From Balanoglossus misakiensis (lineage: Eukaryota; Animalia; Hemichordata): a stretch of DNA of 64,000 nucleotides. Below, piece by piece: positions 1 through 64,000 of this stretch (positions are counted from its first letter, which is position 1; the number at the start of each line of letters is the position of its first letter). Position numbers and translations under genes: made by a program. Below the pieces are notes generated by a model. That model was not told the DNA's origin. It did no database searches and was given only the letters and a program-made list of their open reading frames with translations. The stretch covers positions 62,001 through 126,000 of the forward strand of contig JBECUI020000029.1 of NCBI GenBank assembly GCA_040954595.2. Direction: 5' to 3'.

Positions 1-180
1 ACATGCACTAAAGCGCCCTCACTGCTGGGTGTGTTGTATGGTCTTTAACCCTGTTTCAAATTAGAGTACTTTCTGCAATTTCAAGACAGATCTTACGTGC
101 CATTGGAGAGCTCCATTGACTGGTCATTCATACTGTTTTCATTCATTCATTGCGGCATCAATATATTTTATCTATTCTAG

Positions 181-331
181 CCAAAGAGCTTGGCACCTGT
201 TGAAATGAACTCATCTGCTGTGGGCCAGTTTATTGGTGGCAGTTGAGCTGAGGAGAGCACCTTCCTTCCCGGCACGCCACCAAGTAAAGTTCCACGCCGC
301 CCACCACAGATGCCAGCATTCATTCATGCGA
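181..331 (+). ncRNA. Representative putative non-coding 151-nt exon containing a ~125-nt hairpin (201-326); one per monomer
   Basis: Preceded by atattttatctattctag| and followed by |gtgagt, with stops in all three frames. Nested inverted segments are tgaa-a-tgaa/ttcattca, catctgctgtgggc/gcccaccacagatg, tttattggtggc/gccaccaagtaaa, gctg/cggc and gaggagag/cttccttc. Transcription is inferred, not shown. Confidence 0.5.
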
Positions 332-3300
332 GTGAGTGTAATTGCAAATTTGCCTATTCTAGATCTGTAATGGAAATGGAGAAAGTACCTTATATTTTCT
401 GTAAAATAGACATTTAATTGGCAAGCCGTCCTGCATCAATTATTAATTGTGTACATGCACTAAAGCGCCCTCACTGCTGGGTGTGTTGTATGGTCTTTAA
501 CCCTGTTTCAAATTAGAGTACTTTCTGCAATTTCAAGACAGATCTTACGTGCCATTGGAGAGCTCCATTGACTGGTCATTCATACTGTTTTCATTCATTC
601 ATTGCGGCATCAATATATTTTATCTATTCTAGCCAAAGAGCTTGGCACCTGTTGAAATGAACTCATCTGCTGTGGGCCAGTTTATTGGTGGCAGTTGAGC
701 TGAGGAGAGCACCTTCCTTCCCGGCACGCCACCAAGTAAAGTTCCACGCCGCCCACCACAGATGCCAGCATTCATTCATGCGAGTGAGTGTAATTGCAAA
801 TTTGCCTATTCTAGATCTGTAATGGAAATGGAGAAAGTACCTTATATTTTCTGTAAAATAGACATTTAATTGGCAAGCCGTCCTGCATCAATTATTAATT
901 GTGTACATGCACTAAAGCGCCCTCACTGCTGGGTGTGTTGTATGGTCTTTAACCCTGTTTCAAATTAGAGTACTTTCTGCAATTTCAAGACAGATCTTAC
1001 GTGCCATTGGAGAGCTCCATTGACTGGTCATTCATACTGTTTTCATTCATTCATTGCGGCATCAATATATTTTATCTATTCTAGCCAAAGAGCTTGGCAC
1101 CTGTTGAAATGAACTCATCTGCTGTGGGCCAGTTTATTGGTGGCAGTTGAGCTGAGGAGAGCACCTTCCTTCCCGGCACGCCACCAAGTAAAGTTCCACG
1201 CCGCCCACCACAGATGCCAGCATTCATTCATGCGAGTGAGTGTAATTGCAAATTTGCCTATTCTAGATCTGTAATGGAAATGGAGAAAGTACCTTATATT
1301 TTCTGTAAAATAGACATTTAATTGGCAAGCCGTCCTGCATCAATTATTAATTGTGTACATGCACTAAAGCGCCCTCACTGCTGGGTGTGTTGTATGGTCT
1401 TTAACCCTGTTTCAAATTAGAGTACTTTCTGCAATTTCAAGACAGATCTTACGTGCCATTGGAGAGCTCCATTGACTGGTCATTCATACTGTTTTCATTC
1501 ATTCATTGCGGCATCAATATATTTTATCTATTCTAGCCAAAGAGCTTGGCACCTGTTGAAATGAACTCATCTGCTGTGGGCCAGTTTATTGGTGGCAGTT
1601 GAGCTGAGGAGAGCACCTTCCTTCCCGGCACGCCACCAAGTAAAGTTCCACGCCGCCCACCACAGATGCCAGCATTCATTCATGCGAGTGAGTGTAATTG
1701 CAAATTTGCCTATTCTAGATCTGTAATGGAAATGGAGAAAGTACCTTATATTTTCTGTAAAATAGACATTTAATTGGCAAGCCGTCCTGCATCAATTATT
1801 AATTGTGTACATGCACTAAAGCGCCCTCACTGCTGGGTGTGTTGTATGGTCTTTAACCCTGTTTCAAATTAGAGTACTTTCTGCAATTTCAAGACAGATC
1901 TTACGTGCCATTGGAGAGCTCCATTGACTGGTCATTCATACTGTTTTCATTCATTCATTGCGGCATCAATATATTTTATCTATTCTAGCCAAAGAGCTTG
2001 GCACCTGTTGAAATGAACTCATCTGCTGTGGGCCAGTTTATTGGTGGCAGTTGAGCTGAGGAGAGCACCTTCTTTCCCGGCACGCCACCAAGTAAAGTTC
2101 CACGCCGCCCACCACAGATGCCAGCATTCATTCATGCGAGTGAGTGTAATTGCAAATTTGCCTATTCTAGAATCTTACGTGCCATTGGAGAGCTCCATTG
2201 ACTGGTCATTCATACTGTTTTCATTCATTCATTGCGGCATCAATATATTTTATCTATTCTAGCCAAAGAGCTTGGCACCTGTTGAAATGAACTCATCTGC
2301 TGTGGGCCAGTTTATTGGTGGCAGTTGAGCTGAGGAGAGCACCTTCTTTCCCGGCACGCCACCAAGTAAAGTTCCACGCCGCCCACCACAGATGCCAGCA
2401 TTCATTCATGCGAGTGAGTGTAATTGCAAATTTGCCTATTCTAGAATCTTACGTGCCATTGGAGAGCTCCATTGACTGGTCATTCATACTGTTTTCATTC
2501 ATTCATTGCGGCATCAATATATTTTATCTATTCTAGCCAAAGAGCTTGGCACCTGTTGAAATGAACTCATCTGCTGTGGGCCAGTTTATTGGTGGCAGTT
2601 GAGCTGAGGAGAGCACCTTCCTTCCCGGCACGCCACCAAGTAAAGTTCCACGCCGCCCACCACAGATGCCAGCATTCATTCATGCGAGTGAGTGTAATTG
2701 CAAATTTGCCTATTCTAGAATCTTACGTGCCATTGGAGAGCTCCATTGACTGGTCATTCATACTGTTTTCATTCATTCATTGCGGCATCAATATATTTTA
2801 TCTATTCTAGCCAAAGAGCTTGGCACCTGTTGAAATGAACTCATCTGCTGTGGGCCAGTTTATTGGTGGCAGTTGAGCTGAGGAGAGCACCTTCCTTCCC
2901 GGCACGCCACCAAGTAAAGTTCCACGCCGCCCACCACAGATGCCAGCATTCATTCATGCGAGTGAGTGTAATTGCAAATTTGCCTATTCTAGAATCTTAC
3001 GTGCCATTGGAGAGCTCCATTGACTGGTCATTCATACTGTTTTCATTCATTCATTGCGGCATCAATATATTTTATCTATTCTAGCCGAAGAGCTTGGCAC
3101 CTGTTGAAATGAACTCATCTGCTGTGGGCCAGTTTATTGGTGGCAGTTGAGCTGAGGAGAGCACCTTCCTTCCCGGCACGCCACCAAGTAAAGTTCCACG
3201 CCGCCCACCACAGATGCCAGCATTCATTCATGCGAGTGAGTGTAATTGCAAATTTGCCTATTCTAGATCTGTAATGGAAATGGAGAAAGTACCTTATATT

Positions 3301-5492
3301 TTCTGTAAAATAGACATTTAATTGGCAAGCCGTCCTGCATCAATTATTAATTGTGTACATGCACTAAAGCGCCCTCACTGCTGGGTGTGTTGTATGGTCT
3401 TTAACCCTGTTTCAAATTAGAGTACTTTCTGCAATTTCAAGACAGATCTTACGTGCCATTGGAGAGCTCCATTGACTGGTCATTCATACTGTTTTCATTC
3501 ATTCATTGCGGCATCAATATATTTTATCTATTCTAGCCAAAGAGCTTGGCACCTGTTGAAATGAACTCATCTGCTGTGGGCCAGTTTATTGGTGGCAGTT
3601 GAGCTGAGGAGAGCACCTTCCTTCCCGGCACGCCACCAAGTAAAGTTCCACGCCGCCCACCACAGATGCCAGCATTCATTCATGCGAGTGAGTGTAATTG
3701 CAAATTTGCCTATTCTAGATTCTTACGTGCCATTGGAGAGCTCCATTGACTGGTCATTCATACTGTTTTCATTCATTCATTGCGGCATCAATATATTTTA
3801 TCTATTCTAGCCAAAGAGCTTGGCACCTGTTGAAATGAACTCATCTGCTGTGGGCCAGTTTATTGGTGGCAGTTGAGCTGAGGAGAGCACCTTCCTTCCC
3901 GGCACGCCACCAAGTAAAGTTCCACGCCGCCCACCACAGATGCCAGCATTCATTCATGCGAGTGAGTGTAATTGCAAATTTGCCTATTCTAGAATCTTAC
4001 GTGCCATTGGAGAGCTCCATTGACTGGTCATTCATACTGTTTTCATTCATTCATTGCGGCATCAATATATTTTATCTATTCTAGCCAAAGAGCTTGGCAC
4101 CTGTTGAAATGAACTCATCTGCTGTGGGCCAGTTTATTGGTGGCAGTTGAGCTGAGGAGAGCACCTTCCTTCCCGGCACGCCACCAAGTAAAGTTCCACG
4201 CCGCCCACCACAGATGCCAGCATTCATTCATGCGAGTGAGTGTAATTGCAAATTTGCCTATTCTAGATCTGTAATGGAAATGGAGAAAGTACCTTATATT
4301 TTCTGTAAAATAGACATTTAATTGGCAAGCCGTCCTGCATCAATTATTAATTGTGTACATGCACTAAAGCGCCCTCACTGCTGGGTGTGTTGTATGGTCT
4401 TTAACCCTGTTTCAAATTAGAGTACTTTCTGCAATTTCAAGACAGATCTTACGTGCCATTGGAGAGCTCCATTGACTGGTCATTCATACTGTTTTCATTC
4501 ATTCATTGCGGCATCAATATATTTTATCTATTCTAGCCAAAGAGCTTGGCACCTGTTGAAATGAACTCATCTGCTGTGGGCCAGTTTATTGGTGGCAGTT
4601 GAGCTGAGGAGAGCACCTTCCTTCCCGGCACGCCACCAAGTAAAGTTCCACGCCGCCCACCACAGATGCCAGCATTCATTCATGCGAGTGAGTGTAATTG
4701 CAAATTTGCCTATTCTAGATCTGTAATGGAAATGGAGAAAGTACCTTATATTTTCTGTAAAATAGACATTTAATTGGCAAGCCGTCCTGCATCAATTATT
4801 AATTGTGTACATGCACTAAAGCGCCCTCACTGCTGGGTGTGTTGTATGGTCTTTAACCCTGTTTCAAATTAGAGTACTTTCTGCAATTTCAAGACAGATC
4901 TTACGTGCCATTGGAGAGCTCCATTGACTGGTCATTCATACTGTTTTCATTCATTCATTGCGGCATCAATATATTTTATCTATTCTAGCCAAAGAGCTTG
5001 GCACCTGTTGAAATGAACTCATCTGCTGTGGGCCAGTTTATTGGTGGCAGTTGAGCTGAGGAGAGCACCTTCCTTCCCGGCACGCCACCAAGTAAAGTTC
5101 CACGCCGCCCACCACAGATGCCAGCATTCATTCATGCGAGTGAGTGTAATTGCAAATTTGCCTATTCTAGATCTGTAATGGAAATGGAGAAAGTACCTTA
5201 TATTTTCTGTAAAATAGACATTTAATTGGCAAGCCGTCCTGCATCAATTATTAATTGTGTACATGCACTAAAGCGCCCTCACTGCTGGGTGTGTTGTATG
5301 GTCTTTAACCCTGTTTCAAATTAGAGTACTTTCTGCAATTTCAAGACAGATCTTACGTGCCATTGGAGAGCTCCATTGACTGGTCATTCATACTGTTTTC
5401 ATTCATTCATTGCGGCATCAATATATTTTATCTATTCTAGCCAAAGAGCTTGGCACCTGTTGAAATGAACTCATCTGCTGTGGGCCAGTTTA

Positions 5493-8400
5493 TTGGTGGC
5501 AGTTGAGCTGAGGAGAGCACCTTCCTTCCCGGCACGCCACCAAGTAAAGTTCCACGCCGCCCACCACAGATGCCAGCATTCATTCATGCGAGTGAGTGTA
5601 ATTGCAAATTTGCCTATTCTAGAATTCTTACGTGCCATTGGAGAGCTCCATTGACTGGTCATTCATACTGTTTTCATTCATTCATTGCGGCATCAATATA
5701 TTTTATCTATTCTAGCCAAAGAGCTTGGCACCTGTTGAAATGAACTCATCTGCTGTGGGCCAGTTTATTGGTGGCAGTTGAGCTGAGGAGAGCACCTTCC
5801 TTCCCGGCACGCCACCAAGTAAAGTTCCACGCCGCCCACCACAGATGCCAGCATTCATTCATGCGAGTGAGTGTAATTGCAAATTTGCCTATTCTAGATC
5901 TGTAATGGAAATGGAGAAAGTACCTTATATTTTCTGTAAAATAGACATTTAATTGGCAAGCCGTCCTGCATCAATTATTAATTGTGTACATGCACTAAAG
6001 CGCCCTCACTGCTGGGTGTGTTGTATGGTCTTTAACCCTGTTTCAAATTAGAGTACTTTCTGCAATTTCAAGACAGATCTTACGTGCCATTGGAGAGCTC
6101 CATTGACTGGTCATTCATACTGTTTTCATTCATTCATTGCGGCATCAATATATTTTATCTATTCTAGCCAAAGAGCTTGGCACCTGTTGAAATGAACTCA
6201 TCTGCTGTGGGCCAGTTTATTGGTGGCAGTTGAGCTGAGGAGAGCACCTTCTTTCCCGGCACGCCACCAAGTAAAGTTCCACGCCGCCCACCACAGATGC
6301 CAGCATTCATTCATGCGAGTGAGTGTAATTGCAAATTTGCCTATTCTAGAATCTTACGTGCCATTGGAGAGCTCCATTGACTGGTCATTCATACTGTTTT
6401 CATTCATTCATTGCGGCATCAATATATTTTATCTATTCTAGCCAAAGAGCTTGGCACCTGTTGAAATGAACTCATCTGCTGTGGGCCAGTTTATTGGTGG
6501 CAGTTGAGCTGAGGAGAGCACCTTCTTTCCCGGCACGCCACCAAGTAAAGTTCCACGCCGCCCACCACAGATGCCAGCATTCATTCATGCGAGTGAGTGT
6601 AATTGCAAATTTGCCTATTTACGTGCCATTGGAGAGCTCCATTGACTGGTCATTCATACTGTTTTCATTCATTCATTGCGGCATCAATATATTTTATCTA
6701 TTCTAGCCAAAGAGCTTGGCACCTGTTGAAATGAACTCATCTGCTGTGGGCCAGTTTATTGGTGGCAGTTGAGCTGAGGAGAGCACCTTCCTTCCCGGCA
6801 CGCCACCAAGTAAAGTTCCACGCCGCCCACCACAGATGCCAGCATTCATTCATGCGAGTGAGTGTAATTGCAAATTTGCCTATTCTAGATCTGTAATGGA
6901 AATGGAGAAAGTACCTTATATTTTCTGTAAAATAGACATTTAATTGGCAAGCCGTCCTGCATCAATTATTAATTGTGTACATGCACTAAAGCGCCCTCAC
7001 TGCTGGGTGTGTTGTATGGTCTTTAACCCTGTTTCAAATTAGAGTACTTTCTGCAATTTCAAGACAGATCTTACGTGCCATTGGAGAGCTCCATTGACTG
7101 GTCATTCATACTGTTTTCATTCATTCATTGCGGCATCAATATATTTTATCTATTCTAGCCAAAGAGCTTGGCACCTGTTGAAATGAACTCATCTGCTGTG
7201 GGCCAGTTTATTGGTGGCAGTTGAGCTGAGGAGAGCACCTTCTTTCCCGGCACGCCACCAAGTAAAGTTCCACGCCGCCCACCACAGATGCCAGCATTCA
7301 TTCATGCGAGTGAGTGTAATTGCAAATTTGCCTATTCTAGAATCTTACGTGCCATTGGAGAGCTCCATTGACTGGTCATTCATACTGTTTTCATTTATTC
7401 ATTGCGGCATCAATATATTTTATCTATTCTAGCCAAAGAGCTTGGCACCTGTTGAAATGAACTCATCTGCTGTGGGCCAGTTTATTGGTGGCAGTTGAGC
7501 TGAGGAGAGCACCTTCTTTCCCGGCACGCCACCAAGTAAAGTTCCACGCCGCCCACCACAGATGCCAGCATTCATTCATGCGAGTGAGTGTAATTGCAAA
7601 TTTGCCTATTCTAGAATCTTACGTGCCATTGGAGAGCTCCATTGACTGGTCATTCATACTGTTTTCATTCATTCATTGCAGCATCAATATATTTTATCTA
7701 TTCTAGCCAAAGAGCTTGGCACCTGTTGAAATGAACTCATCTGCTGTGGGCCAGTTTATTGGTGGCAGTTGAGCTGAGGAGAGCACCTTCCTTCCCGGCA
7801 CGCCACCAAGTAAAGTTCCACGCCGCCCACCACAGATGCCAGCATTCATTCATGCGAGTGAGTGTAATTGCAAATTTGCCTATTCTAGAATCTTACGTGC
7901 CATTGGAGAGCTCCATTGACTGGTCATTCATACTGTTTTCATTCATTCATTGCGGCATCAATATATTTTATCTATTCTAGCCAAAGAGCTTGGCACCTGT
8001 TGAAATGAACTCATCTGCTGTGGGCCAGTTTATTGGTGGCAGTTGAGCTGAGGAGAGCACCTTCCTTCCCGGCACGCCACCAAGTAAAGTTCCACGCCGC
8101 CCACCACAGATGCCAGCATTCATTCATGCGAGTGAGTGTAATTGCAAATTTGCCTATTCTAGAATCTTACGTGCCATTGGAGAGCTCCATTGACTGGTCA
8201 TTCATACTGTTTTCATTCATTCATTGCGGCATCAATATATTTTATCTATTCTAGCCGAAGAGCTTGGCACCTGTTGAAATGAACTCATCTGCTGTGGGCC
8301 AGTTTATTGGTGGCAGTTGAGCTGAGGAGAGCACCTTCCTTCCCGGCACGCCACCAAGTAAAGTTCCACGCCGCCCACCACAGATGCCAGCATTCATTCA

Positions 8401-9306
8401 TGCGAGTGAGTGTAATTGCAAATTTGCCTATTCTAGATCTGTAATGGAAATGGAGAAAGTACCTTATATTTTCTGTAAAATAGACATTTAATTGGCAAGC
8501 CGTCCTGCATCAATTATTAATTGTGTACATGCACTAAAGCGCCCTCACTGCTGGGTGTGTTGTATGGTCTTTAACCCTGTTTCAAATTAGAGTACTTTCT
8601 GCAATTTCAAGACAGATCTTACGTGCCATTGGAGAGCTCCATTGACTGGTCATTCATACTGTTTTCATTCATTCATTGCGGCATCAATATATTTTATCTA
8701 TTCTAGCCAAAGAGCTTGGCACCTGTTGAAATGAACTCATCTGCTGTGGGCCAGTTTATTGGTGGCAGTTGAGCTGAGGAGAGCACCTTCCTTCCCGGCA
8801 CGCCACCAAGTAAAGTTCCACGCCGCCCACCACAGATGCCAGCATTCATTCATGCGAGTGAGTGTAATTGCAAATTTGCCTATTCTAGATTCTTACGTGC
8901 CATTGGAGAGCTCCATTGACTGGTCATTCATACTGTTTTCATTCATTCATTGCGGCATCAATATATTTTATCTATTCTAGCCAAAGAGCTTGGCACCTGT
9001 TGAAATGAACTCATCTGCTGTGGGCCAGTTTATTGGTGGCAGTTGAGCTGAGGAGAGCACCTTCCTTCCCGGCACGCCACCAAGTAAAGTTCCACGCCGC
9101 CCACCACAGATGCCAGCATTCATTCATGCGAGTGAGTGTAATTGCAAATTTGCCTATTCTAGAATCTTACGTGCCATTGGAGAGCTCCATTGACTGGTCA
9201 TTCATACTGTTTTCATTCATTCATTGCGGCATCAATATATTTTATCTATTCTAGCCAAAGAGCTTGGCACCTGTTGAAATGAACTCATCTGCTGTGGGCC
9301 AGTTTA
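5493..9306 (+). repeat. Higher-order block E-L-S-S'-L-S-S-S-S-L-S*-S (3814 bp); recurs at ~12736, ~30757, ~39356, ~44978, with a partial copy at 2041-4136
   Basis: The same order of length variants and diagnostic markers appears in each copy: the gaattc monomer, the 265-bp monomer, the 'ccgaag' SNP and the 'agattc' monomer. ORF-track spacings are identical between copies. Confidence 0.93.
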
Positions 9307-12300
9307 TTGGTGGCAGTTGAGCTGAGGAGAGCACCTTCCTTCCCGGCACGCCACCAAGTAAAGTTCCACGCCGCCCACCACAGATGCCAGCATTCATTCA
9401 TGCGAGTGAGTGTAATTGCAAATTTGCCTATTCTAGATCTGTAATGGAAATGGAGAAAGTACCTTATATTTTCTGTAAAATAGACATTTAATTGGCAAGC
9501 CGTCCTGCATCAATTATTAATTGTGTACATGCACTAAAGCGCCCTCACTGCTGGGTGTGTTGTATGGTCTTTAACCCTGTTTCAAATTAGAGTACTTTCT
9601 GCAATTTCAAGACAGATCTTACGTGCCATTGGAGAGCTCCATTGACTGGTCATTCATACTGTTTTCATTCATTCATTGCGGCATCAATATATTTTATCTA
9701 TTCTAGCCAAAGAGCTTGGCACCTGTTGAAATGAACTCATCTGCTGTGGGCCAGTTTATTGGTGGCAGTTGAGCTGAGGAGAGCACCTTCCTTCCCGGCA
9801 CGCCACCAAGTAAAGTTCCACGCCGCCCACCACAGATGCCAGCATTCATTCATGCGAGTGAGTGTAATTGCAAATTTGCCTATTCTAGATCTGTAATGGA
9901 AATGGAGAAAGTACCTTATATTTTCTGTAAAATAGACATTTAATTGGCAAGCCGTCCTGCATCAATTATTAATTGTGTACATGCACTAAAGCGCCCTCAC
10001 TGCTGGGTGTGTTGTATGGTCTTTAACCCTGTTTCAAATTAGAGTACTTTCTGCAATTTCAAGACAGATCTTACGTGCCATTGGAGAGCTCCATTGACTG
10101 GTCATTCATACTGTTTTCATTCATTCATTGCGGCATCAATATATTTTATCTATTCTAGCCAAAGAGCTTGGCACCTGTTGAAATGAACTCATCTGCTGTG
10201 GGCCAGTTTATTGGTGGCAGTTGAGCTGAGGAGAGCACCTTCCTTCCCGGCACGCCACCAAGTAAAGTTCCACGCCGCCCACCACAGATGCCAGCATTCA
10301 TTCATGCGAGTGAGTGTAATTGCAAATTTGCCTATTCTAGATCTGTAATGGAAATGGAGAAAGTACCTTATATTTTCTGTAAAATAGACATTTAATTGGC
10401 AAGCCGTCCTGCATCAATTATTAATTGTGTACATGCACTAAAGCGCCCTCACTGCTGGGTGTGTTGTATGGTCTTTAACCCTGTTTCAAATTAGAGTACT
10501 TTCTGCAATTTCAAGACAGATCTTACGTGCCATTGGAGAGCTCCATTGACTGGTCATTCATACTGTTTTCATTCATTCATTGCGGCATCAATATATTTTA
10601 TCTATTCTAGCCAAAGAGCTTGGCACCTGTTGAAATGAACTCATCTGCTGTGGGCCAGTTTATTGGTGGCAGTTGAGCTGAGGAGAGCACCTTCCTTCCC
10701 GGCACGCCACCAAGTAAAGTTCCACGCCGCCCACCACAGATGCCAGCATTCATTCATGCGAGTGAGTGTAATTGCAAATTTGCCTATTCTAGATCTGTAA
10801 TGGAAATGGAGAAAGTACCTTATATTTTCTGTAAAATAGACATTTAATTGGCAAGCCGTCCTGCATCAATTATTAATTGTGTACATGCACTAAAGCGCCC
10901 TCACTGCTGGGTGTGTTGTATGGTCTTTAACCCTGTTTCAAATTAGAGTACTTTCTGCAATTTCAAGACAGATCTTACGTGCCATTGGAGAGCTCCATTG
11001 ACTGGTCATTCATACTGTTTTCATTCATTCATTGCGGCATCAATATATTTTATCTATTCTAGCCAAAGAGCTTGGCACCTGTTGAAATGAACTCATCTGC
11101 TGTGGGCCAGTTTATTGGTGGCAGTTGAGCTGAGGAGAGCACCTTCCTTCCCGGCACGCCACCAAGTAAAGTTCCACGCCGCCCACCACAGATGCCAGCA
11201 TTCATTCATGCGAGTGAGTGTAATTGCAAATTTGCCTATTCTAGATCTGTAATGGAAATGGAGAAAGTACCTTATATTTTCTGTAAAATAGACATTTAAT
11301 TGGCAAGCCGTCCTGCATCAATTATTAATTGTGTACATGCACTAAAGCGCCCTCACTGCTGGGTGTGTTGTATGGTCTTTAACCCTGTTTCAAATTAGAG
11401 TACTTTCTGCAATTTCAAGACAGATCTTACGTGCCATTGGAGAGCTCCATTGACTGGTCATTCATACTGTTTTCATTCATTCATTGCGGCATCAATATAT
11501 TTTATCTATTCTAGCCAAAGAGCTTGGCACCTGTTGAAATGAACTCATCTGCTGTGGGCCAGTTTATTGGTGGCAGTTGAGCTGAGGAGAGCACCTTCCT
11601 TCCCGGCACGCCACCAAGTAAAGTTCCACGCCGCCCACCACAGATGCCAGCATTCATTCATGCGAGTGAGTGTAATTGCAAATTTGCCTATTCTAGATCT
11701 GTAATGGAAATGGAGAAAGTACCTTATATTTTCTGTAAAATAGACATTTAATTGGCAAGCCGTCCTGCATCAATTATTAATTGTGTACATGCACTAAAGC
11801 GCCCTCACTGCTGGGTGTGTTGTATGGTCTTTAACCCTGTTTCAAATTAGAGTACTTTCTGCAATTTCAAGACAGATCTTACGTGCCATTGGAGAGCTCC
11901 ATTGACTGGTCATTCATACTGTTTTCATTCATTCATTGCGGCATCAATATATTTTATCTATTCTAGCCAAAGAGCTTGGCACCTGTTGAAATGAACTCAT
12001 CTGCTGTGGGCCAGTTTATTGGTGGCAGTTGAGCTGAGGAGAGCACCTTCTTTCCCGGCACGCCACCAAGTAAAGTTCCACGCCGCCCACCACAGATGCC
12101 AGCATTCATTCATGCGAGTGAGTGTAATTGCAAATTTGCCTATTTACGTGCCATTGGAGAGCTCCATTGACTGGTCATTCATACTGTTTTCATTCATTCA
12201 TTGCGGCATCAATATATTTTATCTATTCTAGCCAAAGAGCTTGGCACCTGTTGAAATGAACTCATCTGCTGTGGGCCAGTTTATTGGTGGCAGTTGAGCT

Positions 12301-15300
12301 GAGGAGAGCACCTTCCTTCCCGGCACGCCACCAAGTAAAGTTCCACGCCGCCCACCACAGATGCCAGCATTCATTCATGCGAGTGAGTGTAATTGCAAAT
12401 TTGCCTATTCTAGATCTGTAATGGAAATGGAGAAAGTACCTTATATTTTCTGTAAAATAGACATTTAATTGGCAAGCCGTCCTGCATCAATTATTAATTG
12501 TGTACATGCACTAAAGCGCCCTCACTGCTGGGTGTGTTGTATGGTCTTTAACCCTGTTTCAAATTAGAGTACTTTCTGCAATTTCAAGACAGATCTTACG
12601 TGCCATTGGAGAGCTCCATTGACTGGTCATTCATACTGTTTTCATTCATTCATTGCGGCATCAATATATTTTATCTATTCTAGCCAAAGAGCTTGGCACC
12701 TGTTGAAATGAACTCATCTGCTGTGGGCCAGTTTATTGGTGGCAGTTGAGCTGAGGAGAGCACCTTCCTTCCCGGCACGCCACCAAGTAAAGTTCCACGC
12801 CGCCCACCACAGATGCCAGCATTCATTCATGCGAGTGAGTGTAATTGCAAATTTGCCTATTCTAGAATTCTTACGTGCCATTGGAGAGCTCCATTGACTG
12901 GTCATTCATACTGTTTTCATTCATTCATTGCGGCATCAATATATTTTATCTATTCTAGCCAAAGAGCTTGGCACCTGTTGAAATGAACTCATCTGCTGTG
13001 GGCCAGTTTATTGGTGGCAGTTGAGCTGAGGAGAGCACCTTCCTTCCCGGCACGCCACCAAGTAAAGTTCCACGCCGCCCACCACAGATGCCAGCATTCA
13101 TTCATGCGAGTGAGTGTAATTGCAAATTTGCCTATTCTAGATCTGTAATGGAAATGGAGAAAGTACCTTATATTTTCTGTAAAATAGACATTTAATTGGC
13201 AAGCCGTCCTGCATCAATTATTAATTGTGTACATGCACTAAAGCGCCCTCACTGCTGGGTGTGTTGTATGGTCTTTAACCCTGTTTCAAATTAGAGTACT
13301 TTCTGCAATTTCAAGACAGATCTTACGTGCCATTGGAGAGCTCCATTGACTGGTCATTCATACTGTTTTCATTCATTCATTGCGGCATCAATATATTTTA
13401 TCTATTCTAGCCAAAGAGCTTGGCACCTGTTGAAATGAACTCATCTGCTGTGGGCCAGTTTATTGGTGGCAGTTGAGCTGAGGAGAGCACCTTCTTTCCC
13501 GGCACGCCACCAAGTAAAGTTCCACGCCGCCCACCACAGATGCCAGCATTCATTCATGCGAGTGAGTGTAATTGCAAATTTGCCTATTCTAGAATCTTAC
13601 GTGCCATTGGAGAGCTCCATTGACTGGTCATTCATACTGTTTTCATTCATTCATTGCGGCATCAATATATTTTATCTATTCTAGCCAAAGAGCTTGGCAC
13701 CTGTTGAAATGAACTCATCTGCTGTGGGCCAGTTTATTGGTGGCAGTTGAGCTGAGGAGAGCACCTTCTTTCCCGGCACGCCACCAAGTAAAGTTCCACG
13801 CCGCCCACCACAGATGCCAGCATTCATTCATGCGAGTGAGTGTAATTGCAAATTTGCCTATTTACGTGCCATTGGAGAGCTCCATTGACTGGTCATTCAT
13901 ACTGTTTTCATTCATTCATTGCGGCATCAATATATTTTATCTATTCTAGCCAAAGAGCTTGGCACCTGTTGAAATGAACTCATCTGCTGTGGGCCAGTTT
14001 ATTGGTGGCAGTTGAGCTGAGGAGAGCACCTTCCTTCCCGGCACGCCACCAAGTAAAGTTCCACGCCGCCCACCACAGATGCCAGCATTCATTCATGCGA
14101 GTGAGTGTAATTGCAAATTTGCCTATTCTAGATCTGTAATGGAAATGGAGAAAGTACCTTATATTTTCTGTAAAATAGACATTTAATTGGCAAGCCGTCC
14201 TGCATCAATTATTAATTGTGTACATGCACTAAAGCGCCCTCACTGCTGGGTGTGTTGTATGGTCTTTAACCCTGTTTCAAATTAGAGTACTTTCTGCAAT
14301 TTCAAGACAGATCTTACGTGCCATTGGAGAGCTCCATTGACTGGTCATTCATACTGTTTTCATTCATTCATTGCGGCATCAATATATTTTATCTATTCTA
14401 GCCAAAGAGCTTGGCACCTGTTGAAATGAACTCATCTGCTGTGGGCCAGTTTATTGGTGGCAGTTGAGCTGAGGAGAGCACCTTCTTTCCCGGCACGCCA
14501 CCAAGTAAAGTTCCACGCCGCCCACCACAGATGCCAGCATTCATTCATGCGAGTGAGTGTAATTGCAAATTTGCCTATTCTAGAATCTTACGTGCCATTG
14601 GAGAGCTCCATTGACTGGTCATTCATACTGTTTTCATTCATTCATTGCGGCATCAATATATTTTATCTATTCTAGCCAAAGAGCTTGGCACCTGTTGAAA
14701 TGAACTCATCTGCTGTGGGCCAGTTTATTGGTGGCAGTTGAGCTGAGGAGAGCACCTTCTTTCCCGGCACGCCACCAAGTAAAGTTCCACGCCGCCCACC
14801 ACAGATGCCAGCATTCATTCATGCGAGTGAGTGTAATTGCAAATTTGCCTATTCTAGAATCTTACGTGCCATTGGAGAGCTCCATTGACTGGTCATTCAT
14901 ACTGTTTTCATTCATTCATTGCGGCATCAATATATTTTATCTATTCTAGCCAAAGAGCTTGGCACCTGTTGAAATGAACTCATCTGCTGTGGGCCAGTTT
15001 ATTGGTGGCAGTTGAGCTGAGGAGAGCACCTTCCTTCCCGGCACGCCACCAAGTAAAGTTCCACGCCGCCCACCACAGATGCCAGCATTCATTCATGCGA
15101 GTGAGTGTAATTGCAAATTTGCCTATTCTAGAATCTTACGTGCCATTGGAGAGCTCCATTGACTGGTCATTCATACTGTTTTCATTCATTCATTGCGGCA
15201 TCAATATATTTTATCTATTCTAGCCAAAGAGCTTGGCACCTGTTGAAATGAACTCATCTGCTGTGGGCCAGTTTATTGGTGGCAGTTGAGCTGAGGAGAG

Positions 15301-18300
15301 CACCTTCCTTCCCGGCACGCCACCAAGTAAAGTTCCACGCCGCCCACCACAGATGCCAGCATTCATTCATGCGAGTGAGTGTAATTGCAAATTTGCCTAT
15401 TCTAGAATCTTACGTGCCATTGGAGAGCTCCATTGACTGGTCATTCATACTGTTTTCATTCATTCATTGCGGCATCAATATATTTTATCTATTCTAGCCG
15501 AAGAGCTTGGCACCTGTTGAAATGAACTCATCTGCTGTGGGCCAGTTTATTGGTGGCAGTTGAGCTGAGGAGAGCACCTTCCTTCCCGGCACGCCACCAA
15601 GTAAAGTTCCACGCCGCCCACCACAGATGCCAGCATTCATTCATGCGAGTGAGTGTAATTGCAAATTTGCCTATTCTAGATCTGTAATGGAAATGGAGAA
15701 AGTACCTTATATTTTCTGTAAAATAGACATTTAATTGGCAAGCCGTCCTGCATCAATTATTAATTGTGTACATGCACTAAAGCGCCCTCACTGCTGGGTG
15801 TGTTGTATGGTCTTTAACCCTGTTTCAAATTAGAGTACTTTCTGCAATTTCAAGACAGATCTTACGTGCCATTGGAGAGCTCCATTGACTGGTCATTCAT
15901 ACTGTTTTCATTCATTCATTGCGGCATCAATATATTTTATCTATTCTAGCCAAAGAGCTTGGCACCTGTTGAAATGAACTCATCTGCTGTGGGCCAGTTT
16001 ATTGGTGGCAGTTGAGCTGAGGAGAGCACCTTCCTTCCCGGCACGCCACCAAGTAAAGTTCCACGCCGCCCACCACAGATGCCAGCATTCATTCATGCGA
16101 GTGAGTGTAATTGCAAATTTGCCTATTCTAGATTCTTACGTGCCATTGGAGAGCTCCATTGACTGGTCATTCATACTGTTTTCATTCATTCATTGCGGCA
16201 TCAATATATTTTATCTATTCTAGCCAAAGAGCTTGGCACCTGTTGAAATGAACTCATCTGCTGTGGGCCAGTTTATTGGTGGCAGTTGAGCTGAGGAGAG
16301 CACCTTCCTTCCCGGCACGCCACCAAGTAAAGTTCCACGCCGCCCACCACAGATGCCAGCATTCATTCATGCGAGTGAGTGTAATTGCAAATTTGCCTAT
16401 TCTAGAATCTTACGTGCCATTGGAGAGCTCCATTGACTGGTCATTCATACTGTTTTCATTCATTCATTGCGGCATCAATATATTTTATCTATTCTAGCCA
16501 AAGAGCTTGGCACCTGTTGAAATGAACTCATCTGCTGTGGGCCAGTTTATTGGTGGCAGTTGAGCTGAGGAGAGCACCTTCCTTCCCGGCACGCCACCAA
16601 GTAAAGTTCCACGCCGCCCACCACAGATGCCAGCATTCATTCATGCGAGTGAGTGTAATTGCAAATTTGCCTATTCTAGATCTGTAATGGAAATGGAGAA
16701 AGTACCTTATATTTTCTGTAAAATAGACATTTAATTGGCAAGCCGTCCTGCATCAATTATTAATTGTGTACATGCACTAAAGCGCCCTCACTGCTGGGTG
16801 TGTTGTATGGTCTTTAACCCTGTTTCAAATTAGAGTACTTTCTGCAATTTCAAGACAGATCTTACGTGCCATTGGAGAGCTCCATTGACTGGTCATTCAT
16901 ACTGTTTTCATTCATTCATTGCGGCATCAATATATTTTATCTATTCTAGCCAAAGAGCTTGGCACCTGTTGAAATGAACTCATCTGCTGTGGGCCAGTTT
17001 ATTGGTGGCAGTTGAGCTGAGGAGAGCACCTTCCTTCCCGGCACGCCACCAAGTAAAGTTCCACGCCGCCCACCACAGATGCCAGCATTCATTCATGCGA
17101 GTGAGTGTAATTGCAAATTTGCCTATTCTAGATCTGTAATGGAAATGGAGAAAGTACCTTATATTTTCTGTAAAATAGACATTTAATTGGCAAGCCGTCC
17201 TGCATCAATTATTAATTGTGTACATGCACTAAAGCGCCCTCACTGCTGGGTGTGTTGTATGGTCTTTAACCCTGTTTCAAATTAGAGTACTTTCTGCAAT
17301 TTCAAGACAGATCTTACGTGCCATTGGAGAGCTCCATTGACTGGTCATTCATACTGTTTTCATTCATTCATTGCGGCATCAATATATTTTATCTATTCTA
17401 GCCAAAGAGCTTGGCACCTGTTGAAATGAACTCATCTGCTGTGGGCCAGTTTATTGGTGGCAGTTGAGCTGAGGAGAGCACCTTCCTTCCCGGCACGCCA
17501 CCAAGTAAAGTTCCACGCCGCCCACCACAGATGCCAGCATTCATTCATGCGAGTGAGTGTAATTGCAAATTTGCCTATTCTAGATCTGTAATGGAAATGG
17601 AGAAAGTACCTTATATTTTCTGTAAAATAGACATTTAATTGGCAAGCCGTCCTGCATCAATTATTAATTGTGTACATGCACTAAAGCGCCCTCACTGCTG
17701 GGTGTGTTGTATGGTCTTTAACCCTGTTTCAAATTAGAGTACTTTCTGCAATTTCAAGACAGATCTTACGTGCCATTGGAGAGCTCCATTGACTGGTCAT
17801 TCATACTGTTTTCATTCATTCATTGCGGCATCAATATATTTTATCTATTCTAGCCAAAGAGCTTGGCACCTGTTGAAATGAACTCATCTGCTGTGGGCCA
17901 GTTTATTGGTGGCAGTTGAGCTGAGGAGAGCACCTTCCTTCCCGGCACGCCACCAAGTAAAGTTCCACGCCGCCCACCACAGATGCCAGCATTCATTCAT
18001 GCGAGTGAGTGTAATTGCAAATTTGCCTATTCTAGATCTGTAATGGAAATGGAGAAAGTACCTTATATTTTCTGTAAAATAGACATTTAATTGGCAAGCC
18101 GTCCTGCATCAATTATTAATTGTGTACATGCACTAAAGCGCCCTCACTGCTGGGTGTGTTGTATGGTCTTTAACCCTGTTTCAAATTAGAGTACTTTCTG
18201 CAATTTCAAGACAGATCTTACGTGCCATTGGAGAGCTCCATTGACTGGTCATTCATACTGTTTTCATTCATTCATTGCGGCATCAATATATTTTATCTAT

Positions 18301-20028
18301 TCTAGCCAAAGAGCTTGGCACCTGTTGAAATGAACTCATCTGCTGTGGGCCAGTTTATTGGTGGCAGTTGAGCTGAGGAGAGCACCTTCCTTCCCGGCAC
18401 GCCACCAAGTAAAGTTCCACGCCGCCCACCACAGATGCCAGCATTCATTCATGCGAGTGAGTGTAATTGCAAATTTGCCTATTCTAGATCTGTAATGGAA
18501 ATGGAGAAAGTACCTTATATTTTCTGTAAAATAGACATTTAATTGGCAAGCCGTCCTGCATCAATTATTAATTGTGTACATGCACTAAAGCGCCCTCACT
18601 GCTGGGTGTGTTGTATGGTCTTTAACCCTGTTTCAAATTAGAGTACTTTCTGCAATTTCAAGACAGATCTTACGTGCCATTGGAGAGCTCCATTGACTGG
18701 TCATTCATACTGTTTTCATTCATTCATTGCGGCATCAATATATTTTATCTATTCTAGCCAAAGAGCTTGGCACCTGTTGAAATGAACTCATCTGCTGTGG
18801 GCCAGTTTATTGGTGGCAGTTGAGCTGAGGAGAGCACCTTCCTTCCCGGCACGCCACCAAGTAAAGTTCCACGCCGCCCACCACAGATGCCAGCATTCAT
18901 TCATGCGAGTGAGTGTAATTGCAAATTTGCCTATTCTAGATCTGTAATGGAAATGGAGAAAGTACCTTATATTTTCTGTAAAATAGACATTTAATTGGCA
19001 AGCCGTCCTGCATCAATTATTAATTGTGTACATGCACTAAAGCGCCCTCACTGCTGGGTGTGTTGTATGGTCTTTAACCCTGTTTCAAATTAGAGTACTT
19101 TCTGCAATTTCAAGACAGATCTTACGTGCCATTGGAGAGCTCCATTGACTGGTCATTCATACTGTTTTCATTCATTCATTGCGGCATCAATATATTTTAT
19201 CTATTCTAGCCAAAGAGCTTGGCACCTGTTGAAATGAACTCATCTGCTGTGGGCCAGTTTATTGGTGGCAGTTGAGCTGAGGAGAGCACCTTCTTTCCCG
19301 GCACGCCACCAAGTAAAGTTCCACGCCGCCCACCACAGATGCCAGCATTCATTCATGCGAGTGAGTGTAATTGCAAATTTGCCTATTTACGTGCCATTGG
19401 AGAGCTCCATTGACTGGTCATTCATACTGTTTTCATTCATTCATTGCGGCATCAATATATTTTATCTATTCTAGCCAAAGAGCTTGGCACCTGTTGAAAT
19501 GAACTCATCTGCTGTGGGCCAGTTTATTGGTGGCAGTTGAGCTGAGGAGAGCACCTTCCTTCCCGGCACGCCACCAAGTAAAGTTCCACGCCGCCCACCA
19601 CAGATGCCAGCATTCATTCATGCGAGTGAGTGTAATTGCAAATTTGCCTATTCTAGATCTGTAATGGAAATGGAGAAAGTACCTTATATTTTCTGTAAAA
19701 TAGACATTTAATTGGCAAGCCGTCCTGCATCAATTATTAATTGTGTACATGCACTAAAGCGCCCTCACTGCTGGGTGTGTTGTATGGTCTTTAACCCTGT
19801 TTCAAATTAGAGTACTTTCTGCAATTTCAAGACAGATCTTACGTGCCATTGGAGAGCTCCATTGACTGGTCATTCATACTGTTTTCATTCATTCATTGCG
19901 GCATCAATATATTTTATCTATTCTAGCCAAAGAGCTTGGCACCTGTTGAAATGAACTCATCTGCTGTGGGCCAGTTTATTGGTGGCAGTTGAGCTGAGGA
20001 GAGCACCTTCCTTCCCGGCACGCCACCA

Positions 20029-21832
20029 AGTAAAGTTCCACGTGCATTCCTGGCCCTGGTTTTATTTATGTTTACAGACAATATTGCATTTTTGTACAAG
20101 TATTTTAATCAACTATAAATTTTGAATGTGTCATTTACCTGAACCGGTCATGTTGACCAGAATGATACATTTCTGCCTTCACTCACCCTATAAATATGTG
20201 ATTGAGACATAGGTCATTTGCATAAGCTAACATACCAGAAAGTAAGCATATCTGTTGTTTTCCCTGTGTCACTGCCATCAAAGTAAAAATTAGACGTTGT
20301 GTAGAGCAAACTCCAATTTTTTGTTCTCAATAAACATGGATGAATTACATAGAATGTGTTTGTTGTTTACAGTCTTTAAATGACACATTAGATTATGCAC
20401 TTTACAAAACGTTTCTGAGAAACAAGTGACTAACTAGTTTCTTTCCACTGTGGCCAACGTGGTTCACTGTTTGTGTCAGAATCTCTCTGTTTTGCAAGGA
20501 TTTTGAAATCATAGTGGTGACATGCATAGTGAAAATCAGCTACTTTCAAATGTCCGTCATGTTCATGCTGTAATTGAATTTTCAAAGCTGGGCTGGCGTG
20601 TTTTTTCTTATTTACATAAGTATCACACTTTATACATGTATCTTCATGGGGTTTTTTGAGTCCCGTATTTAGGTCCTCTCTCACAATTTTACGAAATATC
20701 GTATAACTGACAGTTGTTCTTCCCAGAAGAGATTGGTTGGTTATGAACTCTCGGTGTAACTGCGATATACTGTGGGCCGGCGCCAGGTACGGTTTAAATC
20801 GAGGATTCCTGCAGTAGTGAGATTCTACAATTCTGTGCCTGCGTACGTGTTCAGTGATATCAGTCAGCAAATTTGGATTGAGTTTCCGACGATGCCCTTT
20901 GTGTCGGCCCCTTGCATCTGGCATCAGACCAGTAAAGTTCCATGTGCATTCCTGGCCCTGGTTTTATTTATGTTTACAGACAATATTGCATTTTTGTACA
21001 AGTATTTTAATCAACTATAAATTTTGAATGTGTCATTTACCTGAACCGGTCATGTTGACCAGAATGATACATTTCTGCCTTCACTCACCCTATAAATATG
21101 TGATTGAGACATAGGTCATTTGCATAAGCTAACATACCAGAAAGTAAGCATATCTGATGTTTTCCCTGTGTCACTGCCATCAAAGTAAAAATTAGACGTT
21201 GTGTAGAGCAAACTCCAATTTTTTGTTCTCAATAAACATGGATGAATTACATAGAATGTGTTTGTTGTTTACAGTCTTTAAATGACACATTAGATTATGC
21301 ACTTTACAAAACGTTTCTGAGAAACAAGTGACTAACTAGTTTCTTTCCACTGTGGCCAACGTGGTTCACTGTTTGTGTCAGAATCTCTCTGTTTTGCAAG
21401 GATTTTGAAATCATAGTGGTGACATGCATAGTGAAAATCAGCTACTTTCAAATGTCCGTCATGTTCATGCTGTAATTGAATTTTCAAAGCTGGGCTGGCG
21501 TGTTTTTTCTTATTTACATAAGTATCACACTTTATACATGTATCTTCATGGGGTTTTCTGAGTCCCGTATTTAGGTCCTCTCTCACAATTTTACGAAATA
21601 TCGTATAACTGACAGTTGTTCTTCCCAGAAGAGATTGGTTGGTTATGAACTCTCGGTGTAACTGCGATATACTGTGGTCCGGTGCCAGGTACGGTTTAAA
21701 TCGAGGATTCCTGCAGTAGTGAGATTCTACAATTCTGTGCCTGCGTACGTGTTCAGTGATATCAGTCAGCAAATTTGGATTGAGTTTCCGACGATGCCCT
21801 TTGTGTCGGCCCCTTGCATCTGGCATCAGACC
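20029..21832. repeat. 902-bp direct tandem duplication (20029-20930 and 20931-21832)
   Basis: agtaaagttcca(c/t)gtgcattcctggcc occurs at 20029 and 20931, and the ORF stops at 20430 and 21332 are 902 bp apart. There are few substitutions and an AGT microhomology at the junction. Confidence 0.95.
20430..20924 (-). pseudogene. 5'-truncated duplicate (164 aa) of the transposase N-terminal-half gene
   Basis: Matches the last 164 aa of the 21332-22288 protein apart from two substitutions (PAH/PDH, LKK/LRK). It is cut off by the duplication junction. Confidence 0.8.
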
Positions 21833-22288
21833 AGTTGAACAGTGCATCATTTTGCTTAGAACGGTTCTAGTCCGCCTCTCACTAATGCCAAATAATTTCA
21901 GGAATGCATTTTTGCAGACAGTAACCGTTTCACCGCCTTCATTCACCAGGTGATAACGAACCGATTTCTTGTGTGACTTCATCTGCATATCCATCAGTTT
22001 GTAGAGCATCAAGTTCTGTTCATTATACACGCGACCATCAAAATATTTTCTCGTGGTGCCTAAAACATGCGTACTCCCAAGCTTCCGCATACAATTCCCT
22101 TGAACGCAGGCGCATTCCAAGGAAAGACTGTCAATATCTGGAAAAGGGCGATTTTTCCTTGGTTTTTGTCTCGGACACGTCTTTTTAGAATTCCTACGTG
22201 GCTTGTTGGCTCGAGCTGACAGTTCGGTTCTGCGTTGCTGCCACACAGGAATGGGTTCCCACGCATAAGCAACTCCCCGGCAGGCCAT
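21332..22288 (-). CDS. Sola1-like DNA transposase, N-terminal (DNA/Zn-binding) half, 318 aa from ATG 22288
   Basis: Motifs VCKNAFLKLFGIS, DARGRH, ESHYCR..YL..SISQLH, VSYTIFRKI and KPHEDTCIKCD..HDGHL match the region that precedes the catalytic core in invertebrate Sola1-type transposases (recognised from memory). The ORF is intact and a minus-strand AATAAA lies at ~20963-20968. Confidence 0.75.
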   Translation of the reverse strand: MACRGVAYAWEPIPVWQQRRTELSARANKPRRNSKKTCPRQKPRKNRPFPDIDSLSLECACVQGNCMRKLGSTHVLGTTRKYFDGRVYNEQNLMLYKLMDMQMKSHKKSVRYHLVNEGGETVTVCKNAFLKLFGISERRTRTVLSKMMHCSTGLMPDARGRHKGHRRKLNPNLLTDITEHVRRHRIVESHYCRNPRFKPYLAPDHSISQLHREFITNQSLLGRTTVSYTIFRKIVREDLNTGLRKPHEDTCIKCDTYVNKKKHASPALKIQLQHEHDGHLKVADFHYACHHYDFKILAKQRDSDTNSEPRWPQWKETS

Positions 22289-22335
22289 GGTCACAGCTGA
22301 AGTATTTGTTCAAGTACTGACTGACTAAACGCGGC

Positions 22336-23469
22336 ATGGAACAAACGAACGAACGACTTCACGTTCGGAAAAAAAATCGTTGCGAGCTGTTGGGTGCATG
22401 CCTCTATAGTTGTCGGCAACCGTTCTTTTTTATTGCTAAACAATGCTGTCAGAGCATGGAAGGTGTGGTGGAAAACGAACAGAGGTTTTGTACGACCAAC
22501 GATTGGATGGTGCTACATATGGACTTCCACAAGTCATTGCCGGTTCCTAAACTCAGCTCTGAAGACTTTTACTTTAAATCGAAATTGCAAATGAAGCTCC
22601 TTGGAATTTACAACGGGACAACGGAAAAGATGCATTGTTATGTATGGACAGAGCTCGATAGCAGAAAGTCTCCCGATGAAGTTATTACCTGTCTAAATCA
22701 CTTTTTTTATAACTCGGGTGTGACCAGCAGACATGCAGTTATTTACAGCGACAACTGCCGTGCCGAATTCAAGTGTGGGAAGTTAATGTTTTACTATGAC
22801 TATCTGTTACGAAAGGGCGTGTTTCGACGAATTGACTATAAAACTCTTGTGGCTGGACACACGTACTCCACCTGTGACCGAGTTTTTGCGTCCATTGAAA
22901 GGCATGCAAGTCGTTTCCAGAGTATAGAGACACCTCACGATTGGACATCTGTGATTCGAGGATCTTCTCTGAATGGGAACATTGGAGTTACGGAGATGAC
23001 TCACAGAGACTTTTTCAATTATTCTGATTTCCTGAAAAATGAGTACGTTGTGCGTTATGCAGATACAAACAATGTAACTTTTTACTACCAAGCCATGCAC
23101 TATTTTAATTTTGGAGAAGGAGAAAGGCTTGATACCGACGGCAACCTCAGAACATTTAGTCATGCAGATAAAGTTTGGGTGAGAACATCTCTAGATCCAA
23201 GCGAGACCCCGATTGTAGTCGACTTTAGAAAGAAGAAGCAGAACCGGCGTTTACAAGATTGTACGCTGAACAAACTTTATCAGGAACGTCGACCACTGGC
23301 GAGCAAAGTTTGGCGGGATCTTCAGAGTTTAGCCAAAAATTACCTGTCTCCGGAGGCAATAGAATTTTATAGGAATCTACCGCTTCAGGAGAGTAGTGGC
23401 ACCTCTGCAGACCCGTACGCCTTTCATGATGATGACGACGACGATGATGATGATATGGGCGGTGGTTGA
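22336..23469 (+). CDS. Sola1-like DDD transposase, catalytic (RNase H-fold) half, 377 aa (337 aa if ATG 22456 is used)
   Basis: Motifs HMDFHKSLPVP, FYFKSKL, CYVWTE..RKSPDEVITCL, IYSDNC and KTLVAGHTYSTCDRVFASIE supply three candidate catalytic Asp residues. There is a poly-Asp tail and AATAAA overlaps the stop (23469-23474). Confidence 0.82.
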   Translation: MEQTNERLHVRKKNRCELLGACLYSCRQPFFFIAKQCCQSMEGVVENEQRFCTTNDWMVLHMDFHKSLPVPKLSSEDFYFKSKLQMKLLGIYNGTTEKMHCYVWTELDSRKSPDEVITCLNHFFYNSGVTSRHAVIYSDNCRAEFKCGKLMFYYDYLLRKGVFRRIDYKTLVAGHTYSTCDRVFASIERHASRFQSIETPHDWTSVIRGSSLNGNIGVTEMTHRDFFNYSDFLKNEYVVRYADTNNVTFYYQAMHYFNFGEGERLDTDGNLRTFSHADKVWVRTSLDPSETPIVVDFRKKKQNRRLQDCTLNKLYQERRPLASKVWRDLQSLAKNYLSPEAIEFYRNLPLQESSGTSADPYAFHDDDDDDDDDMGGG

Positions 23470-23630
23470 ATAAACTGTCCTTTTCATGACGACAGTGATT
23501 TTGGATATTTGATGTGCGTGCACAGTTTATATGTAATATTTTCACACGAACGAGTTTTGACTGAATTTGATTAAAGAATGTACTCGATAATTAACAAATG
23601 TGCTGAATCGTGGTTATTATGTTGTTAATT

Positions 23631-23670
23631 TTTGTTTGTTTGTTTGTTTGTTTGTTTGTTTGTTTGTTTG
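23631..23670 (+). repeat. (TTTG)10 microsatellite
   Basis: Directly visible; also present in copy 2 at ~56486-56525. Confidence 0.95.
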
Positions 23671-23803
23671 TAAACAATTTCCGTTCATTCAACTGGCTAC
23701 AAAGTTGGATTTTTGTACTGGGAAGCGATAAACTCGCACATCAAAACCGGGGAGACTCGATCATTTTTCCCTGCAGGTAGCCTGAAAAGCACCCGGGCAG
23801 AGA

Positions 23804-23877
23804 TTACGTCATATATGGTCCACTTTAATACGAAATTATGCAAATGTGACATTTCACGGAAACGGCGTATATAAAAG
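23804..23877 (+). promoter_or_regulatory. Putative Pol II promoter of the winged-helix-SET gene
   Basis: CRE-like TTACGTCA at 23804, octamer ATGCAAAT at 23838 and TATATAAAAG at 23868, about 90 bp upstream of ATG 23969. Confidence 0.5.
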
Positions 23878-23968
23878 CGACCCTGGGCTATTGTTCGGAA
23901 TGCGTCATCGACGAGAGAGTGACTGATAATTCTTCTACCTCGAGTCAACCATTCTGTATATACTGAAC

Positions 23969-25306
23969 ATGGCTAGCTGGCGCAGGAAGAGACAAGGCAA
24001 TGTGCGGTCTGTAATCAACGAACGGCACCGCTCAGTTCAGTGTCCCTTTCTTCAAAAGTGGATCGGTGAGCAATTGGTATTTTCAGGTCGTTCAGAGGAT
24101 GAAGTCCAGTCCAGTACTGTATTTGAGAGCTACAAATGTTGGGTTGAAAACTATTCGTCGGCGGACAATCAAGTAATGATTATGGTTACTAAAGCTCGAT
24201 TTTTCAAGGTGAGAATGATCGCATTTTTCTTTCCCCCCCCCCCCCTCCCTCCCTCCCTCCCCCAAGGGACTCGTTTTCTGTCTCTTTTAAACCTGTAACT
24301 TAACGAAAAGGAAGTTTTTCACATATCTCTTCGTTGACACTATAGCAATTTGGAGCGCGGATGCTTCAAGAGAAGAGCGTTACCAAATCAAAGTCGGCCG
24401 GGGTTAATATTTATAGAGGTGTTCGTCTGAAAGCTGGTTCGCGAAGAATCTCAACGGGGAAACCTGAGCACAGTGTACTTCAGACCAGGGCAAGGGCATT
24501 TCTTGATGACGCCAGCGTGACCGTTCCGATCGAGGTAAGAATGGTGTTTTGTTTGGACTAGGACAATAGAACGTTGCAATGAGTGTGTCAATGGGTGTCC
24601 AAGTGCAAACGTGGTCTGCTTCTGTCCACAAATGCCATTAATTTTTGGCAGGATTTATAAAATTGTCAATGAAGAATACAAAAATGAAAAACAACAGTTA
24701 ATAGCAAACTGGTAGGATTGCAAGGGCTTGTAAAACGGTACACACTGTACCAGGAAGTTTGCAACACTAATGAAGAATGTATATGATATATTTAGGTGAG
24801 AACTGTTCGCGATCGCCGGGACGCAGGACGGTGCGCGTTTTCGACGAGGGATATTCAAGCCTGGGACGTCGTCTGCGAATACCGGGGCACGGTTATTAGC
24901 GTTGAAGAAGCTAGTCGGCGTGATGAGCTTTACAGGGCAGAGGGGAAACGACCACGCATGTTCCATCTCTACATTGGAAAGAGACACGTTGTGTGAGTGT
25001 ATCACTTAGTCGAATATATGGTCATATATTGCAAAGCATCTGTCGAAATAGAAAACGTAATATTGTCTATATTTTCCTCATTAACGCAGCATTGACGGAT
25101 ACGATGTCCCAGCCGGTGAAGAAAATTTAGCAGGCCTAATAAATCACAGTCAGCAGAACGCCAACTTGGTACCGGTTCGGATCGGAGAGCGCCTGGTTTT
25201 CTTTGCAACCAGGAATCTTTGTCAGGGAGTAGAGCTTTTGTATGATTACGGTGACGGGGGTGAAGAGGATTTCTTCAGTGGTTCTCAAACTTTTCCTGAA
25301 AATTAA
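23969..25306 (+). CDS. Winged-helix plus SET-domain lysine methyltransferase (SETD8/PR-Set7-like), 280 aa; exons 23969-24208, 24346-24534, 24796-24992, 25090-25306
   Basis: Three GT-AG introns (gtgaga/tatag, gtaaga/tttag, gtgagt/cgcag) join in frame to give 843 nt. SET motifs are AGRCAFSTRDI, VCEYRGTVI, IDG, LINHS and ELLYDYGD. The N-terminus VFESYKCWVEN..KARFFKQFG..IYRGVRLK resembles the winged helix of RFX factors and D5/P4 primase C-termini. Confidence 0.88.
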
Positions 25307-26209
25307 GGCATTAACACATCAACGCTTCGGGGTGTCGTAACGGCGGCGCGGCGGGGGGGGGGGGGACGTGAAAATGTTTGTATCAGGAACAAAATTCCCG
25401 TGCAAATCACCTTGATCCGGGTGGGTGGACTATTCGCGACAAATGTTGAAATCATACAAAGCATTTTACTTAATTAACCCATTTTTTTCATTTATTTGTT
25501 TACAGTTTACAACGTCATAGAGAAGTTGAACTAGAGACTGGATCAGCGTGGGTGACACCATAGTACACCAATGTTTTCTTCAGTTTGATTCAATTGTAAT
25601 TTAAAACTGAGATTGCCTAACGCTTTCCCAGATTTTTTTAACCACTGAGAAACTGTGGGTTTTTTTCTGGGTTTTGGTGCGAGGTGATCTCAGTCAGTGG
25701 TGTTAATTTAATTAATCATTTTCTTTTCCTATTTACGTCGACTGAAATGTATTTTGATAGGTGATAGTCATACCATAAAAAAAATCTTACGGCGCGACTG
25801 CCAAAATGTACATTTATTTGTCCGTTCCAAGTTATTTTGTGTATGTGTGATGGGTGCCGGTGACTGTGCAGGGTTGATTTCCCTAGAGCGACTGTTATAT
25901 TCGTTTTCCAACGATGATGAATTTACATGTTATTTGCTTGGCATTTTGACGCAGAGACACTTCTGAAAACACAAACCTATTAATTATGCCACGGGTGTAA
26001 ATTGATCACATTAAAAGAGGCTTTAGACGTTTGCCGCGAGCTCCTGGTGGGCAGAATCTTGTCAGCCCAAATTTGACTATAAGTACATAGCCAATGATGT
26101 GACGCTCTCCCACATCCTTCGCCGCGCCTTTTCGCTGATTTACAGCATCTTGCGTAAACACTGTCATTTGATCTTGCTTGGCAGAAGTCAACTTGCTCTA
26201 TACTACATT

Positions 26210-26575
26210 ATGGCGGCCAAGCTCAACTGCATATCAGATAATGCCAAGGAGCGTTTGAGAGGCATCCTCGCCAGAAGGAGTCGCGTTTCCGGTGACTGTG
26301 TGCTCTGGACGGGTGCAGCTTGTCGAAACGGCTATGGCTCTATTACGTTCAGAGATGAGAACACTCTAACCGCCTATGTCCATCACATTGCACTCCTAAT
26401 TAACGGAGTGCAATTGGTGGGCAGGCGGTTAGAGTGTTCTCATCTTTGCAACGAAAAGCTATGCATCCGCCCAGAGCACATTGTCCAGGAAACGCGACTC
26501 CTAAACATTTCACGAAAGACGTGCTTTAAATCCCCAAAAGGGGAGTGTCACCACGATCCCAGGTGCCTAAGGTGA
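26210..26575 (+). CDS. His-Cys box (I-PpoI-like, His-Me finger) endonuclease, 121 aa
   Basis: Motifs CVLWTG..NGYG, YVHH, CSHLCNEKLCIRPEHIVQE..N..RKTC..CHHDPRC match the zinc-binding-loop homing endonuclease pattern. The first ATG is at 26210 (the ORF-track start at 26099 is GTG). Confidence 0.88.
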   Translation: MAAKLNCISDNAKERLRGILARRSRVSGDCVLWTGAACRNGYGSITFRDENTLTAYVHHIALLINGVQLVGRRLECSHLCNEKLCIRPEHIVQETRLLNISRKTCFKSPKGECHHDPRCLR

Positions 26576-26845
26576 GTAATCCTCTTCTCATTTGATATGT
26601 ATTGTGTGACCCTGCAGTTGAAACGCTTTCATCAATAATTTGCGGCGCGTGGGTAATCTCGGTGTTATTGACAATGCAGCCGGCCCAAACATTTTTAAAT
26701 TAACACTGTTTCTGACTGTATTAACGAAATGTCCAATTTGCAAGTAGCCTATAGACAACCCTTTTGAATGAGTTTTGTCTCGTTGAGATTTTATACATAA
26801 GGAACAATCTAGATTTATTTTAGAAGACACTGTTCTTTTAAAACA

Positions 26846-27237
26846 GCTAGCATAATACAGCTAAATTTCGGAATTTCCGGACAATTTTCGGAATTCCTTT
26901 TAAATTTGAGAAATTTTTCATCAGATATAAGTGTTACTATTTATTGGACATGTTTTTATCATTGTTTACTTTTTAAGGTCATTCTCACCCCCCCCCCCCC
27001 AAAAAAAGCCGCTTTAGGCTTCATGTTCAGTAAAAAATCTGGAAAGTTCAGCTGAATTTTACACTGATCACACATTTTTGGGAAGGTCTGGCGCAAAATA
27101 AAGGATGACAAATGTAAATCTAATGTCACATTTGTAAACCTCTAAGTATTGTACACTCATTCTATTAAGTATATGCAAATAGTACGGATAATTTTTTCGG
27201 AATGTGGAATTCCGAAATTAGTTCGGAACGTGTTAGC
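26846..27237. mobile_element. Possible decayed non-autonomous DNA element with imperfect inverted ends
   Basis: ctaaatttcggaatt (26861) is inverted relative to aattccgaaattag (27208), and TTCGGAA-like motifs cluster at both ends. No TSD was identified. Confidence 0.3.
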
Positions 27238-27483
27238 AGTGAAGAGATCACCACTGAGGGTTGGAAGGCCTTGCCAGAAATTAACGCGTAAAGTACGCCC
27301 TCACAGGCCATGTAAACAAGGTCAAATAAGGCCGTCTGGCAAACGAATGATTAATTCAACGCGCCATTTGAGCCGAGCTGAGTTGGTCTGAGTTGCGTAT
27401 CACACAGACTTAGGCTGAATGTCAGTGGAGTAACCAGTCCGTTTTAGATTTACCAATGATGTGAATTTAATTTCTTCACCCAG

Positions 27484-27890
27484 AAAAACAGAACACAACT
27501 TGTCTGCAACATGATGCTGGAGGTGACACATGACAGAGAAGTGGATCCGCGTTGTCAACACAGATGCCAGCATTCAAAAGGGGAGTGCCACCTGCTAAAA
27601 TCAACTCATCTGCTGTTGGCCCATTTTACCTGTGGCAACTGTTCAGAGGAGACAACGTTTATTCCGTGCAAGCCAACACGCAATGTTGGGGTCTACCTGT
27701 CAACACAGATGCAAGCATTCATGTGAGTGAGTATCAGGACTGACCTTGTATTTGCTGAATAATTCATAATGCCTATTTTAGAATTCTTAGAGGCATTTGG
27801 AGTTCATTGCCTGGTCAACCAAACTACACCCCTTAACAGCTGAAACAAAATGCGTATTGTGTTCATTCATTCATTGCATCAATATATATA
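27484..27890 (+). repeat. Diverged progenitor-like copies of the array monomer (two hairpins plus the intron-like part)
   Basis: Segments colinear with the monomer: cacagatgccagcattca, aactcatctgctgttggcc, gtgagtgagt, tgcctattttagaattctta and ttcattcattcattgcatcaatatat. Confidence 0.85.
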
Positions 27891-28151
27891 GGCAACATGA
27901 GTATCAAGTAGCACTATTTGTTTACGATTGTATTCATGAAAACTTCCCACTAACAATTCCACAGTTAATATTGAACACATTTATCCAACAAGGTCAAAAG
28001 AAAAAGGGAATCTTCTGGTTCCAAAATACGCCACAAATGTGGGTCAACATACAGTGAAATATTATGGTGCTCAAATATGCAACATATCAAATCTGTCTCA
28101 TCAAAGTCATGCTTTAAAAAAGAATTGAAAAGGTATTATTTATCCATTTGA
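27875..28151 (+). pseudogene. Decayed 3' end of a non-LTR retrotransposon ORF2 (CR1/L2/Crack-like)
   Basis: The frameshifted translation YQVALFVYDCIHENFP / HIYPTRSKEKGNLLVPKYATNVGQHTVKYYGAQICN / IKSVSSKSCFKKELKRYYL* matches the typical HxYxTR..LxVP..TxxG..YxG..WN..FKxxLK C-terminus of these LINEs. Confidence 0.75.
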
Positions 28152-28194
28152 CTGCTGTATTTTCAGAAGGAAAACAAACTGAATTTGGTTTTTC

Positions 28195-31100
28195 AAGTAC
28201 CTTATATTTTCTGTAAAATAGACATTTAATTGGCAAGCCGTCCTGCATCAATTATTAATTGTGTACATGCACTAAAGCGCCCTCACTGCTGGGTGTGTTG
28301 TATGGTCTTTAACCCTGTTTCAAATTAGAGTACTTTCTGCAATTTCAAGACAGATCTTACGTGCCATTGGAGAGCTCCATTGACTGGTCATTCATACTGT
28401 TTTCATTCATTCATTGCGGCATCAATATATTTTATCTATTCTAGCCAAAGAGCTTGGCACCTGTTGAAATGAACTCATCTGCTGTGGGCCAGTTTATTGG
28501 TGGCAGTTGAGCTGAGGAGAGCACCTTCCTTCCCGGCACGCCACCAAGTAAAGTTCCACGCCGCCCACCACAGATGCCAGCATTCATTCATGCGAGTGAG
28601 TGTAATTGCAAATTTGCCTATTCTAGATCTGTAATGGAAATGGAGAAAGTACCTTATATTTTCTGTAAAATAGACATTTAATTGGCAAGCCGTCCTGCAT
28701 CAATTATTAATTGTGTACATGCACTAAAGCGCCCTCACTGCTGGGTGTGTTGTATGGTCTTTAACCCTGTTTCAAATTAGAGTACTTTCTGCAATTTCAA
28801 GACAGATCTTACGTGCCATTGGAGAGCTCCATTGACTGGTCATTCATACTGTTTTCATTCATTCATTGCGGCATCAATATATTTTATCTATTCTAGCCAA
28901 AGAGCTTGGCACCTGTTGAAATGAACTCATCTGCTGTGGGCCAGTTTATTGGTGGCAGTTGAGCTGAGGAGAGCACCTTCCTTCCCGGCACGCCACCAAG
29001 TAAAGTTCCACGCCGCCCACCACAGATGCCAGCATTCATTCATGCGAGTGAGTGTAATTGCAAATTTGCCTATTCTAGATCTGTAATGGAAATGGAGAAA
29101 GTACCTTATATTTTCTGTAAAATAGACATTTAATTGGCAAGCCGTCCTGCATCAATTATTAATTGTGTACATGCACTAAAGCGCCCTCACTGCTGGGTGT
29201 GTTGTATGGTCTTTAACCCTGTTTCAAATTAGAGTACTTTCTGCAATTTCAAGACAGATCTTACGTGCCATTGGAGAGCTCCATTGACTGGTCATTCATA
29301 CTGTTTTCATTCATTCATTGCGGCATCAATATATTTTATCTATTCTAGCCAAAGAGCTTGGCACCTGTTGAAATGAACTCATCTGCTGTGGGCCAGTTTA
29401 TTGGTGGCAGTTGAGCTGAGGAGAGCACCTTCCTTCCCGGCACGCCACCAAGTAAAGTTCCACGCCGCCCACCACAGATGCCAGCATTCATTCATGCGAG
29501 TGAGTGTAATTGCAAATTTGCCTATTCTAGATCTGTAATGGAAATGGAGAAAGTACCTTATATTTTCTGTAAAATAGACATTTAATTGGCAAGCCGTCCT
29601 GCATCAATTATTAATTGTGTACATGCACTAAAGCGCCCTCACTGCTGGGTGTGTTGTATGGTCTTTAACCCTGTTTCAAATTAGAGTACTTTCTGCAATT
29701 TCAAGACAGATCTTACGTGCCATTGGAGAGCTCCATTGACTGGTCATTCATACTGTTTTCATTCATTCATTGCGGCATCAATATATTTTATCTATTCTAG
29801 CCAAAGAGCTTGGCACCTGTTGAAATGAACTCATCTGCTGTGGGCCAGTTTATTGGTGGCAGTTGAGCTGAGGAGAGCACCTTCTTTCCCGGCACGCCAC
29901 CAAGTAAAGTTCCACGCCGCCCACCACAGATGCCAGCATTCATTCATGCGAGTGAGTGTAATTGCAAATTTGCCTATTCTAGATCTGTAATGGAAATGGA
30001 GAAAGTACCTTATATTTTCTGTAAAATAGACATTTAATTGGCAAGCCGTCCTGCATCAATTATTAATTGTGTACATGCACTAAAGCGCCCTCACTGCTGG
30101 GTGTGTTGTATGGTCTTTAACCCTGTTTCAAATTAGAGTACTTTCTGCAATTTCAAGACAGATCTTACGTGCCATTGGAGAGCTCCATTGACTGGTCATT
30201 CATACTGTTTTCATTCATTCATTGCGGCATCAATATATTTTATCTATTCTAGCCAAAGAGCTTGGCACCTGTTGAAATGAACTCATCTGCTGTGGGCCAG
30301 TTTATTGGTGGCAGTTGAGCTGAGGAGAGCACCTTCCTTCCCGGCACGCCACCAAGTAAAGTTCCACGCCGCCCACCACAGATGCCAGCATTCATTCATG
30401 CGAGTGAGTGTAATTGCAAATTTGCCTATTCTAGATCTGTAATGGAAATGGAGAAAGTACCTTATATTTTCTGTAAAATAGACATTTAATTGGCAAGCCG
30501 TCCTGCATCAATTATTAATTGTGTACATGCACTAAAGCGCCCTCACTGCTGGGTGTGTTGTATGGTCTTTAACCCTGTTTCAAATTAGAGTACTTTCTGC
30601 AATTTCAAGACAGATCTTACGTGCCATTGGAGAGCTCCATTGACTGGTCATTCATACTGTTTTCATTCATTCATTGCGGCATCAATATATTTTATCTATT
30701 CTAGCCAAAGAGCTTGGCACCTGTTGAAATGAACTCATCTGCTGTGGGCCAGTTTATTGGTGGCAGTTGAGCTGAGGAGAGCACCTTCCTTCCCGGCACG
30801 CCACCAAGTAAAGTTCCACGCCGCCCACCACAGATGCCAGCATTCATTCATGCGAGTGAGTGTAATTGCAAATTTGCCTATTCTAGAATTCTTACGTGCC
30901 ATTGGAGAGCTCCATTGACTGGTCATTCATACTGTTTTCATTCATTCATTGCGGCATCAATATATTTTATCTATTCTAGCCAAAGAGCTTGGCACCTGTT
31001 GAAATGAACTCATCTGCTGTGGGCCAGTTTATTGGTGGCAGTTGAGCTGAGGAGAGCACCTTCCTTCCCGGCACGCCACCAAGTAAAGTTCCACGCCGCC

Positions 31101-34100
31101 CACCACAGATGCCAGCATTCATTCATGCGAGTGAGTGTAATTGCAAATTTGCCTATTCTAGATCTGTAATGGAAATGGAGAAAGTACCTTATATTTTCTG
31201 TAAAATAGACATTTAATTGGCAAGCCGTCCTGCATCAATTATTAATTGTGTACATGCACTAAAGCGCCCTCACTGCTGGGTGTGTTGTATGGTCTTTAAC
31301 CCTGTTTCAAATTAGAGTACTTTCTGCAATTTCAAGACAGATCTTACGTGCCATTGGAGAGCTCCATTGACTGGTCATTCATACTGTTTTCATTCATTCA
31401 TTGCGGCATCAATATATTTTATCTATTCTAGCCAAAGAGCTTGGCACCTGTTGAAATGAACTCATCTGCTGTGGGCCAGTTTATTGGTGGCAGTTGAGCT
31501 GAGGAGAGCACCTTCTTTCCCGGCACGCCACCAAGTAAAGTTCCACGCCGCCCACCACAGATGCCAGCATTCATTCATGCGAGTGAGTGTAATTGCAAAT
31601 TTGCCTATTCTAGAATCTTACGTGCCATTGGAGAGCTCCATTGACTGGTCATTCATACTGTTTTCATTCATTCATTGCGGCATCAATATATTTTATCTAT
31701 TCTAGCCAAAGAGCTTGGCACCTGTTGAAATGAACTCATCTGCTGTGGGCCAGTTTATTGGTGGCAGTTGAGCTGAGGAGAGCACCTTCTTTCCCGGCAC
31801 GCCACCAAGTAAAGTTCCACGCCGCCCACCACAGATGCCAGCATTCATTCATGCGAGTGAGTGTAATTGCAAATTTGCCTATTTACGTGCCATTGGAGAG
31901 CTCCATTGACTGGTCATTCATACTGTTTTCATTCATTCATTGCGGCATCAATATATTTTATCTATTCTAGCCAAAGAGCTTGGCACCTGTTGAAATGAAC
32001 TCATCTGCTGTGGGCCAGTTTATTGGTGGCAGTTGAGCTGAGGAGAGCACCTTCCTTCCCGGCACGCCACCAAGTAAAGTTCCACGCCGCCCACCACAGA
32101 TGCCAGCATTCATTCATGCGAGTGAGTGTAATTGCAAATTTGCCTATTCTAGATCTGTAATGGAAATGGAGAAAGTACCTTATATTTTCTGTAAAATAGA
32201 CATTTAATTGGCAAGCCGTCCTGCATCAATTATTAATTGTGTACATGCACTAAAGCGCCCTCACTGCTGGGTGTGTTGTATGGTCTTTAACCCTGTTTCA
32301 AATTAGAGTACTTTCTGCAATTTCAAGACAGATCTTACGTGCCATTGGAGAGCTCCATTGACTGGTCATTCATACTGTTTTCATTCATTCATTGCGGCAT
32401 CAATATATTTTATCTATTCTAGCCAAAGAGCTTGGCACCTGTTGAAATGAACTCATCTGCTGTGGGCCAGTTTATTGGTGGCAGTTGAGCTGAGGAGAGC
32501 ACCTTCTTTCCCGGCACGCCACCAAGTAAAGTTCCACGCCGCCCACCACAGATGCCAGCATTCATTCATGCGAGTGAGTGTAATTGCAAATTTGCCTATT
32601 CTAGAATCTTACGTGCCATTGGAGAGCTCCATTGACTGGTCATTCATACTGTTTTCATTTATTCATTGCGGCATCAATATATTTTATCTATTCTAGCCAA
32701 AGAGCTTGGCACCTGTTGAAATGAACTCATCTGCTGTGGGCCAGTTTATTGGTGGCAGTTGAGCTGAGGAGAGCACCTTCTTTCCCGGCACGCCACCAAG
32801 TAAAGTTCCACGCCGCCCACCACAGATGCCAGCATTCATTCATGCGAGTGAGTGTAATTGCAAATTTGCCTATTCTAGAATCTTACGTGCCATTGGAGAG
32901 CTCCATTGACTGGTCATTCATACTGTTTTCATTCATTCATTGCAGCATCAATATATTTTATCTATTCTAGCCAAAGAGCTTGGCACCTGTTGAAATGAAC
33001 TCATCTGCTGTGGGCCAGTTTATTGGTGGCAGTTGAGCTGAGGAGAGCACCTTCCTTCCCGGCACGCCACCAAGTAAAGTTCCACGCCGCCCACCACAGA
33101 TGCCAGCATTCATTCATGCGAGTGAGTGTAATTGCAAATTTGCCTATTCTAGAATCTTACGTGCCATTGGAGAGCTCCATTGACTGGTCATTCATACTGT
33201 TTTCATTCATTCATTGCGGCATCAATATATTTTATCTATTCTAGCCAAAGAGCTTGGCACCTGTTGAAATGAACTCATCTGCTGTGGGCCAGTTTATTGG
33301 TGGCAGTTGAGCTGAGGAGAGCACCTTCCTTCCCGGCACGCCACCAAGTAAAGTTCCACGCCGCCCACCACAGATGCCAGCATTCATTCATGCGAGTGAG
33401 TGTAATTGCAAATTTGCCTATTCTAGAATCTTACGTGCCATTGGAGAGCTCCATTGACTGGTCATTCATACTGTTTTCATTCATTCATTGCGGCATCAAT
33501 ATATTTTATCTATTCTAGCCGAAGAGCTTGGCACCTGTTGAAATGAACTCATCTGCTGTGGGCCAGTTTATTGGTGGCAGTTGAGCTGAGGAGAGCACCT
33601 TCCTTCCCGGCACGCCACCAAGTAAAGTTCCACGCCGCCCACCACAGATGCCAGCATTCATTCATGCGAGTGAGTGTAATTGCAAATTTGCCTATTCTAG
33701 ATCTGTAATGGAAATGGAGAAAGTACCTTATATTTTCTGTAAAATAGACATTTAATTGGCAAGCCGTCCTGCATCAATTATTAATTGTGTACATGCACTA
33801 AAGCGCCCTCACTGCTGGGTGTGTTGTATGGTCTTTAACCCTGTTTCAAATTAGAGTACTTTCTGCAATTTCAAGACAGATCTTACGTGCCATTGGAGAG
33901 CTCCATTGACTGGTCATTCATACTGTTTTCATTCATTCATTGCGGCATCAATATATTTTATCTATTCTAGCCAAAGAGCTTGGCACCTGTTGAAATGAAC
34001 TCATCTGCTGTGGGCCAGTTTATTGGTGGCAGTTGAGCTGAGGAGAGCACCTTCCTTCCCGGCACGCCACCAAGTAAAGTTCCACGCCGCCCACCACAGA

Positions 34101-37100
34101 TGCCAGCATTCATTCATGCGAGTGAGTGTAATTGCAAATTTGCCTATTCTAGATTCTTACGTGCCATTGGAGAGCTCCATTGACTGGTCATTCATACTGT
34201 TTTCATTCATTCATTGCGGCATCAATATATTTTATCTATTCTAGCCAAAGAGCTTGGCACCTGTTGAAATGAACTCATCTGCTGTGGGCCAGTTTATTGG
34301 TGGCAGTTGAGCTGAGGAGAGCACCTTCCTTCCCGGCACGCCACCAAGTAAAGTTCCACGCCGCCCACCACAGATGCCAGCATTCATTCATGCGAGTGAG
34401 TGTAATTGCAAATTTGCCTATTCTAGAATCTTACGTGCCATTGGAGAGCTCCATTGACTGGTCATTCATACTGTTTTCATTCATTCATTGCGGCATCAAT
34501 ATATTTTATCTATTCTAGCCAAAGAGCTTGGCACCTGTTGAAATGAACTCATCTGCTGTGGGCCAGTTTATTGGTGGCAGTTGAGCTGAGGAGAGCACCT
34601 TCCTTCCCGGCACGCCACCAAGTAAAGTTCCACGCCGCCCACCACAGATGCCAGCATTCATTCATGCGAGTGAGTGTAATTGCAAATTTGCCTATTCTAG
34701 ATCTGTAATGGAAATGGAGAAAGTACCTTATATTTTCTGTAAAATAGTGGCAAGCCGTCCTGCATCAATTATTAATTGTGTACATGCACTAAAGCGCCCT
34801 CACTGCTGGGTGTGTTGTATGGTCTTTAACCCTGTTTCAAATTAGAGTACTTTCTGCAATTTCAAGACAGATCTTACGTGCCATTGGAGAGCTCCATTGA
34901 CTGGTCATTCATACTGTTTTCATTCATTCATTGCGGCATCAATATATTTTATCTATTCTAGCCAAAGAGCTTGGCACCTGTTGAAATGAACTCATCTGCT
35001 GTGGGCCAGTTTATTGGTGGCAGTTGAGCTGAGGAGAGCACCTTCCTTCCCGGCACGCCACCAAGTAAAGTTCCACGCCGCCCACCACAGATGCCAGCAT
35101 TCATTCATGCGAGTGAGTGTAATTGCAAATTTGCCTATTCTAGATCTGTAATGGAAATGGAGAAAGTACCTTATATTTTCTGTAAAATAGACATTTAATT
35201 GGCAAGCCGTCCTGCATCAATTATTAATTGTGTACATGCACTAAAGCGCCCTCACTGCTGGGTGTGTTGTATGGTCTTTAACCCTGTTTCAAATTAGAGT
35301 ACTTTCTGCAATTTCAAGACAGATCTTACGTGCCATTGGAGAGCTCCATTGACTGGTCATTCATACTGTTTTCATTCATTCATTGCGGCATCAATATATT
35401 TTATCTATTCTAGCCAAAGAGCTTGGCACCTGTTGAAATGAACTCATCTGCTGTGGGCCAGTTTATTGGTGGCAGTTGAGCTGAGGAGAGCACCTTCCTT
35501 CCCGGCACGCCACCAAGTAAAGTTCCACGCCGCCCACCACAGATGCCAGCATTCATTCATGCGAGTGAGTGTAATTGCAAATTTGCCTATTCTAGATCTG
35601 TAATGGAAATGGAGAAAGTACCTTATATTTTCTGTAAAATAGACATTTAATTGGCAAGCCGTCCTGCATCAATTATTAATTGTGTACATGCACTAAAGCG
35701 CCCTCACTGCTGGGTGTGTTGTATGGTCTTTAACCCTGTTTCAAATTAGAGTACTTTCTGCAATTTCAAGACAGATCTTACGTGCCATTGGAGAGCTCCA
35801 TTGACTGGTCATTCATACTGTTTTCATTCATTCATTGCGGCATCAATATATTTTATCTATTCTAGCCAAAGAGCTTGGCACCTGTTGAAATGAACTCATC
35901 TGCTGTGGGCCAGTTTATTGGTGGCAGTTGAGCTGAGGAGAGCACCTTCCTTCCCGGCACGCCACCAAGTAAAGTTCCACGCCGCCCACCACAGATGCCA
36001 GCATTCATTCATGCGAGTGAGTGTAATTGCAAATTTGCCTATTCTAGATCTGTAATGGAAATGGAGAAAGTACCTTATATTTTCTGTAAAATAGACATTT
36101 AATTGGCAAGCCGTCCTGCATCAATTATTAATTGTGTACATGCACTAAAGCGCCCTCACTGCTGGGTGTGTTGTATGGTCTTTAACCCTGTTTCAAATTA
36201 GAGTACTTTCTGCAATTTCAAGACAGATCTTACGTGCCATTGGAGAGCTCCATTGACTGGTCATTCATACTGTTTTCATTCATTCATTGCGGCATCAATA
36301 TATTTTATCTATTCTAGCCAAAGAGCTTGGCACCTGTTGAAATGAACTCATCTGCTGTGGGCCAGTTTATTGGTGGCAGTTGAGCTGAGGAGAGCACCTT
36401 CCTTCCCGGCACGCCACCAAGTAAAGTTCCACGCCGCCCACCACAGATGCCAGCATTCATTCATGCGAGTGAGTGTAATTGCAAATTTGCCTATTCTAGA
36501 TCTGTAATGGAAATGGAGAAAGTACCTTATATTTTCTGTAAAATAGACATTTAATTGGCAAGCCGTCCTGCATCAATTATTAATTGTGTACATGCACTAA
36601 AGCGCCCTCACTGCTGGGTGTGTTGTATGGTCTTTAACCCTGTTTCAAATTAGAGTACTTTCTGCAATTTCAAGACAGATCTTACGTGCCATTGGAGAGC
36701 TCCATTGACTGGTCATTCATACTGTTTTCATTCATTCATTGCGGCATCAATATATTTTATCTATTCTAGCCAAAGAGCTTGGCACCTGTTGAAATGAACT
36801 CATCTGCTGTGGGCCAGTTTATTGGTGGCAGTTGAGCTGAGGAGAGCACCTTCCTTCCCGGCACGCCACCAAGTAAAGTTCCACGCCGCCCACCACAGAT
36901 GCCAGCATTCATTCATGCGAGTGAGTGTAATTGCAAATTTGCCTATTCTAGATCTGTAATGGAAATGGAGAAAGTACCTTATATTTTCTGTAAAATAGAC
37001 ATTTAATTGGCAAGCCGTCCTGCATCAATTATTAATTGTGTACATGCACTAAAGCGCCCTCACTGCTGGGTGTGTTGTATGGTCTTTAACCCTGTTTCAA

Positions 37101-40100
37101 ATTAGAGTACTTTCTGCAATTTCAAGACAGATCTTACGTGCCATTGGAGAGCTCCATTGACTGGTCATTCATACTGTTTTCATTCATTCATTGCGGCATC
37201 AATATATTTTATCTATTCTAGCCAAAGAGCTTGGCACCTGTTGAAATGAACTCATCTGCTGTGGGCCAGTTTATTGGTGGCAGTTGAGCTGAGGAGAGCA
37301 CCTTCTTTCCCGGCACGCCACCAAGTAAAGTTCCACGCCGCCCACCACAGATGCCAGCATTCATTCATGCGAGTGAGTGTAATTGCAAATTTGCCTATTC
37401 TAGAATCTTACGTGCCATTGGAGAGCTCCATTGACTGGTCATTCATACTGTTTTCATTCATTCATTGCGGCATCAATATATTTTATCTATTCTAGCCAAA
37501 GAGCTTGGCACCTGTTGAAATGAACTCATCTGCTGTGGGCCAGTTTATTGGTGGCAGTTGAGCTGAGGAGAGCACCTTCCTTCCCGGCACGCCACCAAGT
37601 AAAGTTCCACGCCGCCCACCACAGATGCCAGCATTCATTCATGCGAGTGAGTGTAATTGCAAATTTGCCTATTCTAGATCTGTAATGGAAATGGAGAAAG
37701 TACCTTATATTTTCTGTAAAATAGACATTTAATTGGCAAGCCGTCCTGCATCAATTATTAATTGTGTACATGCACTAAAGCGCCCTCACTGCTGGGTGTG
37801 TTGTATGGTCTTTAACCCTGTTTCAAATTAGAGTACTTTCTGCAATTTCAAGACAGATCTTACGTGCCATTGGAGAGCTCCATTGACTGGTCATTCATAC
37901 TGTTTTCATTCATTCATTGCGGCATCAATATATTTTATCTATTCTAGCCAAAGAGCTTGGCACCTGTTGAAATGAACTCATCTGCTGTGGGCCAGTTTAT
38001 TGGTGGCAGTTGAGCTGAGGAGAGCACCTTCCTTCCCGGCACGCCACCAAGTAAAGTTCCACGCCGCCCACCACAGATGCCAGCATTCATTCATGCGAGT
38101 GAGTGTAATTGCAAATTTGCCTATTCTAGATCTGTAATGGAAATGGAGAAAGTACCTTATATTTTCTGTAAAATAGACATTTAATTGGCAAGCCGTCCTG
38201 CATCAATTATTAATTGTGTACATGCACTAAAGCGCCCTCACTGCTGGGTGTGTTGTATGGTCTTTAACCCTGTTTCAAATTAGAGTACTTTCTGCAATTT
38301 CAAGACAGATCTTACGTGCCATTGGAGAGCTCCATTGACTGGTCATTCATACTGTTTTCATTCATTCATTGCGGCATCAATATATTTTATCTATTCTAGC
38401 CAAAGAGCTTGGCACCTGTTGAAATGAACTCATCTGCTGTGGGCCAGTTTATTGGTGGCAGTTGAGCTGAGGAGAGCACCTTCTTTCCCGGCACGCCACC
38501 AAGTAAAGTTCCACGCCGCCCACCACAGATGCCAGCATTCATTCATGCGAGTGAGTGTAATTGCAAATTTGCCTATTCTAGATCTGTAATGGAAATGGAG
38601 AAAGTACCTTATATTTTCTGTAAAATAGACATTTAATTGGCAAGCCGTCCTGCATCAATTATTAATTGTGTACATGCACTAAAGCGCCCTCACTGCTGGG
38701 TGTGTTGTATGGTCTTTAACCCTGTTTCAAATTAGAGTACTTTCTGCAATTTCAAGACAGATCTTACGTGCCATTGGAGAGCTCCATTGACTGGTCATTC
38801 ATACTGTTTTCATTCATTCATTGCGGCATCAATATATTTTATCTATTCTAGCCAAAGAGCTTGGCACCTGTTGAAATGAACTCATCTGCTGTGGGCCAGT
38901 TTATTGGTGGCAGTTGAGCTGAGGAGAGCACCTTCCTTCCCGGCACGCCACCAAGTAAAGTTCCACGCCGCCCACCACAGATGCCAGCATTCATTCATGC
39001 GAGTGAGTGTAATTGCAAATTTGCCTATTCTAGATCTGTAATGGAAATGGAGAAAGTACCTTATATTTTCTGTAAAATAGACATTTAATTGGCAAGCCGT
39101 CCTGCATCAATTATTAATTGTGTACATGCACTAAAGCGCCCTCACTGCTGGGTGTGTTGTATGGTCTTTAACCCTGTTTCAAATTAGAGTACTTTCTGCA
39201 ATTTCAAGACAGATCTTACGTGCCATTGGAGAGCTCCATTGACTGGTCATTCATACTGTTTTCATTCATTCATTGCGGCATCAATATATTTTATCTATTC
39301 TAGCCAAAGAGCTTGGCACCTGTTGAAATGAACTCATCTGCTGTGGGCCAGTTTATTGGTGGCAGTTGAGCTGAGGAGAGCACCTTCCTTCCCGGCACGC
39401 CACCAAGTAAAGTTCCACGCCGCCCACCACAGATGCCAGCATTCATTCATGCGAGTGAGTGTAATTGCAAATTTGCCTATTCTAGAATTCTTACGTGCCA
39501 TTGGAGAGCTCCATTGACTGGTCATTCATACTGTTTTCATTCATTCATTGCGGCATCAATATATTTTATCTATTCTAGCCAAAGAGCTTGGCACCTGTTG
39601 AAATGAACTCATCTGCTGTGGGCCAGTTTATTGGTGGCAGTTGAGCTGAGGAGAGCACCTTCCTTCCCGGCACGCCACCAAGTAAAGTTCCACGCCGCCC
39701 ACCACAGATGCCAGCATTCATTCATGCGAGTGAGTGTAATTGCAAATTTGCCTATTCTAGATCTGTAATGGAAATGGAGAAAGTACCTTATATTTTCTGT
39801 AAAATAGACATTTAATTGGCAAGCCGTCCTGCATCAATTATTAATTGTGTACATGCACTAAAGCGCCCTCACTGCTGGGTGTGTTGTATGGTCTTTAACC
39901 CTGTTTCAAATTAGAGTACTTTCTGCAATTTCAAGACAGATCTTACGTGCCATTGGAGAGCTCCATTGACTGGTCATTCATACTGTTTTCATTCATTCAT
40001 TGCGGCATCAATATATTTTATCTATTCTAGCCAAAGAGCTTGGCACCTGTTGAAATGAACTCATCTGCTGTGGGCCAGTTTATTGGTGGCAGTTGAGCTG

Positions 40101-43100
40101 AGGAGAGCACCTTCTTTCCCGGCACGCCACCAAGTAAAGTTCCACGCCGCCCACCACAGATGCCAGCATTCATTCATGCGAGTGAGTGTAATTGCAAATT
40201 TGCCTATTCTAGAATCTTACGTGCCATTGGAGAGCTCCATTGACTGGTCATTCATACTGTTTTCATTCATTCATTGCGGCATCAATATATTTTATCTATT
40301 CTAGCCAAAGAGCTTGGCACCTGTTGAAATGAACTCATCTGCTGTGGGCCAGTTTATTGGTGGCAGTTGAGCTGAGGAGAGCACCTTCTTTCCCGGCACG
40401 CCACCAAGTAAAGTTCCACGCCGCCCACCACAGATGCCAGCATTCATTCATGCGAGTGAGTGTAATTGCAAATTTGCCTATTTACGTGCCATTGGAGAGC
40501 TCCATTGACTGGTCATTCATACTGTTTTCATTCATTCATTGCGGCATCAATATATTTTATCTATTCTAGCCAAAGAGCTTGGCACCTGTTGAAATGAACT
40601 CATCTGCTGTGGGCCAGTTTATTGGTGGCAGTTGAGCTGAGGAGAGCACCTTCCTTCCCGGCACGCCACCAAGTAAAGTTCCACGCCGCCCACCACAGAT
40701 GCCAGCATTCATTCATGCGAGTGAGTGTAATTGCAAATTTGCCTATTCTAGATCTGTAATGGAAATGGAGAAAGTACCTTATATTTTCTGTAAAATAGAC
40801 ATTTAATTGGCAAGCCGTCCTGCATCAATTATTAATTGTGTACATGCACTAAAGCGCCCTCACTGCTGGGTGTGTTGTATGGTCTTTAACCCTGTTTCAA
40901 ATTAGAGTACTTTCTGCAATTTCAAGACAGATCTTACGTGCCATTGGAGAGCTCCATTGACTGGTCATTCATACTGTTTTCATTCATTCATTGCGGCATC
41001 AATATATTTTATCTATTCTAGCCAAAGAGCTTGGCACCTGTTGAAATGAACTCATCTGCTGTGGGCCAGTTTATTGGTGGCAGTTGAGCTGAGGAGAGCA
41101 CCTTCTTTCCCGGCACGCCACCAAGTAAAGTTCCACGCCGCCCACCACAGATGCCAGCATTCATTCATGCGAGTGAGTGTAATTGCAAATTTGCCTATTC
41201 TAGAATCTTACGTGCCATTGGAGAGCTCCATTGACTGGTCATTCATACTGTTTTCATTTATTCATTGCGGCATCAATATATTTTATCTATTCTAGCCAAA
41301 GAGCTTGGCACCTGTTGAAATGAACTCATCTGCTGTGGGCCAGTTTATTGGTGGCAGTTGAGCTGAGGAGAGCACCTTCTTTCCCGGCACGCCACCAAGT
41401 AAAGTTCCACGCCGCCCACCACAGATGCCAGCATTCATTCATGCGAGTGAGTGTAATTGCAAATTTGCCTATTCTAGAATCTTACGTGCCATTGGAGAGC
41501 TCCATTGACTGGTCATTCATACTGTTTTCATTCATTCATTGCAGCATCAATATATTTTATCTATTCTAGCCAAAGAGCTTGGCACCTGTTGAAATGAACT
41601 CATCTGCTGTGGGCCAGTTTATTGGTGGCAGTTGAGCTGAGGAGAGCACCTTCCTTCCCGGCACGCCACCAAGTAAAGTTCCACGCCGCCCACCACAGAT
41701 GCCAGCATTCATTCATGCGAGTGAGTGTAATTGCAAATTTGCCTATTCTAGAATCTTACGTGCCATTGGAGAGCTCCATTGACTGGTCATTCATACTGTT
41801 TTCATTCATTCATTGCGGCATCAATATATTTTATCTATTCTAGCCAAAGAGCTTGGCACCTGTTGAAATGAACTCATCTGCTGTGGGCCAGTTTATTGGT
41901 GGCAGTTGAGCTGAGGAGAGCACCTTCCTTCCCGGCACGCCACCAAGTAAAGTTCCACGCCGCCCACCACAGATGCCAGCATTCATTCATGCGAGTGAGT
42001 GTAATTGCAAATTTGCCTATTCTAGAATCTTACGTGCCATTGGAGAGCTCCATTGACTGGTCATTCATACTGTTTTCATTCATTCATTGCGGCATCAATA
42101 TATTTTATCTATTCTAGCCGAAGAGCTTGGCACCTGTTGAAATGAACTCATCTGCTGTGGGCCAGTTTATTGGTGGCAGTTGAGCTGAGGAGAGCACCTT
42201 CCTTCCCGGCACGCCACCAAGTAAAGTTCCACGCCGCCCACCACAGATGCCAGCATTCATTCATGCGAGTGAGTGTAATTGCAAATTTGCCTATTCTAGA
42301 TCTGTAATGGAAATGGAGAAAGTACCTTATATTTTCTGTAAAATAGACATTTAATTGGCAAGCCGTCCTGCATCAATTATTAATTGTGTACATGCACTAA
42401 AGCGCCCTCACTGCTGGGTGTGTTGTATGGTCTTTAACCCTGTTTCAAATTAGAGTACTTTCTGCAATTTCAAGACAGATCTTACGTGCCATTGGAGAGC
42501 TCCATTGACTGGTCATTCATACTGTTTTCATTCATTCATTGCGGCATCAATATATTTTATCTATTCTAGCCAAAGAGCTTGGCACCTGTTGAAATGAACT
42601 CATCTGCTGTGGGCCAGTTTATTGGTGGCAGTTGAGCTGAGGAGAGCACCTTCCTTCCCGGCACGCCACCAAGTAAAGTTCCACGCCGCCCACCACAGAT
42701 GCCAGCATTCATTCATGCGAGTGAGTGTAATTGCAAATTTGCCTATTCTAGATTCTTACGTGCCATTGGAGAGCTCCATTGACTGGTCATTCATACTGTT
42801 TTCATTCATTCATTGCGGCATCAATATATTTTATCTATTCTAGCCAAAGAGCTTGGCACCTGTTGAAATGAACTCATCTGCTGTGGGCCAGTTTATTGGT
42901 GGCAGTTGAGCTGAGGAGAGCACCTTCCTTCCCGGCACGCCACCAAGTAAAGTTCCACGCCGCCCACCACAGATGCCAGCATTCATTCATGCGAGTGAGT
43001 GTAATTGCAAATTTGCCTATTCTAGAATCTTACGTGCCATTGGAGAGCTCCATTGACTGGTCATTCATACTGTTTTCATTCATTCATTGCGGCATCAATA

Positions 43101-46100
43101 TATTTTATCTATTCTAGCCAAAGAGCTTGGCACCTGTTGAAATGAACTCATCTGCTGTGGGCCAGTTTATTGGTGGCAGTTGAGCTGAGGAGAGCACCTT
43201 CCTTCCCGGCACGCCACCAAGTAAAGTTCCACGCCGCCCACCACAGATGCCAGCATTCATTCATGCGAGTGAGTGTAATTGCAAATTTGCCTATTCTAGA
43301 TCTGTAATGGAAATGGAGAAAGTACCTTATATTTTCTGTAAAATAGACATTTAATTGGCAAGCCGTCCTGCATCAATTATTAATTGTGTACATGCACTAA
43401 AGCGCCCTCACTGCTGGGTGTGTTGTATGGTCTTTAACCCTGTTTCAAATTAGAGTACTTTCTGCAATTTCAAGACAGATCTTACGTGCCATTGGAGAGC
43501 TCCATTGACTGGTCATTCATACTGTTTTCATTCATTCATTGCGGCATCAATATATTTTATCTATTCTAGCCAAAGAGCTTGGCACCTGTTGAAATGAACT
43601 CATCTGCTGTGGGCCAGTTTATTGGTGGCAGTTGAGCTGAGGAGAGCACCTTCCTTCCCGGCACGCCACCAAGTAAAGTTCCACGCCGCCCACCACAGAT
43701 GCCAGCATTCATTCATGCGAGTGAGTGTAATTGCAAATTTGCCTATTCTAGATCTGTAATGGAAATGGAGAAAGTACCTTATATTTTCTGTAAAATAGAC
43801 ATTTAATTGGCAAGCCGTCCTGCATCAATTATTAATTGTGTACATGCACTAAAGCGCCCTCACTGCTGGGTGTGTTGTATGGTCTTTAACCCTGTTTCAA
43901 ATTAGAGTACTTTCTGCAATTTCAAGACAGATCTTACGTGCCATTGGAGAGCTCCATTGACTGGTCATTCATACTGTTTTCATTCATTCATTGCGGCATC
44001 AATATATTTTATCTATTCTAGCCAAAGAGCTTGGCACCTGTTGAAATGAACTCATCTGCTGTGGGCCAGTTTATTGGTGGCAGTTGAGCTGAGGAGAGCA
44101 CCTTCCTTCCCGGCACGCCACCAAGTAAAGTTCCACGCCGCCCACCACAGATGCCAGCATTCATTCATGCGAGTGAGTGTAATTGCAAATTTGCCTATTC
44201 TAGATCTGTAATGGAAATGGAGAAAGTACCTTATATTTTCTGTAAAATAGACATTTAATTGGCAAGCCGTCCTGCATCAATTATTAATTGTGTACATGCA
44301 CTAAAGCGCCCTCACTGCTGGGTGTGTTGTATGGTCTTTAACCCTGTTTCAAATTAGAGTACTTTCTGCAATTTCAAGACAGATCTTACGTGCCATTGGA
44401 GAGCTCCATTGACTGGTCATTCATACTGTTTTCATTCATTCATTGCGGCATCAATATATTTTATCTATTCTAGCCAAAGAGCTTGGCACCTGTTGAAATG
44501 AACTCATCTGCTGTGGGCCAGTTTATTGGTGGCAGTTGAGCTGAGGAGAGCACCTTCCTTCCCGGCACGCCACCAAGTAAAGTTCCACGCCGCCCACCAC
44601 AGATGCCAGCATTCATTCATGCGAGTGAGTGTAATTGCAAATTTGCCTATTCTAGATCTGTAATGGAAATGGAGAAAGTACCTTATATTTTCTGTAAAAT
44701 AGACATTTAATTGGCAAGCCGTCCTGCATCAATTATTAATTGTGTACATGCACTAAAGCGCCCTCACTGCTGGGTGTGTTGTATGGTCTTTAACCCTGTT
44801 TCAAATTAGAGTACTTTCTGCAATTTCAAGACAGATCTTACGTGCCATTGTAGAGCTCCATTGACTGGTCATTCATACTGTTTTCATTCATTCATTGCGG
44901 CATCAATATATTTTATCTATTCTAGCCAAAGAGCTTGGCACCTGTTGAAATGAACTCATCTGCTGTGGGCCAGTTTATTGGTGGCAGTTGAGCTGAGGAG
45001 AGCACCTTCCTTCCCGGCACGCCACCAAGTAAAGTTCCACGCCGCCCACCACAGATGCCAGCATTCATTCATGCGAGTGAGTGTAATTGCAAATTTGCCT
45101 ATTCTAGAATTCTTACGTGCCATTGGAGAGCTCCATTGACTGGTCATTCATACTGTTTTCATTCATTCATTGCGGCATCAATATATTTTATCTATTCTAG
45201 CCAAAGAGCTTGGCACCTGTTGAAATGAACTCATCTGCTGTGGGCCAGTTTATTGGTGGCAGTTGAGCTGAGGAGAGCACCTTCCTTCCCGGCACGCCAC
45301 CAAGTAAAGTTCCACGCCGCCCACCACAGATGCCAGCATTCATTCATGCGAGTGAGTGTAATTGCAAATTTGCCTATTCTAGATCTGTAATGGAAATGGA
45401 GAAAGTACCTTATATTTTCTGTAAAATAGACATTTAATTGGCAAGCCGTCCTGCATCAATTATTAATTGTGTACATGCACTAAAGCGCCCTCACTGCTGG
45501 GTGTGTTGTATGGTCTTTAACCCTGTTTCAAATTAGAGTACTTTCTGCAATTTCAAGACAGATCTTACGTGCCATTGGAGAGCTCCATTGACTGGTCATT
45601 CATACTGTTTTCATTCATTCATTGCGGCATCAATATATTTTATCTATTCTAGCCAAAGAGCTTGGCACCTGTTGAAATGAACTCATCTGCTGTGGGCCAG
45701 TTTATTGGTGGCAGTTGAGCTGAGGAGAGCACCTTCTTTCCCGGCACGCCACCAAGTAAAGTTCCACGCCGCCCACCACAGATGCCAGCATTCATTCATG
45801 CGAGTGAGTGTAATTGCAAATTTGCCTATTCTAGAATCTTACGTGCCATTGGAGAGCTCCATTGACTGGTCATTCATACTGTTTTCATTCATTCATTGCG
45901 GCATCAATATATTTTATCTATTCTAGCCAAAGAGCTTGGCACCTGTTGAAATGAACTCATCTGCTGTGGGCCAGTTTATTGGTGGCAGTTGAGCTGAGGA
46001 GAGCACCTTCTTTCCCGGCACGCCACCAAGTAAAGTTCCACGCCGCCCACCACAGATGCCAGCATTCATTCATGCGAGTGAGTGTAATTGCAAATTTGCC

Positions 46101-49100
46101 TATTTACGTGCCATTGGAGAGCTCCATTGACTGGTCATTCATACTGTTTTCATTCATTCATTGCGGCATCAATATATTTTATCTATTCTAGCCAAAGAGC
46201 TTGGCACCTGTTGAAATGAACTCATCTGCTGTGGGCCAGTTTATTGGTGGCAGTTGAGCTGAGGAGAGCACCTTCCTTCCCGGCACGCCACCAAGTAAAG
46301 TTCCACGCCGCCCACCACAGATGCCAGCATTCATTCATGCGAGTGAGTGTAATTGCAAATTTGCCTATTCTAGATCTGTAATGGAAATGGAGAAAGTACC
46401 TTATATTTTCTGTAAAATAGACATTTAATTGGCAAGCCGTCCTGCATCAATTATTAATTGTGTACATGCACTAAAGCGCCCTCACTGCTGGGTGTGTTGT
46501 ATGGTCTTTAACCCTGTTTCAAATTAGAGTACTTTCTGCAATTTCAAGACAGATCTTACGTGCCATTGGAGAGCTCCATTGACTGGTCATTCATACTGTT
46601 TTCATTCATTCATTGCGGCATCAATATATTTTATCTATTCTAGCCAAAGAGCTTGGCACCTGTTGAAATGAACTCATCTGCTGTGGGCCAGTTTATTGGT
46701 GGCAGTTGAGCTGAGGAGAGCACCTTCTTTCCCGGCACGCCACCAAGTAAAGTTCCACGCCGCCCACCACAGATGCCAGCATTCATTCATGCGAGTGAGT
46801 GTAATTGCAAATTTGCCTATTCTAGAATCTTACGTGCCATTGGAGAGCTCCATTGACTGGTCATTCATACTGTTTTCATTCATTCATTGCGGCATCAATA
46901 TATTTTATCTATTCTAGCCAAAGAGCTTGGCACCTGTTGAAATGAACTCATCTGCTGTGGGCCAGTTTATTGGTGGCAGTTGAGCTGAGGAGAGCACCTT
47001 CTTTCCCGGCACGCCACCAAGTAAAGTTCCACGCCGCCCACCACAGATGCCAGCATTCATTCATGCGAGTGAGTGTAATTGCAAATTTGCCTATTCTAGA
47101 ATCTTACGTGCCATTGGAGAGCTCCATTGACTGGTCATTCATACTGTTTTCATTCATTCATTGCGGCATCAATATATTTTATCTATTCTAGCCAAAGAGC
47201 TTGGCACCTGTTGAAATGAACTCATCTGCTGTGGGCCAGTTTATTGGTGGCAGTTGAGCTGAGGAGAGCACCTTCCTTCCCGGCACGCCACCAAGTAAAG
47301 TTCCACGCCGCCCACCACAGATGCCAGCATTCATTCATGCGAGTGAGTGTAATTGCAAATTTGCCTATTCTAGAATCTTACGTGCCATTGGAGAGCTCCA
47401 TTGACTGGTCATTCATACTGTTTTCATTCATTCATTGCGGCATCAATATATTTTATCTATTCTAGCCAAAGAGCTTGGCACCTGTTGAAATGAACTCATC
47501 TGCTGTGGGCCAGTTTATTGGTGGCAGTTGAGCTGAGGAGAGCACCTTCCTTCCCGGCACGCCACCAAGTAAAGTTCCACGCCGCCCACCACAGATGCCA
47601 GCATTCATTCATGCGAGTGAGTGTAATTGCAAATTTGCCTATTCTAGAATCTTACGTGCCATTGGAGAGCTCCATTGACTGGTCATTCATACTGTTTTCA
47701 TTCATTCATTGCGGCATCAATATATTTTATCTATTCTAGCCGAAGAGCTTGGCACCTGTTGAAATGAACTCATCTGCTGTGGGCCAGTTTATTGGTGGCA
47801 GTTGAGCTGAGGAGAGCACCTTCCTTCCCGGCACGCCACCAAGTAAAGTTCCACGCCGCCCACCACAGATGCCAGCATTCATTCATGCGAGTGAGTGTAA
47901 TTGCAAATTTGCCTATTCTAGATCTGTAATGGAAATGGAGAAAGTACCTTATATTTTCTGTAAAATAGACATTTAATTGGCAAGCCGTCCTGCATCAATT
48001 ATTAATTGTGTACATGCACTAAAGCGCCCTCACTGCTGGGTGTGTTGTATGGTCTTTAACCCTGTTTCAAATTAGAGTACTTTCTGCAATTTCAAGACAG
48101 ATCTTACGTGCCATTGGAGAGCTCCATTGACTGGTCATTCATACTGTTTTCATTCATTCATTGCGGCATCAATATATTTTATCTATTCTAGCCAAAGAGC
48201 TTGGCACCTGTTGAAATGAACTCATCTGCTGTGGGCCAGTTTATTGGTGGCAGTTGAGCTGAGGAGAGCACCTTCCTTCCCGGCACGCCACCAAGTAAAG
48301 TTCCACGCCGCCCACCACAGATGCCAGCATTCATTCATGCGAGTGAGTGTAATTGCAAATTTGCCTATTCTAGATTCTTACGTGCCATTGGAGAGCTCCA
48401 TTGACTGGTCATTCATACTGTTTTCATTCATTCATTGCGGCATCAATATATTTTATCTATTCTAGCCAAAGAGCTTGGCACCTGTTGAAATGAACTCATC
48501 TGCTGTGGGCCAGTTTATTGGTGGCAGTTGAGCTGAGGAGAGCACCTTCCTTCCCGGCACGCCACCAAGTAAAGTTCCACGCCGCCCACCACAGATGCCA
48601 GCATTCATTCATGCGAGTGAGTGTAATTGCAAATTTGCCTATTCTAGAATCTTACGTGCCATTGGAGAGCTCCATTGACTGGTCATTCATACTGTTTTCA
48701 TTCATTCATTGCGGCATCAATATATTTTATCTATTCTAGCCAAAGAGCTTGGCACCTGTTGAAATGAACTCATCTGCTGTGGGCCAGTTTATTGGTGGCA
48801 GTTGAGCTGAGGAGAGCACCTTCCTTCCCGGCACGCCACCAAGTAAAGTTCCACGCCGCCCACCACAGATGCCAGCATTCATTCATGCGAGTGAGTGTAA
48901 TTGCAAATTTGCCTATTCTAGATCTGTAATGGAAATGGAGAAAGTACCTTATATTTTCTGTAAAATAGACATTTAATTGGCAAGCCGTCCTGCATCAATT
49001 ATTAATTGTGTACATGCACTAAAGCGCCCTCACTGCTGGGTGTGTTGTATGGTCTTTAACCCTGTTTCAAATTAGAGTACTTTCTGCAATTTCAAGACAG

Positions 49101-52100
49101 ATCTTACGTGCCATTGGAGAGCTCCATTGACTGGTCATTCATACTGTTTTCATTCATTCATTGCGGCATCAATATATTTTATCTATTCTAGCCAAAGAGC
49201 TTGGCACCTGTTGAAATGAACTCATCTGCTGTGGGCCAGTTTATTGGTGGCAGTTGAGCTGAGGAGAGCACCTTCCTTCCCGGCACGCCACCAAGTAAAG
49301 TTCCACGCCGCCCACCACAGATGCCAGCATTCATTCATGCGAGTGAGTGTAATTGCAAATTTGCCTATTCTAGATCTGTAATGGAAATGGAGAAAGTACC
49401 TTATATTTTCTGTAAAATAGACATTTAATTGGCAAGCCGTCCTGCATCAATTATTAATTGTGTACATGCACTAAAGCGCCCTCACTGCTGGGTGTGTTGT
49501 ATGGTCTTTAACCCTGTTTCAAATTAGAGTACTTTCTGCAATTTCAAGACAGATCTTACGTGCCATTGGAGAGCTCCATTGACTGGTCATTCATACTGTT
49601 TTCATTCATTCATTGCGGCATCAATATATTTTATCTATTCTAGCCAAAGAGCTTGGCACCTGTTGAAATGAACTCATCTGCTGTGGGCCAGTTTATTGGT
49701 GGCAGTTGAGCTGAGGAGAGCACCTTCCTTCCCGGCACGCCACCAAGTAAAGTTCCACGCCGCCCACCACAGATGCCAGCATTCATTCATGCGAGTGAGT
49801 GTAATTGCAAATTTGCCTATTCTAGATCTGTAATGGAAATGGAGAAAGTACCTTATATTTTCTGTAAAATAGACATTTAATTGGCAAGCCGTCCTGCATC
49901 AATTATTAATTGTGTACATGCACTAAAGCGCCCTCACTGCTGGGTGTGTTGTATGGTCTTTAACCCTGTTTCAAATTAGAGTACTTTCTGCAATTTCAAG
50001 ACAGATCTTACGTGCCATTGGAGAGCTCCATTGACTGGTCATTCATACTGTTTTCATTCATTCATTGCGGCATCAATATATTTTATCTATTCTAGCCAAA
50101 GAGCTTGGCACCTGTTGAAATGAACTCATCTGCTGTGGGCCAGTTTATTGGTGGCAGTTGAGCTGAGGAGAGCACCTTCCTTCCCGGCACGCCACCAAGT
50201 AAAGTTCCACGCCGCCCACCACAGATGCCAGCATTCATTCATGCGAGTGAGTGTAATTGCAAATTTGCCTATTCTAGATCTGTAATGGAAATGGAGAAAG
50301 TACCTTATATTTTCTGTAAAATAGACATTTAATTGGCAAGCCGTCCTGCATCAATTATGAATTGTGTACATGCACTAAAGCGCCCTCACTGCTGGGTGTG
50401 TTGTATGGTCTTTAACCCTGTTTCAAATTAGAGTACTTTCTGCAATTTCAAGACAGATCTTACGTGCCATTGGAGAGCTCCATTGACTGGTCATTCATAC
50501 TGTTTTCATTCATTCATTGCGGCATCAATATATTTTATCTATTCTAGCCAAAGAGCTTGGCACCTGTTGAAATGAACTCATCTGCTGTGGGCCAGTTTAT
50601 TGGTGGCAGTTGAGCTGAGAAGAGCACCTTCCTTCCCGGCACGCCACCAAGTAAAGTTCCACGCCGCCCACCACAGATGCCAGCATTCATTCATGCGAGT
50701 GAGTGTAATTGCAAATTTGCCTATTCTAGATCTGTAATGGAAATGGAGAAAGTACCTTATATTTTCTGTAAAATAGACATTTAATTGGCAAGCCGTCCTG
50801 CATCAATTATGAATTGTGTACATGCACTAAAGCGCCCTCACTGCTGGGTGTGTTGTATGGTCTTTAACCCTGTTTCAAATTAGAGTACTTTCTGCAATTT
50901 CAAGACAGATCTTACGTGCCATTGGAGAGCTCCATTGACTGGTCATTCATACTGTTTTCATTCATTCATTGCGGCATCAATATATTTTATCTATTCTAGC
51001 CAAAGAGCTTGGCACCTGTTGAAATGAACTCATCTGCTGTGGGCCAGTTTATTGGTGGCAGTTGAGCTGAGCAGAGCACCTTCCTTCCCGGCACGCCACC
51101 AAGTAAAGTTCCACGCCGCCCACCACAGATGCCAGCATTCATTCATGCGAGTGAGTGTAATTGCAAATTTGCCTATTCTAGATCTGTAATGGAAATGGAG
51201 AAAGTACCTTATATTTTCTGTAAAATAGACATTTAATTGGCAAGCCGTCCTGCATCAATTATGAATTGTGTACATGCACTAAAGCGCCCTCACTGCTGGG
51301 TGTGTTGTATGGTCTTTAACCCTGTTTCAAATTAGAGTACTTTCTGCAATTTCAAGACAGATCTTACGTGCCATTGGAGAGCTCCATTGACTGGTCATTC
51401 ATACTGTTTTCATTCATTCATTGCGGCATCAATATATTTTATCTATTCTAGCCAAAGAGCTTGGCACCTGTTGAAATGAACTCATCTGCTGTGGGCCAGT
51501 TTATTGGTGGCAGTTGAGCTGAGAAGAGCACCTTCCTTCCCGGCACGCCACCAAGTAAAGTTCCACGCCGCCCACCACAGATGCCAGCATTCATTCATGC
51601 GAGTGAGTGTAATTGCAAATTTGCCTATTCTAGATCTGTAATGGAAATGGAGAAAGTACCTTATATTTTCTGTAAAATAGACATTTAATTGGCAAGCCGT
51701 CCTGCATCAATTATGAATTGTGTACATGCACTAAAGCGCCCTCACTGCTGGGTGTGTTGTATGGTCTTTAACCCTGTTTCAAATTAGAGTACTTTCTGCA
51801 ATTTCAAGACAGATCTTACGTGCCATTGGAGAGCTCCATTGACTGGTCATTCATACTGTTTTCATTCATTCATTGCGGCATCAATATATTTTATCTATTC
51901 TAGCCAAAGAGCTTGGCACCTGTTGAAATGAACTCATCTGCTGTGGGCCAGTTTATTGGTGGCAGTTGAGCTGAGGAGAGCACCTTCCTTCCCGGCACGC
52001 CACCAAGTAAAGTTCCACGCCGCCCACCACAGATGCCAGCATTCATTCATGCGAGTGAGTGTAATTGCAAATTTGCCTATTCTAGATCTGTAATGGAAAT

Positions 52101-52897
52101 GGAGAAAGTACCTTATATTTTCTGTAAAATAGACATTTAATTGGCAAGCCGTCCTGCATCAATTATTAATTGTGTACATGCACTAAAGCGCCCTCACTGC
52201 TGGGTGTGTTGTATGGTCTTTAACCCTGTTTCAAATTAGAGTACTTTCTGCAATTTCAAGACAGATCTTACGTGCCATTGGAGAGCTCCATTGACTGGTC
52301 ATTCATACTGTTTTCATTCATTCATTGCGGCATCAATATATTTTACAGCCGAAATTATGAAAGGTCGCCGATTCAATATGTGATCTAGACGTCCTGTGTG
52401 CACTGAACACACGATGTGTTTATCTAACACAAACAACAGAACCTCTCATAAAAGAGATGCGGTATCATTAGACTAATTACAGATGGTAGTCTGGAAACAC
52501 GCTCCCCCTCAGAGAGAGTTGTTTACTTGGGTACGATGTCAAAGTTTAATCTCAAAGTGTATACGCTTTATGTTGAGAGTGTACCCAAGTAAACAACTCT
52601 CTCTGAGGGGGAGCGTGTTTCCAGACTACCATCTGTAATTAGTCTAATGATACCGCATCTCTTTTATGAGAGGTTCTGTTGTTTGTGTTAGATAAACACA
52701 TCGTGTGTTCAGTGCACACAGGACGTCTAGATCACATATTGAATCGGCGACCTTTCATAATTTCGGCTGTATCTATTCTAGCCAAAGAGCTTGGCACCTG
52801 TTGAAATGAACTCATCTGCTGTGGGCCAGTTTATTGGTGGCAGTTGAGCTGAGGAGAGCACCTTCCTTCCCGGCACGCCACCAAGTACAGTTCCACG
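28195..52897 (+). repeat. Tandem array 2: ~65 monomers (24.7 kb) between the two cassettes
   Basis: Same monomer classes as array 1, with three full higher-order blocks separated by variable runs of mostly 452-bp units. Confidence 0.98.
52346..52769. mobile_element. 424-bp palindromic MITE (Tc1/mariner-type): 189-bp TIRs, 46-bp spacer, TA target-site duplication
   Basis: Reads TA|cagccgaaattatgaaaggtcgccg...cggcgacctttcataatttcggctg|TA, with arms at 52346-52534 and 52581-52769. The empty site 'attttatctattc' is present in the other monomers. Confidence 0.96.
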
Positions 52898-54687
52898 TGC
52901 ATTCCTGGCCCTGGTTTTATTTATGTTTACAGACAATATTGCATTTTTGTACAAGTATTTTAATCAACTATAAATTTTGAATGTGTCATTTACCTGAACC
53001 GGTCATGTTGACCAGAATGATACATTTCTGCCTTCACTCACCCTATAAATATGTGATTGAGACATAGGTCATTTGCATAAGCTAACATACCAGAAAGTAA
53101 GCATATCTGTTGTTTTCCCTGTGTCACTGCCATCAAAGTAAAAATTAGACGTTGTGTAGAGCAAACTCCAATTTTTTGTTCTCAATAAACATGGATGAAT
53201 TACATAGAATGTGTTTGTTGTTTACAGTCTTTAAATGACACATTAGATTATGCACTTTACAAAACGTTTCTGAGAAACAAGTGACTAACTAGTTTCTTTC
53301 CACTGTGGCCAACGTGGTTCACTGTTTGTGTCAGAATCTCTCTGTTTTGCAAGGATTTTGAAATCATAGTGGTGACATGCATAGTGAAAATCAGCTACTT
53401 TCAAATGTCCGTCATGTTCATGCTGTAATTGAATTTTCAAAGCTGGGCTGGCGTGTTTTTTCTTATTTACATAAGTATCACACTTTATACATGTATCTTC
53501 ATGGGGTTTTTTGAGTCCCGTATTTAGGTCCTCTCTCACAATTTTACGAAATATCGTATAACTGACAGTTGTTCTTCCCAGAAGAGATTGGTTGGTTATG
53601 AACTCTCGGTGTAACTGCGATATACTGTGGGCCGGCGCCAGGTACGGTTTAAATCGAGGATTCCTGCAGTAGTGAGATTCTACAATTCTGTGCCTGCGTA
53701 CGTGTTCAGTGATATCAGTCAGCAAATTTGGATTGAGTTTCCGACGATGCCCTTTGTGTCGGCCCCTTGCATCTGGCATCAGACCAGTAAAGTTCCATGT
53801 GCATTCCTGGCCCTGGTTTTATTTATGTTTACAGACAATATTGCATTTTTGTACAAGTATTTTAATCAACTATAAATTTTGAATGTGTCATTTACCTGAA
53901 CCGGTCATGTTGACCAGAATGATACATTTCTGCCTTCACTCACCCTATAAATATGTGATTGAGACATAGGTCATTTGCATAAGCTAACATACCAGAAAGT
54001 AAGCATATCTGATGTTTTCCCTGTGTCACTGCCATCAAAGTAAAAATTAGACGTTGTGTAGAGCAAACTCCAATTTTTTGTTCTCAATAAACATGGATGA
54101 ATTACATAGAATGTGTTTGTTGTTTACAGTCTTTAAATGACACATTAGATTATGCACTTTACAAAACGTTTCTGAGAAACAAGTGACTAACTAGTTTCTT
54201 TCCACTGTGGCCAACGTGGTTCACTGTTTGTGTCAGAATCTCTCTGTTTTGCAAGGATTTTGAAATCATAGTGGTGACATGCATAGTGAAAATCAGCTAC
54301 TTTCAAATGTCCGTCATGTTCATGCTGTAATTGAATTTTCAAAGCTGGGCTGGCGTGTTTTTTCTTATTTACATAAGTATCACACTTTATACATGTATCT
54401 TCATGGGGTTTTCTGAGTCCCGTATTTAGGTCCTCTCTCACAATTTTACGAAATATCGTATAACTGACAGTTGTTCTTCCCAGAAGAGATTGGTTGGTTA
54501 TGAACTCTCGGTGTAACTGCGATATACTGTGGTCCGGCGCCAGGTACGGTTTAAATCGAGGATTCCTGCAGTAGTGAGATTCTACAATTCTGTGCCTGCG
54601 TACGTGTTCAGTGATATCAGTCAGCAAATTTGGATTGAGTTTCCGACGATGCCCTTTGTGTCGGCCCCTTGCATCTGGCATCAGACC
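52884..54687. repeat. 902-bp tandem duplication, copy 2
   Basis: ORF stops at 53285 and 54187 are 902 bp apart, with the same junction as copy 1. Confidence 0.95.
53285..53779 (-). pseudogene. 5'-truncated duplicate of the transposase N-terminal-half gene, copy 2
   Basis: Same protein as 20430-20924. Confidence 0.8.
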
Positions 54688-55143
54688 AGTTGAACAGTGC
54701 ATCATTTTGCTTAGAACGGTTCTAGTCCGCCTCTCACTAATGCCAAATAATTTCAGGAATGCATTTTTGCAGACAGTAACCGTTTCACCGCCTTCATTCA
54801 CCAGGTGATAACGAACCGATTTCTTGTGTGACTTCATCTGCATATCCATCAGTTTGTAGAGCATCAAGTTCTGTTCATTATACACGCGACCATCAAAATA
54901 TTTTCTCGTGGTGCCTAAAACATGCGTACTCCCAAGCTTCCGCAGACAATTCCCTTGAACGCAGGCGCATTCCAAGGAAAGACTGTCAATATCTGGAAAA
55001 GGGCGATTTTTCCTTGGTTTTTGTCTCGGACACGTCTTTTTAGAATTCCTACGTGGCTTGTTGGCTCGAGCTGACAGTTCGGTTCTGCGTTGCTGCCACA
55101 CAGGAATGGGTTCCCACGCATAAGCAACTCCCCGGCAGGCCAT
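54187..55143 (-). CDS. Sola1-like transposase N-terminal half, copy 2
   Basis: Identical to 21332-22288 except CMRK to CLRK. Confidence 0.75.
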   Translation of the reverse strand: MACRGVAYAWEPIPVWQQRRTELSARANKPRRNSKKTCPRQKPRKNRPFPDIDSLSLECACVQGNCLRKLGSTHVLGTTRKYFDGRVYNEQNLMLYKLMDMQMKSHKKSVRYHLVNEGGETVTVCKNAFLKLFGISERRTRTVLSKMMHCSTGLMPDARGRHKGHRRKLNPNLLTDITEHVRRHRIVESHYCRNPRFKPYLAPDHSISQLHREFITNQSLLGRTTVSYTIFRKIVREDLNTGLRKPHEDTCIKCDTYVNKKKHASPALKIQLQHEHDGHLKVADFHYACHHYDFKILAKQRDSDTNSEPRWPQWKETS

Positions 55144-55190
55144 GGTCACAGCTGAAGTATTTGTTCAAGTACTGACTGACTAAACGCGGC

Positions 55191-56324
55191 ATGGAACAAA
55201 CGAACGAACGACTTCACGTTCGGAAAAAAAATCGTTGCGAGCTGTTGGGTGCATGCCTCTATAGTTGTCGGCAACCGTTCTTTTTTATTGCTAAACAATG
55301 CTGTCAGAGCATGGAAGGTGTGGTGGAAAACGAACAGAGGTTTTGTACGACCAACGATTGGATGGTGCTACATATGGACTTCCACAAGTCATTGCCGGTT
55401 CCTAAACTCAGCTCTGAAGACTTTTACTTTAAATCGAAATTGCAAATGAAGCTCCTTGGAATTTACAACGGGACAACGGAAAAGATGCATTGTTATGTAT
55501 GGACAGAGCTCGATAGCAGAAAGTCTCCCGATGAAGTTATTACCTGTCTAAATCACTTTTTTTATAACTCGGGTGTGACCAGCAGACATGCAGTTATTTA
55601 CAGCGACAACTGCCGTGCCGAATTCAAGTGTGGGAAGTTAATGTTTTACTATGACTATCTGTTACGAAAGGGCGTGTTTCGACGAATTGACTATAAAACT
55701 CTTGTGGCTGGACACACGTACTCCACCTGTGACCGAGTTTTTGCGTCCATTGAAAGGCATGCAAGTCGTTTCCAGAGTATAGAGACACCTCACGATTGGA
55801 CATCTGTGATTCGAGGATCTTCTCTGAATGGGAACATTGGAGTTACGGAGATGACTCACAGAGACTTTTTCAATTATTCTGATTTCCTGAAAAATGAGTA
55901 CGTTGTGCGTTATGCAGATACAAACAATGTAACTTTTTACTACCAAGCCATGCACTATTTTAATTTTGGAGAAGGAGAAAGGCTTGATACCGACGGCAAC
56001 CTCAGAACATTTAGTCATGCAGATAAAGTTTGGGTGAGAACATCTCTAGATCCAAGCGAGACCCCGATTGTAGTCGACTTTAGAAAGAAGAAGCAGAACC
56101 GGCGTTTACAAGATTGTACGCTGAACAAACTTTATCAGGAACGTCGACCACTGGCGAGCAAAGTTTGGCGGGATCTTCAGAGTTTAGCCAAAAATTACCT
56201 GTCTCCGGAGGCAATAGAATTTTATAGGAATCTACCGCTTCAGGAGAGTAGTGGCACCTCTGCAGACCCGTACGCCTTTCATGATGATGACGACGACGAT
56301 GATGATGATATGGGCGGTGGTTGA
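55191..56324 (+). CDS. Sola1-like DDD transposase catalytic half, copy 2
   Basis: Protein identical to 22336-23469. Confidence 0.82.
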   Translation: MEQTNERLHVRKKNRCELLGACLYSCRQPFFFIAKQCCQSMEGVVENEQRFCTTNDWMVLHMDFHKSLPVPKLSSEDFYFKSKLQMKLLGIYNGTTEKMHCYVWTELDSRKSPDEVITCLNHFFYNSGVTSRHAVIYSDNCRAEFKCGKLMFYYDYLLRKGVFRRIDYKTLVAGHTYSTCDRVFASIERHASRFQSIETPHDWTSVIRGSSLNGNIGVTEMTHRDFFNYSDFLKNEYVVRYADTNNVTFYYQAMHYFNFGEGERLDTDGNLRTFSHADKVWVRTSLDPSETPIVVDFRKKKQNRRLQDCTLNKLYQERRPLASKVWRDLQSLAKNYLSPEAIEFYRNLPLQESSGTSADPYAFHDDDDDDDDDMGGG

Positions 56325-56823
56325 ATAAACTGTCCTTTTCATGACGACAGTGATTTTGGATATTTGATGTGCGTGCACAGTTTATATGTAATATTTTCAC
56401 ACGAACGAGTTTTGACTGAATTTGATTAAAGAATGTACTCGATAATTAACAAATGTGCTGAATCGTGGTTATTATGTTGTTAATTTTTGTTTGTTTGTTT
56501 GTTTGTTTGTTTGTTTGTTTGTTTGTAAACAATTTCCGTTCATTCAACTGGCTACAAAGTTGGATTTTTGTACTGGGAAGCGATAAACTCGCACATCAAA
56601 ACCGGGGAGACTCGATCATTTTTCCCTGCAGGTAGCCTGAAAAGCACCCGGGCAGAGATTACGTCATATATGGTCCACTTTAATACGAAATTATGCAAAT
56701 GTGACATTTCACGGAAACGGCGTATATAAAAGCGACCCTGGGCTATTGTTCGGAATGCGTCATCGACGAGAGAGTGACTGATAATTCTTCTACCTCGAGT
56801 CAACCATTCTGTATATACTGAAC

Positions 56824-58164
56824 ATGGCTAGCTGGCGCAGGAAGAGACAAGGCAATGTGCGGTCTGTAATCAACGAACGGCACCGCTCAGTTCAGTGTCC
56901 CTTTCTTCAAAAGTGGATCGGTGAGCAATTGGTATTTTCAGGTCGTTCAGAGGATGAAGTCCAGTCCAGTACTGTATTTGAGAGCTACAAATGTTGGGTT
57001 GAAAACTATTCGTCGGCGGACAATCAAGTAATGATTATGGTTACTAAAGCTCGATTTTTCAAGGTGAGAATGATCGCATTTTTCTTTCCCCCCCCCCCCT
57101 CCCTCCCTCCCTCCCTCCCCCAAGGGACTCGTTTTCTGTCTCTTTTAAACCTGTAACTTAACGAAAAGGAAGTTTTTCACATATCTCTTCGTTGACACTA
57201 TAGCAATTTGGAGCGCGGATGCTTCAAGAGAAGAGCGTTACCAAATCAAAGTCGGCCGGGGTTAATATTTATAGAGGTGTTCGTCTGAAAGCTGGTTCGC
57301 GAAGAATCTCAACGGGGAAACCTGAGCACAGTGTACTTCAGACCAGGGCAAGGGCATTTCTTGATGACGCCAGCGTGACCGTTCCGATCGAGGTAAGAAT
57401 GGTGTTTTGTTTGGACTAGGACAATAGAACGTTGCAATGAGTGTGTCAATGGGTGTCCAAGTGCAAACGTGGTCTGCTTCTGTCCACAAATGCCATTAAT
57501 TTTTGGCAGGATTTATAAAATTGTCAATGAAGAATACAAAAATGAAAAACAACAGTTAATAGCAAACTGGTAGGATTGCAAGGGCTTGTAAAACGGTACA
57601 CACTGTACCAGGAAGTTTGCAACACTAATGAAGAATGTATATGATATATTTAGGTGAGAACTGTTCGCGATCGCCGGGACGCAGGACGGTGCGCGTTTTC
57701 GACGAGGGATATTCAAGCCTGGGACGTCGTCTGCGAATACCGGGGCACGGTTATTAGCGTTGAAGAAGCTAGTCGGCGTGATGAGCTTTACAGGGCAGAG
57801 GGGAAACGACCACGCATGTTCCATCTCTACATTGGAAAGAGACACGTTGTGTGAGTGTATCACTTAGTCGAATATATGGTCATATATTGCAAAGCATCTG
57901 TCGAAATAGAAAACGTAATATTGTCTATATTTTCCTCATTAACGCAGCATTGACGGATACGATGTCCCAGCCGGTGAAGAAAATTTAGCAGGCCTAATAA
58001 ATCACAGTCAGCAGAACGCCAACTTGGTACCGGTTCGGATCGGAGAGCGCCTGGTTTTCTTTGCAACCAGGAATCTTTGTCAGGGAGTAGAGCTTTTGTA
58101 TGATTACGGTGACGGGGGTGAAGAGGATTTCTTCAGTGGTTCTCAAACTTTTCCTGAAAATTAA
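56824..58164 (+). CDS. Winged-helix plus SETD8-like SET protein, copy 2; exons 56824-57063, 57204-57392, 57654-57850, 57948-58164
   Basis: Same exons and splice sites as copy 1. The 3-bp length difference falls in the C-rich tract of intron 1. Confidence 0.88.
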
Positions 58165-59070
58165 GGCATTAACACATCAACGCTTCGGGGTGTCGTAACG
58201 GCGGCGCGGCGGGGGGGGGGGGGGGGACGTGAAAATGTTTGTATCAGGAACAAAATTCCCGTGCAAATCACCTTGATCCGGGTGGGTGGACTATTCGCGA
58301 CAAATGTTGAAATCATACAAAGCATTTTACTTAATTAACCCATTTTTTTCATTTATTTGTTTACAGTTTACAACGTCATAGAGAAGTTGAACTAGAGACT
58401 GGATCAGCGTGGGTGACACCATAGTACACCAATGTTTTCTTCAGTTTGATTCAATTGTAATTTAAAACTGAGATTGCCTAACGCTTTCCCAGATTTTTTT
58501 AACCACTGAGAAACTGTGGGTTTTTTTCTGGGTTTTGGTGCGAGGTGATCTCAGTCAGTGGTGTTAATTTAATTAATCATTTTCTTTTCCTATTTACGTC
58601 GACTGAAATGTATTTTGATAGGTGATAGTCATACCATAAAAAAAATCTTACGGCGCGACTGCCAAAATGTACATTTATTTGTCCGTTCCAAGTTATTTTG
58701 TGTATGTGTGATGGGTGCCGGTGACTGTGCAGGGTTGATTTCCCTAGAGCGACTGTTATATTCGTTTTCCAACGATGATGAATTTACATGTTATTTGCTT
58801 GGCATTTTGACGCAGAGACACTTCTGAAAACACAAACCTATTAATTATGCCACGGGTGTAAATTGATCACATTAAAAGAGGCTTTAGACGTTTGCCGCGA
58901 GCTCCTGGTGGGCAGAATCTTGTCAGCCCAAATTTGACTATAAGTACATAGCCAATGATGTGACGCTCTCCCACATCCTTCGCCGCGCCTTTTCGCTGAT
59001 TTACAGCATCTTGCGTAAACACTGTCATTTGATCTTGCTTGGCAGAAGTCAACTTGCTCTATACTACATT

Positions 59071-59436
59071 ATGGCGGCCAAGCTCAACTGCATATCAGAT
59101 AATGCCAAGGAGCGTTTGAGAGGCATCCTCGCCAGAAGGAGTCGCGTTTCCGGTGACTGTGTGCTCTGGACGGGTGCAGCTTGTCGAAACGGCTATGGCT
59201 CTATTACGTTCAGAGATGAGAACACTCTAACCGCCTATGTCCATCACATTGCACTCCTAATTAACGGAGTGCAATTGGTGGGCAGGCGGTTAGAGTGTTC
59301 TCATCTTTGCAACGAAAAGCTATGCATCCGCCCAGAGCACATTGTCCAGGAAACGCGACTCCTAAACATTTCACGAAAGACGTGCTTTAAATCCCCAAAA
59401 GGGGAGTGTCACCACGATCCCAGGTGCCTAAGGTGA
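59071..59436 (+). CDS. His-Cys box endonuclease, copy 2
   Basis: Protein identical to 26210-26575. Confidence 0.88.
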   Translation: MAAKLNCISDNAKERLRGILARRSRVSGDCVLWTGAACRNGYGSITFRDENTLTAYVHHIALLINGVQLVGRRLECSHLCNEKLCIRPEHIVQETRLLNISRKTCFKSPKGECHHDPRCLR

Positions 59437-60344
59437 GTAATCCTCTTCTCATTTGATATGTATTGTGTGACCCTGCAGTTGAAACGCTTTCATCAATAAT
59501 TTGCGGCGCGTGGGTAATCTCGGTGTTATTGACAATGCAGCCGGCCCAAACATTTTTAAATTAACACTGTTTCTGACTGTATTAACGAAATGTCCAATTT
59601 GCAAGTAGCCTATAGACAACCCTTTTGAATGAGTTTTGTCTCGTTGAGATTTTATACATAAGGAACAATCTAGATTTATTTTAGAAGACACTGTTCTTTT
59701 AAAACAGCTAGCATAATACAGCTAAATTTCGGAATTTCCGGACAATTTTCGGAATTCCTTTTAAATTTGAGAAATTTTTCATCAGATATAAGTGTTACTA
59801 TTTATTGGACATGTTTTTATCATTGTTTACTTTTTAAGGTCATTCTCACCCCCCCCCCCCCAAAAAAAGCCGCTTTAGGCTTCATGTTCAGTAAAAAATC
59901 TGGAAAGTTCAGCTGAATTTTACACTGATCACACATTTTTGGGAAGGTCTGGCGCAAAATAAAGGATGACAAATGTAAATCTAATGTCACATTTGTAAAC
60001 CTCTAAGTATTGTACACTCATTCTATTAAGTATATGCAAATAGTACGGATAATTTTTTCGGAATGTGGAATTCCGAAATTAGTTCGGAACGTGTTAGCAG
60101 TGAAGAGATCACCACTGAGGGTTGGAAGGCCTTGCCAGAAATTAACGCGTAAAGTACGCCCTCACAGGCCATGTAAACAAGGTCAAATAAGGCCGTCTGG
60201 CAAACGAATGATTAATTCAACGCGCCATTTGAGCCGAGCTGAGTTGGTCTGAGTTGCGTATCACACAGACTTAGGCTGAATGTCAGTGGAGTAACCAGTC
60301 CGTTTTAGATTTACCAATGATGTGAATTTAATTTCTTCACCCAG

Positions 60345-60751
60345 AAAAACAGAACACAACTTGTCTGCAACATGATGCTGGAGGTGACACATGACAGAGA
60401 AGTGGATCCGCGTTGTCAACACAGATGCCAGCATTCAAAAGGGGAGTGCCACCTGCTAAAATCAACTCATCTGCTGTTGGCCCATTTTACCTGTGGCAAC
60501 TGTTCAGAGGAGACAACGTTTATTCCGTGCAAGCCAACACGCAATGTTGGGGTCTACCTGTCAACACAGATGCAAGCATTCATGTGAGTGAGTATCAGGA
60601 CTGACCTTGTATTTGCTGAATAATTCATAATGCCTATTTTAGAATTCTTAGAGGCATTTGGAGTTCATTGCCTGGTCAACCAAACTACACCCCTTAACAG
60701 CTGAAACAAAATGCGTATTGTGTTCATTCATTCATTGCATCAATATATATA
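60345..60751 (+). repeat. Diverged progenitor-like monomer copies, copy 2
   Basis: Same sequence as 27484-27890 at an offset of 32,861. Confidence 0.85.
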
Positions 60752-61012
60752 GGCAACATGAGTATCAAGTAGCACTATTTGTTTACGATTGTATTCATGA
60801 AAACTTCCCACTAACAATTCCACAGTTAATATTGAACACATTTATCCAACAAGGTCAAAAGAAAAAGGGAATCTTCTGGTTCCAAAATACGCCACAAATG
60901 TGGGTCAACATACAGTGAAATATTATGGTGCTCAAATATGCAACATATCAAATCTGTCTCATCAAAGTCATGCTTTAAAAAAGAATTGAAAAGGTATTAT
61001 TTATCCATTTGA
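60736..61012 (+). pseudogene. LINE ORF2 3' relic, copy 2
   Basis: Same sequence as 27875-28151. Confidence 0.75.
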
Positions 61013-61055
61013 CTGCTGTATTTTCAGAAGGAAAACAAACTGAATTTGGTTTTTC

Positions 61056-64000
61056 AAGTACCTTATATTTTCTGTAAAATAGACATTTAATTGGCAAGCC
61101 GTCCTGCATCAATTATTAATTGTGTACATGCACTAAAGCGCCCTCACTGCTGGGTGTGTTGTATGGTCTTTAACCCTGTTTCAAATTAGAGTACTTTCTG
61201 CAATTTCAAGACAGATCTTACGTGCCATTGGAGAGCTCCATTGACTGGTCATTCATACTGTTTTCATTCATTCATTGCGGCATCAATATATTTTATCTAT
61301 TCTAGCCAAAGAGCTTGGCACCTGTTGAAATGAACTCATCTGCTGTGGGCCAGTTTATTGGTGGCAGTTGAGCTGAGGAGAGCACCTTCCTTCCCGGCAC
61401 GCCACCAAGTAAAGTTCCACGCCGCCCACCACAGATGCCAGCATTCATTCATGCGAGTGAGTGTAATTGCAAATTTGCCTATTCTAGATCTGTAATGGAA
61501 ATGGAGAAAGTACCTTATATTTTCTGTAAAATAGACATTTAATTGGCAAGCCGTCCTGCATCAATTATTAATTGTGTACATGCACTAAAGCGCCCTCACT
61601 GCTGGGTGTGTTGTATGGTCTTTAACCCTGTTTCAAATTAGAGTACTTTCTGCAATTTCAAGACAGATCTTACGTGCCATTGGAGAGCTCCATTGACTGG
61701 TCATTCATACTGTTTTCATTCATTCATTGCGGCATCAATATATTTTATCTATTCTAGCCAAAGAGCTTGGCACCTGTTGAAATGAACTCATCTGCTGTGG
61801 GCCAGTTTATTGGTGGCAGTTGAGCTGAGGAGAGCACCTTCCTTCCCGGCACGCCACCAAGTAAAGTTCCACGCCGCCCACCACAGATGCCAGCATTCAT
61901 TCATGCGAGTGAGTGTAATTGCAAATTTGCCTATTCTAGATCTGTAATGGAAATGGAGAAAGTACCTTATATTTTCTGTAAAATAGACATTTAATTGGCA
62001 AGCCGTCCTGCATCAATTATTAATTGTGTACATGCACTAAAGCGCCCTCACTGCTGGGTGTGTTGTATGGTCTTTAACCCTGTTTCAAATTAGAGTACTT
62101 TCTGCAATTTCAAGACAGATCTTACGTGCCATTGGAGAGCTCCATTGACTGGTCATTCATACTGTTTTCATTCATTCATTGCGGCATCAATATATTTTAT
62201 CTATTCTAGCCAAAGAGCTTGGCACCTGTTGAAATGAACTCATCTGCTGTGGGCCAGTTTATTGGTGGCAGTTGAGCTGAGGAGAGCACCTTCCTTCCCG
62301 GCACGCCACCAAGTAAAGTTCCACGCCGCCCACCACAGATGCCAGCATTCATTCATGCGAGTGAGTGTAATTGCAAATTTGCCTATTCTAGATCTGTAAT
62401 GGAAATGGAGAAAGTACCTTATATTTTCTGTAAAATAGACATTTAATTGGCAAGCCGTCCTGCATCAATTATTAATTGTGTACATGCACTAAAGCGCCCT
62501 CACTGCTGGGTGTGTTGTATGGTCTTTAACCCTGTTTCAAATTAGAGTACTTTCTGCAATTTCAAGACAGATCTTACGTGCCATTGGAGAGCTCCATTGA
62601 CTGGTCATTCATACTGTTTTCATTCATTCATTGCGGCATCAATATATTTTATCTATTCTAGCCAAAGAGCTTGGCACCTGTTGAAATGAACTCATCTGCT
62701 GTGGGCCAGTTTATTGGTGGCAGTTGAGCTGAGGAGAGCACCTTCCTTCCCGGCACGCCACCAAGTAAAGTTCCACGCCGCCCACCACAGATGCCAGCAT
62801 TCATTCATGCGAGTGAGTGTAATTGCAAATTTGCCTATTCTAGATCTGTAATGGAAATGGAGAAAGTACCTTATATTTTCTGTAAAATAGACATTTAATT
62901 GGCAAGCCGTCCTGCATCAATTATTAATTGTGTACATGCACTAAAGCGCCCTCACTGCTGGGTGTGTTGTATGGTCTTTAACCCTGTTTCAAATTAGAGT
63001 ACTTTCTGCAATTTCAAGACAGATCTTACGTGCCATTGGAGAGCTCCATTGACTGGTCATTCATACTGTTTTCATTCATTCATTGCGGCATCAATATATT
63101 TTATCTATTCTAGCCAAAGAGCTTGGCACCTGTTGAAATGAACTCATCTGCTGTGGGCCAGTTTATTGGTGGCAGTTGAGCTGAGGAGAGCACCTTCCTT
63201 CCCGGCACGCCACCAAGTAAAGTTCCACGCCGCCCACCACAGATGCCAGCATTCATTCATGCGAGTGAGTGTAATTGCAAATTTGCCTATTCTAGATCTG
63301 TAATGGAAATGGAGAAAGTACCTTATATTTTCTGTAAAATAGACATTTAATTGGCAAGCCGTCCTGCATCAATTATTAATTGTGTACATGCACTAAAGCG
63401 CCCTCACTGCTGGGTGTGTTGTATGGTCTTTAACCCTGTTTCAAATTAGAGTACTTTCTGCAATTTCAAGACAGATCTTACGTGCCATTGGAGAGCTCCA
63501 TTGACTGGTCATTCATACTGTTTTCATTCATTCATTGCGGCATCAATATATTTTATCTATTCTAGCCAAAGAGCTTGGCACCTGTTGAAATGAACTCATC
63601 TGCTGTGGGCCAGTTTATTGGTGGCAGTTGAGCTGAGGAGAGCACCTTCTTTCCCGGCACGCCACCAAGTAAAGTTCCACGCCGCCCACCACAGATGCCA
63701 GCATTCATTCATGCGAGTGAGTGTAATTGCAAATTTGCCTATTTACGTGCCATTGGAGAGCTCCATTGACTGGTCATTCATACTGTTTTCATTCATTCAT
63801 TGCGGCATCAATATATTTTATCTATTCTAGCCAAAGAGCTTGGCACCTGTTGAAATGAACTCATCTGCTGTGGGCCAGTTTATTGGTGGCAGTTGAGCTG
63901 AGGAGAGCACCTTCCTTCCCGGCACGCCACCAAGTAAAGTTCCACGCCGCCCACCACAGATGCCAGCATTCATTCATGCGAGTGAGTGTAATTGCAAATT
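61056..64000 (+). repeat. Tandem array 3 (~7 monomers; runs off the right edge)
   Basis: Resumes at aagtacc exactly as at 28195. It consists of 452-bp units followed by a 265-bp unit at 63618. Confidence 0.98.

Follow-up and report, generated by a model that had tools for sequence, protein, structure and literature searches.

An apparently undescribed Sola1-type transposon lineage with a split transposase and a SET gene, found with a homing-type nuclease gene in a tandem array of Balanoglossus misakiensis

The window analysed here, a stretch of 64,000 nucleotides of the hemichordate Balanoglossus misakiensis (assembly GCA_040954595.2, contig JBECUI020000029.1, positions 62,001 to 126,000), contains a cassette with four open genes (ORF1, ORF2, a four-exon SET gene and a zf-His_Me_endon ORF) that appears to represent an undescribed lineage of animal DNA transposon. 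The explanation that we favour, with modest confidence, is that of a Sola1-type lineage in which two divergent genes encode the transposase, and which forms a composite-like element with repeat modules (block B) that is amplified by its nuclease. The coordinates of all features are summarized in Table 1.

Table 1. Features of the cassette and of the surrounding array in the window
Feature	Position	Strand	Description
Array upstream of cassette 1	1-20042	+	Best higher-order period 7,243 bp; continues beyond window
Block B module, 177 bp, upstream of cassette 1	19659-19835	+	Bounded by 24-bp imperfect inverted repeats (19/24)
B left repeat	19659-19682	+	Nearest candidate left end of TIR-bounded autonomous unit
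Monomer A, bases 1-204	19839-20042	+	Joined to cassette left end
905-bp direct duplicate	20029-20933	-	3' part of ORF1 and downstream region; = 20931-21835
ORF1 (P0001, 318 aa)	21332-22288	-	N-terminal half of Sola1-type transposase; Cys/His-rich, predicted DNA-binding; clade-specific tail at end
ORF2 (likely start 22458, 336 aa)	22458-23469	+	RNase H-like catalytic half, DUF7869
SET gene (predicted, four exons, 280 aa)	23969-25306	+	Exons 23969-24208, 24346-24534, 24796-24992, 25090-25306; Pox_D5-like winged helix fused to SET domain
Nuclease ORF	26210-26575	+	zf-His_Me_endon profile match, E 6.7e-13
Predicted long hairpin in nuclease coding sequence	26276-26502	+	87 long-range pairs (81 Watson-Crick, 6 G-U)
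Dispersed repeat, probable insertion	26864-27235	.	23-bp inverted repeat; each end is a break point of many contigs
Fossil array	27556-27887	+	Diverged monomer-A pieces; AATT-type B-less junction near 27770-27795
Block B, base 26 to right inverted repeat	28195-28353	+	Right repeat 28330-28353 = candidate right end
Array between cassettes	28195-52897	+	65 A monomers and 36 complete B left ends; higher-order blocks of ~5-9 kb
Second cassette copy	52898-61055	.	All four genes open
Array downstream of cassette 2	61056-64000	+	Continues beyond window

The cassette occurs twice (20043-28194 and 52898-61055; 8.15 kb each, 32.9 kb apart), as a reading made from the letters of the window (the sequence-only reading) had claimed, together with identical junctions to the array. 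Both points were confirmed: an 8,892-bp alignment of the two copies (offsets 32,855 and 32,861 bp) has 99.9% identity, the differences being three substitutions, one of which lies in the flank, and two indels of 3 bp within homopolymer tracts; both copies begin directly after base 204 of monomer A and end with the entry into block B at B base 26. In each copy, the four genes are all open; the nuclease ORF is identical and ORF1 differs by one amino acid. The repeat unit of ~33 kb that had been proposed holds for the spacing of the cassettes but not as a clean duplicate, for the flanks are colinear over only ~0.13 kb on the left and ~2.7 kb on the right, and a 424-bp foldback MITE lies inside the monomer that flanks copy 2 on its left side. 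The 905-bp duplicate lacks the start codon region of ORF1 and has five differences from the main copy; the twofold depth of its contig in sequencing run X1 suggests that most cassette copies carry it. This duplicate, the inverted repeats on block B and the hairpin in the nuclease coding sequence were additions to the sequence-only reading. Sequencing runs X1 and X2 represent one sample, possibly the source of the window itself, with ligation-like joints in X2; run X3 (share 0.05) provided only short low-depth pieces and was left out.

The transposase is, on the evidence of its protein sequences, genuinely split, and the split is a conserved feature of a lineage; the split described in the earlier reading is now supported by stand-alone relatives, separate clades and a divergent arrangement in another locus. 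ORF1 and ORF2 are divergent, with 169 bp between the start of ORF1 and ORF2; an upstream in-frame ATG at 22336 would extend ORF2 to 377 aa (P0002). ORF2 is assigned to Pfam DUF7869 (E 1.4e-14), has an intact D-D-D triad (D63/D139/D181 in P0002 numbering), conserved in all six split members and in at least 90% of 55 alignment rows, and agrees with the published Sola1 profile consensus (supplement of PMC5751038) at positions 5-30 and 57-71, the stretches that were compared, by eye and unscored. The split point is a linker of ~30 residues that precedes the first Asp, and fused relatives match the N-half over their N-terminal part. Among proteins of 207-660 aa, all three relatives of ORF2 at E<=1e-10 have 306-313 aa and the same starting point; for ORF1, the best 6 of 150 listed matches are proteins of 306-347 aa without catalytic domain, and 77 of the 150 listed matches carry this domain. 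Named relatives come from an acorn worm and a coral. In the N-half tree, 10 split N-halves form a single branch against 35 fused ones (99/95), a clustering that is partly built in because the split rows were picked by their C-terminal tail and were also the nearest matches; in the catalytic-half tree, six split halves are set apart from 28 fused ones (SH-aLRT 96).

Neither a split Sola transposase nor a Sola element with SET or His-Me cargo, nor a paper naming DUF7869, was found among the papers listed in the literature searched, which lay outside subscription papers, Repbase Reports and bioRxiv supplements, and no relatives were found in viral contigs and prokaryote genomes. A word-index protein search gave 267 candidates for ORF1 and four for the nuclease, none of them a relative; this reflects the sensitivity limit of that search, since the other search recovered relatives of ORF1. 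The predicted model of ORF2 (pLDDT 42) was of too low quality for a structure search. Foldseek, proposed earlier for all four proteins, returned no match for the ORF1 model (pLDDT 68); TnsB DNA-binding regions are among the best VIA rows for this model, one with Z 6.9 (rmsd 3.6, 68 aligned) and one with Z 5.8, both of them below trust level. An invertible segment that fuses ORF1 to ORF2 was rejected, as none of the 25 longest inverted-repeat pairs links one break region to the other, and as each half has its own conserved ends.

The SET gene has GT-AG introns and an open 280-aa model, with SET domain matches on two exons (E 1.7e-4 and 1.6e-7); the NHS and ELLYDYG motifs are present and the GxG motif is altered (A-G-R-C). 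A fifth exon at 24652-24711 was rejected, as it yields stops. The SETD8/H4K20me1 identity suggested in the sequence-only reading was not supported: the last exon has KMT5A among its best solved matches (E 8e-4), while the preceding exon matches KMT2C best. The protein would somewhat more probably act on a histone than on another substrate. Four related loci were found in metagenome contigs. In L004, the N-half is on the minus strand and the catalytic half on the plus strand, in divergent orientation (E 2.5e-7). L001 has, beside the catalytic half, matches in colinear order to three exons of the winged-helix-SET gene (E 0.0015, 3.6e-8, 0.0015; the two weaker ones reached by 0/100 shuffles), and the SET gene stands head to head with the catalytic half with no N-half between, so that gene order is not fixed. 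The co-occurrence of the genes at other loci stands for the SET gene and the catalytic half; it does not for the nuclease or the array, which were seen adjoining none of the four loci, all of them short (1.3-5.2 kb). Stops or frameshifts are found in L001, L003 and L004 (dN/dS of L001/L003, 0.34), and all four loci may be decayed copies. Overall, we regard a split Sola1 lineage with SET cargo as very probable.

The array consists of spacer A alternating with the module B, in units of 265-275 bp and 452 bp, the latter being the A+B period. Among 122 A monomers, 119 differ from the consensus by at most one base. Of 122 simple junctions, 68 contain B and 54 are without B, in four types (36/8/6/4); the rarest of these (AATT, 4/54) has a palindromic core of 8 bp and matches the fossil junction in the cassette. 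Module B ends in CTG..CAG, with agreement of its repeats at only 8 of the 12 outer bases; the repeats could bound a unit at 19659-28353, in which they are only candidate transposase substrates. At the right junction of the cassette, only the last 6 bp of the B left repeat remain, and no complete left repeat was found inside the cassette (best 16/24). The internal B is flanked by AGAT and ATCT, and a 4-bp AWWT duplication is absent beside it.

The view that the array is a part of the element was strengthened. Diverged monomer copies lie inside the cassette, as had been noted before. One of them, at 27586-27732, has 71% identity over 151 bp and scores 84 bits, where 60 shuffles reached at most 29.7; the others are at 27850-27887 and 27556-27576. 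In run X2, a contig connects a diverged monomer with the same left junction (27675 to 20932; its shorter side has 51 letters), and X1 contigs have a linked variant of this joint; the fossil monomers and this paralogous contig tie the array to the element, and we consider it likely that the array belongs to it. The same runs contain further diverged-monomer arrays (joints 27887 to 27589 and 27575). At the right junction, an X1 contig match ends at 28200 with loose ends that lead elsewhere, and the contig that spans this junction in X2 reaches only 30 letters into B. The description of the array as a hairpin repeat was not sustained, as the monomer is only marginally a hairpin: the whole monomer folds with z -0.35 and +0.58 on the two strands, and a hand-picked core gave z -2.7, but once window choice was allowed for, the best window was matched by 6/150 and 17/150 shuffles (p ~0.04-0.11). 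An RNA component from the array, also proposed, found no support in this weak folding and in the Rfam search (0 matches at E<=1 over 19000-30000); strong RNA structure is predicted in the nuclease mRNA instead.

For the favoured explanation, B modules, which are short and have inverted repeats, would enclose either spacer A or the long cassette with the genes. From a putative bidirectional promoter of ~170 bp, both transposase halves would be expressed; they would assemble in trans and excise or move segments between B repeats. The B-less junctions would be excision footprints, in which AT-module-AT is rejoined with the innermost base lost or transverted, or with a 9-bp deletion, and the array would be the non-autonomous multimer (B-A)n of the element, like (LTDR-INT)n for KolobokP.

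The best-surviving alternative, though an improbable one, is that an element of the split-Sola1/SET kind, alone or together with a nuclease gene that was acquired separately, has long been embedded as a passenger in a host satellite, that B is an unrelated MITE, and that the cassette was co-amplified by ordinary satellite turnover. It would account for the lack of array and nuclease at all four related loci, for cassette junctions without a complete left repeat or target duplication, and for the differing flanks of the two cassette copies; it is also favoured by two other probable MITEs that are inserted in the unit. It accounts less well for four genes that are open in both copies, for the 29%-diverged monomer pieces inside the cassette and the paralog in which this left junction adjoins a diverged monomer, and for four scar types at one site in otherwise near-identical monomers.

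The homing-type assignment of the nuclease was supported: by its sequence it is I-PpoI-like and of the His-Cys box type, with alignment to I-PpoI over residues 58-121 (E 0.002) and with catalytic and zinc-binding residues kept, and its gene lies outside any group I intron by the same Rfam search. Within its coding sequence, a hairpin of 227 nt is predicted, with helices of 15, 11, 26 and 10 bp, of which those of 15 and 26 bp are near-perfect (-154 kcal/mol; z -18, and z -15 against synonymous shuffles); none of 300 synonymous resamplings or shuffles approached it, and control segments of ORF1 gave z +1.1 to -2.1. One HNH profile match (residues 11-115) covers both hairpin arms. The genome contains several diverged nuclease paralogs, in which few letters of the hairpin are readable; these have one G-U change that is A-U-compatible and one change without a readable partner. 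The predicted hairpin is slightly favoured to be regulatory: it would curb the output of a genotoxic enzyme through Dicer or ADAR processing or a translation block. The nuclease itself would cut within the repeats, its best candidate target being the B junction, and repair by unequal exchange would enlarge the locus; induced unequal crossover has a precedent as a model for KolobokP in the sections of PMC9587614 covered here, and that the nuclease drives amplification is, in our judgement, an evenly balanced proposition. The winged-helix-SET protein would methylate chromatin on the element's own repeats.

A bolder reading, which we consider unlikely, is that of a site-restricted transposon with a classical protein-guided homing endonuclease and restorative homing within its own satellite: B would be excised by the two-subunit transposase, the nuclease would cut the emptied AATT junction, B or the whole cassette would be copied back, the nuclease would be self-silenced via its codon duplex, and the winged-helix-SET protein would set the array chromatin.

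An explanation by a homing cycle at this one site, partly compatible with the favoured one, is rather unlikely. Here the nuclease target would be the B-less AATT junction, B would interrupt the target, gene conversion would copy it in, as restorative homing in trans, and the one-base and 9-base deletions would be cleavage-resistant end-joining scars. This would suit the rarity of AATT and its match to the fossil junction, as well as its palindromic core, since I-PpoI cuts a semi-palindrome with four-base overhangs (sections covered of PMC9587614); in the part of a 2026 review covered here (PMC13565253), classical homing nucleases could restore a transposon only if it is restricted to one sequence. 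Against it, a plain insertion into AATT does not yield the occupied junction, excision followed by the loss or transversion of one base would explain the three short scars just as well, and the nuclease target is only putative.

We consider it very doubtful that the amplified unit is a host-co-opted or suppressor locus, in which mobility is vestigial and the unit serves the host through hairpin siRNAs against related nuclease genes or as a chromatin or centromere-like block. The extremely stable predicted hairpin with its near-perfect helices, the diverged nuclease paralogs and the higher-order repeat structure are compatible with such a role; however, the catalytic residues of nuclease and transposase are intact, both hairpin arms lie inside one nuclease profile match while a suppressor hairpin need not code, and the relatives are scattered, decaying copies. 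An assembly artefact from collapsed or duplicated reads, for which the 99.9% identity and the possible origin of the window from the sample of X1 and X2 might speak, is negligible in view of contigs of two libraries that show alleles of both cassette copies, a cassette contig depth of ~690-810 (X1) against 20-36 for paralog contigs, and the recurrence of three of the four scar types in X2 contigs.

The closest known system is KolobokP (Kojima and Bao 2022, PMC9587614), which had been described accurately in the sequence-only reading as pairing a transposase of another type with a His-Me finger nuclease and long direct repeats. According to the sections of this source covered here, KolobokP has a Kolobok transposase instead of a split Sola1-type one, LTDRs of ~450 or 660 bp with RR..YY termini instead of a 177-bp module with CTG..CAG ends (only the A+B period of 452 bp is near 450), its nuclease on the strand opposite the transposase instead of on that of the catalytic half, and no SET gene; arrays with tens of non-coding units per cassette are likewise unlike KolobokP. 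Shared features in the same sections are the nuclease residues listed for KolobokP, by the I-PpoI alignment, and multimers with module-less junctions and micro-deletions, a pattern analogous to the junctions with and without B. The transposase type and termini rule out membership in KolobokP. A coding hairpin is not mentioned in the covered sections of PMC9587614, and the supplements searched do not contain the word.

Sola1 DNA transposons were reportedly described by Bao et al. in 2009. The element resembles them in its catalytic domain, which follows the profile (PMC5751038), in its D-D-D triad and in the correspondence of its N-half to the N-terminal part of fused relatives. It differs in the two divergent ORFs (likewise in L004), the two cargo genes and the tandem organisation; an example in the covered part of PMC3845634 has a single 630-aa ORF, 2.8 kb and AWWT duplications, a hallmark that is missing at the internal junctions here. 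With I-PpoI and other His-Cys box homing endonucleases, the nuclease has catalytic and zinc-binding residues in common, and differs from them in that there is no group I intron and the coding sequence folds on itself. RNA hairpins repress homing endonucleases of phages; these are, in the covered part of PMC2988022, short and located at the ribosome-binding site, whereas the predicted 87-bp duplex is wholly coding and in a eukaryote, and the likeness would consist in RNA structure that limits nuclease expression. SETD8/KMT5A and minimal SET methyltransferases share the NHS and ELLYDYG motifs; the Pox_D5-like winged helix, the altered GxG and the KMT2C-like preceding exon set the present protein apart. 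Dada, by the covered part of PMC13565253, is similarly tied to one repeated sequence, but has another transposase, targets host RNA genes and has no nuclease reported.

If the favoured explanation is true, this would be a second, independent origin of the design of a multimer with transposase and homing nuclease, for which KolobokP is the only precedent in the papers searched, untested there. If the reading with restorative homing is true, the locus would amount to a satellite, up to ~1 megabase in size, that builds and regulates itself, a case called theoretically possible in the covered part of the 2026 review (PMC13565253) and unreported there in its example family Dada. Induced unequal crossover and restorative homing are directly testable here, because the copies are intact and near-identical and a candidate cut site is present in occupied, empty and scarred forms. 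The element would offer a concrete route from transposon to higher-order satellite. A naturally split DDD transposase, conserved between a coral and an acorn worm, marks where DNA-binding and catalytic modules separate; the predicted 87-bp duplex, with conserved nuclease sequence encoded on each of its arms, would be an unusual dual coding and suggests how selfish elements may tolerate a genotoxic gene; and the predicted transposon-borne DNA-binding SET protein is a candidate for self-directed chromatin marking.

The window is filled by a tandem array that is interrupted at two places by one cassette, and the locus is best read as a composite-like Sola1 element. The two cassettes, spaced 32.86 kb apart, share 99.9% identity over 8,892 bp and have the same junctions (left after base 204 of monomer A, the array spacer; right at base 26 of block B, the array part with a 177-bp module), and all four genes are open in both copies, in agreement with the sequence-only reading of a twice-occurring 8.15-kb cassette with four intact genes. 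The 3' part of ORF1 is present as a 905-bp duplicate in each cassette; this duplication starts within array-like sequence, with a 3-bp overlap, and the sole flank substitution between the cassette copies lies within the same 13 bp as its start. The array around the two cassettes is colinear for only ~0.13 kb on the left and ~2.7 kb on the right, which indicates that turnover is faster in the array than in the cassette. The left colinearity is interrupted by a near-perfect foldback MITE (424 bp; CAG..CTG ends; TA duplication), represented by one copy in the window, which has inserted in the monomer that immediately precedes cassette 2.

Features of the array-cassette locus, with positions in the window unless a metagenome locus is named
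Feature	Position	Strand	Remark
Repeat-bounded unit	19659-28353		8,695 bp
Cassette 1	20043-28194		
Cassette 2	52898-61055		
Starts of the two copies of the 905-bp duplication (13 bp)	20029-20041 / 20931-20943		
Flank substitution	20033/52888		
ORF1	21332-22288	-	N-terminal transposase half
ORF2	22458-23469	+	catalytic transposase half
Poly-Asp acidic tail	23420-23460		in ORF2
(TTTG)10 microsatellite	23631-23671		downstream of ORF2
Winged-helix-SET gene	23969-25306	+	four predicted exons
Short open stretch	24652-24711		second SET intron
Nuclease ORF	26210-26575	+	
Predicted stem	26276-26502		in nuclease ORF
18-bp direct repeat (17/18)	26535-26552 / 27575-27592		nuclease ORF 3' end / fossil monomer start
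Probable dispersed-repeat fragment	26864-27235		23-bp inverted repeat
Segment skipped by contigs	27456-27853		396 bp
Foldback MITE	52346-52769		
Inverted repeat, 33 bp (85%)	L002, 192-224 / 1674-1706		
Palindromic insertion, 101 bp	L003, 74-174		

In sequencing run X1, contig depth is ~690-810 for the cassette, 1,565 for its duplicated part and 20-36 for several paralog contigs, which would correspond to roughly 20-40 cassette copies if the paralogs are single-copy; X1 and a second run, X2, represent a single sample, possibly the window's own source. Named relatives and the introns point to a marine invertebrate as the probable host. Contigs of both runs skip a segment with most of the fossil monomers, as in a variant cassette or a paralog that lacks them, and many contigs end at both borders of the probable dispersed-repeat fragment.

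The transposase split proposed from the sequence is borne out, in that both halves have stand-alone relatives and form branches of their own against fused proteins, and the divergent two-gene layout is seen again in L004, one of four related metagenome loci (L001-L004); these comparisons indicate that the transposase is split and that the split is old. ORF2 contains a DUF7869 domain with a D-D-D triad and, compared by eye, agrees with the consensus of the published Sola1 profile (PMC5751038 supplement) across its positions 5-30 and 57-71. Among 795 candidates of 207-660 aa, a set with longer fused forms outside it, all three ORF2 matches at E<=1e-10 (one from Saccoglossus kowalevskii) are 306-313-aa proteins that share a start point just before the first Asp. 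ORF1 had 2,593 matches at E<=0.001 in a profile-free HMMER scan; the catalytic domain is present in 77 of the best 150 of these, and the top six are proteins of 306-347 aa that match end-to-end, without the catalytic domain and with a common C-terminal tail. The coral Oculina patagonica is represented by a protein in one split-type cluster. Ten split proteins form one branch versus 35 fused proteins in the N-half tree (support 99/95; the first 35 of 56 fused taken, 8 partial rows ungrouped), and six are separated from 28 fused in the catalytic-half tree (SH-aLRT 96), with split rows selected by tail and nearness. The break point falls within a linker of 26-34 residues from a conserved His to the first Asp in fused relatives. 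The best matches of the N half (P0011) and the C half (P0004) are each from a 2,400-bp contig, and may be from the same one. The acidic tail of ORF2 is not found in its homologs. In L002, an inverted repeat pairs the start-codon region of the catalytic half with a site ~550 bp beyond the stop, and could be another fold-back control or end structure; the palindromic insertion in L003 lies just upstream of the catalytic-half gene and is not in L001.

In the third gene, exon 1 looks like a Pox_D5 winged helix (Atlas score 0.97, with that family assigned to 25-71% of the cluster members). A SET domain with an altered first SAM-binding motif is encoded by the last two exons, whose best matches are divided between KMT5A-type and KMT2C enzymes. 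In L001, three exons have colinear matches in a homolog that adjoins the catalytic half, so this gene evidently travels with the lineage; the gene order in L001 is unlike that of the cassette. The open stretch in the second SET intron has good splice sites and is pre-SET-helix-like and out of reading frame; it may be an alternative exon or one that has been lost.

The product of the fourth gene can be aligned to I-PpoI and retains the residues listed as catalytic or conserved in PMC9587614, in agreement with the homing-type endonuclease predicted earlier. Diverged paralogs occur in the same genome; no nuclease gene was seen in the four related loci (1.3-5.2 kb long), and its link to the lineage therefore rests on this genome. 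Codons 23-98 of 121 are predicted to fold into a single stem of -154 kcal/mol that has 87 long-range pairs, 81 of them Watson-Crick, and a z of -18 versus dinucleotide shuffles; the codon register shifts via bulges along the stem. The protein sequence does not force this hairpin, since no synonymous version fell below -88 kcal/mol (0/300 resamplings, 0/300 shuffles). Control folding of seven ORF1 segments gave z of +1.1 to -2.1, and such a hairpin is unique to the nuclease window among 33 windows tiled across the cassette. A foreign foldback insertion was ruled out because a single HNH profile (residues 11-115) spans both arms. The hairpin likely limits a genotoxic enzyme. In phages, small hairpins that cover the ribosome-binding site repress homing nucleases (PMC2988022). 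The duplex seen here, by contrast, has a length sufficient for Dicer or ADAR.

A hairpin had previously been assigned to the array; the fold of the monomer itself is marginal, and the strong hairpin lies instead in the nuclease coding sequence. Copies of monomer A hardly vary (82 of 122 equal the consensus, 37 have one change, three have two), and the monomer has no match in Rfam. Diverged monomer pieces are indeed present inside the cassette, at its right end, with 71% identity over 151 bp and a score of 84 bits (<=29.7 in 60 shuffles). In one X2 contig a diverged monomer is attached to the left end of the cassette at the homologous base, X1 has a linked variant, and other X1 and X2 joints point to separate arrays of diverged monomer; the monomer-cassette link thus appears to predate monomer divergence. 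Counting against this link, X1 contigs stop at 28200 at the right junction, and the X2 contig that crosses it extends 30 letters beyond it. A passenger element in a host satellite is an alternative that is considered unlikely.

The B module has 24-bp inverted repeats (19/24) and an AT flank on each side. Simple junctions (n=122) comprise 68 with B and 54 without, the latter of four types (36, 8, 6 and 4). Three types are rejoined flanks: in two of them a single innermost base is missing, from either the one or the other flank, and in the third both innermost bases are replaced by their complements. A deletion of 9 bp marks the fourth type. X2 contigs contain three of the four types. That these scars recur at one position points to repeated rounds of excision with repair, in line with a transversion pattern that resembles hairpin-type footprints, or to repair following nuclease cuts. 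Within the cassette, the fossil junction belongs to the AATT type, one of the B-less A-A forms; a homing cycle at the AATT junction of the array, partly compatible with the composite-element reading, seems improbable as the explanation. Co-option of the locus by the host is very doubtful, and an artefact is hardly credible.

The element has the catalytic domain in common with Sola1, whereas its split transposase and cargo genes depart from described Sola1. No description of a split Sola1-type transposase with SET and homing-type nuclease cargo was found among the papers listed in the literature searches; passages of PMC3845634, PMC5751038, PMC3985635 and bioRxiv 2021.09.26.461848 were also compared. 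There is an appreciable minority chance that Repbase already catalogues a family of this clade. A September 2026 review (PMC13565253) names, in its section 6.3, no transposon but KolobokP with such a nuclease, and a passage elsewhere in it mentions Sola2 with Fanzor only. For KolobokP, unequal exchange through nuclease breaks was proposed, untested there, in the parts compared of PMC9587614 and PMC13565253. A similar way of working is proposed here, although the element differs from KolobokP in its transposase, in the length of its module, in its termini and in the strand of its nuclease. For the composite-like Sola1 element, we infer that the B modules would provide the ends, with an interior of A alone or of A plus cassette; the repeat-bounded unit holds all four genes. 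The transposase would come together in trans from its two halves. The nuclease, restrained by its coding hairpin, would break repeats and lead to unequal exchange, and the winged-helix-SET protein might mark local chromatin.

What the first reader, a model, noticed from the sequence alone, without database searches (positions are those of the whole stretch)
21332..23469. One transposase split into two head-to-head genes at a domain boundary
Seen: the minus ORF ends shortly after the CxxC..H region (EDTCIKCD..HDGHL). The plus ORF reaches the first catalytic Asp (HMDF) soon after its start. Known from memory of this family: these two regions are normally contiguous in one polypeptide. Both halves are uninterrupted and each has its own stop and AATAAA. 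The start codons are only 47 bp apart (167 bp if ATG 22456 is used). Inference: a two-subunit transposase or recombinase expressed from a compact bidirectional promoter, not simple decay.
Basis: partly seen in the sequence, partly recalled or inferred. Interest (0 to 1): 0.82.

Follow-up and report, generated by a model that had tools for sequence, protein, structure and literature searches.

The report
Transposase split into two partner genes
The front and back halves of a normally single jumping-gene enzyme are encoded here by two intact genes pointing away from each other; distant relatives break at the same point, so the enzyme likely works as two proteins that are predicted to bind each other, although neither expression nor activity has been tested.

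Summary
Confirmed. A 318-aa minus-strand ORF and a 337-aa plus-strand ORF (Pfam DUF7869, integrase-type fold) are the front and back halves of one transposase: 72 of 150 listed homologues carry both, in order. The split is old, not decay. The six best front-half hits are stand-alone and stop at about the same place; catalytic-half relatives, including a Saccoglossus protein, start at the same point; each set forms one clade; synonymous sites are saturated. The halves are predicted to bind (0.69, best control 0.00), through a helix more hydrophobic in split forms.

Corrections: the start codons are likely 167 bp apart, not 47. Head-to-head layout is not universal: the only relative whose DNA I could read has the two genes in tandem (L001). 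No terminal inverted repeats, target duplication or RNA were found, and Sola1 membership could not be tested. The pair sits with SET and His-Me endonuclease genes in an 8.15-kb unit repeated after 32.9 kb in satellite DNA. Not found in ten paper searches.

The parts
21332..22288 (-). Front-half gene, 318 aa: predicted DNA-binding region, CxxC (C251, C254) plus H279, and a final helix that is predicted to dock on the catalytic half
22289..22455 (.). 167-bp CpG-rich intergenic stretch (CpG o/e 1.31); candidate bidirectional promoter, untested. Holds the upstream in-frame ATG at 22336 and two length variants seen among copies
22456..23469 (+). Back-half gene, 337 aa: DUF7869 RNase H / integrase-type catalytic core; D23, D99 and (inferred third) D141; invariant H135; acidic tail
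23469..23474 (+). AATAAA overlapping the stop codon of the back-half gene
20963..20968 (-). Nearest minus-strand AATAAA downstream of the front-half gene, about 365 bp past its stop
20029..20933 (-). 902-bp tandem duplicate of the 3' part of the front-half gene (99.4% identical), without its start; present in both window copies, and at double depth in run X1
23969..25306 (+). Predicted four-exon SET-domain gene (280 aa; exons 23969-24208, 24346-24534, 24796-24992, 25090-25306), preceded by octamer, TATA and CRE-like motifs; linkage to the transposase pair in other species not shown
26210..26575 (+). His-Me finger (PF05551) endonuclease-like ORF, 121 aa, uninterrupted
20043..28194 (.). 8.15-kb gene-bearing unit set in satellite DNA; no terminal inverted repeats found at its ends
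28195..52884 (.). Satellite array (452-bp and 274-bp monomers, about 64) between the two units; related at 71% to 27586-27732 inside the unit
54187..55143 (-). Second copy of the front-half gene, intact, one residue different (M67L)
55311..56324 (+). Second copy of the back-half gene, intact, identical protein

Best explanation
The two divergent genes are the front and back halves of one DUF7869 (Sola1-like) transposase that likely split once in an old animal lineage, and their products are predicted to reassemble into a two-subunit enzyme that would cut and paste DNA. Shown: complementary halves, the same breakpoint in distant relatives, purifying selection, an integrase-type catalytic fold with its conserved acidic residues. 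Inferred: the front protein binds the DNA ends and docks by its last helix (residues about 279-300) on the edge of the catalytic core; C251, C254 and H279 of the front protein and invariant H135 of the back protein would share one zinc ion next to the third catalytic aspartate, so catalysis would need both proteins. Because the halves were already independent genes, an inversion could change their orientation without harm: tandem in L001, head to head here, where the 167-bp spacer would drive both. Opposite strands rule out splicing, frameshifting or readthrough in cis as a way to rejoin them in this copy.
For: Complementarity: 72 of 150 listed homologues hold both halves in order. Conserved breakpoint: the six best front-half hits (E 4e-63 to 6.5e-30, 30-40% identity) are 306-347 aa, have no catalytic half and end 53-72 residues after DxCxxC, five of the six with a proline/tryptophan tail; back-half relatives P0003 (51%) and Saccoglossus P0004 (47%) begin with Met at the same point; an Oculina protein is a stand-alone front half (P0161). 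L001 shows stop, second stop, new ATG and an intron directly. One origin: 6 back halves against 46 fused rows, support 100; 9 front halves against 55 fused rows, support 97. Selection: against L001 pN 0.39, pS 0.86 over 288 codons and pN 0.39, pS 0.93 over 77 codons; conserved sites are kept as well as in sister proteins (21 of 31 against 22 and 24; 20 of 23 against 17-22). Fold: pLDDT 89.8; best match foamy-virus integrase, Z 10.7, rmsd 2.6 A over 132 residues. Binding model: score 0.69, best of 3 controls 0.00; the mark was reached by 51 of 78 solved and 2 of 108 mismatched microbial pairs (eukaryotes 39 of 65 and 2 of 126); runs agree in at least 68% of contacts, partner pLDDT at least 60. 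The interface holds 250-254 and 279-300 of the front and 129-139 of the back protein; positions 292, 296 and 297 are hydrophobic in 11, 11 and 10 of 11 split forms against 11 of 53, 16 of 52 and 3 of 52 fused forms.
Against: No terminal inverted repeats or target duplication at the ends of the unit, so mobility of this copy is not shown; both window copies belong to a tandem 32.9-kb repeat, not to dispersed insertions. The split clade has changed several family-conserved residues near the active site (fused forms keep a median 93% of conserved columns, the full-length split back halves 68-77%), which could mean a changed function. Halves of a split gene tend to pass the complex test by likeness to solved structures, so the pass shows fit, not binding in a cell. 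The shared-zinc idea rests on interface membership and conservation only; no zinc was modelled and no distances were measured. The hydrophobic shift is one inherited event, not 11 independent ones. Trees were quick LG+G4 searches without bootstrap on rows I chose; P0163 and P0164 are fragments whose split state is not shown. DNA-binding by the front half rests on weak fold matches (Z 6.5 and 5.4 to TnsB, rmsd 7-9 A). Orientation was read directly in only one relative, and it is tandem.
Confidence: 0.6

Rival explanations
1. The split is old and selected, but the pair no longer transposes: it is a domesticated or repurposed two-subunit DNA-binding nuclease or recombinase, perhaps acting on the satellite array it sits in.
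For: No terminal inverted repeats or target duplication found; long stem (1.07 changes per column) and changed motifs in the split clade; an intron in the L001 back-half gene, with the same position suggested by the starts of P0163 and P0171; annotated as genes in Saccoglossus and Oculina.
Confidence: 0.25
2. The family is a real two-gene transposase, but this copy is a silent passenger: it was captured recently in satellite DNA and multiplied by unequal crossing-over, and is intact only because little time has passed.
For: Copies are 99.9% identical; the unit lies in a satellite array and carries a truncated 902-bp duplicate; element ends were not found.
Against: All four genes of the unit have open frames; the window proteins show no excess loss of conserved sites and a short end branch (0.28); CpG is not depleted in the genes and spacer (o/e 0.83-1.31 against 0.45 in the satellite).
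Confidence: 0.12
3. A single transposase gene was broken by a recent inversion in this genome, or the layout is an assembly error.
For: All other well-matched family members are single proteins (72 of 150 listed hits).
Against: The closest relatives of both halves are split at the same point; each half has terminal features shared with those relatives; read-derived contigs chain through the junction with no joints listed; both window copies agree.
Confidence: 0.03

Closest known systems
Single-polypeptide DUF7869 (PF25273) proteins, which I recall as Sola1-type DDD transposases (the link DUF7869 = Sola1 is from memory, not tested)
   Same: Same domains in the same order, same CxxC..H motif, same acidic residues, same GH motif.
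   Different: Here two genes with their own start and stop; interface helix more hydrophobic; several motif residues changed; no inverted ends or 4-bp AWWT duplication found (Sola features from passages of PMC10741241 and PMC3845634).
PIF/Harbinger transposons (transposase plus Myb-like protein)
   Same: Works like it: DNA binding and catalysis in two proteins that interact, both needed (passages of PMC9179366).
   Different: Unrelated transposase family; the Harbinger partner is a separate Myb/SANT protein, whereas here the partner is the enzyme's own former N-terminus, cut off just before the first catalytic strand.
KolobokP elements
   Same: DDD/E transposase with a His-Me finger nuclease, direct repeats of about 450 bp at the ends, tandem multimers (passages of PMC9587614); here a 452-bp satellite flanks the unit.
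   Different: KolobokP transposase is a single Kolobok-type protein; here the flanks are long satellite arrays cut at different phases of the monomer, and a SET gene is present. The resemblance may be chance.
Retroviral integrases, mariner and TnsB transposases (solved folds)
   Same: RNase H-type core (Z 8-10.7); both halves map weakly, in order, on one TnsB chain (8aa5: 39-175 and 197-454).
   Different: All are single chains from DNA-binding domain to catalytic core; sequence identity 6-17%.
RAG1/RAG2 and ProtoRAG; MuDR mudrA/mudrB; IS1/IS3 two-ORF transposases (all recalled, not looked up)
   Same: Two-gene transposition systems.
   Different: RAG2 and MURB are accessory proteins of separate origin; IS1/IS3 ORFs are rejoined by frameshifting, which opposite strands exclude here.

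Membership tests
DUF7869 (PF25273) | Score above the Pfam gathering cut-off | tested here: met
   54.6 bits against cut-off 26, E 1.4e-14, back half
DDE/D transposase-integrase superfamily | RNase H-type catalytic fold | tested here: met
   Model pLDDT 89.8; Z 10.7, rmsd 2.6 A, 132 aligned to PFV integrase; 22 chains at Z >= 8; the first 26 rows listed are integrases or transposases
DDE/D transposase-integrase superfamily | Three conserved acidic catalytic residues | tested here: met
   D23 and D99 in at least 90%, D141 in 54 of 54 aligned rows, on strands 1 and 4 and the following helix. E148 is also nearly invariant; the choice of D141 as third residue is inferred.
Sola1 transposons | Sequence similarity to reference Sola1 transposases | not testable with these tools
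   No Repbase access; Bao et al. 2009 not held; the Sola1 alignment was not in the held part of the PMC3985635 supplements
Sola1 transposons | DDD triad | tested here: inconclusive
   D23/D99/D141 fits DDD, but E148 is an alternative third residue
Sola1 transposons | Terminal inverted repeats (11-1124 bp) | tested here: not met
   No inverted pair brackets the unit or the gene pair within 19590-28650; ends could have been lost in this copy
Sola1 transposons | 4-bp AWWT target site duplication | tested here: inconclusive
   No element ends were identified, so no duplication could be read
Sola1 transposons | Transposase in one ORF (630 aa in the example of PMC3845634) | tested here: not met
   Two ORFs on opposite strands
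PIF/Harbinger | Second ORF with a Myb/SANT domain and a DDE_Tnp_4-type transposase | tested here: not met
   No Pfam match for the front half; back half is DUF7869
KolobokP | His-Me finger nuclease next to the transposase | tested here: met
   PF05551, 49.4 bits; relation to the KolobokP nucleases not tested
KolobokP | Kolobok-type single transposase and terminal direct repeats with their own short inverted ends | tested here: not met
   Transposase is DUF7869 and split; flanks are satellite arrays joined at different monomer phases

The most novel reading that the evidence does not exclude
An undescribed lineage of animal DNA transposons whose transposase is an obligate heterodimer made by gene fission, clamped by a zinc ion with three ligands from the DNA-binding subunit and one from the catalytic subunit beside the active site, so that activity is gated by co-expression of two genes. 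In this genome it travels in a cassette with a histone methyltransferase-like SET gene and a homing-type nuclease that may drive its own amplification in 33-kb satellite arrays.
Probability: 0.3. Interest if true: 0.85.

Novelty: new variant of a known kind. Interest (0 to 1): 0.7.

Why it matters
It is a natural case of a cut-and-paste enzyme divided at the boundary between DNA binding and catalysis and kept that way across distant animal groups (a hemichordate, a coral and this unnamed host). It shows how two-component transposases such as Harbinger could arise by fission, defines the domain boundary and a testable interface for a family with no solved structure or assigned function (DUF7869), and suggests a built-in two-key control that could be useful for split, retargetable transposase tools.

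Tried and rejected
No whole genome is held for this window, so dispersed copies and element ends could not be searched. Sequencing runs: no RNA holder listed, which says nothing on expression; X3/X4 hold only short, low-depth pieces and were not used; X5 laid nothing. The word-index search with the front half found nothing; the index-free search did. Back-half searches covered only 168-590 aa proteins, so they do not exclude a close fused form; the length-free search with the front half found none closer than P0013 (E 6e-21). Four scans of viral contigs found no relative; one alignment was too diverse to search with. The prokaryote scan gave one locus, L002, rejected as a chance match in an unrelated Arcobacter ORF (the follow-up script, got no tblastn hit at 1e-4 and stopped with an error). 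P0068 is labelled as from a Microscillaceae MAG; I regard it as host contamination, untested. P0003 and P0006 each come from a 2400-bp Logan contig and may be a pair, but I could not read that DNA. Front-half fold: no Foldseek match at E <= 0.001, no solved sequence relative (best E 0.25), best VIA-align Z 6.5. The ESM Atlas gave unnamed eukaryotic clusters for the front half; the back-half request did not complete. P0073 was considered as a split form and dropped, because its cluster mate P0170 reads on. The 47-bp spacing was rejected in favour of 167 bp. Paper searches listed no description of a split Sola1/DUF7869 transposase; I saw only listings for most hits, and Repbase Reports and subscription papers are not searched.
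Full report
Observation. The window holds two uninterrupted ORFs head to head: 22288-21332 on the minus strand (318 aa) and a plus-strand frame ending at 23469 (337 aa from ATG 22456, 377 aa from ATG 22336). The plus ORF matches Pfam DUF7869 above its cut-off (54.6 bits against 26); the minus ORF has no Pfam match. The pair lies in an 8.15-kb unit (20043-28194) that also holds a 902-bp duplicate of the 3' part of the minus gene, a predicted four-exon SET-domain gene and a His-Me finger ORF. The unit is set in a 452/274-bp satellite and recurs 32.9 kb later at 99.9% identity with both ORFs intact.

The halves are one family. An index-free search with the minus-strand protein gave 2593 hits at E <= 0.001, of which 150 were listed. 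Of these 150, 72 also match the plus-strand protein, in every case downstream and without overlap beyond one residue, median gap 17.5 residues. In fused proteins the first catalytic aspartate follows DxCxxC by a median of 61 residues; the window's front protein stops 70 residues after that motif. The break falls just before the first strand of the catalytic core.

The split is old. The six best hits of the front half (P0006-P0011, 30-40% identity) are stand-alone proteins of 306-347 aa that end 53-72 residues after DxCxxC, five with a similar proline/tryptophan tail. A stand-alone front half is annotated in the coral Oculina patagonica (P0161). The two hits of the back half (2 of 418 candidates, lengths 185-590 only) start with Met at the point matching ATG 22456; one is Saccoglossus kowalevskii LOC100368598 (a later version of that record, P0005, has 38 more residues in front that do not match the front half). 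In quick trees the 6 back halves form one side of a branch against 46 fused rows (support 100) and 9 front halves against 55 fused rows (support 97). I chose the rows: fused hits with long matches, and stand-alone proteins from the top of the list; other short hits, many of them fragments, were left out, and two of the six back halves are fragments whose split state is not shown.

Orientation is not fixed. The one relative whose DNA I could read, L001 (a 2136-bp metagenome contig, 1 of 165 pattern matches), has the end of a front-half gene, a stop at 307-309, a second in-frame stop at 313-315, a new ATG at 352, an intron at 427-738 and the rest of the back half, all on one strand. So the split is shared and the layout is tandem there. 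The simplest order is fission first and inversion later, though one locus cannot fix the direction. An earlier, unchecked note of this scan (e1-7769614) describes a head-to-head DUF7869 split in a coral; I could confirm only that a coral front half stands alone, not its orientation.

Selection and integrity. Against L001, synonymous sites are saturated while amino acids are 42-45% identical (pN 0.39, pS 0.86 over 288 codons; pN 0.39, pS 0.93 over 77 codons). The window proteins keep family-conserved sites as well as their split sisters, although the split back halves as a group keep fewer (68-77% for the three full-length ones) than fused forms (median 93%). Contigs of two runs of one sample, possibly the source sample, chain across the spacer; in X1 the depth is equal on both genes, and no joints are listed. 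Two spacer variants (a 4-base loss at about 38-44% of the depth, and one extra A) cut the frame from ATG 22336 to 84 and 24 codons, so ATG 22456 and a 167-bp spacer are more likely. No RNA run was listed.

Mechanism. The back half folds with high confidence (pLDDT 89.8) into an RNase H core like retroviral integrases and mariner transposases (best Z 10.7, rmsd 2.6 A, 132 residues). D23 and D99 are nearly invariant, H135 and D141 invariant in 54 of 54 aligned rows. The front half has no clear fold match; its best, weak ones are the region of TnsB before the catalytic core (Z 6.5 and 5.4), so DNA binding is inferred from position in the family. Co-folding scored 0.69 against a best control of 0.00; the mark was reached by 51 of 78 solved and 2 of 108 mismatched microbial pairs, and by 39 of 65 and 2 of 126 in eukaryotes; runs agree in at least 68% of contacts; partner pLDDT at least 60. 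Halves of split genes tend to pass this test by likeness to solved structures; no solved sequence relative was found, but fold relatives exist. The interface is the last helix of the front protein against strands of the core, and it includes C251, C254, H279 and H135. I infer a zinc site shared by the subunits; this was not modelled. The helix face is hydrophobic in split forms and mostly charged in fused forms (position 292: 11 of 11 against 11 of 53; 297: 10 of 11 against 3 of 52), as expected if the interface was strengthened when the covalent link was lost; this is a single inherited change.

What is missing. No inverted ends or target duplication bracket the unit, no genome was available, and no expression or activity data exist. 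Whether the pair still transposes, has been domesticated, or is silent in this array stays open.

Comparison with what is known. Sola elements encode DDD transposases with 4-bp duplications and inverted ends of 11-1124 bp (passages of PMC10741241); AWWT is the Sola1 hallmark (passages of PMC3845634). It works like Harbinger, where a separate DNA-binding protein and the transposase interact and both are needed (passages of PMC9179366), but it is not a member. KolobokP pairs a transposase with a His-Me nuclease, has direct repeats near 450 bp and forms multimers (passages of PMC9587614), a loose parallel for the cassette. Ten searches of the held library listed no report of a split Sola1/DUF7869 transposase, and none mentions DUF7869; Repbase Reports and subscription papers were not searched.

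Verdict. Real, conserved and apparently undescribed: a new two-gene variant of a known kind of transposase. Interest 0.7.

Noticed in passing
window 52345-52768: A 424-bp near-perfect foldback element inserted in the satellite with a TA duplication and CAG..CTG ends, like a Tc1/mariner-type MITE; single in the window.
   Followed up: partly
window 26276-26502: The His-Me finger coding sequence is itself an imperfect inverted repeat (71% over about 230 bp; arms 26350-26375 and 26423-26448 are 96% complementary) while keeping an open, Pfam-matching frame.
   Followed up: no
window 23700-25306: Predicted four-exon SET-domain gene (280 aa) with octamer (23838), TATA (23868) and CRE-like (23804, 23901) motifs upstream; a possible chromatin modifier carried in a satellite-embedded cassette.
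   Followed up: partly
window 1-20042, 28195-52884, 61056-64000: Higher-order satellite of 452-bp and 274-bp monomers that differ by a 178-bp piece bounded by an 82% inverted repeat; the monomer is 71% alike to 27586-27732 inside the unit, so the satellite may have grown from the cassette's own end. The 452-bp size matches the terminal repeats of KolobokP, perhaps by chance.
   Followed up: partly
window 20029-20933: The truncated duplicate of the front-half gene still encodes the CxxC..H motif and the docking helix in an open frame (20430-20963); if expressed it could compete for the catalytic subunit. Its junction shares a short stretch with the satellite.
   Followed up: no
window 26864-27235: Stretch with 87% inverted arms (26875-26897 and 27206-27228) and many loose ends in read contigs, likely a dispersed MITE-like repeat of the host.
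   Followed up: no
L001:427-738: Intron in the back-half gene just after the first catalytic aspartate; P0163 and P0171 start where exon 2 would, so the position may be shared in that subclade, while the window gene and P0003 read through without it.
   Followed up: partly
window 25037-25213 and 26502-26557: Read contigs show diverged relatives of the SET and His-Me genes elsewhere in the same sample, but none for the two transposase genes.
   Followed up: no

Follow-up and report, generated by a model that had tools for sequence, protein, structure and literature searches.

The window analysed here, 64,000 nucleotides of the forward strand of Balanoglossus misakiensis contig JBECUI020000029.1 (positions 62,001 to 126,000), is a satellite array broken twice by one 8.15-kb island, the two copies of which (20043-28194 and 52898-61055) are 99.9% identical. 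Units of 452, 274, 275 and 265 bp make up 67, 42, 4 and 8 of the 125 intervals in the array, and their order follows a higher-order pattern of approximately 7.2 kb (452 x n, 275, 452, 274, 265, 452, 274 x 4, 452, 274 x 2). In the 452-bp unit, the 274-bp unit is joined by a further 178 bp with 28-bp inverted repeats at its ends (for instance at 28625-28809), and the short units display four different junctions, in 36, 6, 4+1 and 8 copies, that look like footprints left by separate excisions of a small element. An almost fully palindromic insertion of 424 bp with TA on both sides (52346-52769), reminiscent of a foldback MITE, is found in the monomer just before the second island copy. The possibility that the monomer itself is coding was rejected, as its longest open stretch is 74 codons. 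Neither terminal inverted repeats nor a target duplication was found at the junctions of the island with the array, and any ends of an element may have been lost or may lie beyond the window. Nothing was found by an Rfam search of positions 19000-29500 or by ARAGORN. Within the island lie old, diverged remnants of the monomer's 274-bp part (27553-27890, forward strand; 71% identity over 151 columns at 27586-27732), which suggest that the element represented by the island gave rise to the satellite or long accompanied its growth. The copies now seen appear to be trapped in the satellite and to have multiplied as the array turned over, not by transposing.

The genes of the island form a compact 5.3-kb cluster of open frames that encode the two halves of a transposase, a fusion of a winged-helix-like domain to a SET domain (wH-SET), and a His-Me nuclease, with wH-SET lying within 0.5 and 0.9 kb of the open transposase and nuclease frames. 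The CpG o/e of the island frames ranges from 0.83 to 1.04, compared to 0.44 for the array. Six island frames had no exact match in the protein collection searched, and a provirus reading was dropped because no viral hallmark gene was seen among the island frames scanned.

The wH-SET gene extends on the forward strand from an ATG at 23969 to a stop codon at 25306, with a TATA-like box (TATAAA, 23868-23873, forward strand) 101 nt 5' of the ATG that may function in its transcription. Exon 1 (23969-24208, aa 1-80) encodes a basic N-terminus and the helical part of the predicted winged helix, exon 2 (24346-24534, aa 81-143) the wing and a linker, exon 3 (24796-24992) the first half of the SET domain with the motifs GRC and EYRG (Pfam SET, 22.4 bits), and exon 4 (25090-25306) the second half with GLINHS and ELLYDYG (Pfam SET, 32.1 bits), followed by an acidic tail and the stop. 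The donors GTGAGA (24209), GTAAGA (24535) and GTGAGT (24993) pair with acceptors ending at 24345, 24795 and 25089 to define GT-AG introns of 137, 261 and 97 nt, the second of which is in frame and rich in stops, and predicted splicing would yield a coding sequence of 843 nt and a product of 280 aa. All four exons are identical in the second island copy, where the gene, placed by offset, occupies 56824-58164. Because 30 of 4032 donor/acceptor combinations give open splice models, openness alone says little in favour of this one. The decisive support comes from XP_070545977.1, a predicted RefSeq protein of 278 aa with a SET domain from another hemichordate, Ptychodera flava, which matches the model end to end with 179 of 280 residues identical and 2 gap columns (46/80, 35/63, 48/66 and 50/71 for exons 1 to 4). 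Against this protein, the junctions chosen in a preliminary description of the locus, which had proposed four exons spliced in frame to 280 aa, rank at the top of the 30 open models (score 954, runner-up 942), and the alignment runs across all four exons, as expected if exons 1-2 are joined to exons 3-4. At the level of predicted proteins the four-exon model is thereby confirmed, and 64% identity with 2 gap columns points to purifying selection on the fusion.

A complete search of 1.84 billion representatives with HMMER, using exon 1 as the query, returned five matches, the best of which is the P. flava protein; the other four are Logan proteins that are similar over exon 1 only. In all four Logan proteins the RFxK motif is followed by Val, and reading through into intron 1 in the window gives the same Val, which fits a GT donor, and hence an intron 1, shared between these sequences. 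No full-length relative other than the P. flava protein came to light, and its cluster consists of 1 member, located on 1 contig of 29 Mb. Exon 1, exon 4 and the transposase's catalytic half had no match in word-index protein searches, related-locus scans of viral contigs, metagenomes and prokaryote genomes were empty, and motif scans of viral contigs gave no hits. The sole SET match in a search of phage records is a weak one, a SET-like stretch at 4770-5144 of the unannotated 6.6-kb record MT837890.1 (27.5% to XP_070545977.1, E 0.02).

The N-terminal domain is likely a remote winged helix of the Pox_D5/phage P4 type, judging from profile comparisons. Atlas searches with exon 1 placed 25 of 30 matches in Pox_D5 sets, the first match and the next Pox_D5 clusters scoring 0.97, 0.96 and 0.94, with the family found on 27, 25 and 71% of the members of these three clusters. 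A Pox_D5 profile that we built from 43 prokaryotic PF03288 matches gave 12.9 bits with the wH-SET model and 13.7 bits with XP_070545977.1 over aa 30-110, a stretch that crosses the joint between exons 1 and 2, and for both proteins the score was reached by 0 of 500 shuffles. Alignment of the N-domain to this profile with hhalign gave a probability of 59% and an E value of 9e-5. At the level of Pfam there was no Pox_D5 match on exon 1, exon 2 or XP_070545977.1, a PDB search with an exon 1 profile found nothing below E 0.4, and PHROGs gave no significant match for exons 1 and 2. Single-sequence AlphaFold models of exon 1 and XP_070545977.1 reached pLDDT values of 52 and 33, too low to read a fold. 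The PF03288 family takes in P4 alpha relatives, and the P4 domain (PDB 1ka8) is described in PMC10516667, in the section drawn on here, as a winged helix similar to that of RFX1. Thus, the winged-helix-like domain recognized in the preliminary description is likely genuine, if remote, and is likely of a mobile-element type, corresponding to the C-terminal domain of D5/P4 primase-helicases. Residues 1-120 of wH-SET are basic (pI 10.6), and we infer that the winged helix would bind DNA sequence-specifically.

Among solved structures, the SET domain is closest to KMT5A/SETD8, as had been proposed: the P. flava SET domain scores 41.3 bits with KMT5A, 33.3 with 4ldg, 29.6 with KMT2D and 28 with EZH2. 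With exon 3 alone, KMT2C scores above KMT5A. The motifs are as originally read, with EYRG (Y172), INHS and ELLYDYG (Y260, Y262) kept, GRG changed to GRC (C156) and RLINHS to GLINHS (G224, codon GGC at 25133). Residues Y245, N298, H299, Y334 and Y336 of KMT5A correspond to Y172, N227, H228, Y260 and Y262 of wH-SET and are also kept in XP_070545977.1. The tyrosines that had been associated with SETD8 monomethylation are therefore present, but the tyrosine of EYxG is not specific to SETD8, since KMT2C has it too. Position G224 corresponds to R295 of the 352-aa form of KMT5A (R265 of the 322-aa form), so the SAM-contacting arginine is missing, and the cysteine of GRC replaces the second glycine of GRG (KMT5A G229). 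A C-terminal tryptophan has a role in SETD8; no tryptophan follows the last tyrosine of YxY in wH-SET or its relative. The P. flava protein shares the glycine of GLINHS, the GRC and the tryptophan-free GDGGEEDFF tail with wH-SET, and because these features are common to both proteins they are conserved traits of the lineage, not decay. Other SET families that are active, SUV420 and SMYD, also lack this arginine, so that inactivity of wH-SET is not proven. Substitution of glycine for this residue in human KMT5A (R265G) leaves the enzyme without activity in vitro, according to the results given in part of PMC2373513. In the fly Set8 study bioRxiv 2022.01.30.478405, as far as its available sections go, the equivalent arginine contacts SAM and the R634G mutant is viable and behaves as a hypomorph. 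The activity of wH-SET is likely weakened or altered, the chance that it retains methyltransferase activity seems to us a little short of even, and it is doubtful that H4K20 would be its substrate.

Upstream of wH-SET lies a transposase in two pieces. The N-terminal half (21332-22309, reverse strand) is open for 325 codons and matches the N-terminal half of DUF7869-type transposases, and the catalytic half (22321-23469, forward strand) is open for 382 codons, matches Pfam DUF7869 with 54.6 bits, and carries the acidic motifs MDFH, SDNC and CDRVF, which align with those of relatives. A motif scan for DUF7869-type loci identified 38 metagenome loci (35 of them under 6 kb), 37 of which match the DUF7869 frame. 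The N-half frame is matched as well in 20, and 20 of 20 of these have both parts in collinear order on a single strand, as in the single 667-codon frame of locus L011; the other 17 match the catalytic half only, with an upstream N-terminal part visible on the same strand in L015 and L030. Given the collinear arrangement in all 20 relatives, the transposase in the window has been cut into two open, head-to-head frames. Their first ATGs are 48 bp apart, the break lies directly ahead of the catalytic domain and has cost almost no sequence, 60 open codons precede the matching part of the catalytic half, and AATAAA/ATTAAA signals lie 3' of both halves. A tandem duplicate of 902 bp (20029-20930, reverse strand) copies the N-half frame's 3' portion together with DNA downstream of it, with 3 differences in 498 coding nt. 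Retention of a duplicated helix by both halves at the split was considered and discarded, since equally good results came from 555 of 2000 shuffles. Queries with the SET, winged-helix and His-Me sequences matched 0 of the 38 metagenome loci.

Downstream of wH-SET, a frame of 121 aa (26210-26575, forward strand) encodes a His-Cys box nuclease similar to I-PpoI (Pfam zf-His_Me_endon, 49.4 bits). Folding and shuffling revealed a long hairpin within its coding sequence (26276-26502, forward strand; at approximately 59137-59363 in the second island copy), a near-perfect structure of 225 nt with an energy of -154.5 kcal/mol and a z score of -18 that none of 200 shuffles equalled. Of the 30 windows of 240 nt scanned, no other passed a z score of -3.6, and synonymous resampling of the nuclease coding sequence gave -101 +/- 8, versus -192 for the actual sequence. 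The arms of the hairpin encode the nuclease motifs CVLWTG and CIRPEH. Possibly, the hairpin is a means of silencing a toxic nuclease by its own double-stranded RNA.

wH-SET is a real, conserved fusion gene, and the anatomy assigned to it in the preliminary description stands; the accompanying story of a host centromere factor is without support. Because its neighbours in the satellite are a split transposase and a homing-type nuclease, the gene is likely a transposon's own chromatin tool and not a host writer of centromeric marks. Judging from its neighbours, the shared CpG content and precedent, wH-SET is probably cargo of a DNA transposon; if it is, there is a rather better than even prospect that it targets the element itself, and we lean slightly towards the combined reading, an accessory cargo gene aimed at the element's own chromatin. 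The island would then represent one element. By binding DNA of the element, the predicted winged helix would hold the SET domain in place, and the SETD8-derived SET domain would keep the element's chromatin open or unsilenced, either by leaving a residual methyl mark or through occupancy of a histone tail that stays unmarked. Consistent with cargo status are the compact frame cluster, the common CpG o/e, a winged helix of mobile-element type, the conservation relative to the P. flava protein, and the precedents of transposons with SET genes (HarbingerS, oomycete MuDR) and with I-PpoI-like nucleases (KolobokP). Against it, no element ends were found, the metagenome loci provided no second case of a SET gene beside a transposase (0/38), the winged-helix match is remote and lacks a Pfam hit, and a sole full-length relative, whose cluster has a single member on a single contig, is compatible with a single-copy host gene as well.

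This last point would suit a domesticated or host gene. Such a gene of hemichordate-like animals, with a transposon-derived DNA-binding domain joined to a SET domain in the manner of SETMAR, could have been carried into the array by chance together with transposon pieces, and its strong conservation, the missing element ends and a position of intron 1 apparently common to distant relatives all agree with such a history. The open frames for transposase and nuclease at such short distances on both sides, with their similar CpG content, argue the other way, as does amplification inside a satellite, and we consider a host gene improbable. A different concern is that the element was recently disabled, with an inversion splitting the transposase and leaving the SET gene as a passenger without present function. 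The collinear halves of the relatives, the closeness of the two ATGs and the 902-bp duplication, which attests to local rearrangement, are in keeping with an inversion, but both halves are open, hardly anything was lost at a break that precedes the catalytic domain, and the 60 additional codons and the signals after both halves also speak against it. We regard this as quite unlikely, and it concerns the present state of the copy; the cargo origin is unchanged by it.

The preliminary description had instead envisaged an active H4K20 monomethylase that is aimed at the satellite monomer and marks chromatin of the centromere or the array by a logic similar to that of PRDM9. KMT5A is indeed the closest solved SET domain, its tyrosines, asparagine and histidine have equivalents in both hemichordate proteins, the monomer relics indicate a long history shared with the array, and the viability of fly Set8 R634G (bioRxiv 2022.01.30.478405, in the sections available) indicates that the substitution may be only hypomorphic. 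Set against this, the change from arginine to glycine at the SAM contact corresponds to the substitution with which KMT5A is inactivated and abolishes the activity of the human enzyme in vitro in the results drawn on here, GRG has lost its second glycine to cysteine, the tryptophan is absent, and a centromeric nature of the array is without support. A transposase on one side and a homing-type nuclease on the other flank the gene, in a unit amplified with the satellite. The protein has no zinc-finger array, and a centromeric host role like that of PRDM9 is without support. An active H4K20 writer aimed at the satellite monomer seems quite improbable.

Transposon-encoded, DNA-targeted chromatin factors have been described mainly in plants, fungi and oomycetes, at least in the part of PMC12730594 consulted. 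If the reading of wH-SET as transposon cargo is correct, a compact winged-helix-SET fusion of 280 aa, conserved in a deuterostome lineage, would provide an animal example that is easy to assay. It is also a conserved, naturally occurring counterpart of the usual "dead" SETD8 mutation, and its conserved glycine provides a test of whether the substitution can be made good or is the mark of a pseudo-enzyme. With its split transposase, hairpin-forming nuclease gene and monomer relics, the island is furthermore a testable case of a satellite growing from a mobile element. More speculatively, and in our opinion doubtfully, the island may represent an undescribed lineage of animal transposons with four cooperating genes, in which a transposase that has become two divergently read subunits is accompanied by a winged-helix-SET factor that brings a writer or pseudo-writer to the element's own repeats and by a homing nuclease restrained by a hairpin in its own message, whose cuts expand an element-derived satellite.

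Literature searches found no description of this combination of wH-SET, transposase and nuclease; Repbase Reports lie outside the scope of these searches, so a record there is possible, and the main text of the P. flava genome paper contains no mention of a SET domain. The three acidic motifs of the transposase occur in the arrangement of Sola transposons, to which DUF7869 is presumably linked; unlike those, the island has its transposase in two head-to-head frames, extra genes, and no ends that could be found. The winged-helix domain of wH-SET resembles the origin-binding domain of Pox_D5 and phage P4 alpha (PF03288, PDB 1ka8, with an RFX1 fold) by a remote profile match, but is detached from the primase-helicase and fused to SET, with no match at the level of Pfam. 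The small I-PpoI-like nuclease has a parallel in KolobokP, which combines one with a transposase, has direct repeats of approximately 450 bp and forms multimers in marine invertebrates, and for which unequal crossover induced by the nuclease was proposed (PMC9587614, a paper with no mention of a SET domain or a hairpin). The transposases differ, that of the island being DUF7869 and not Kolobok-type by Pfam, and the nuclease of KolobokP is on the strand opposite to its transposase, whereas in the island the nuclease and the catalytic half share a strand. Furthermore, the direct repeats of KolobokP are bounded by their own inverted repeats, whereas here 452-bp monomers flank the island and inverted repeats bound an inner part of 185 bp only. 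The nearest precedents for the SET gene are HarbingerS and MuDR transposons of oomycetes, DNA transposons that carry a separate SET gene, as described in the relevant part of PMC12730594; the present case differs in its transposase (DUF7869 as the sole Pfam match, with no Harbinger match), in the fusion of SET to a winged helix, and in its animal host.

KMT5A (SETD8/PR-Set7), the N-terminal region of which carries a PCNA-binding degron, shares with wH-SET the EYxG, NHS and ELLYxYGD motifs and the lack of a cysteine-rich post-SET region, with about one third identity by eye to the SET domain of the P. flava protein. Glycine in place of R295, cysteine in place of G229, the missing tail tryptophan and the N-terminal winged-helix-like domain set wH-SET apart, and by the arginine and glycine positions the predicted protein is not a member of KMT5A. 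PRDM9 and SETMAR join a DNA-binding module to a SET-type domain, as does wH-SET, which, unlike SETMAR, has no mariner domain and, unlike PRDM9, no zinc-finger array; its PR profile score of 14.3 bits is below the cut-off of 27. By architecture wH-SET is not a PRDM9 member, and by analogy it may nonetheless work by tethering, as KMT5A and PRDM9 do.
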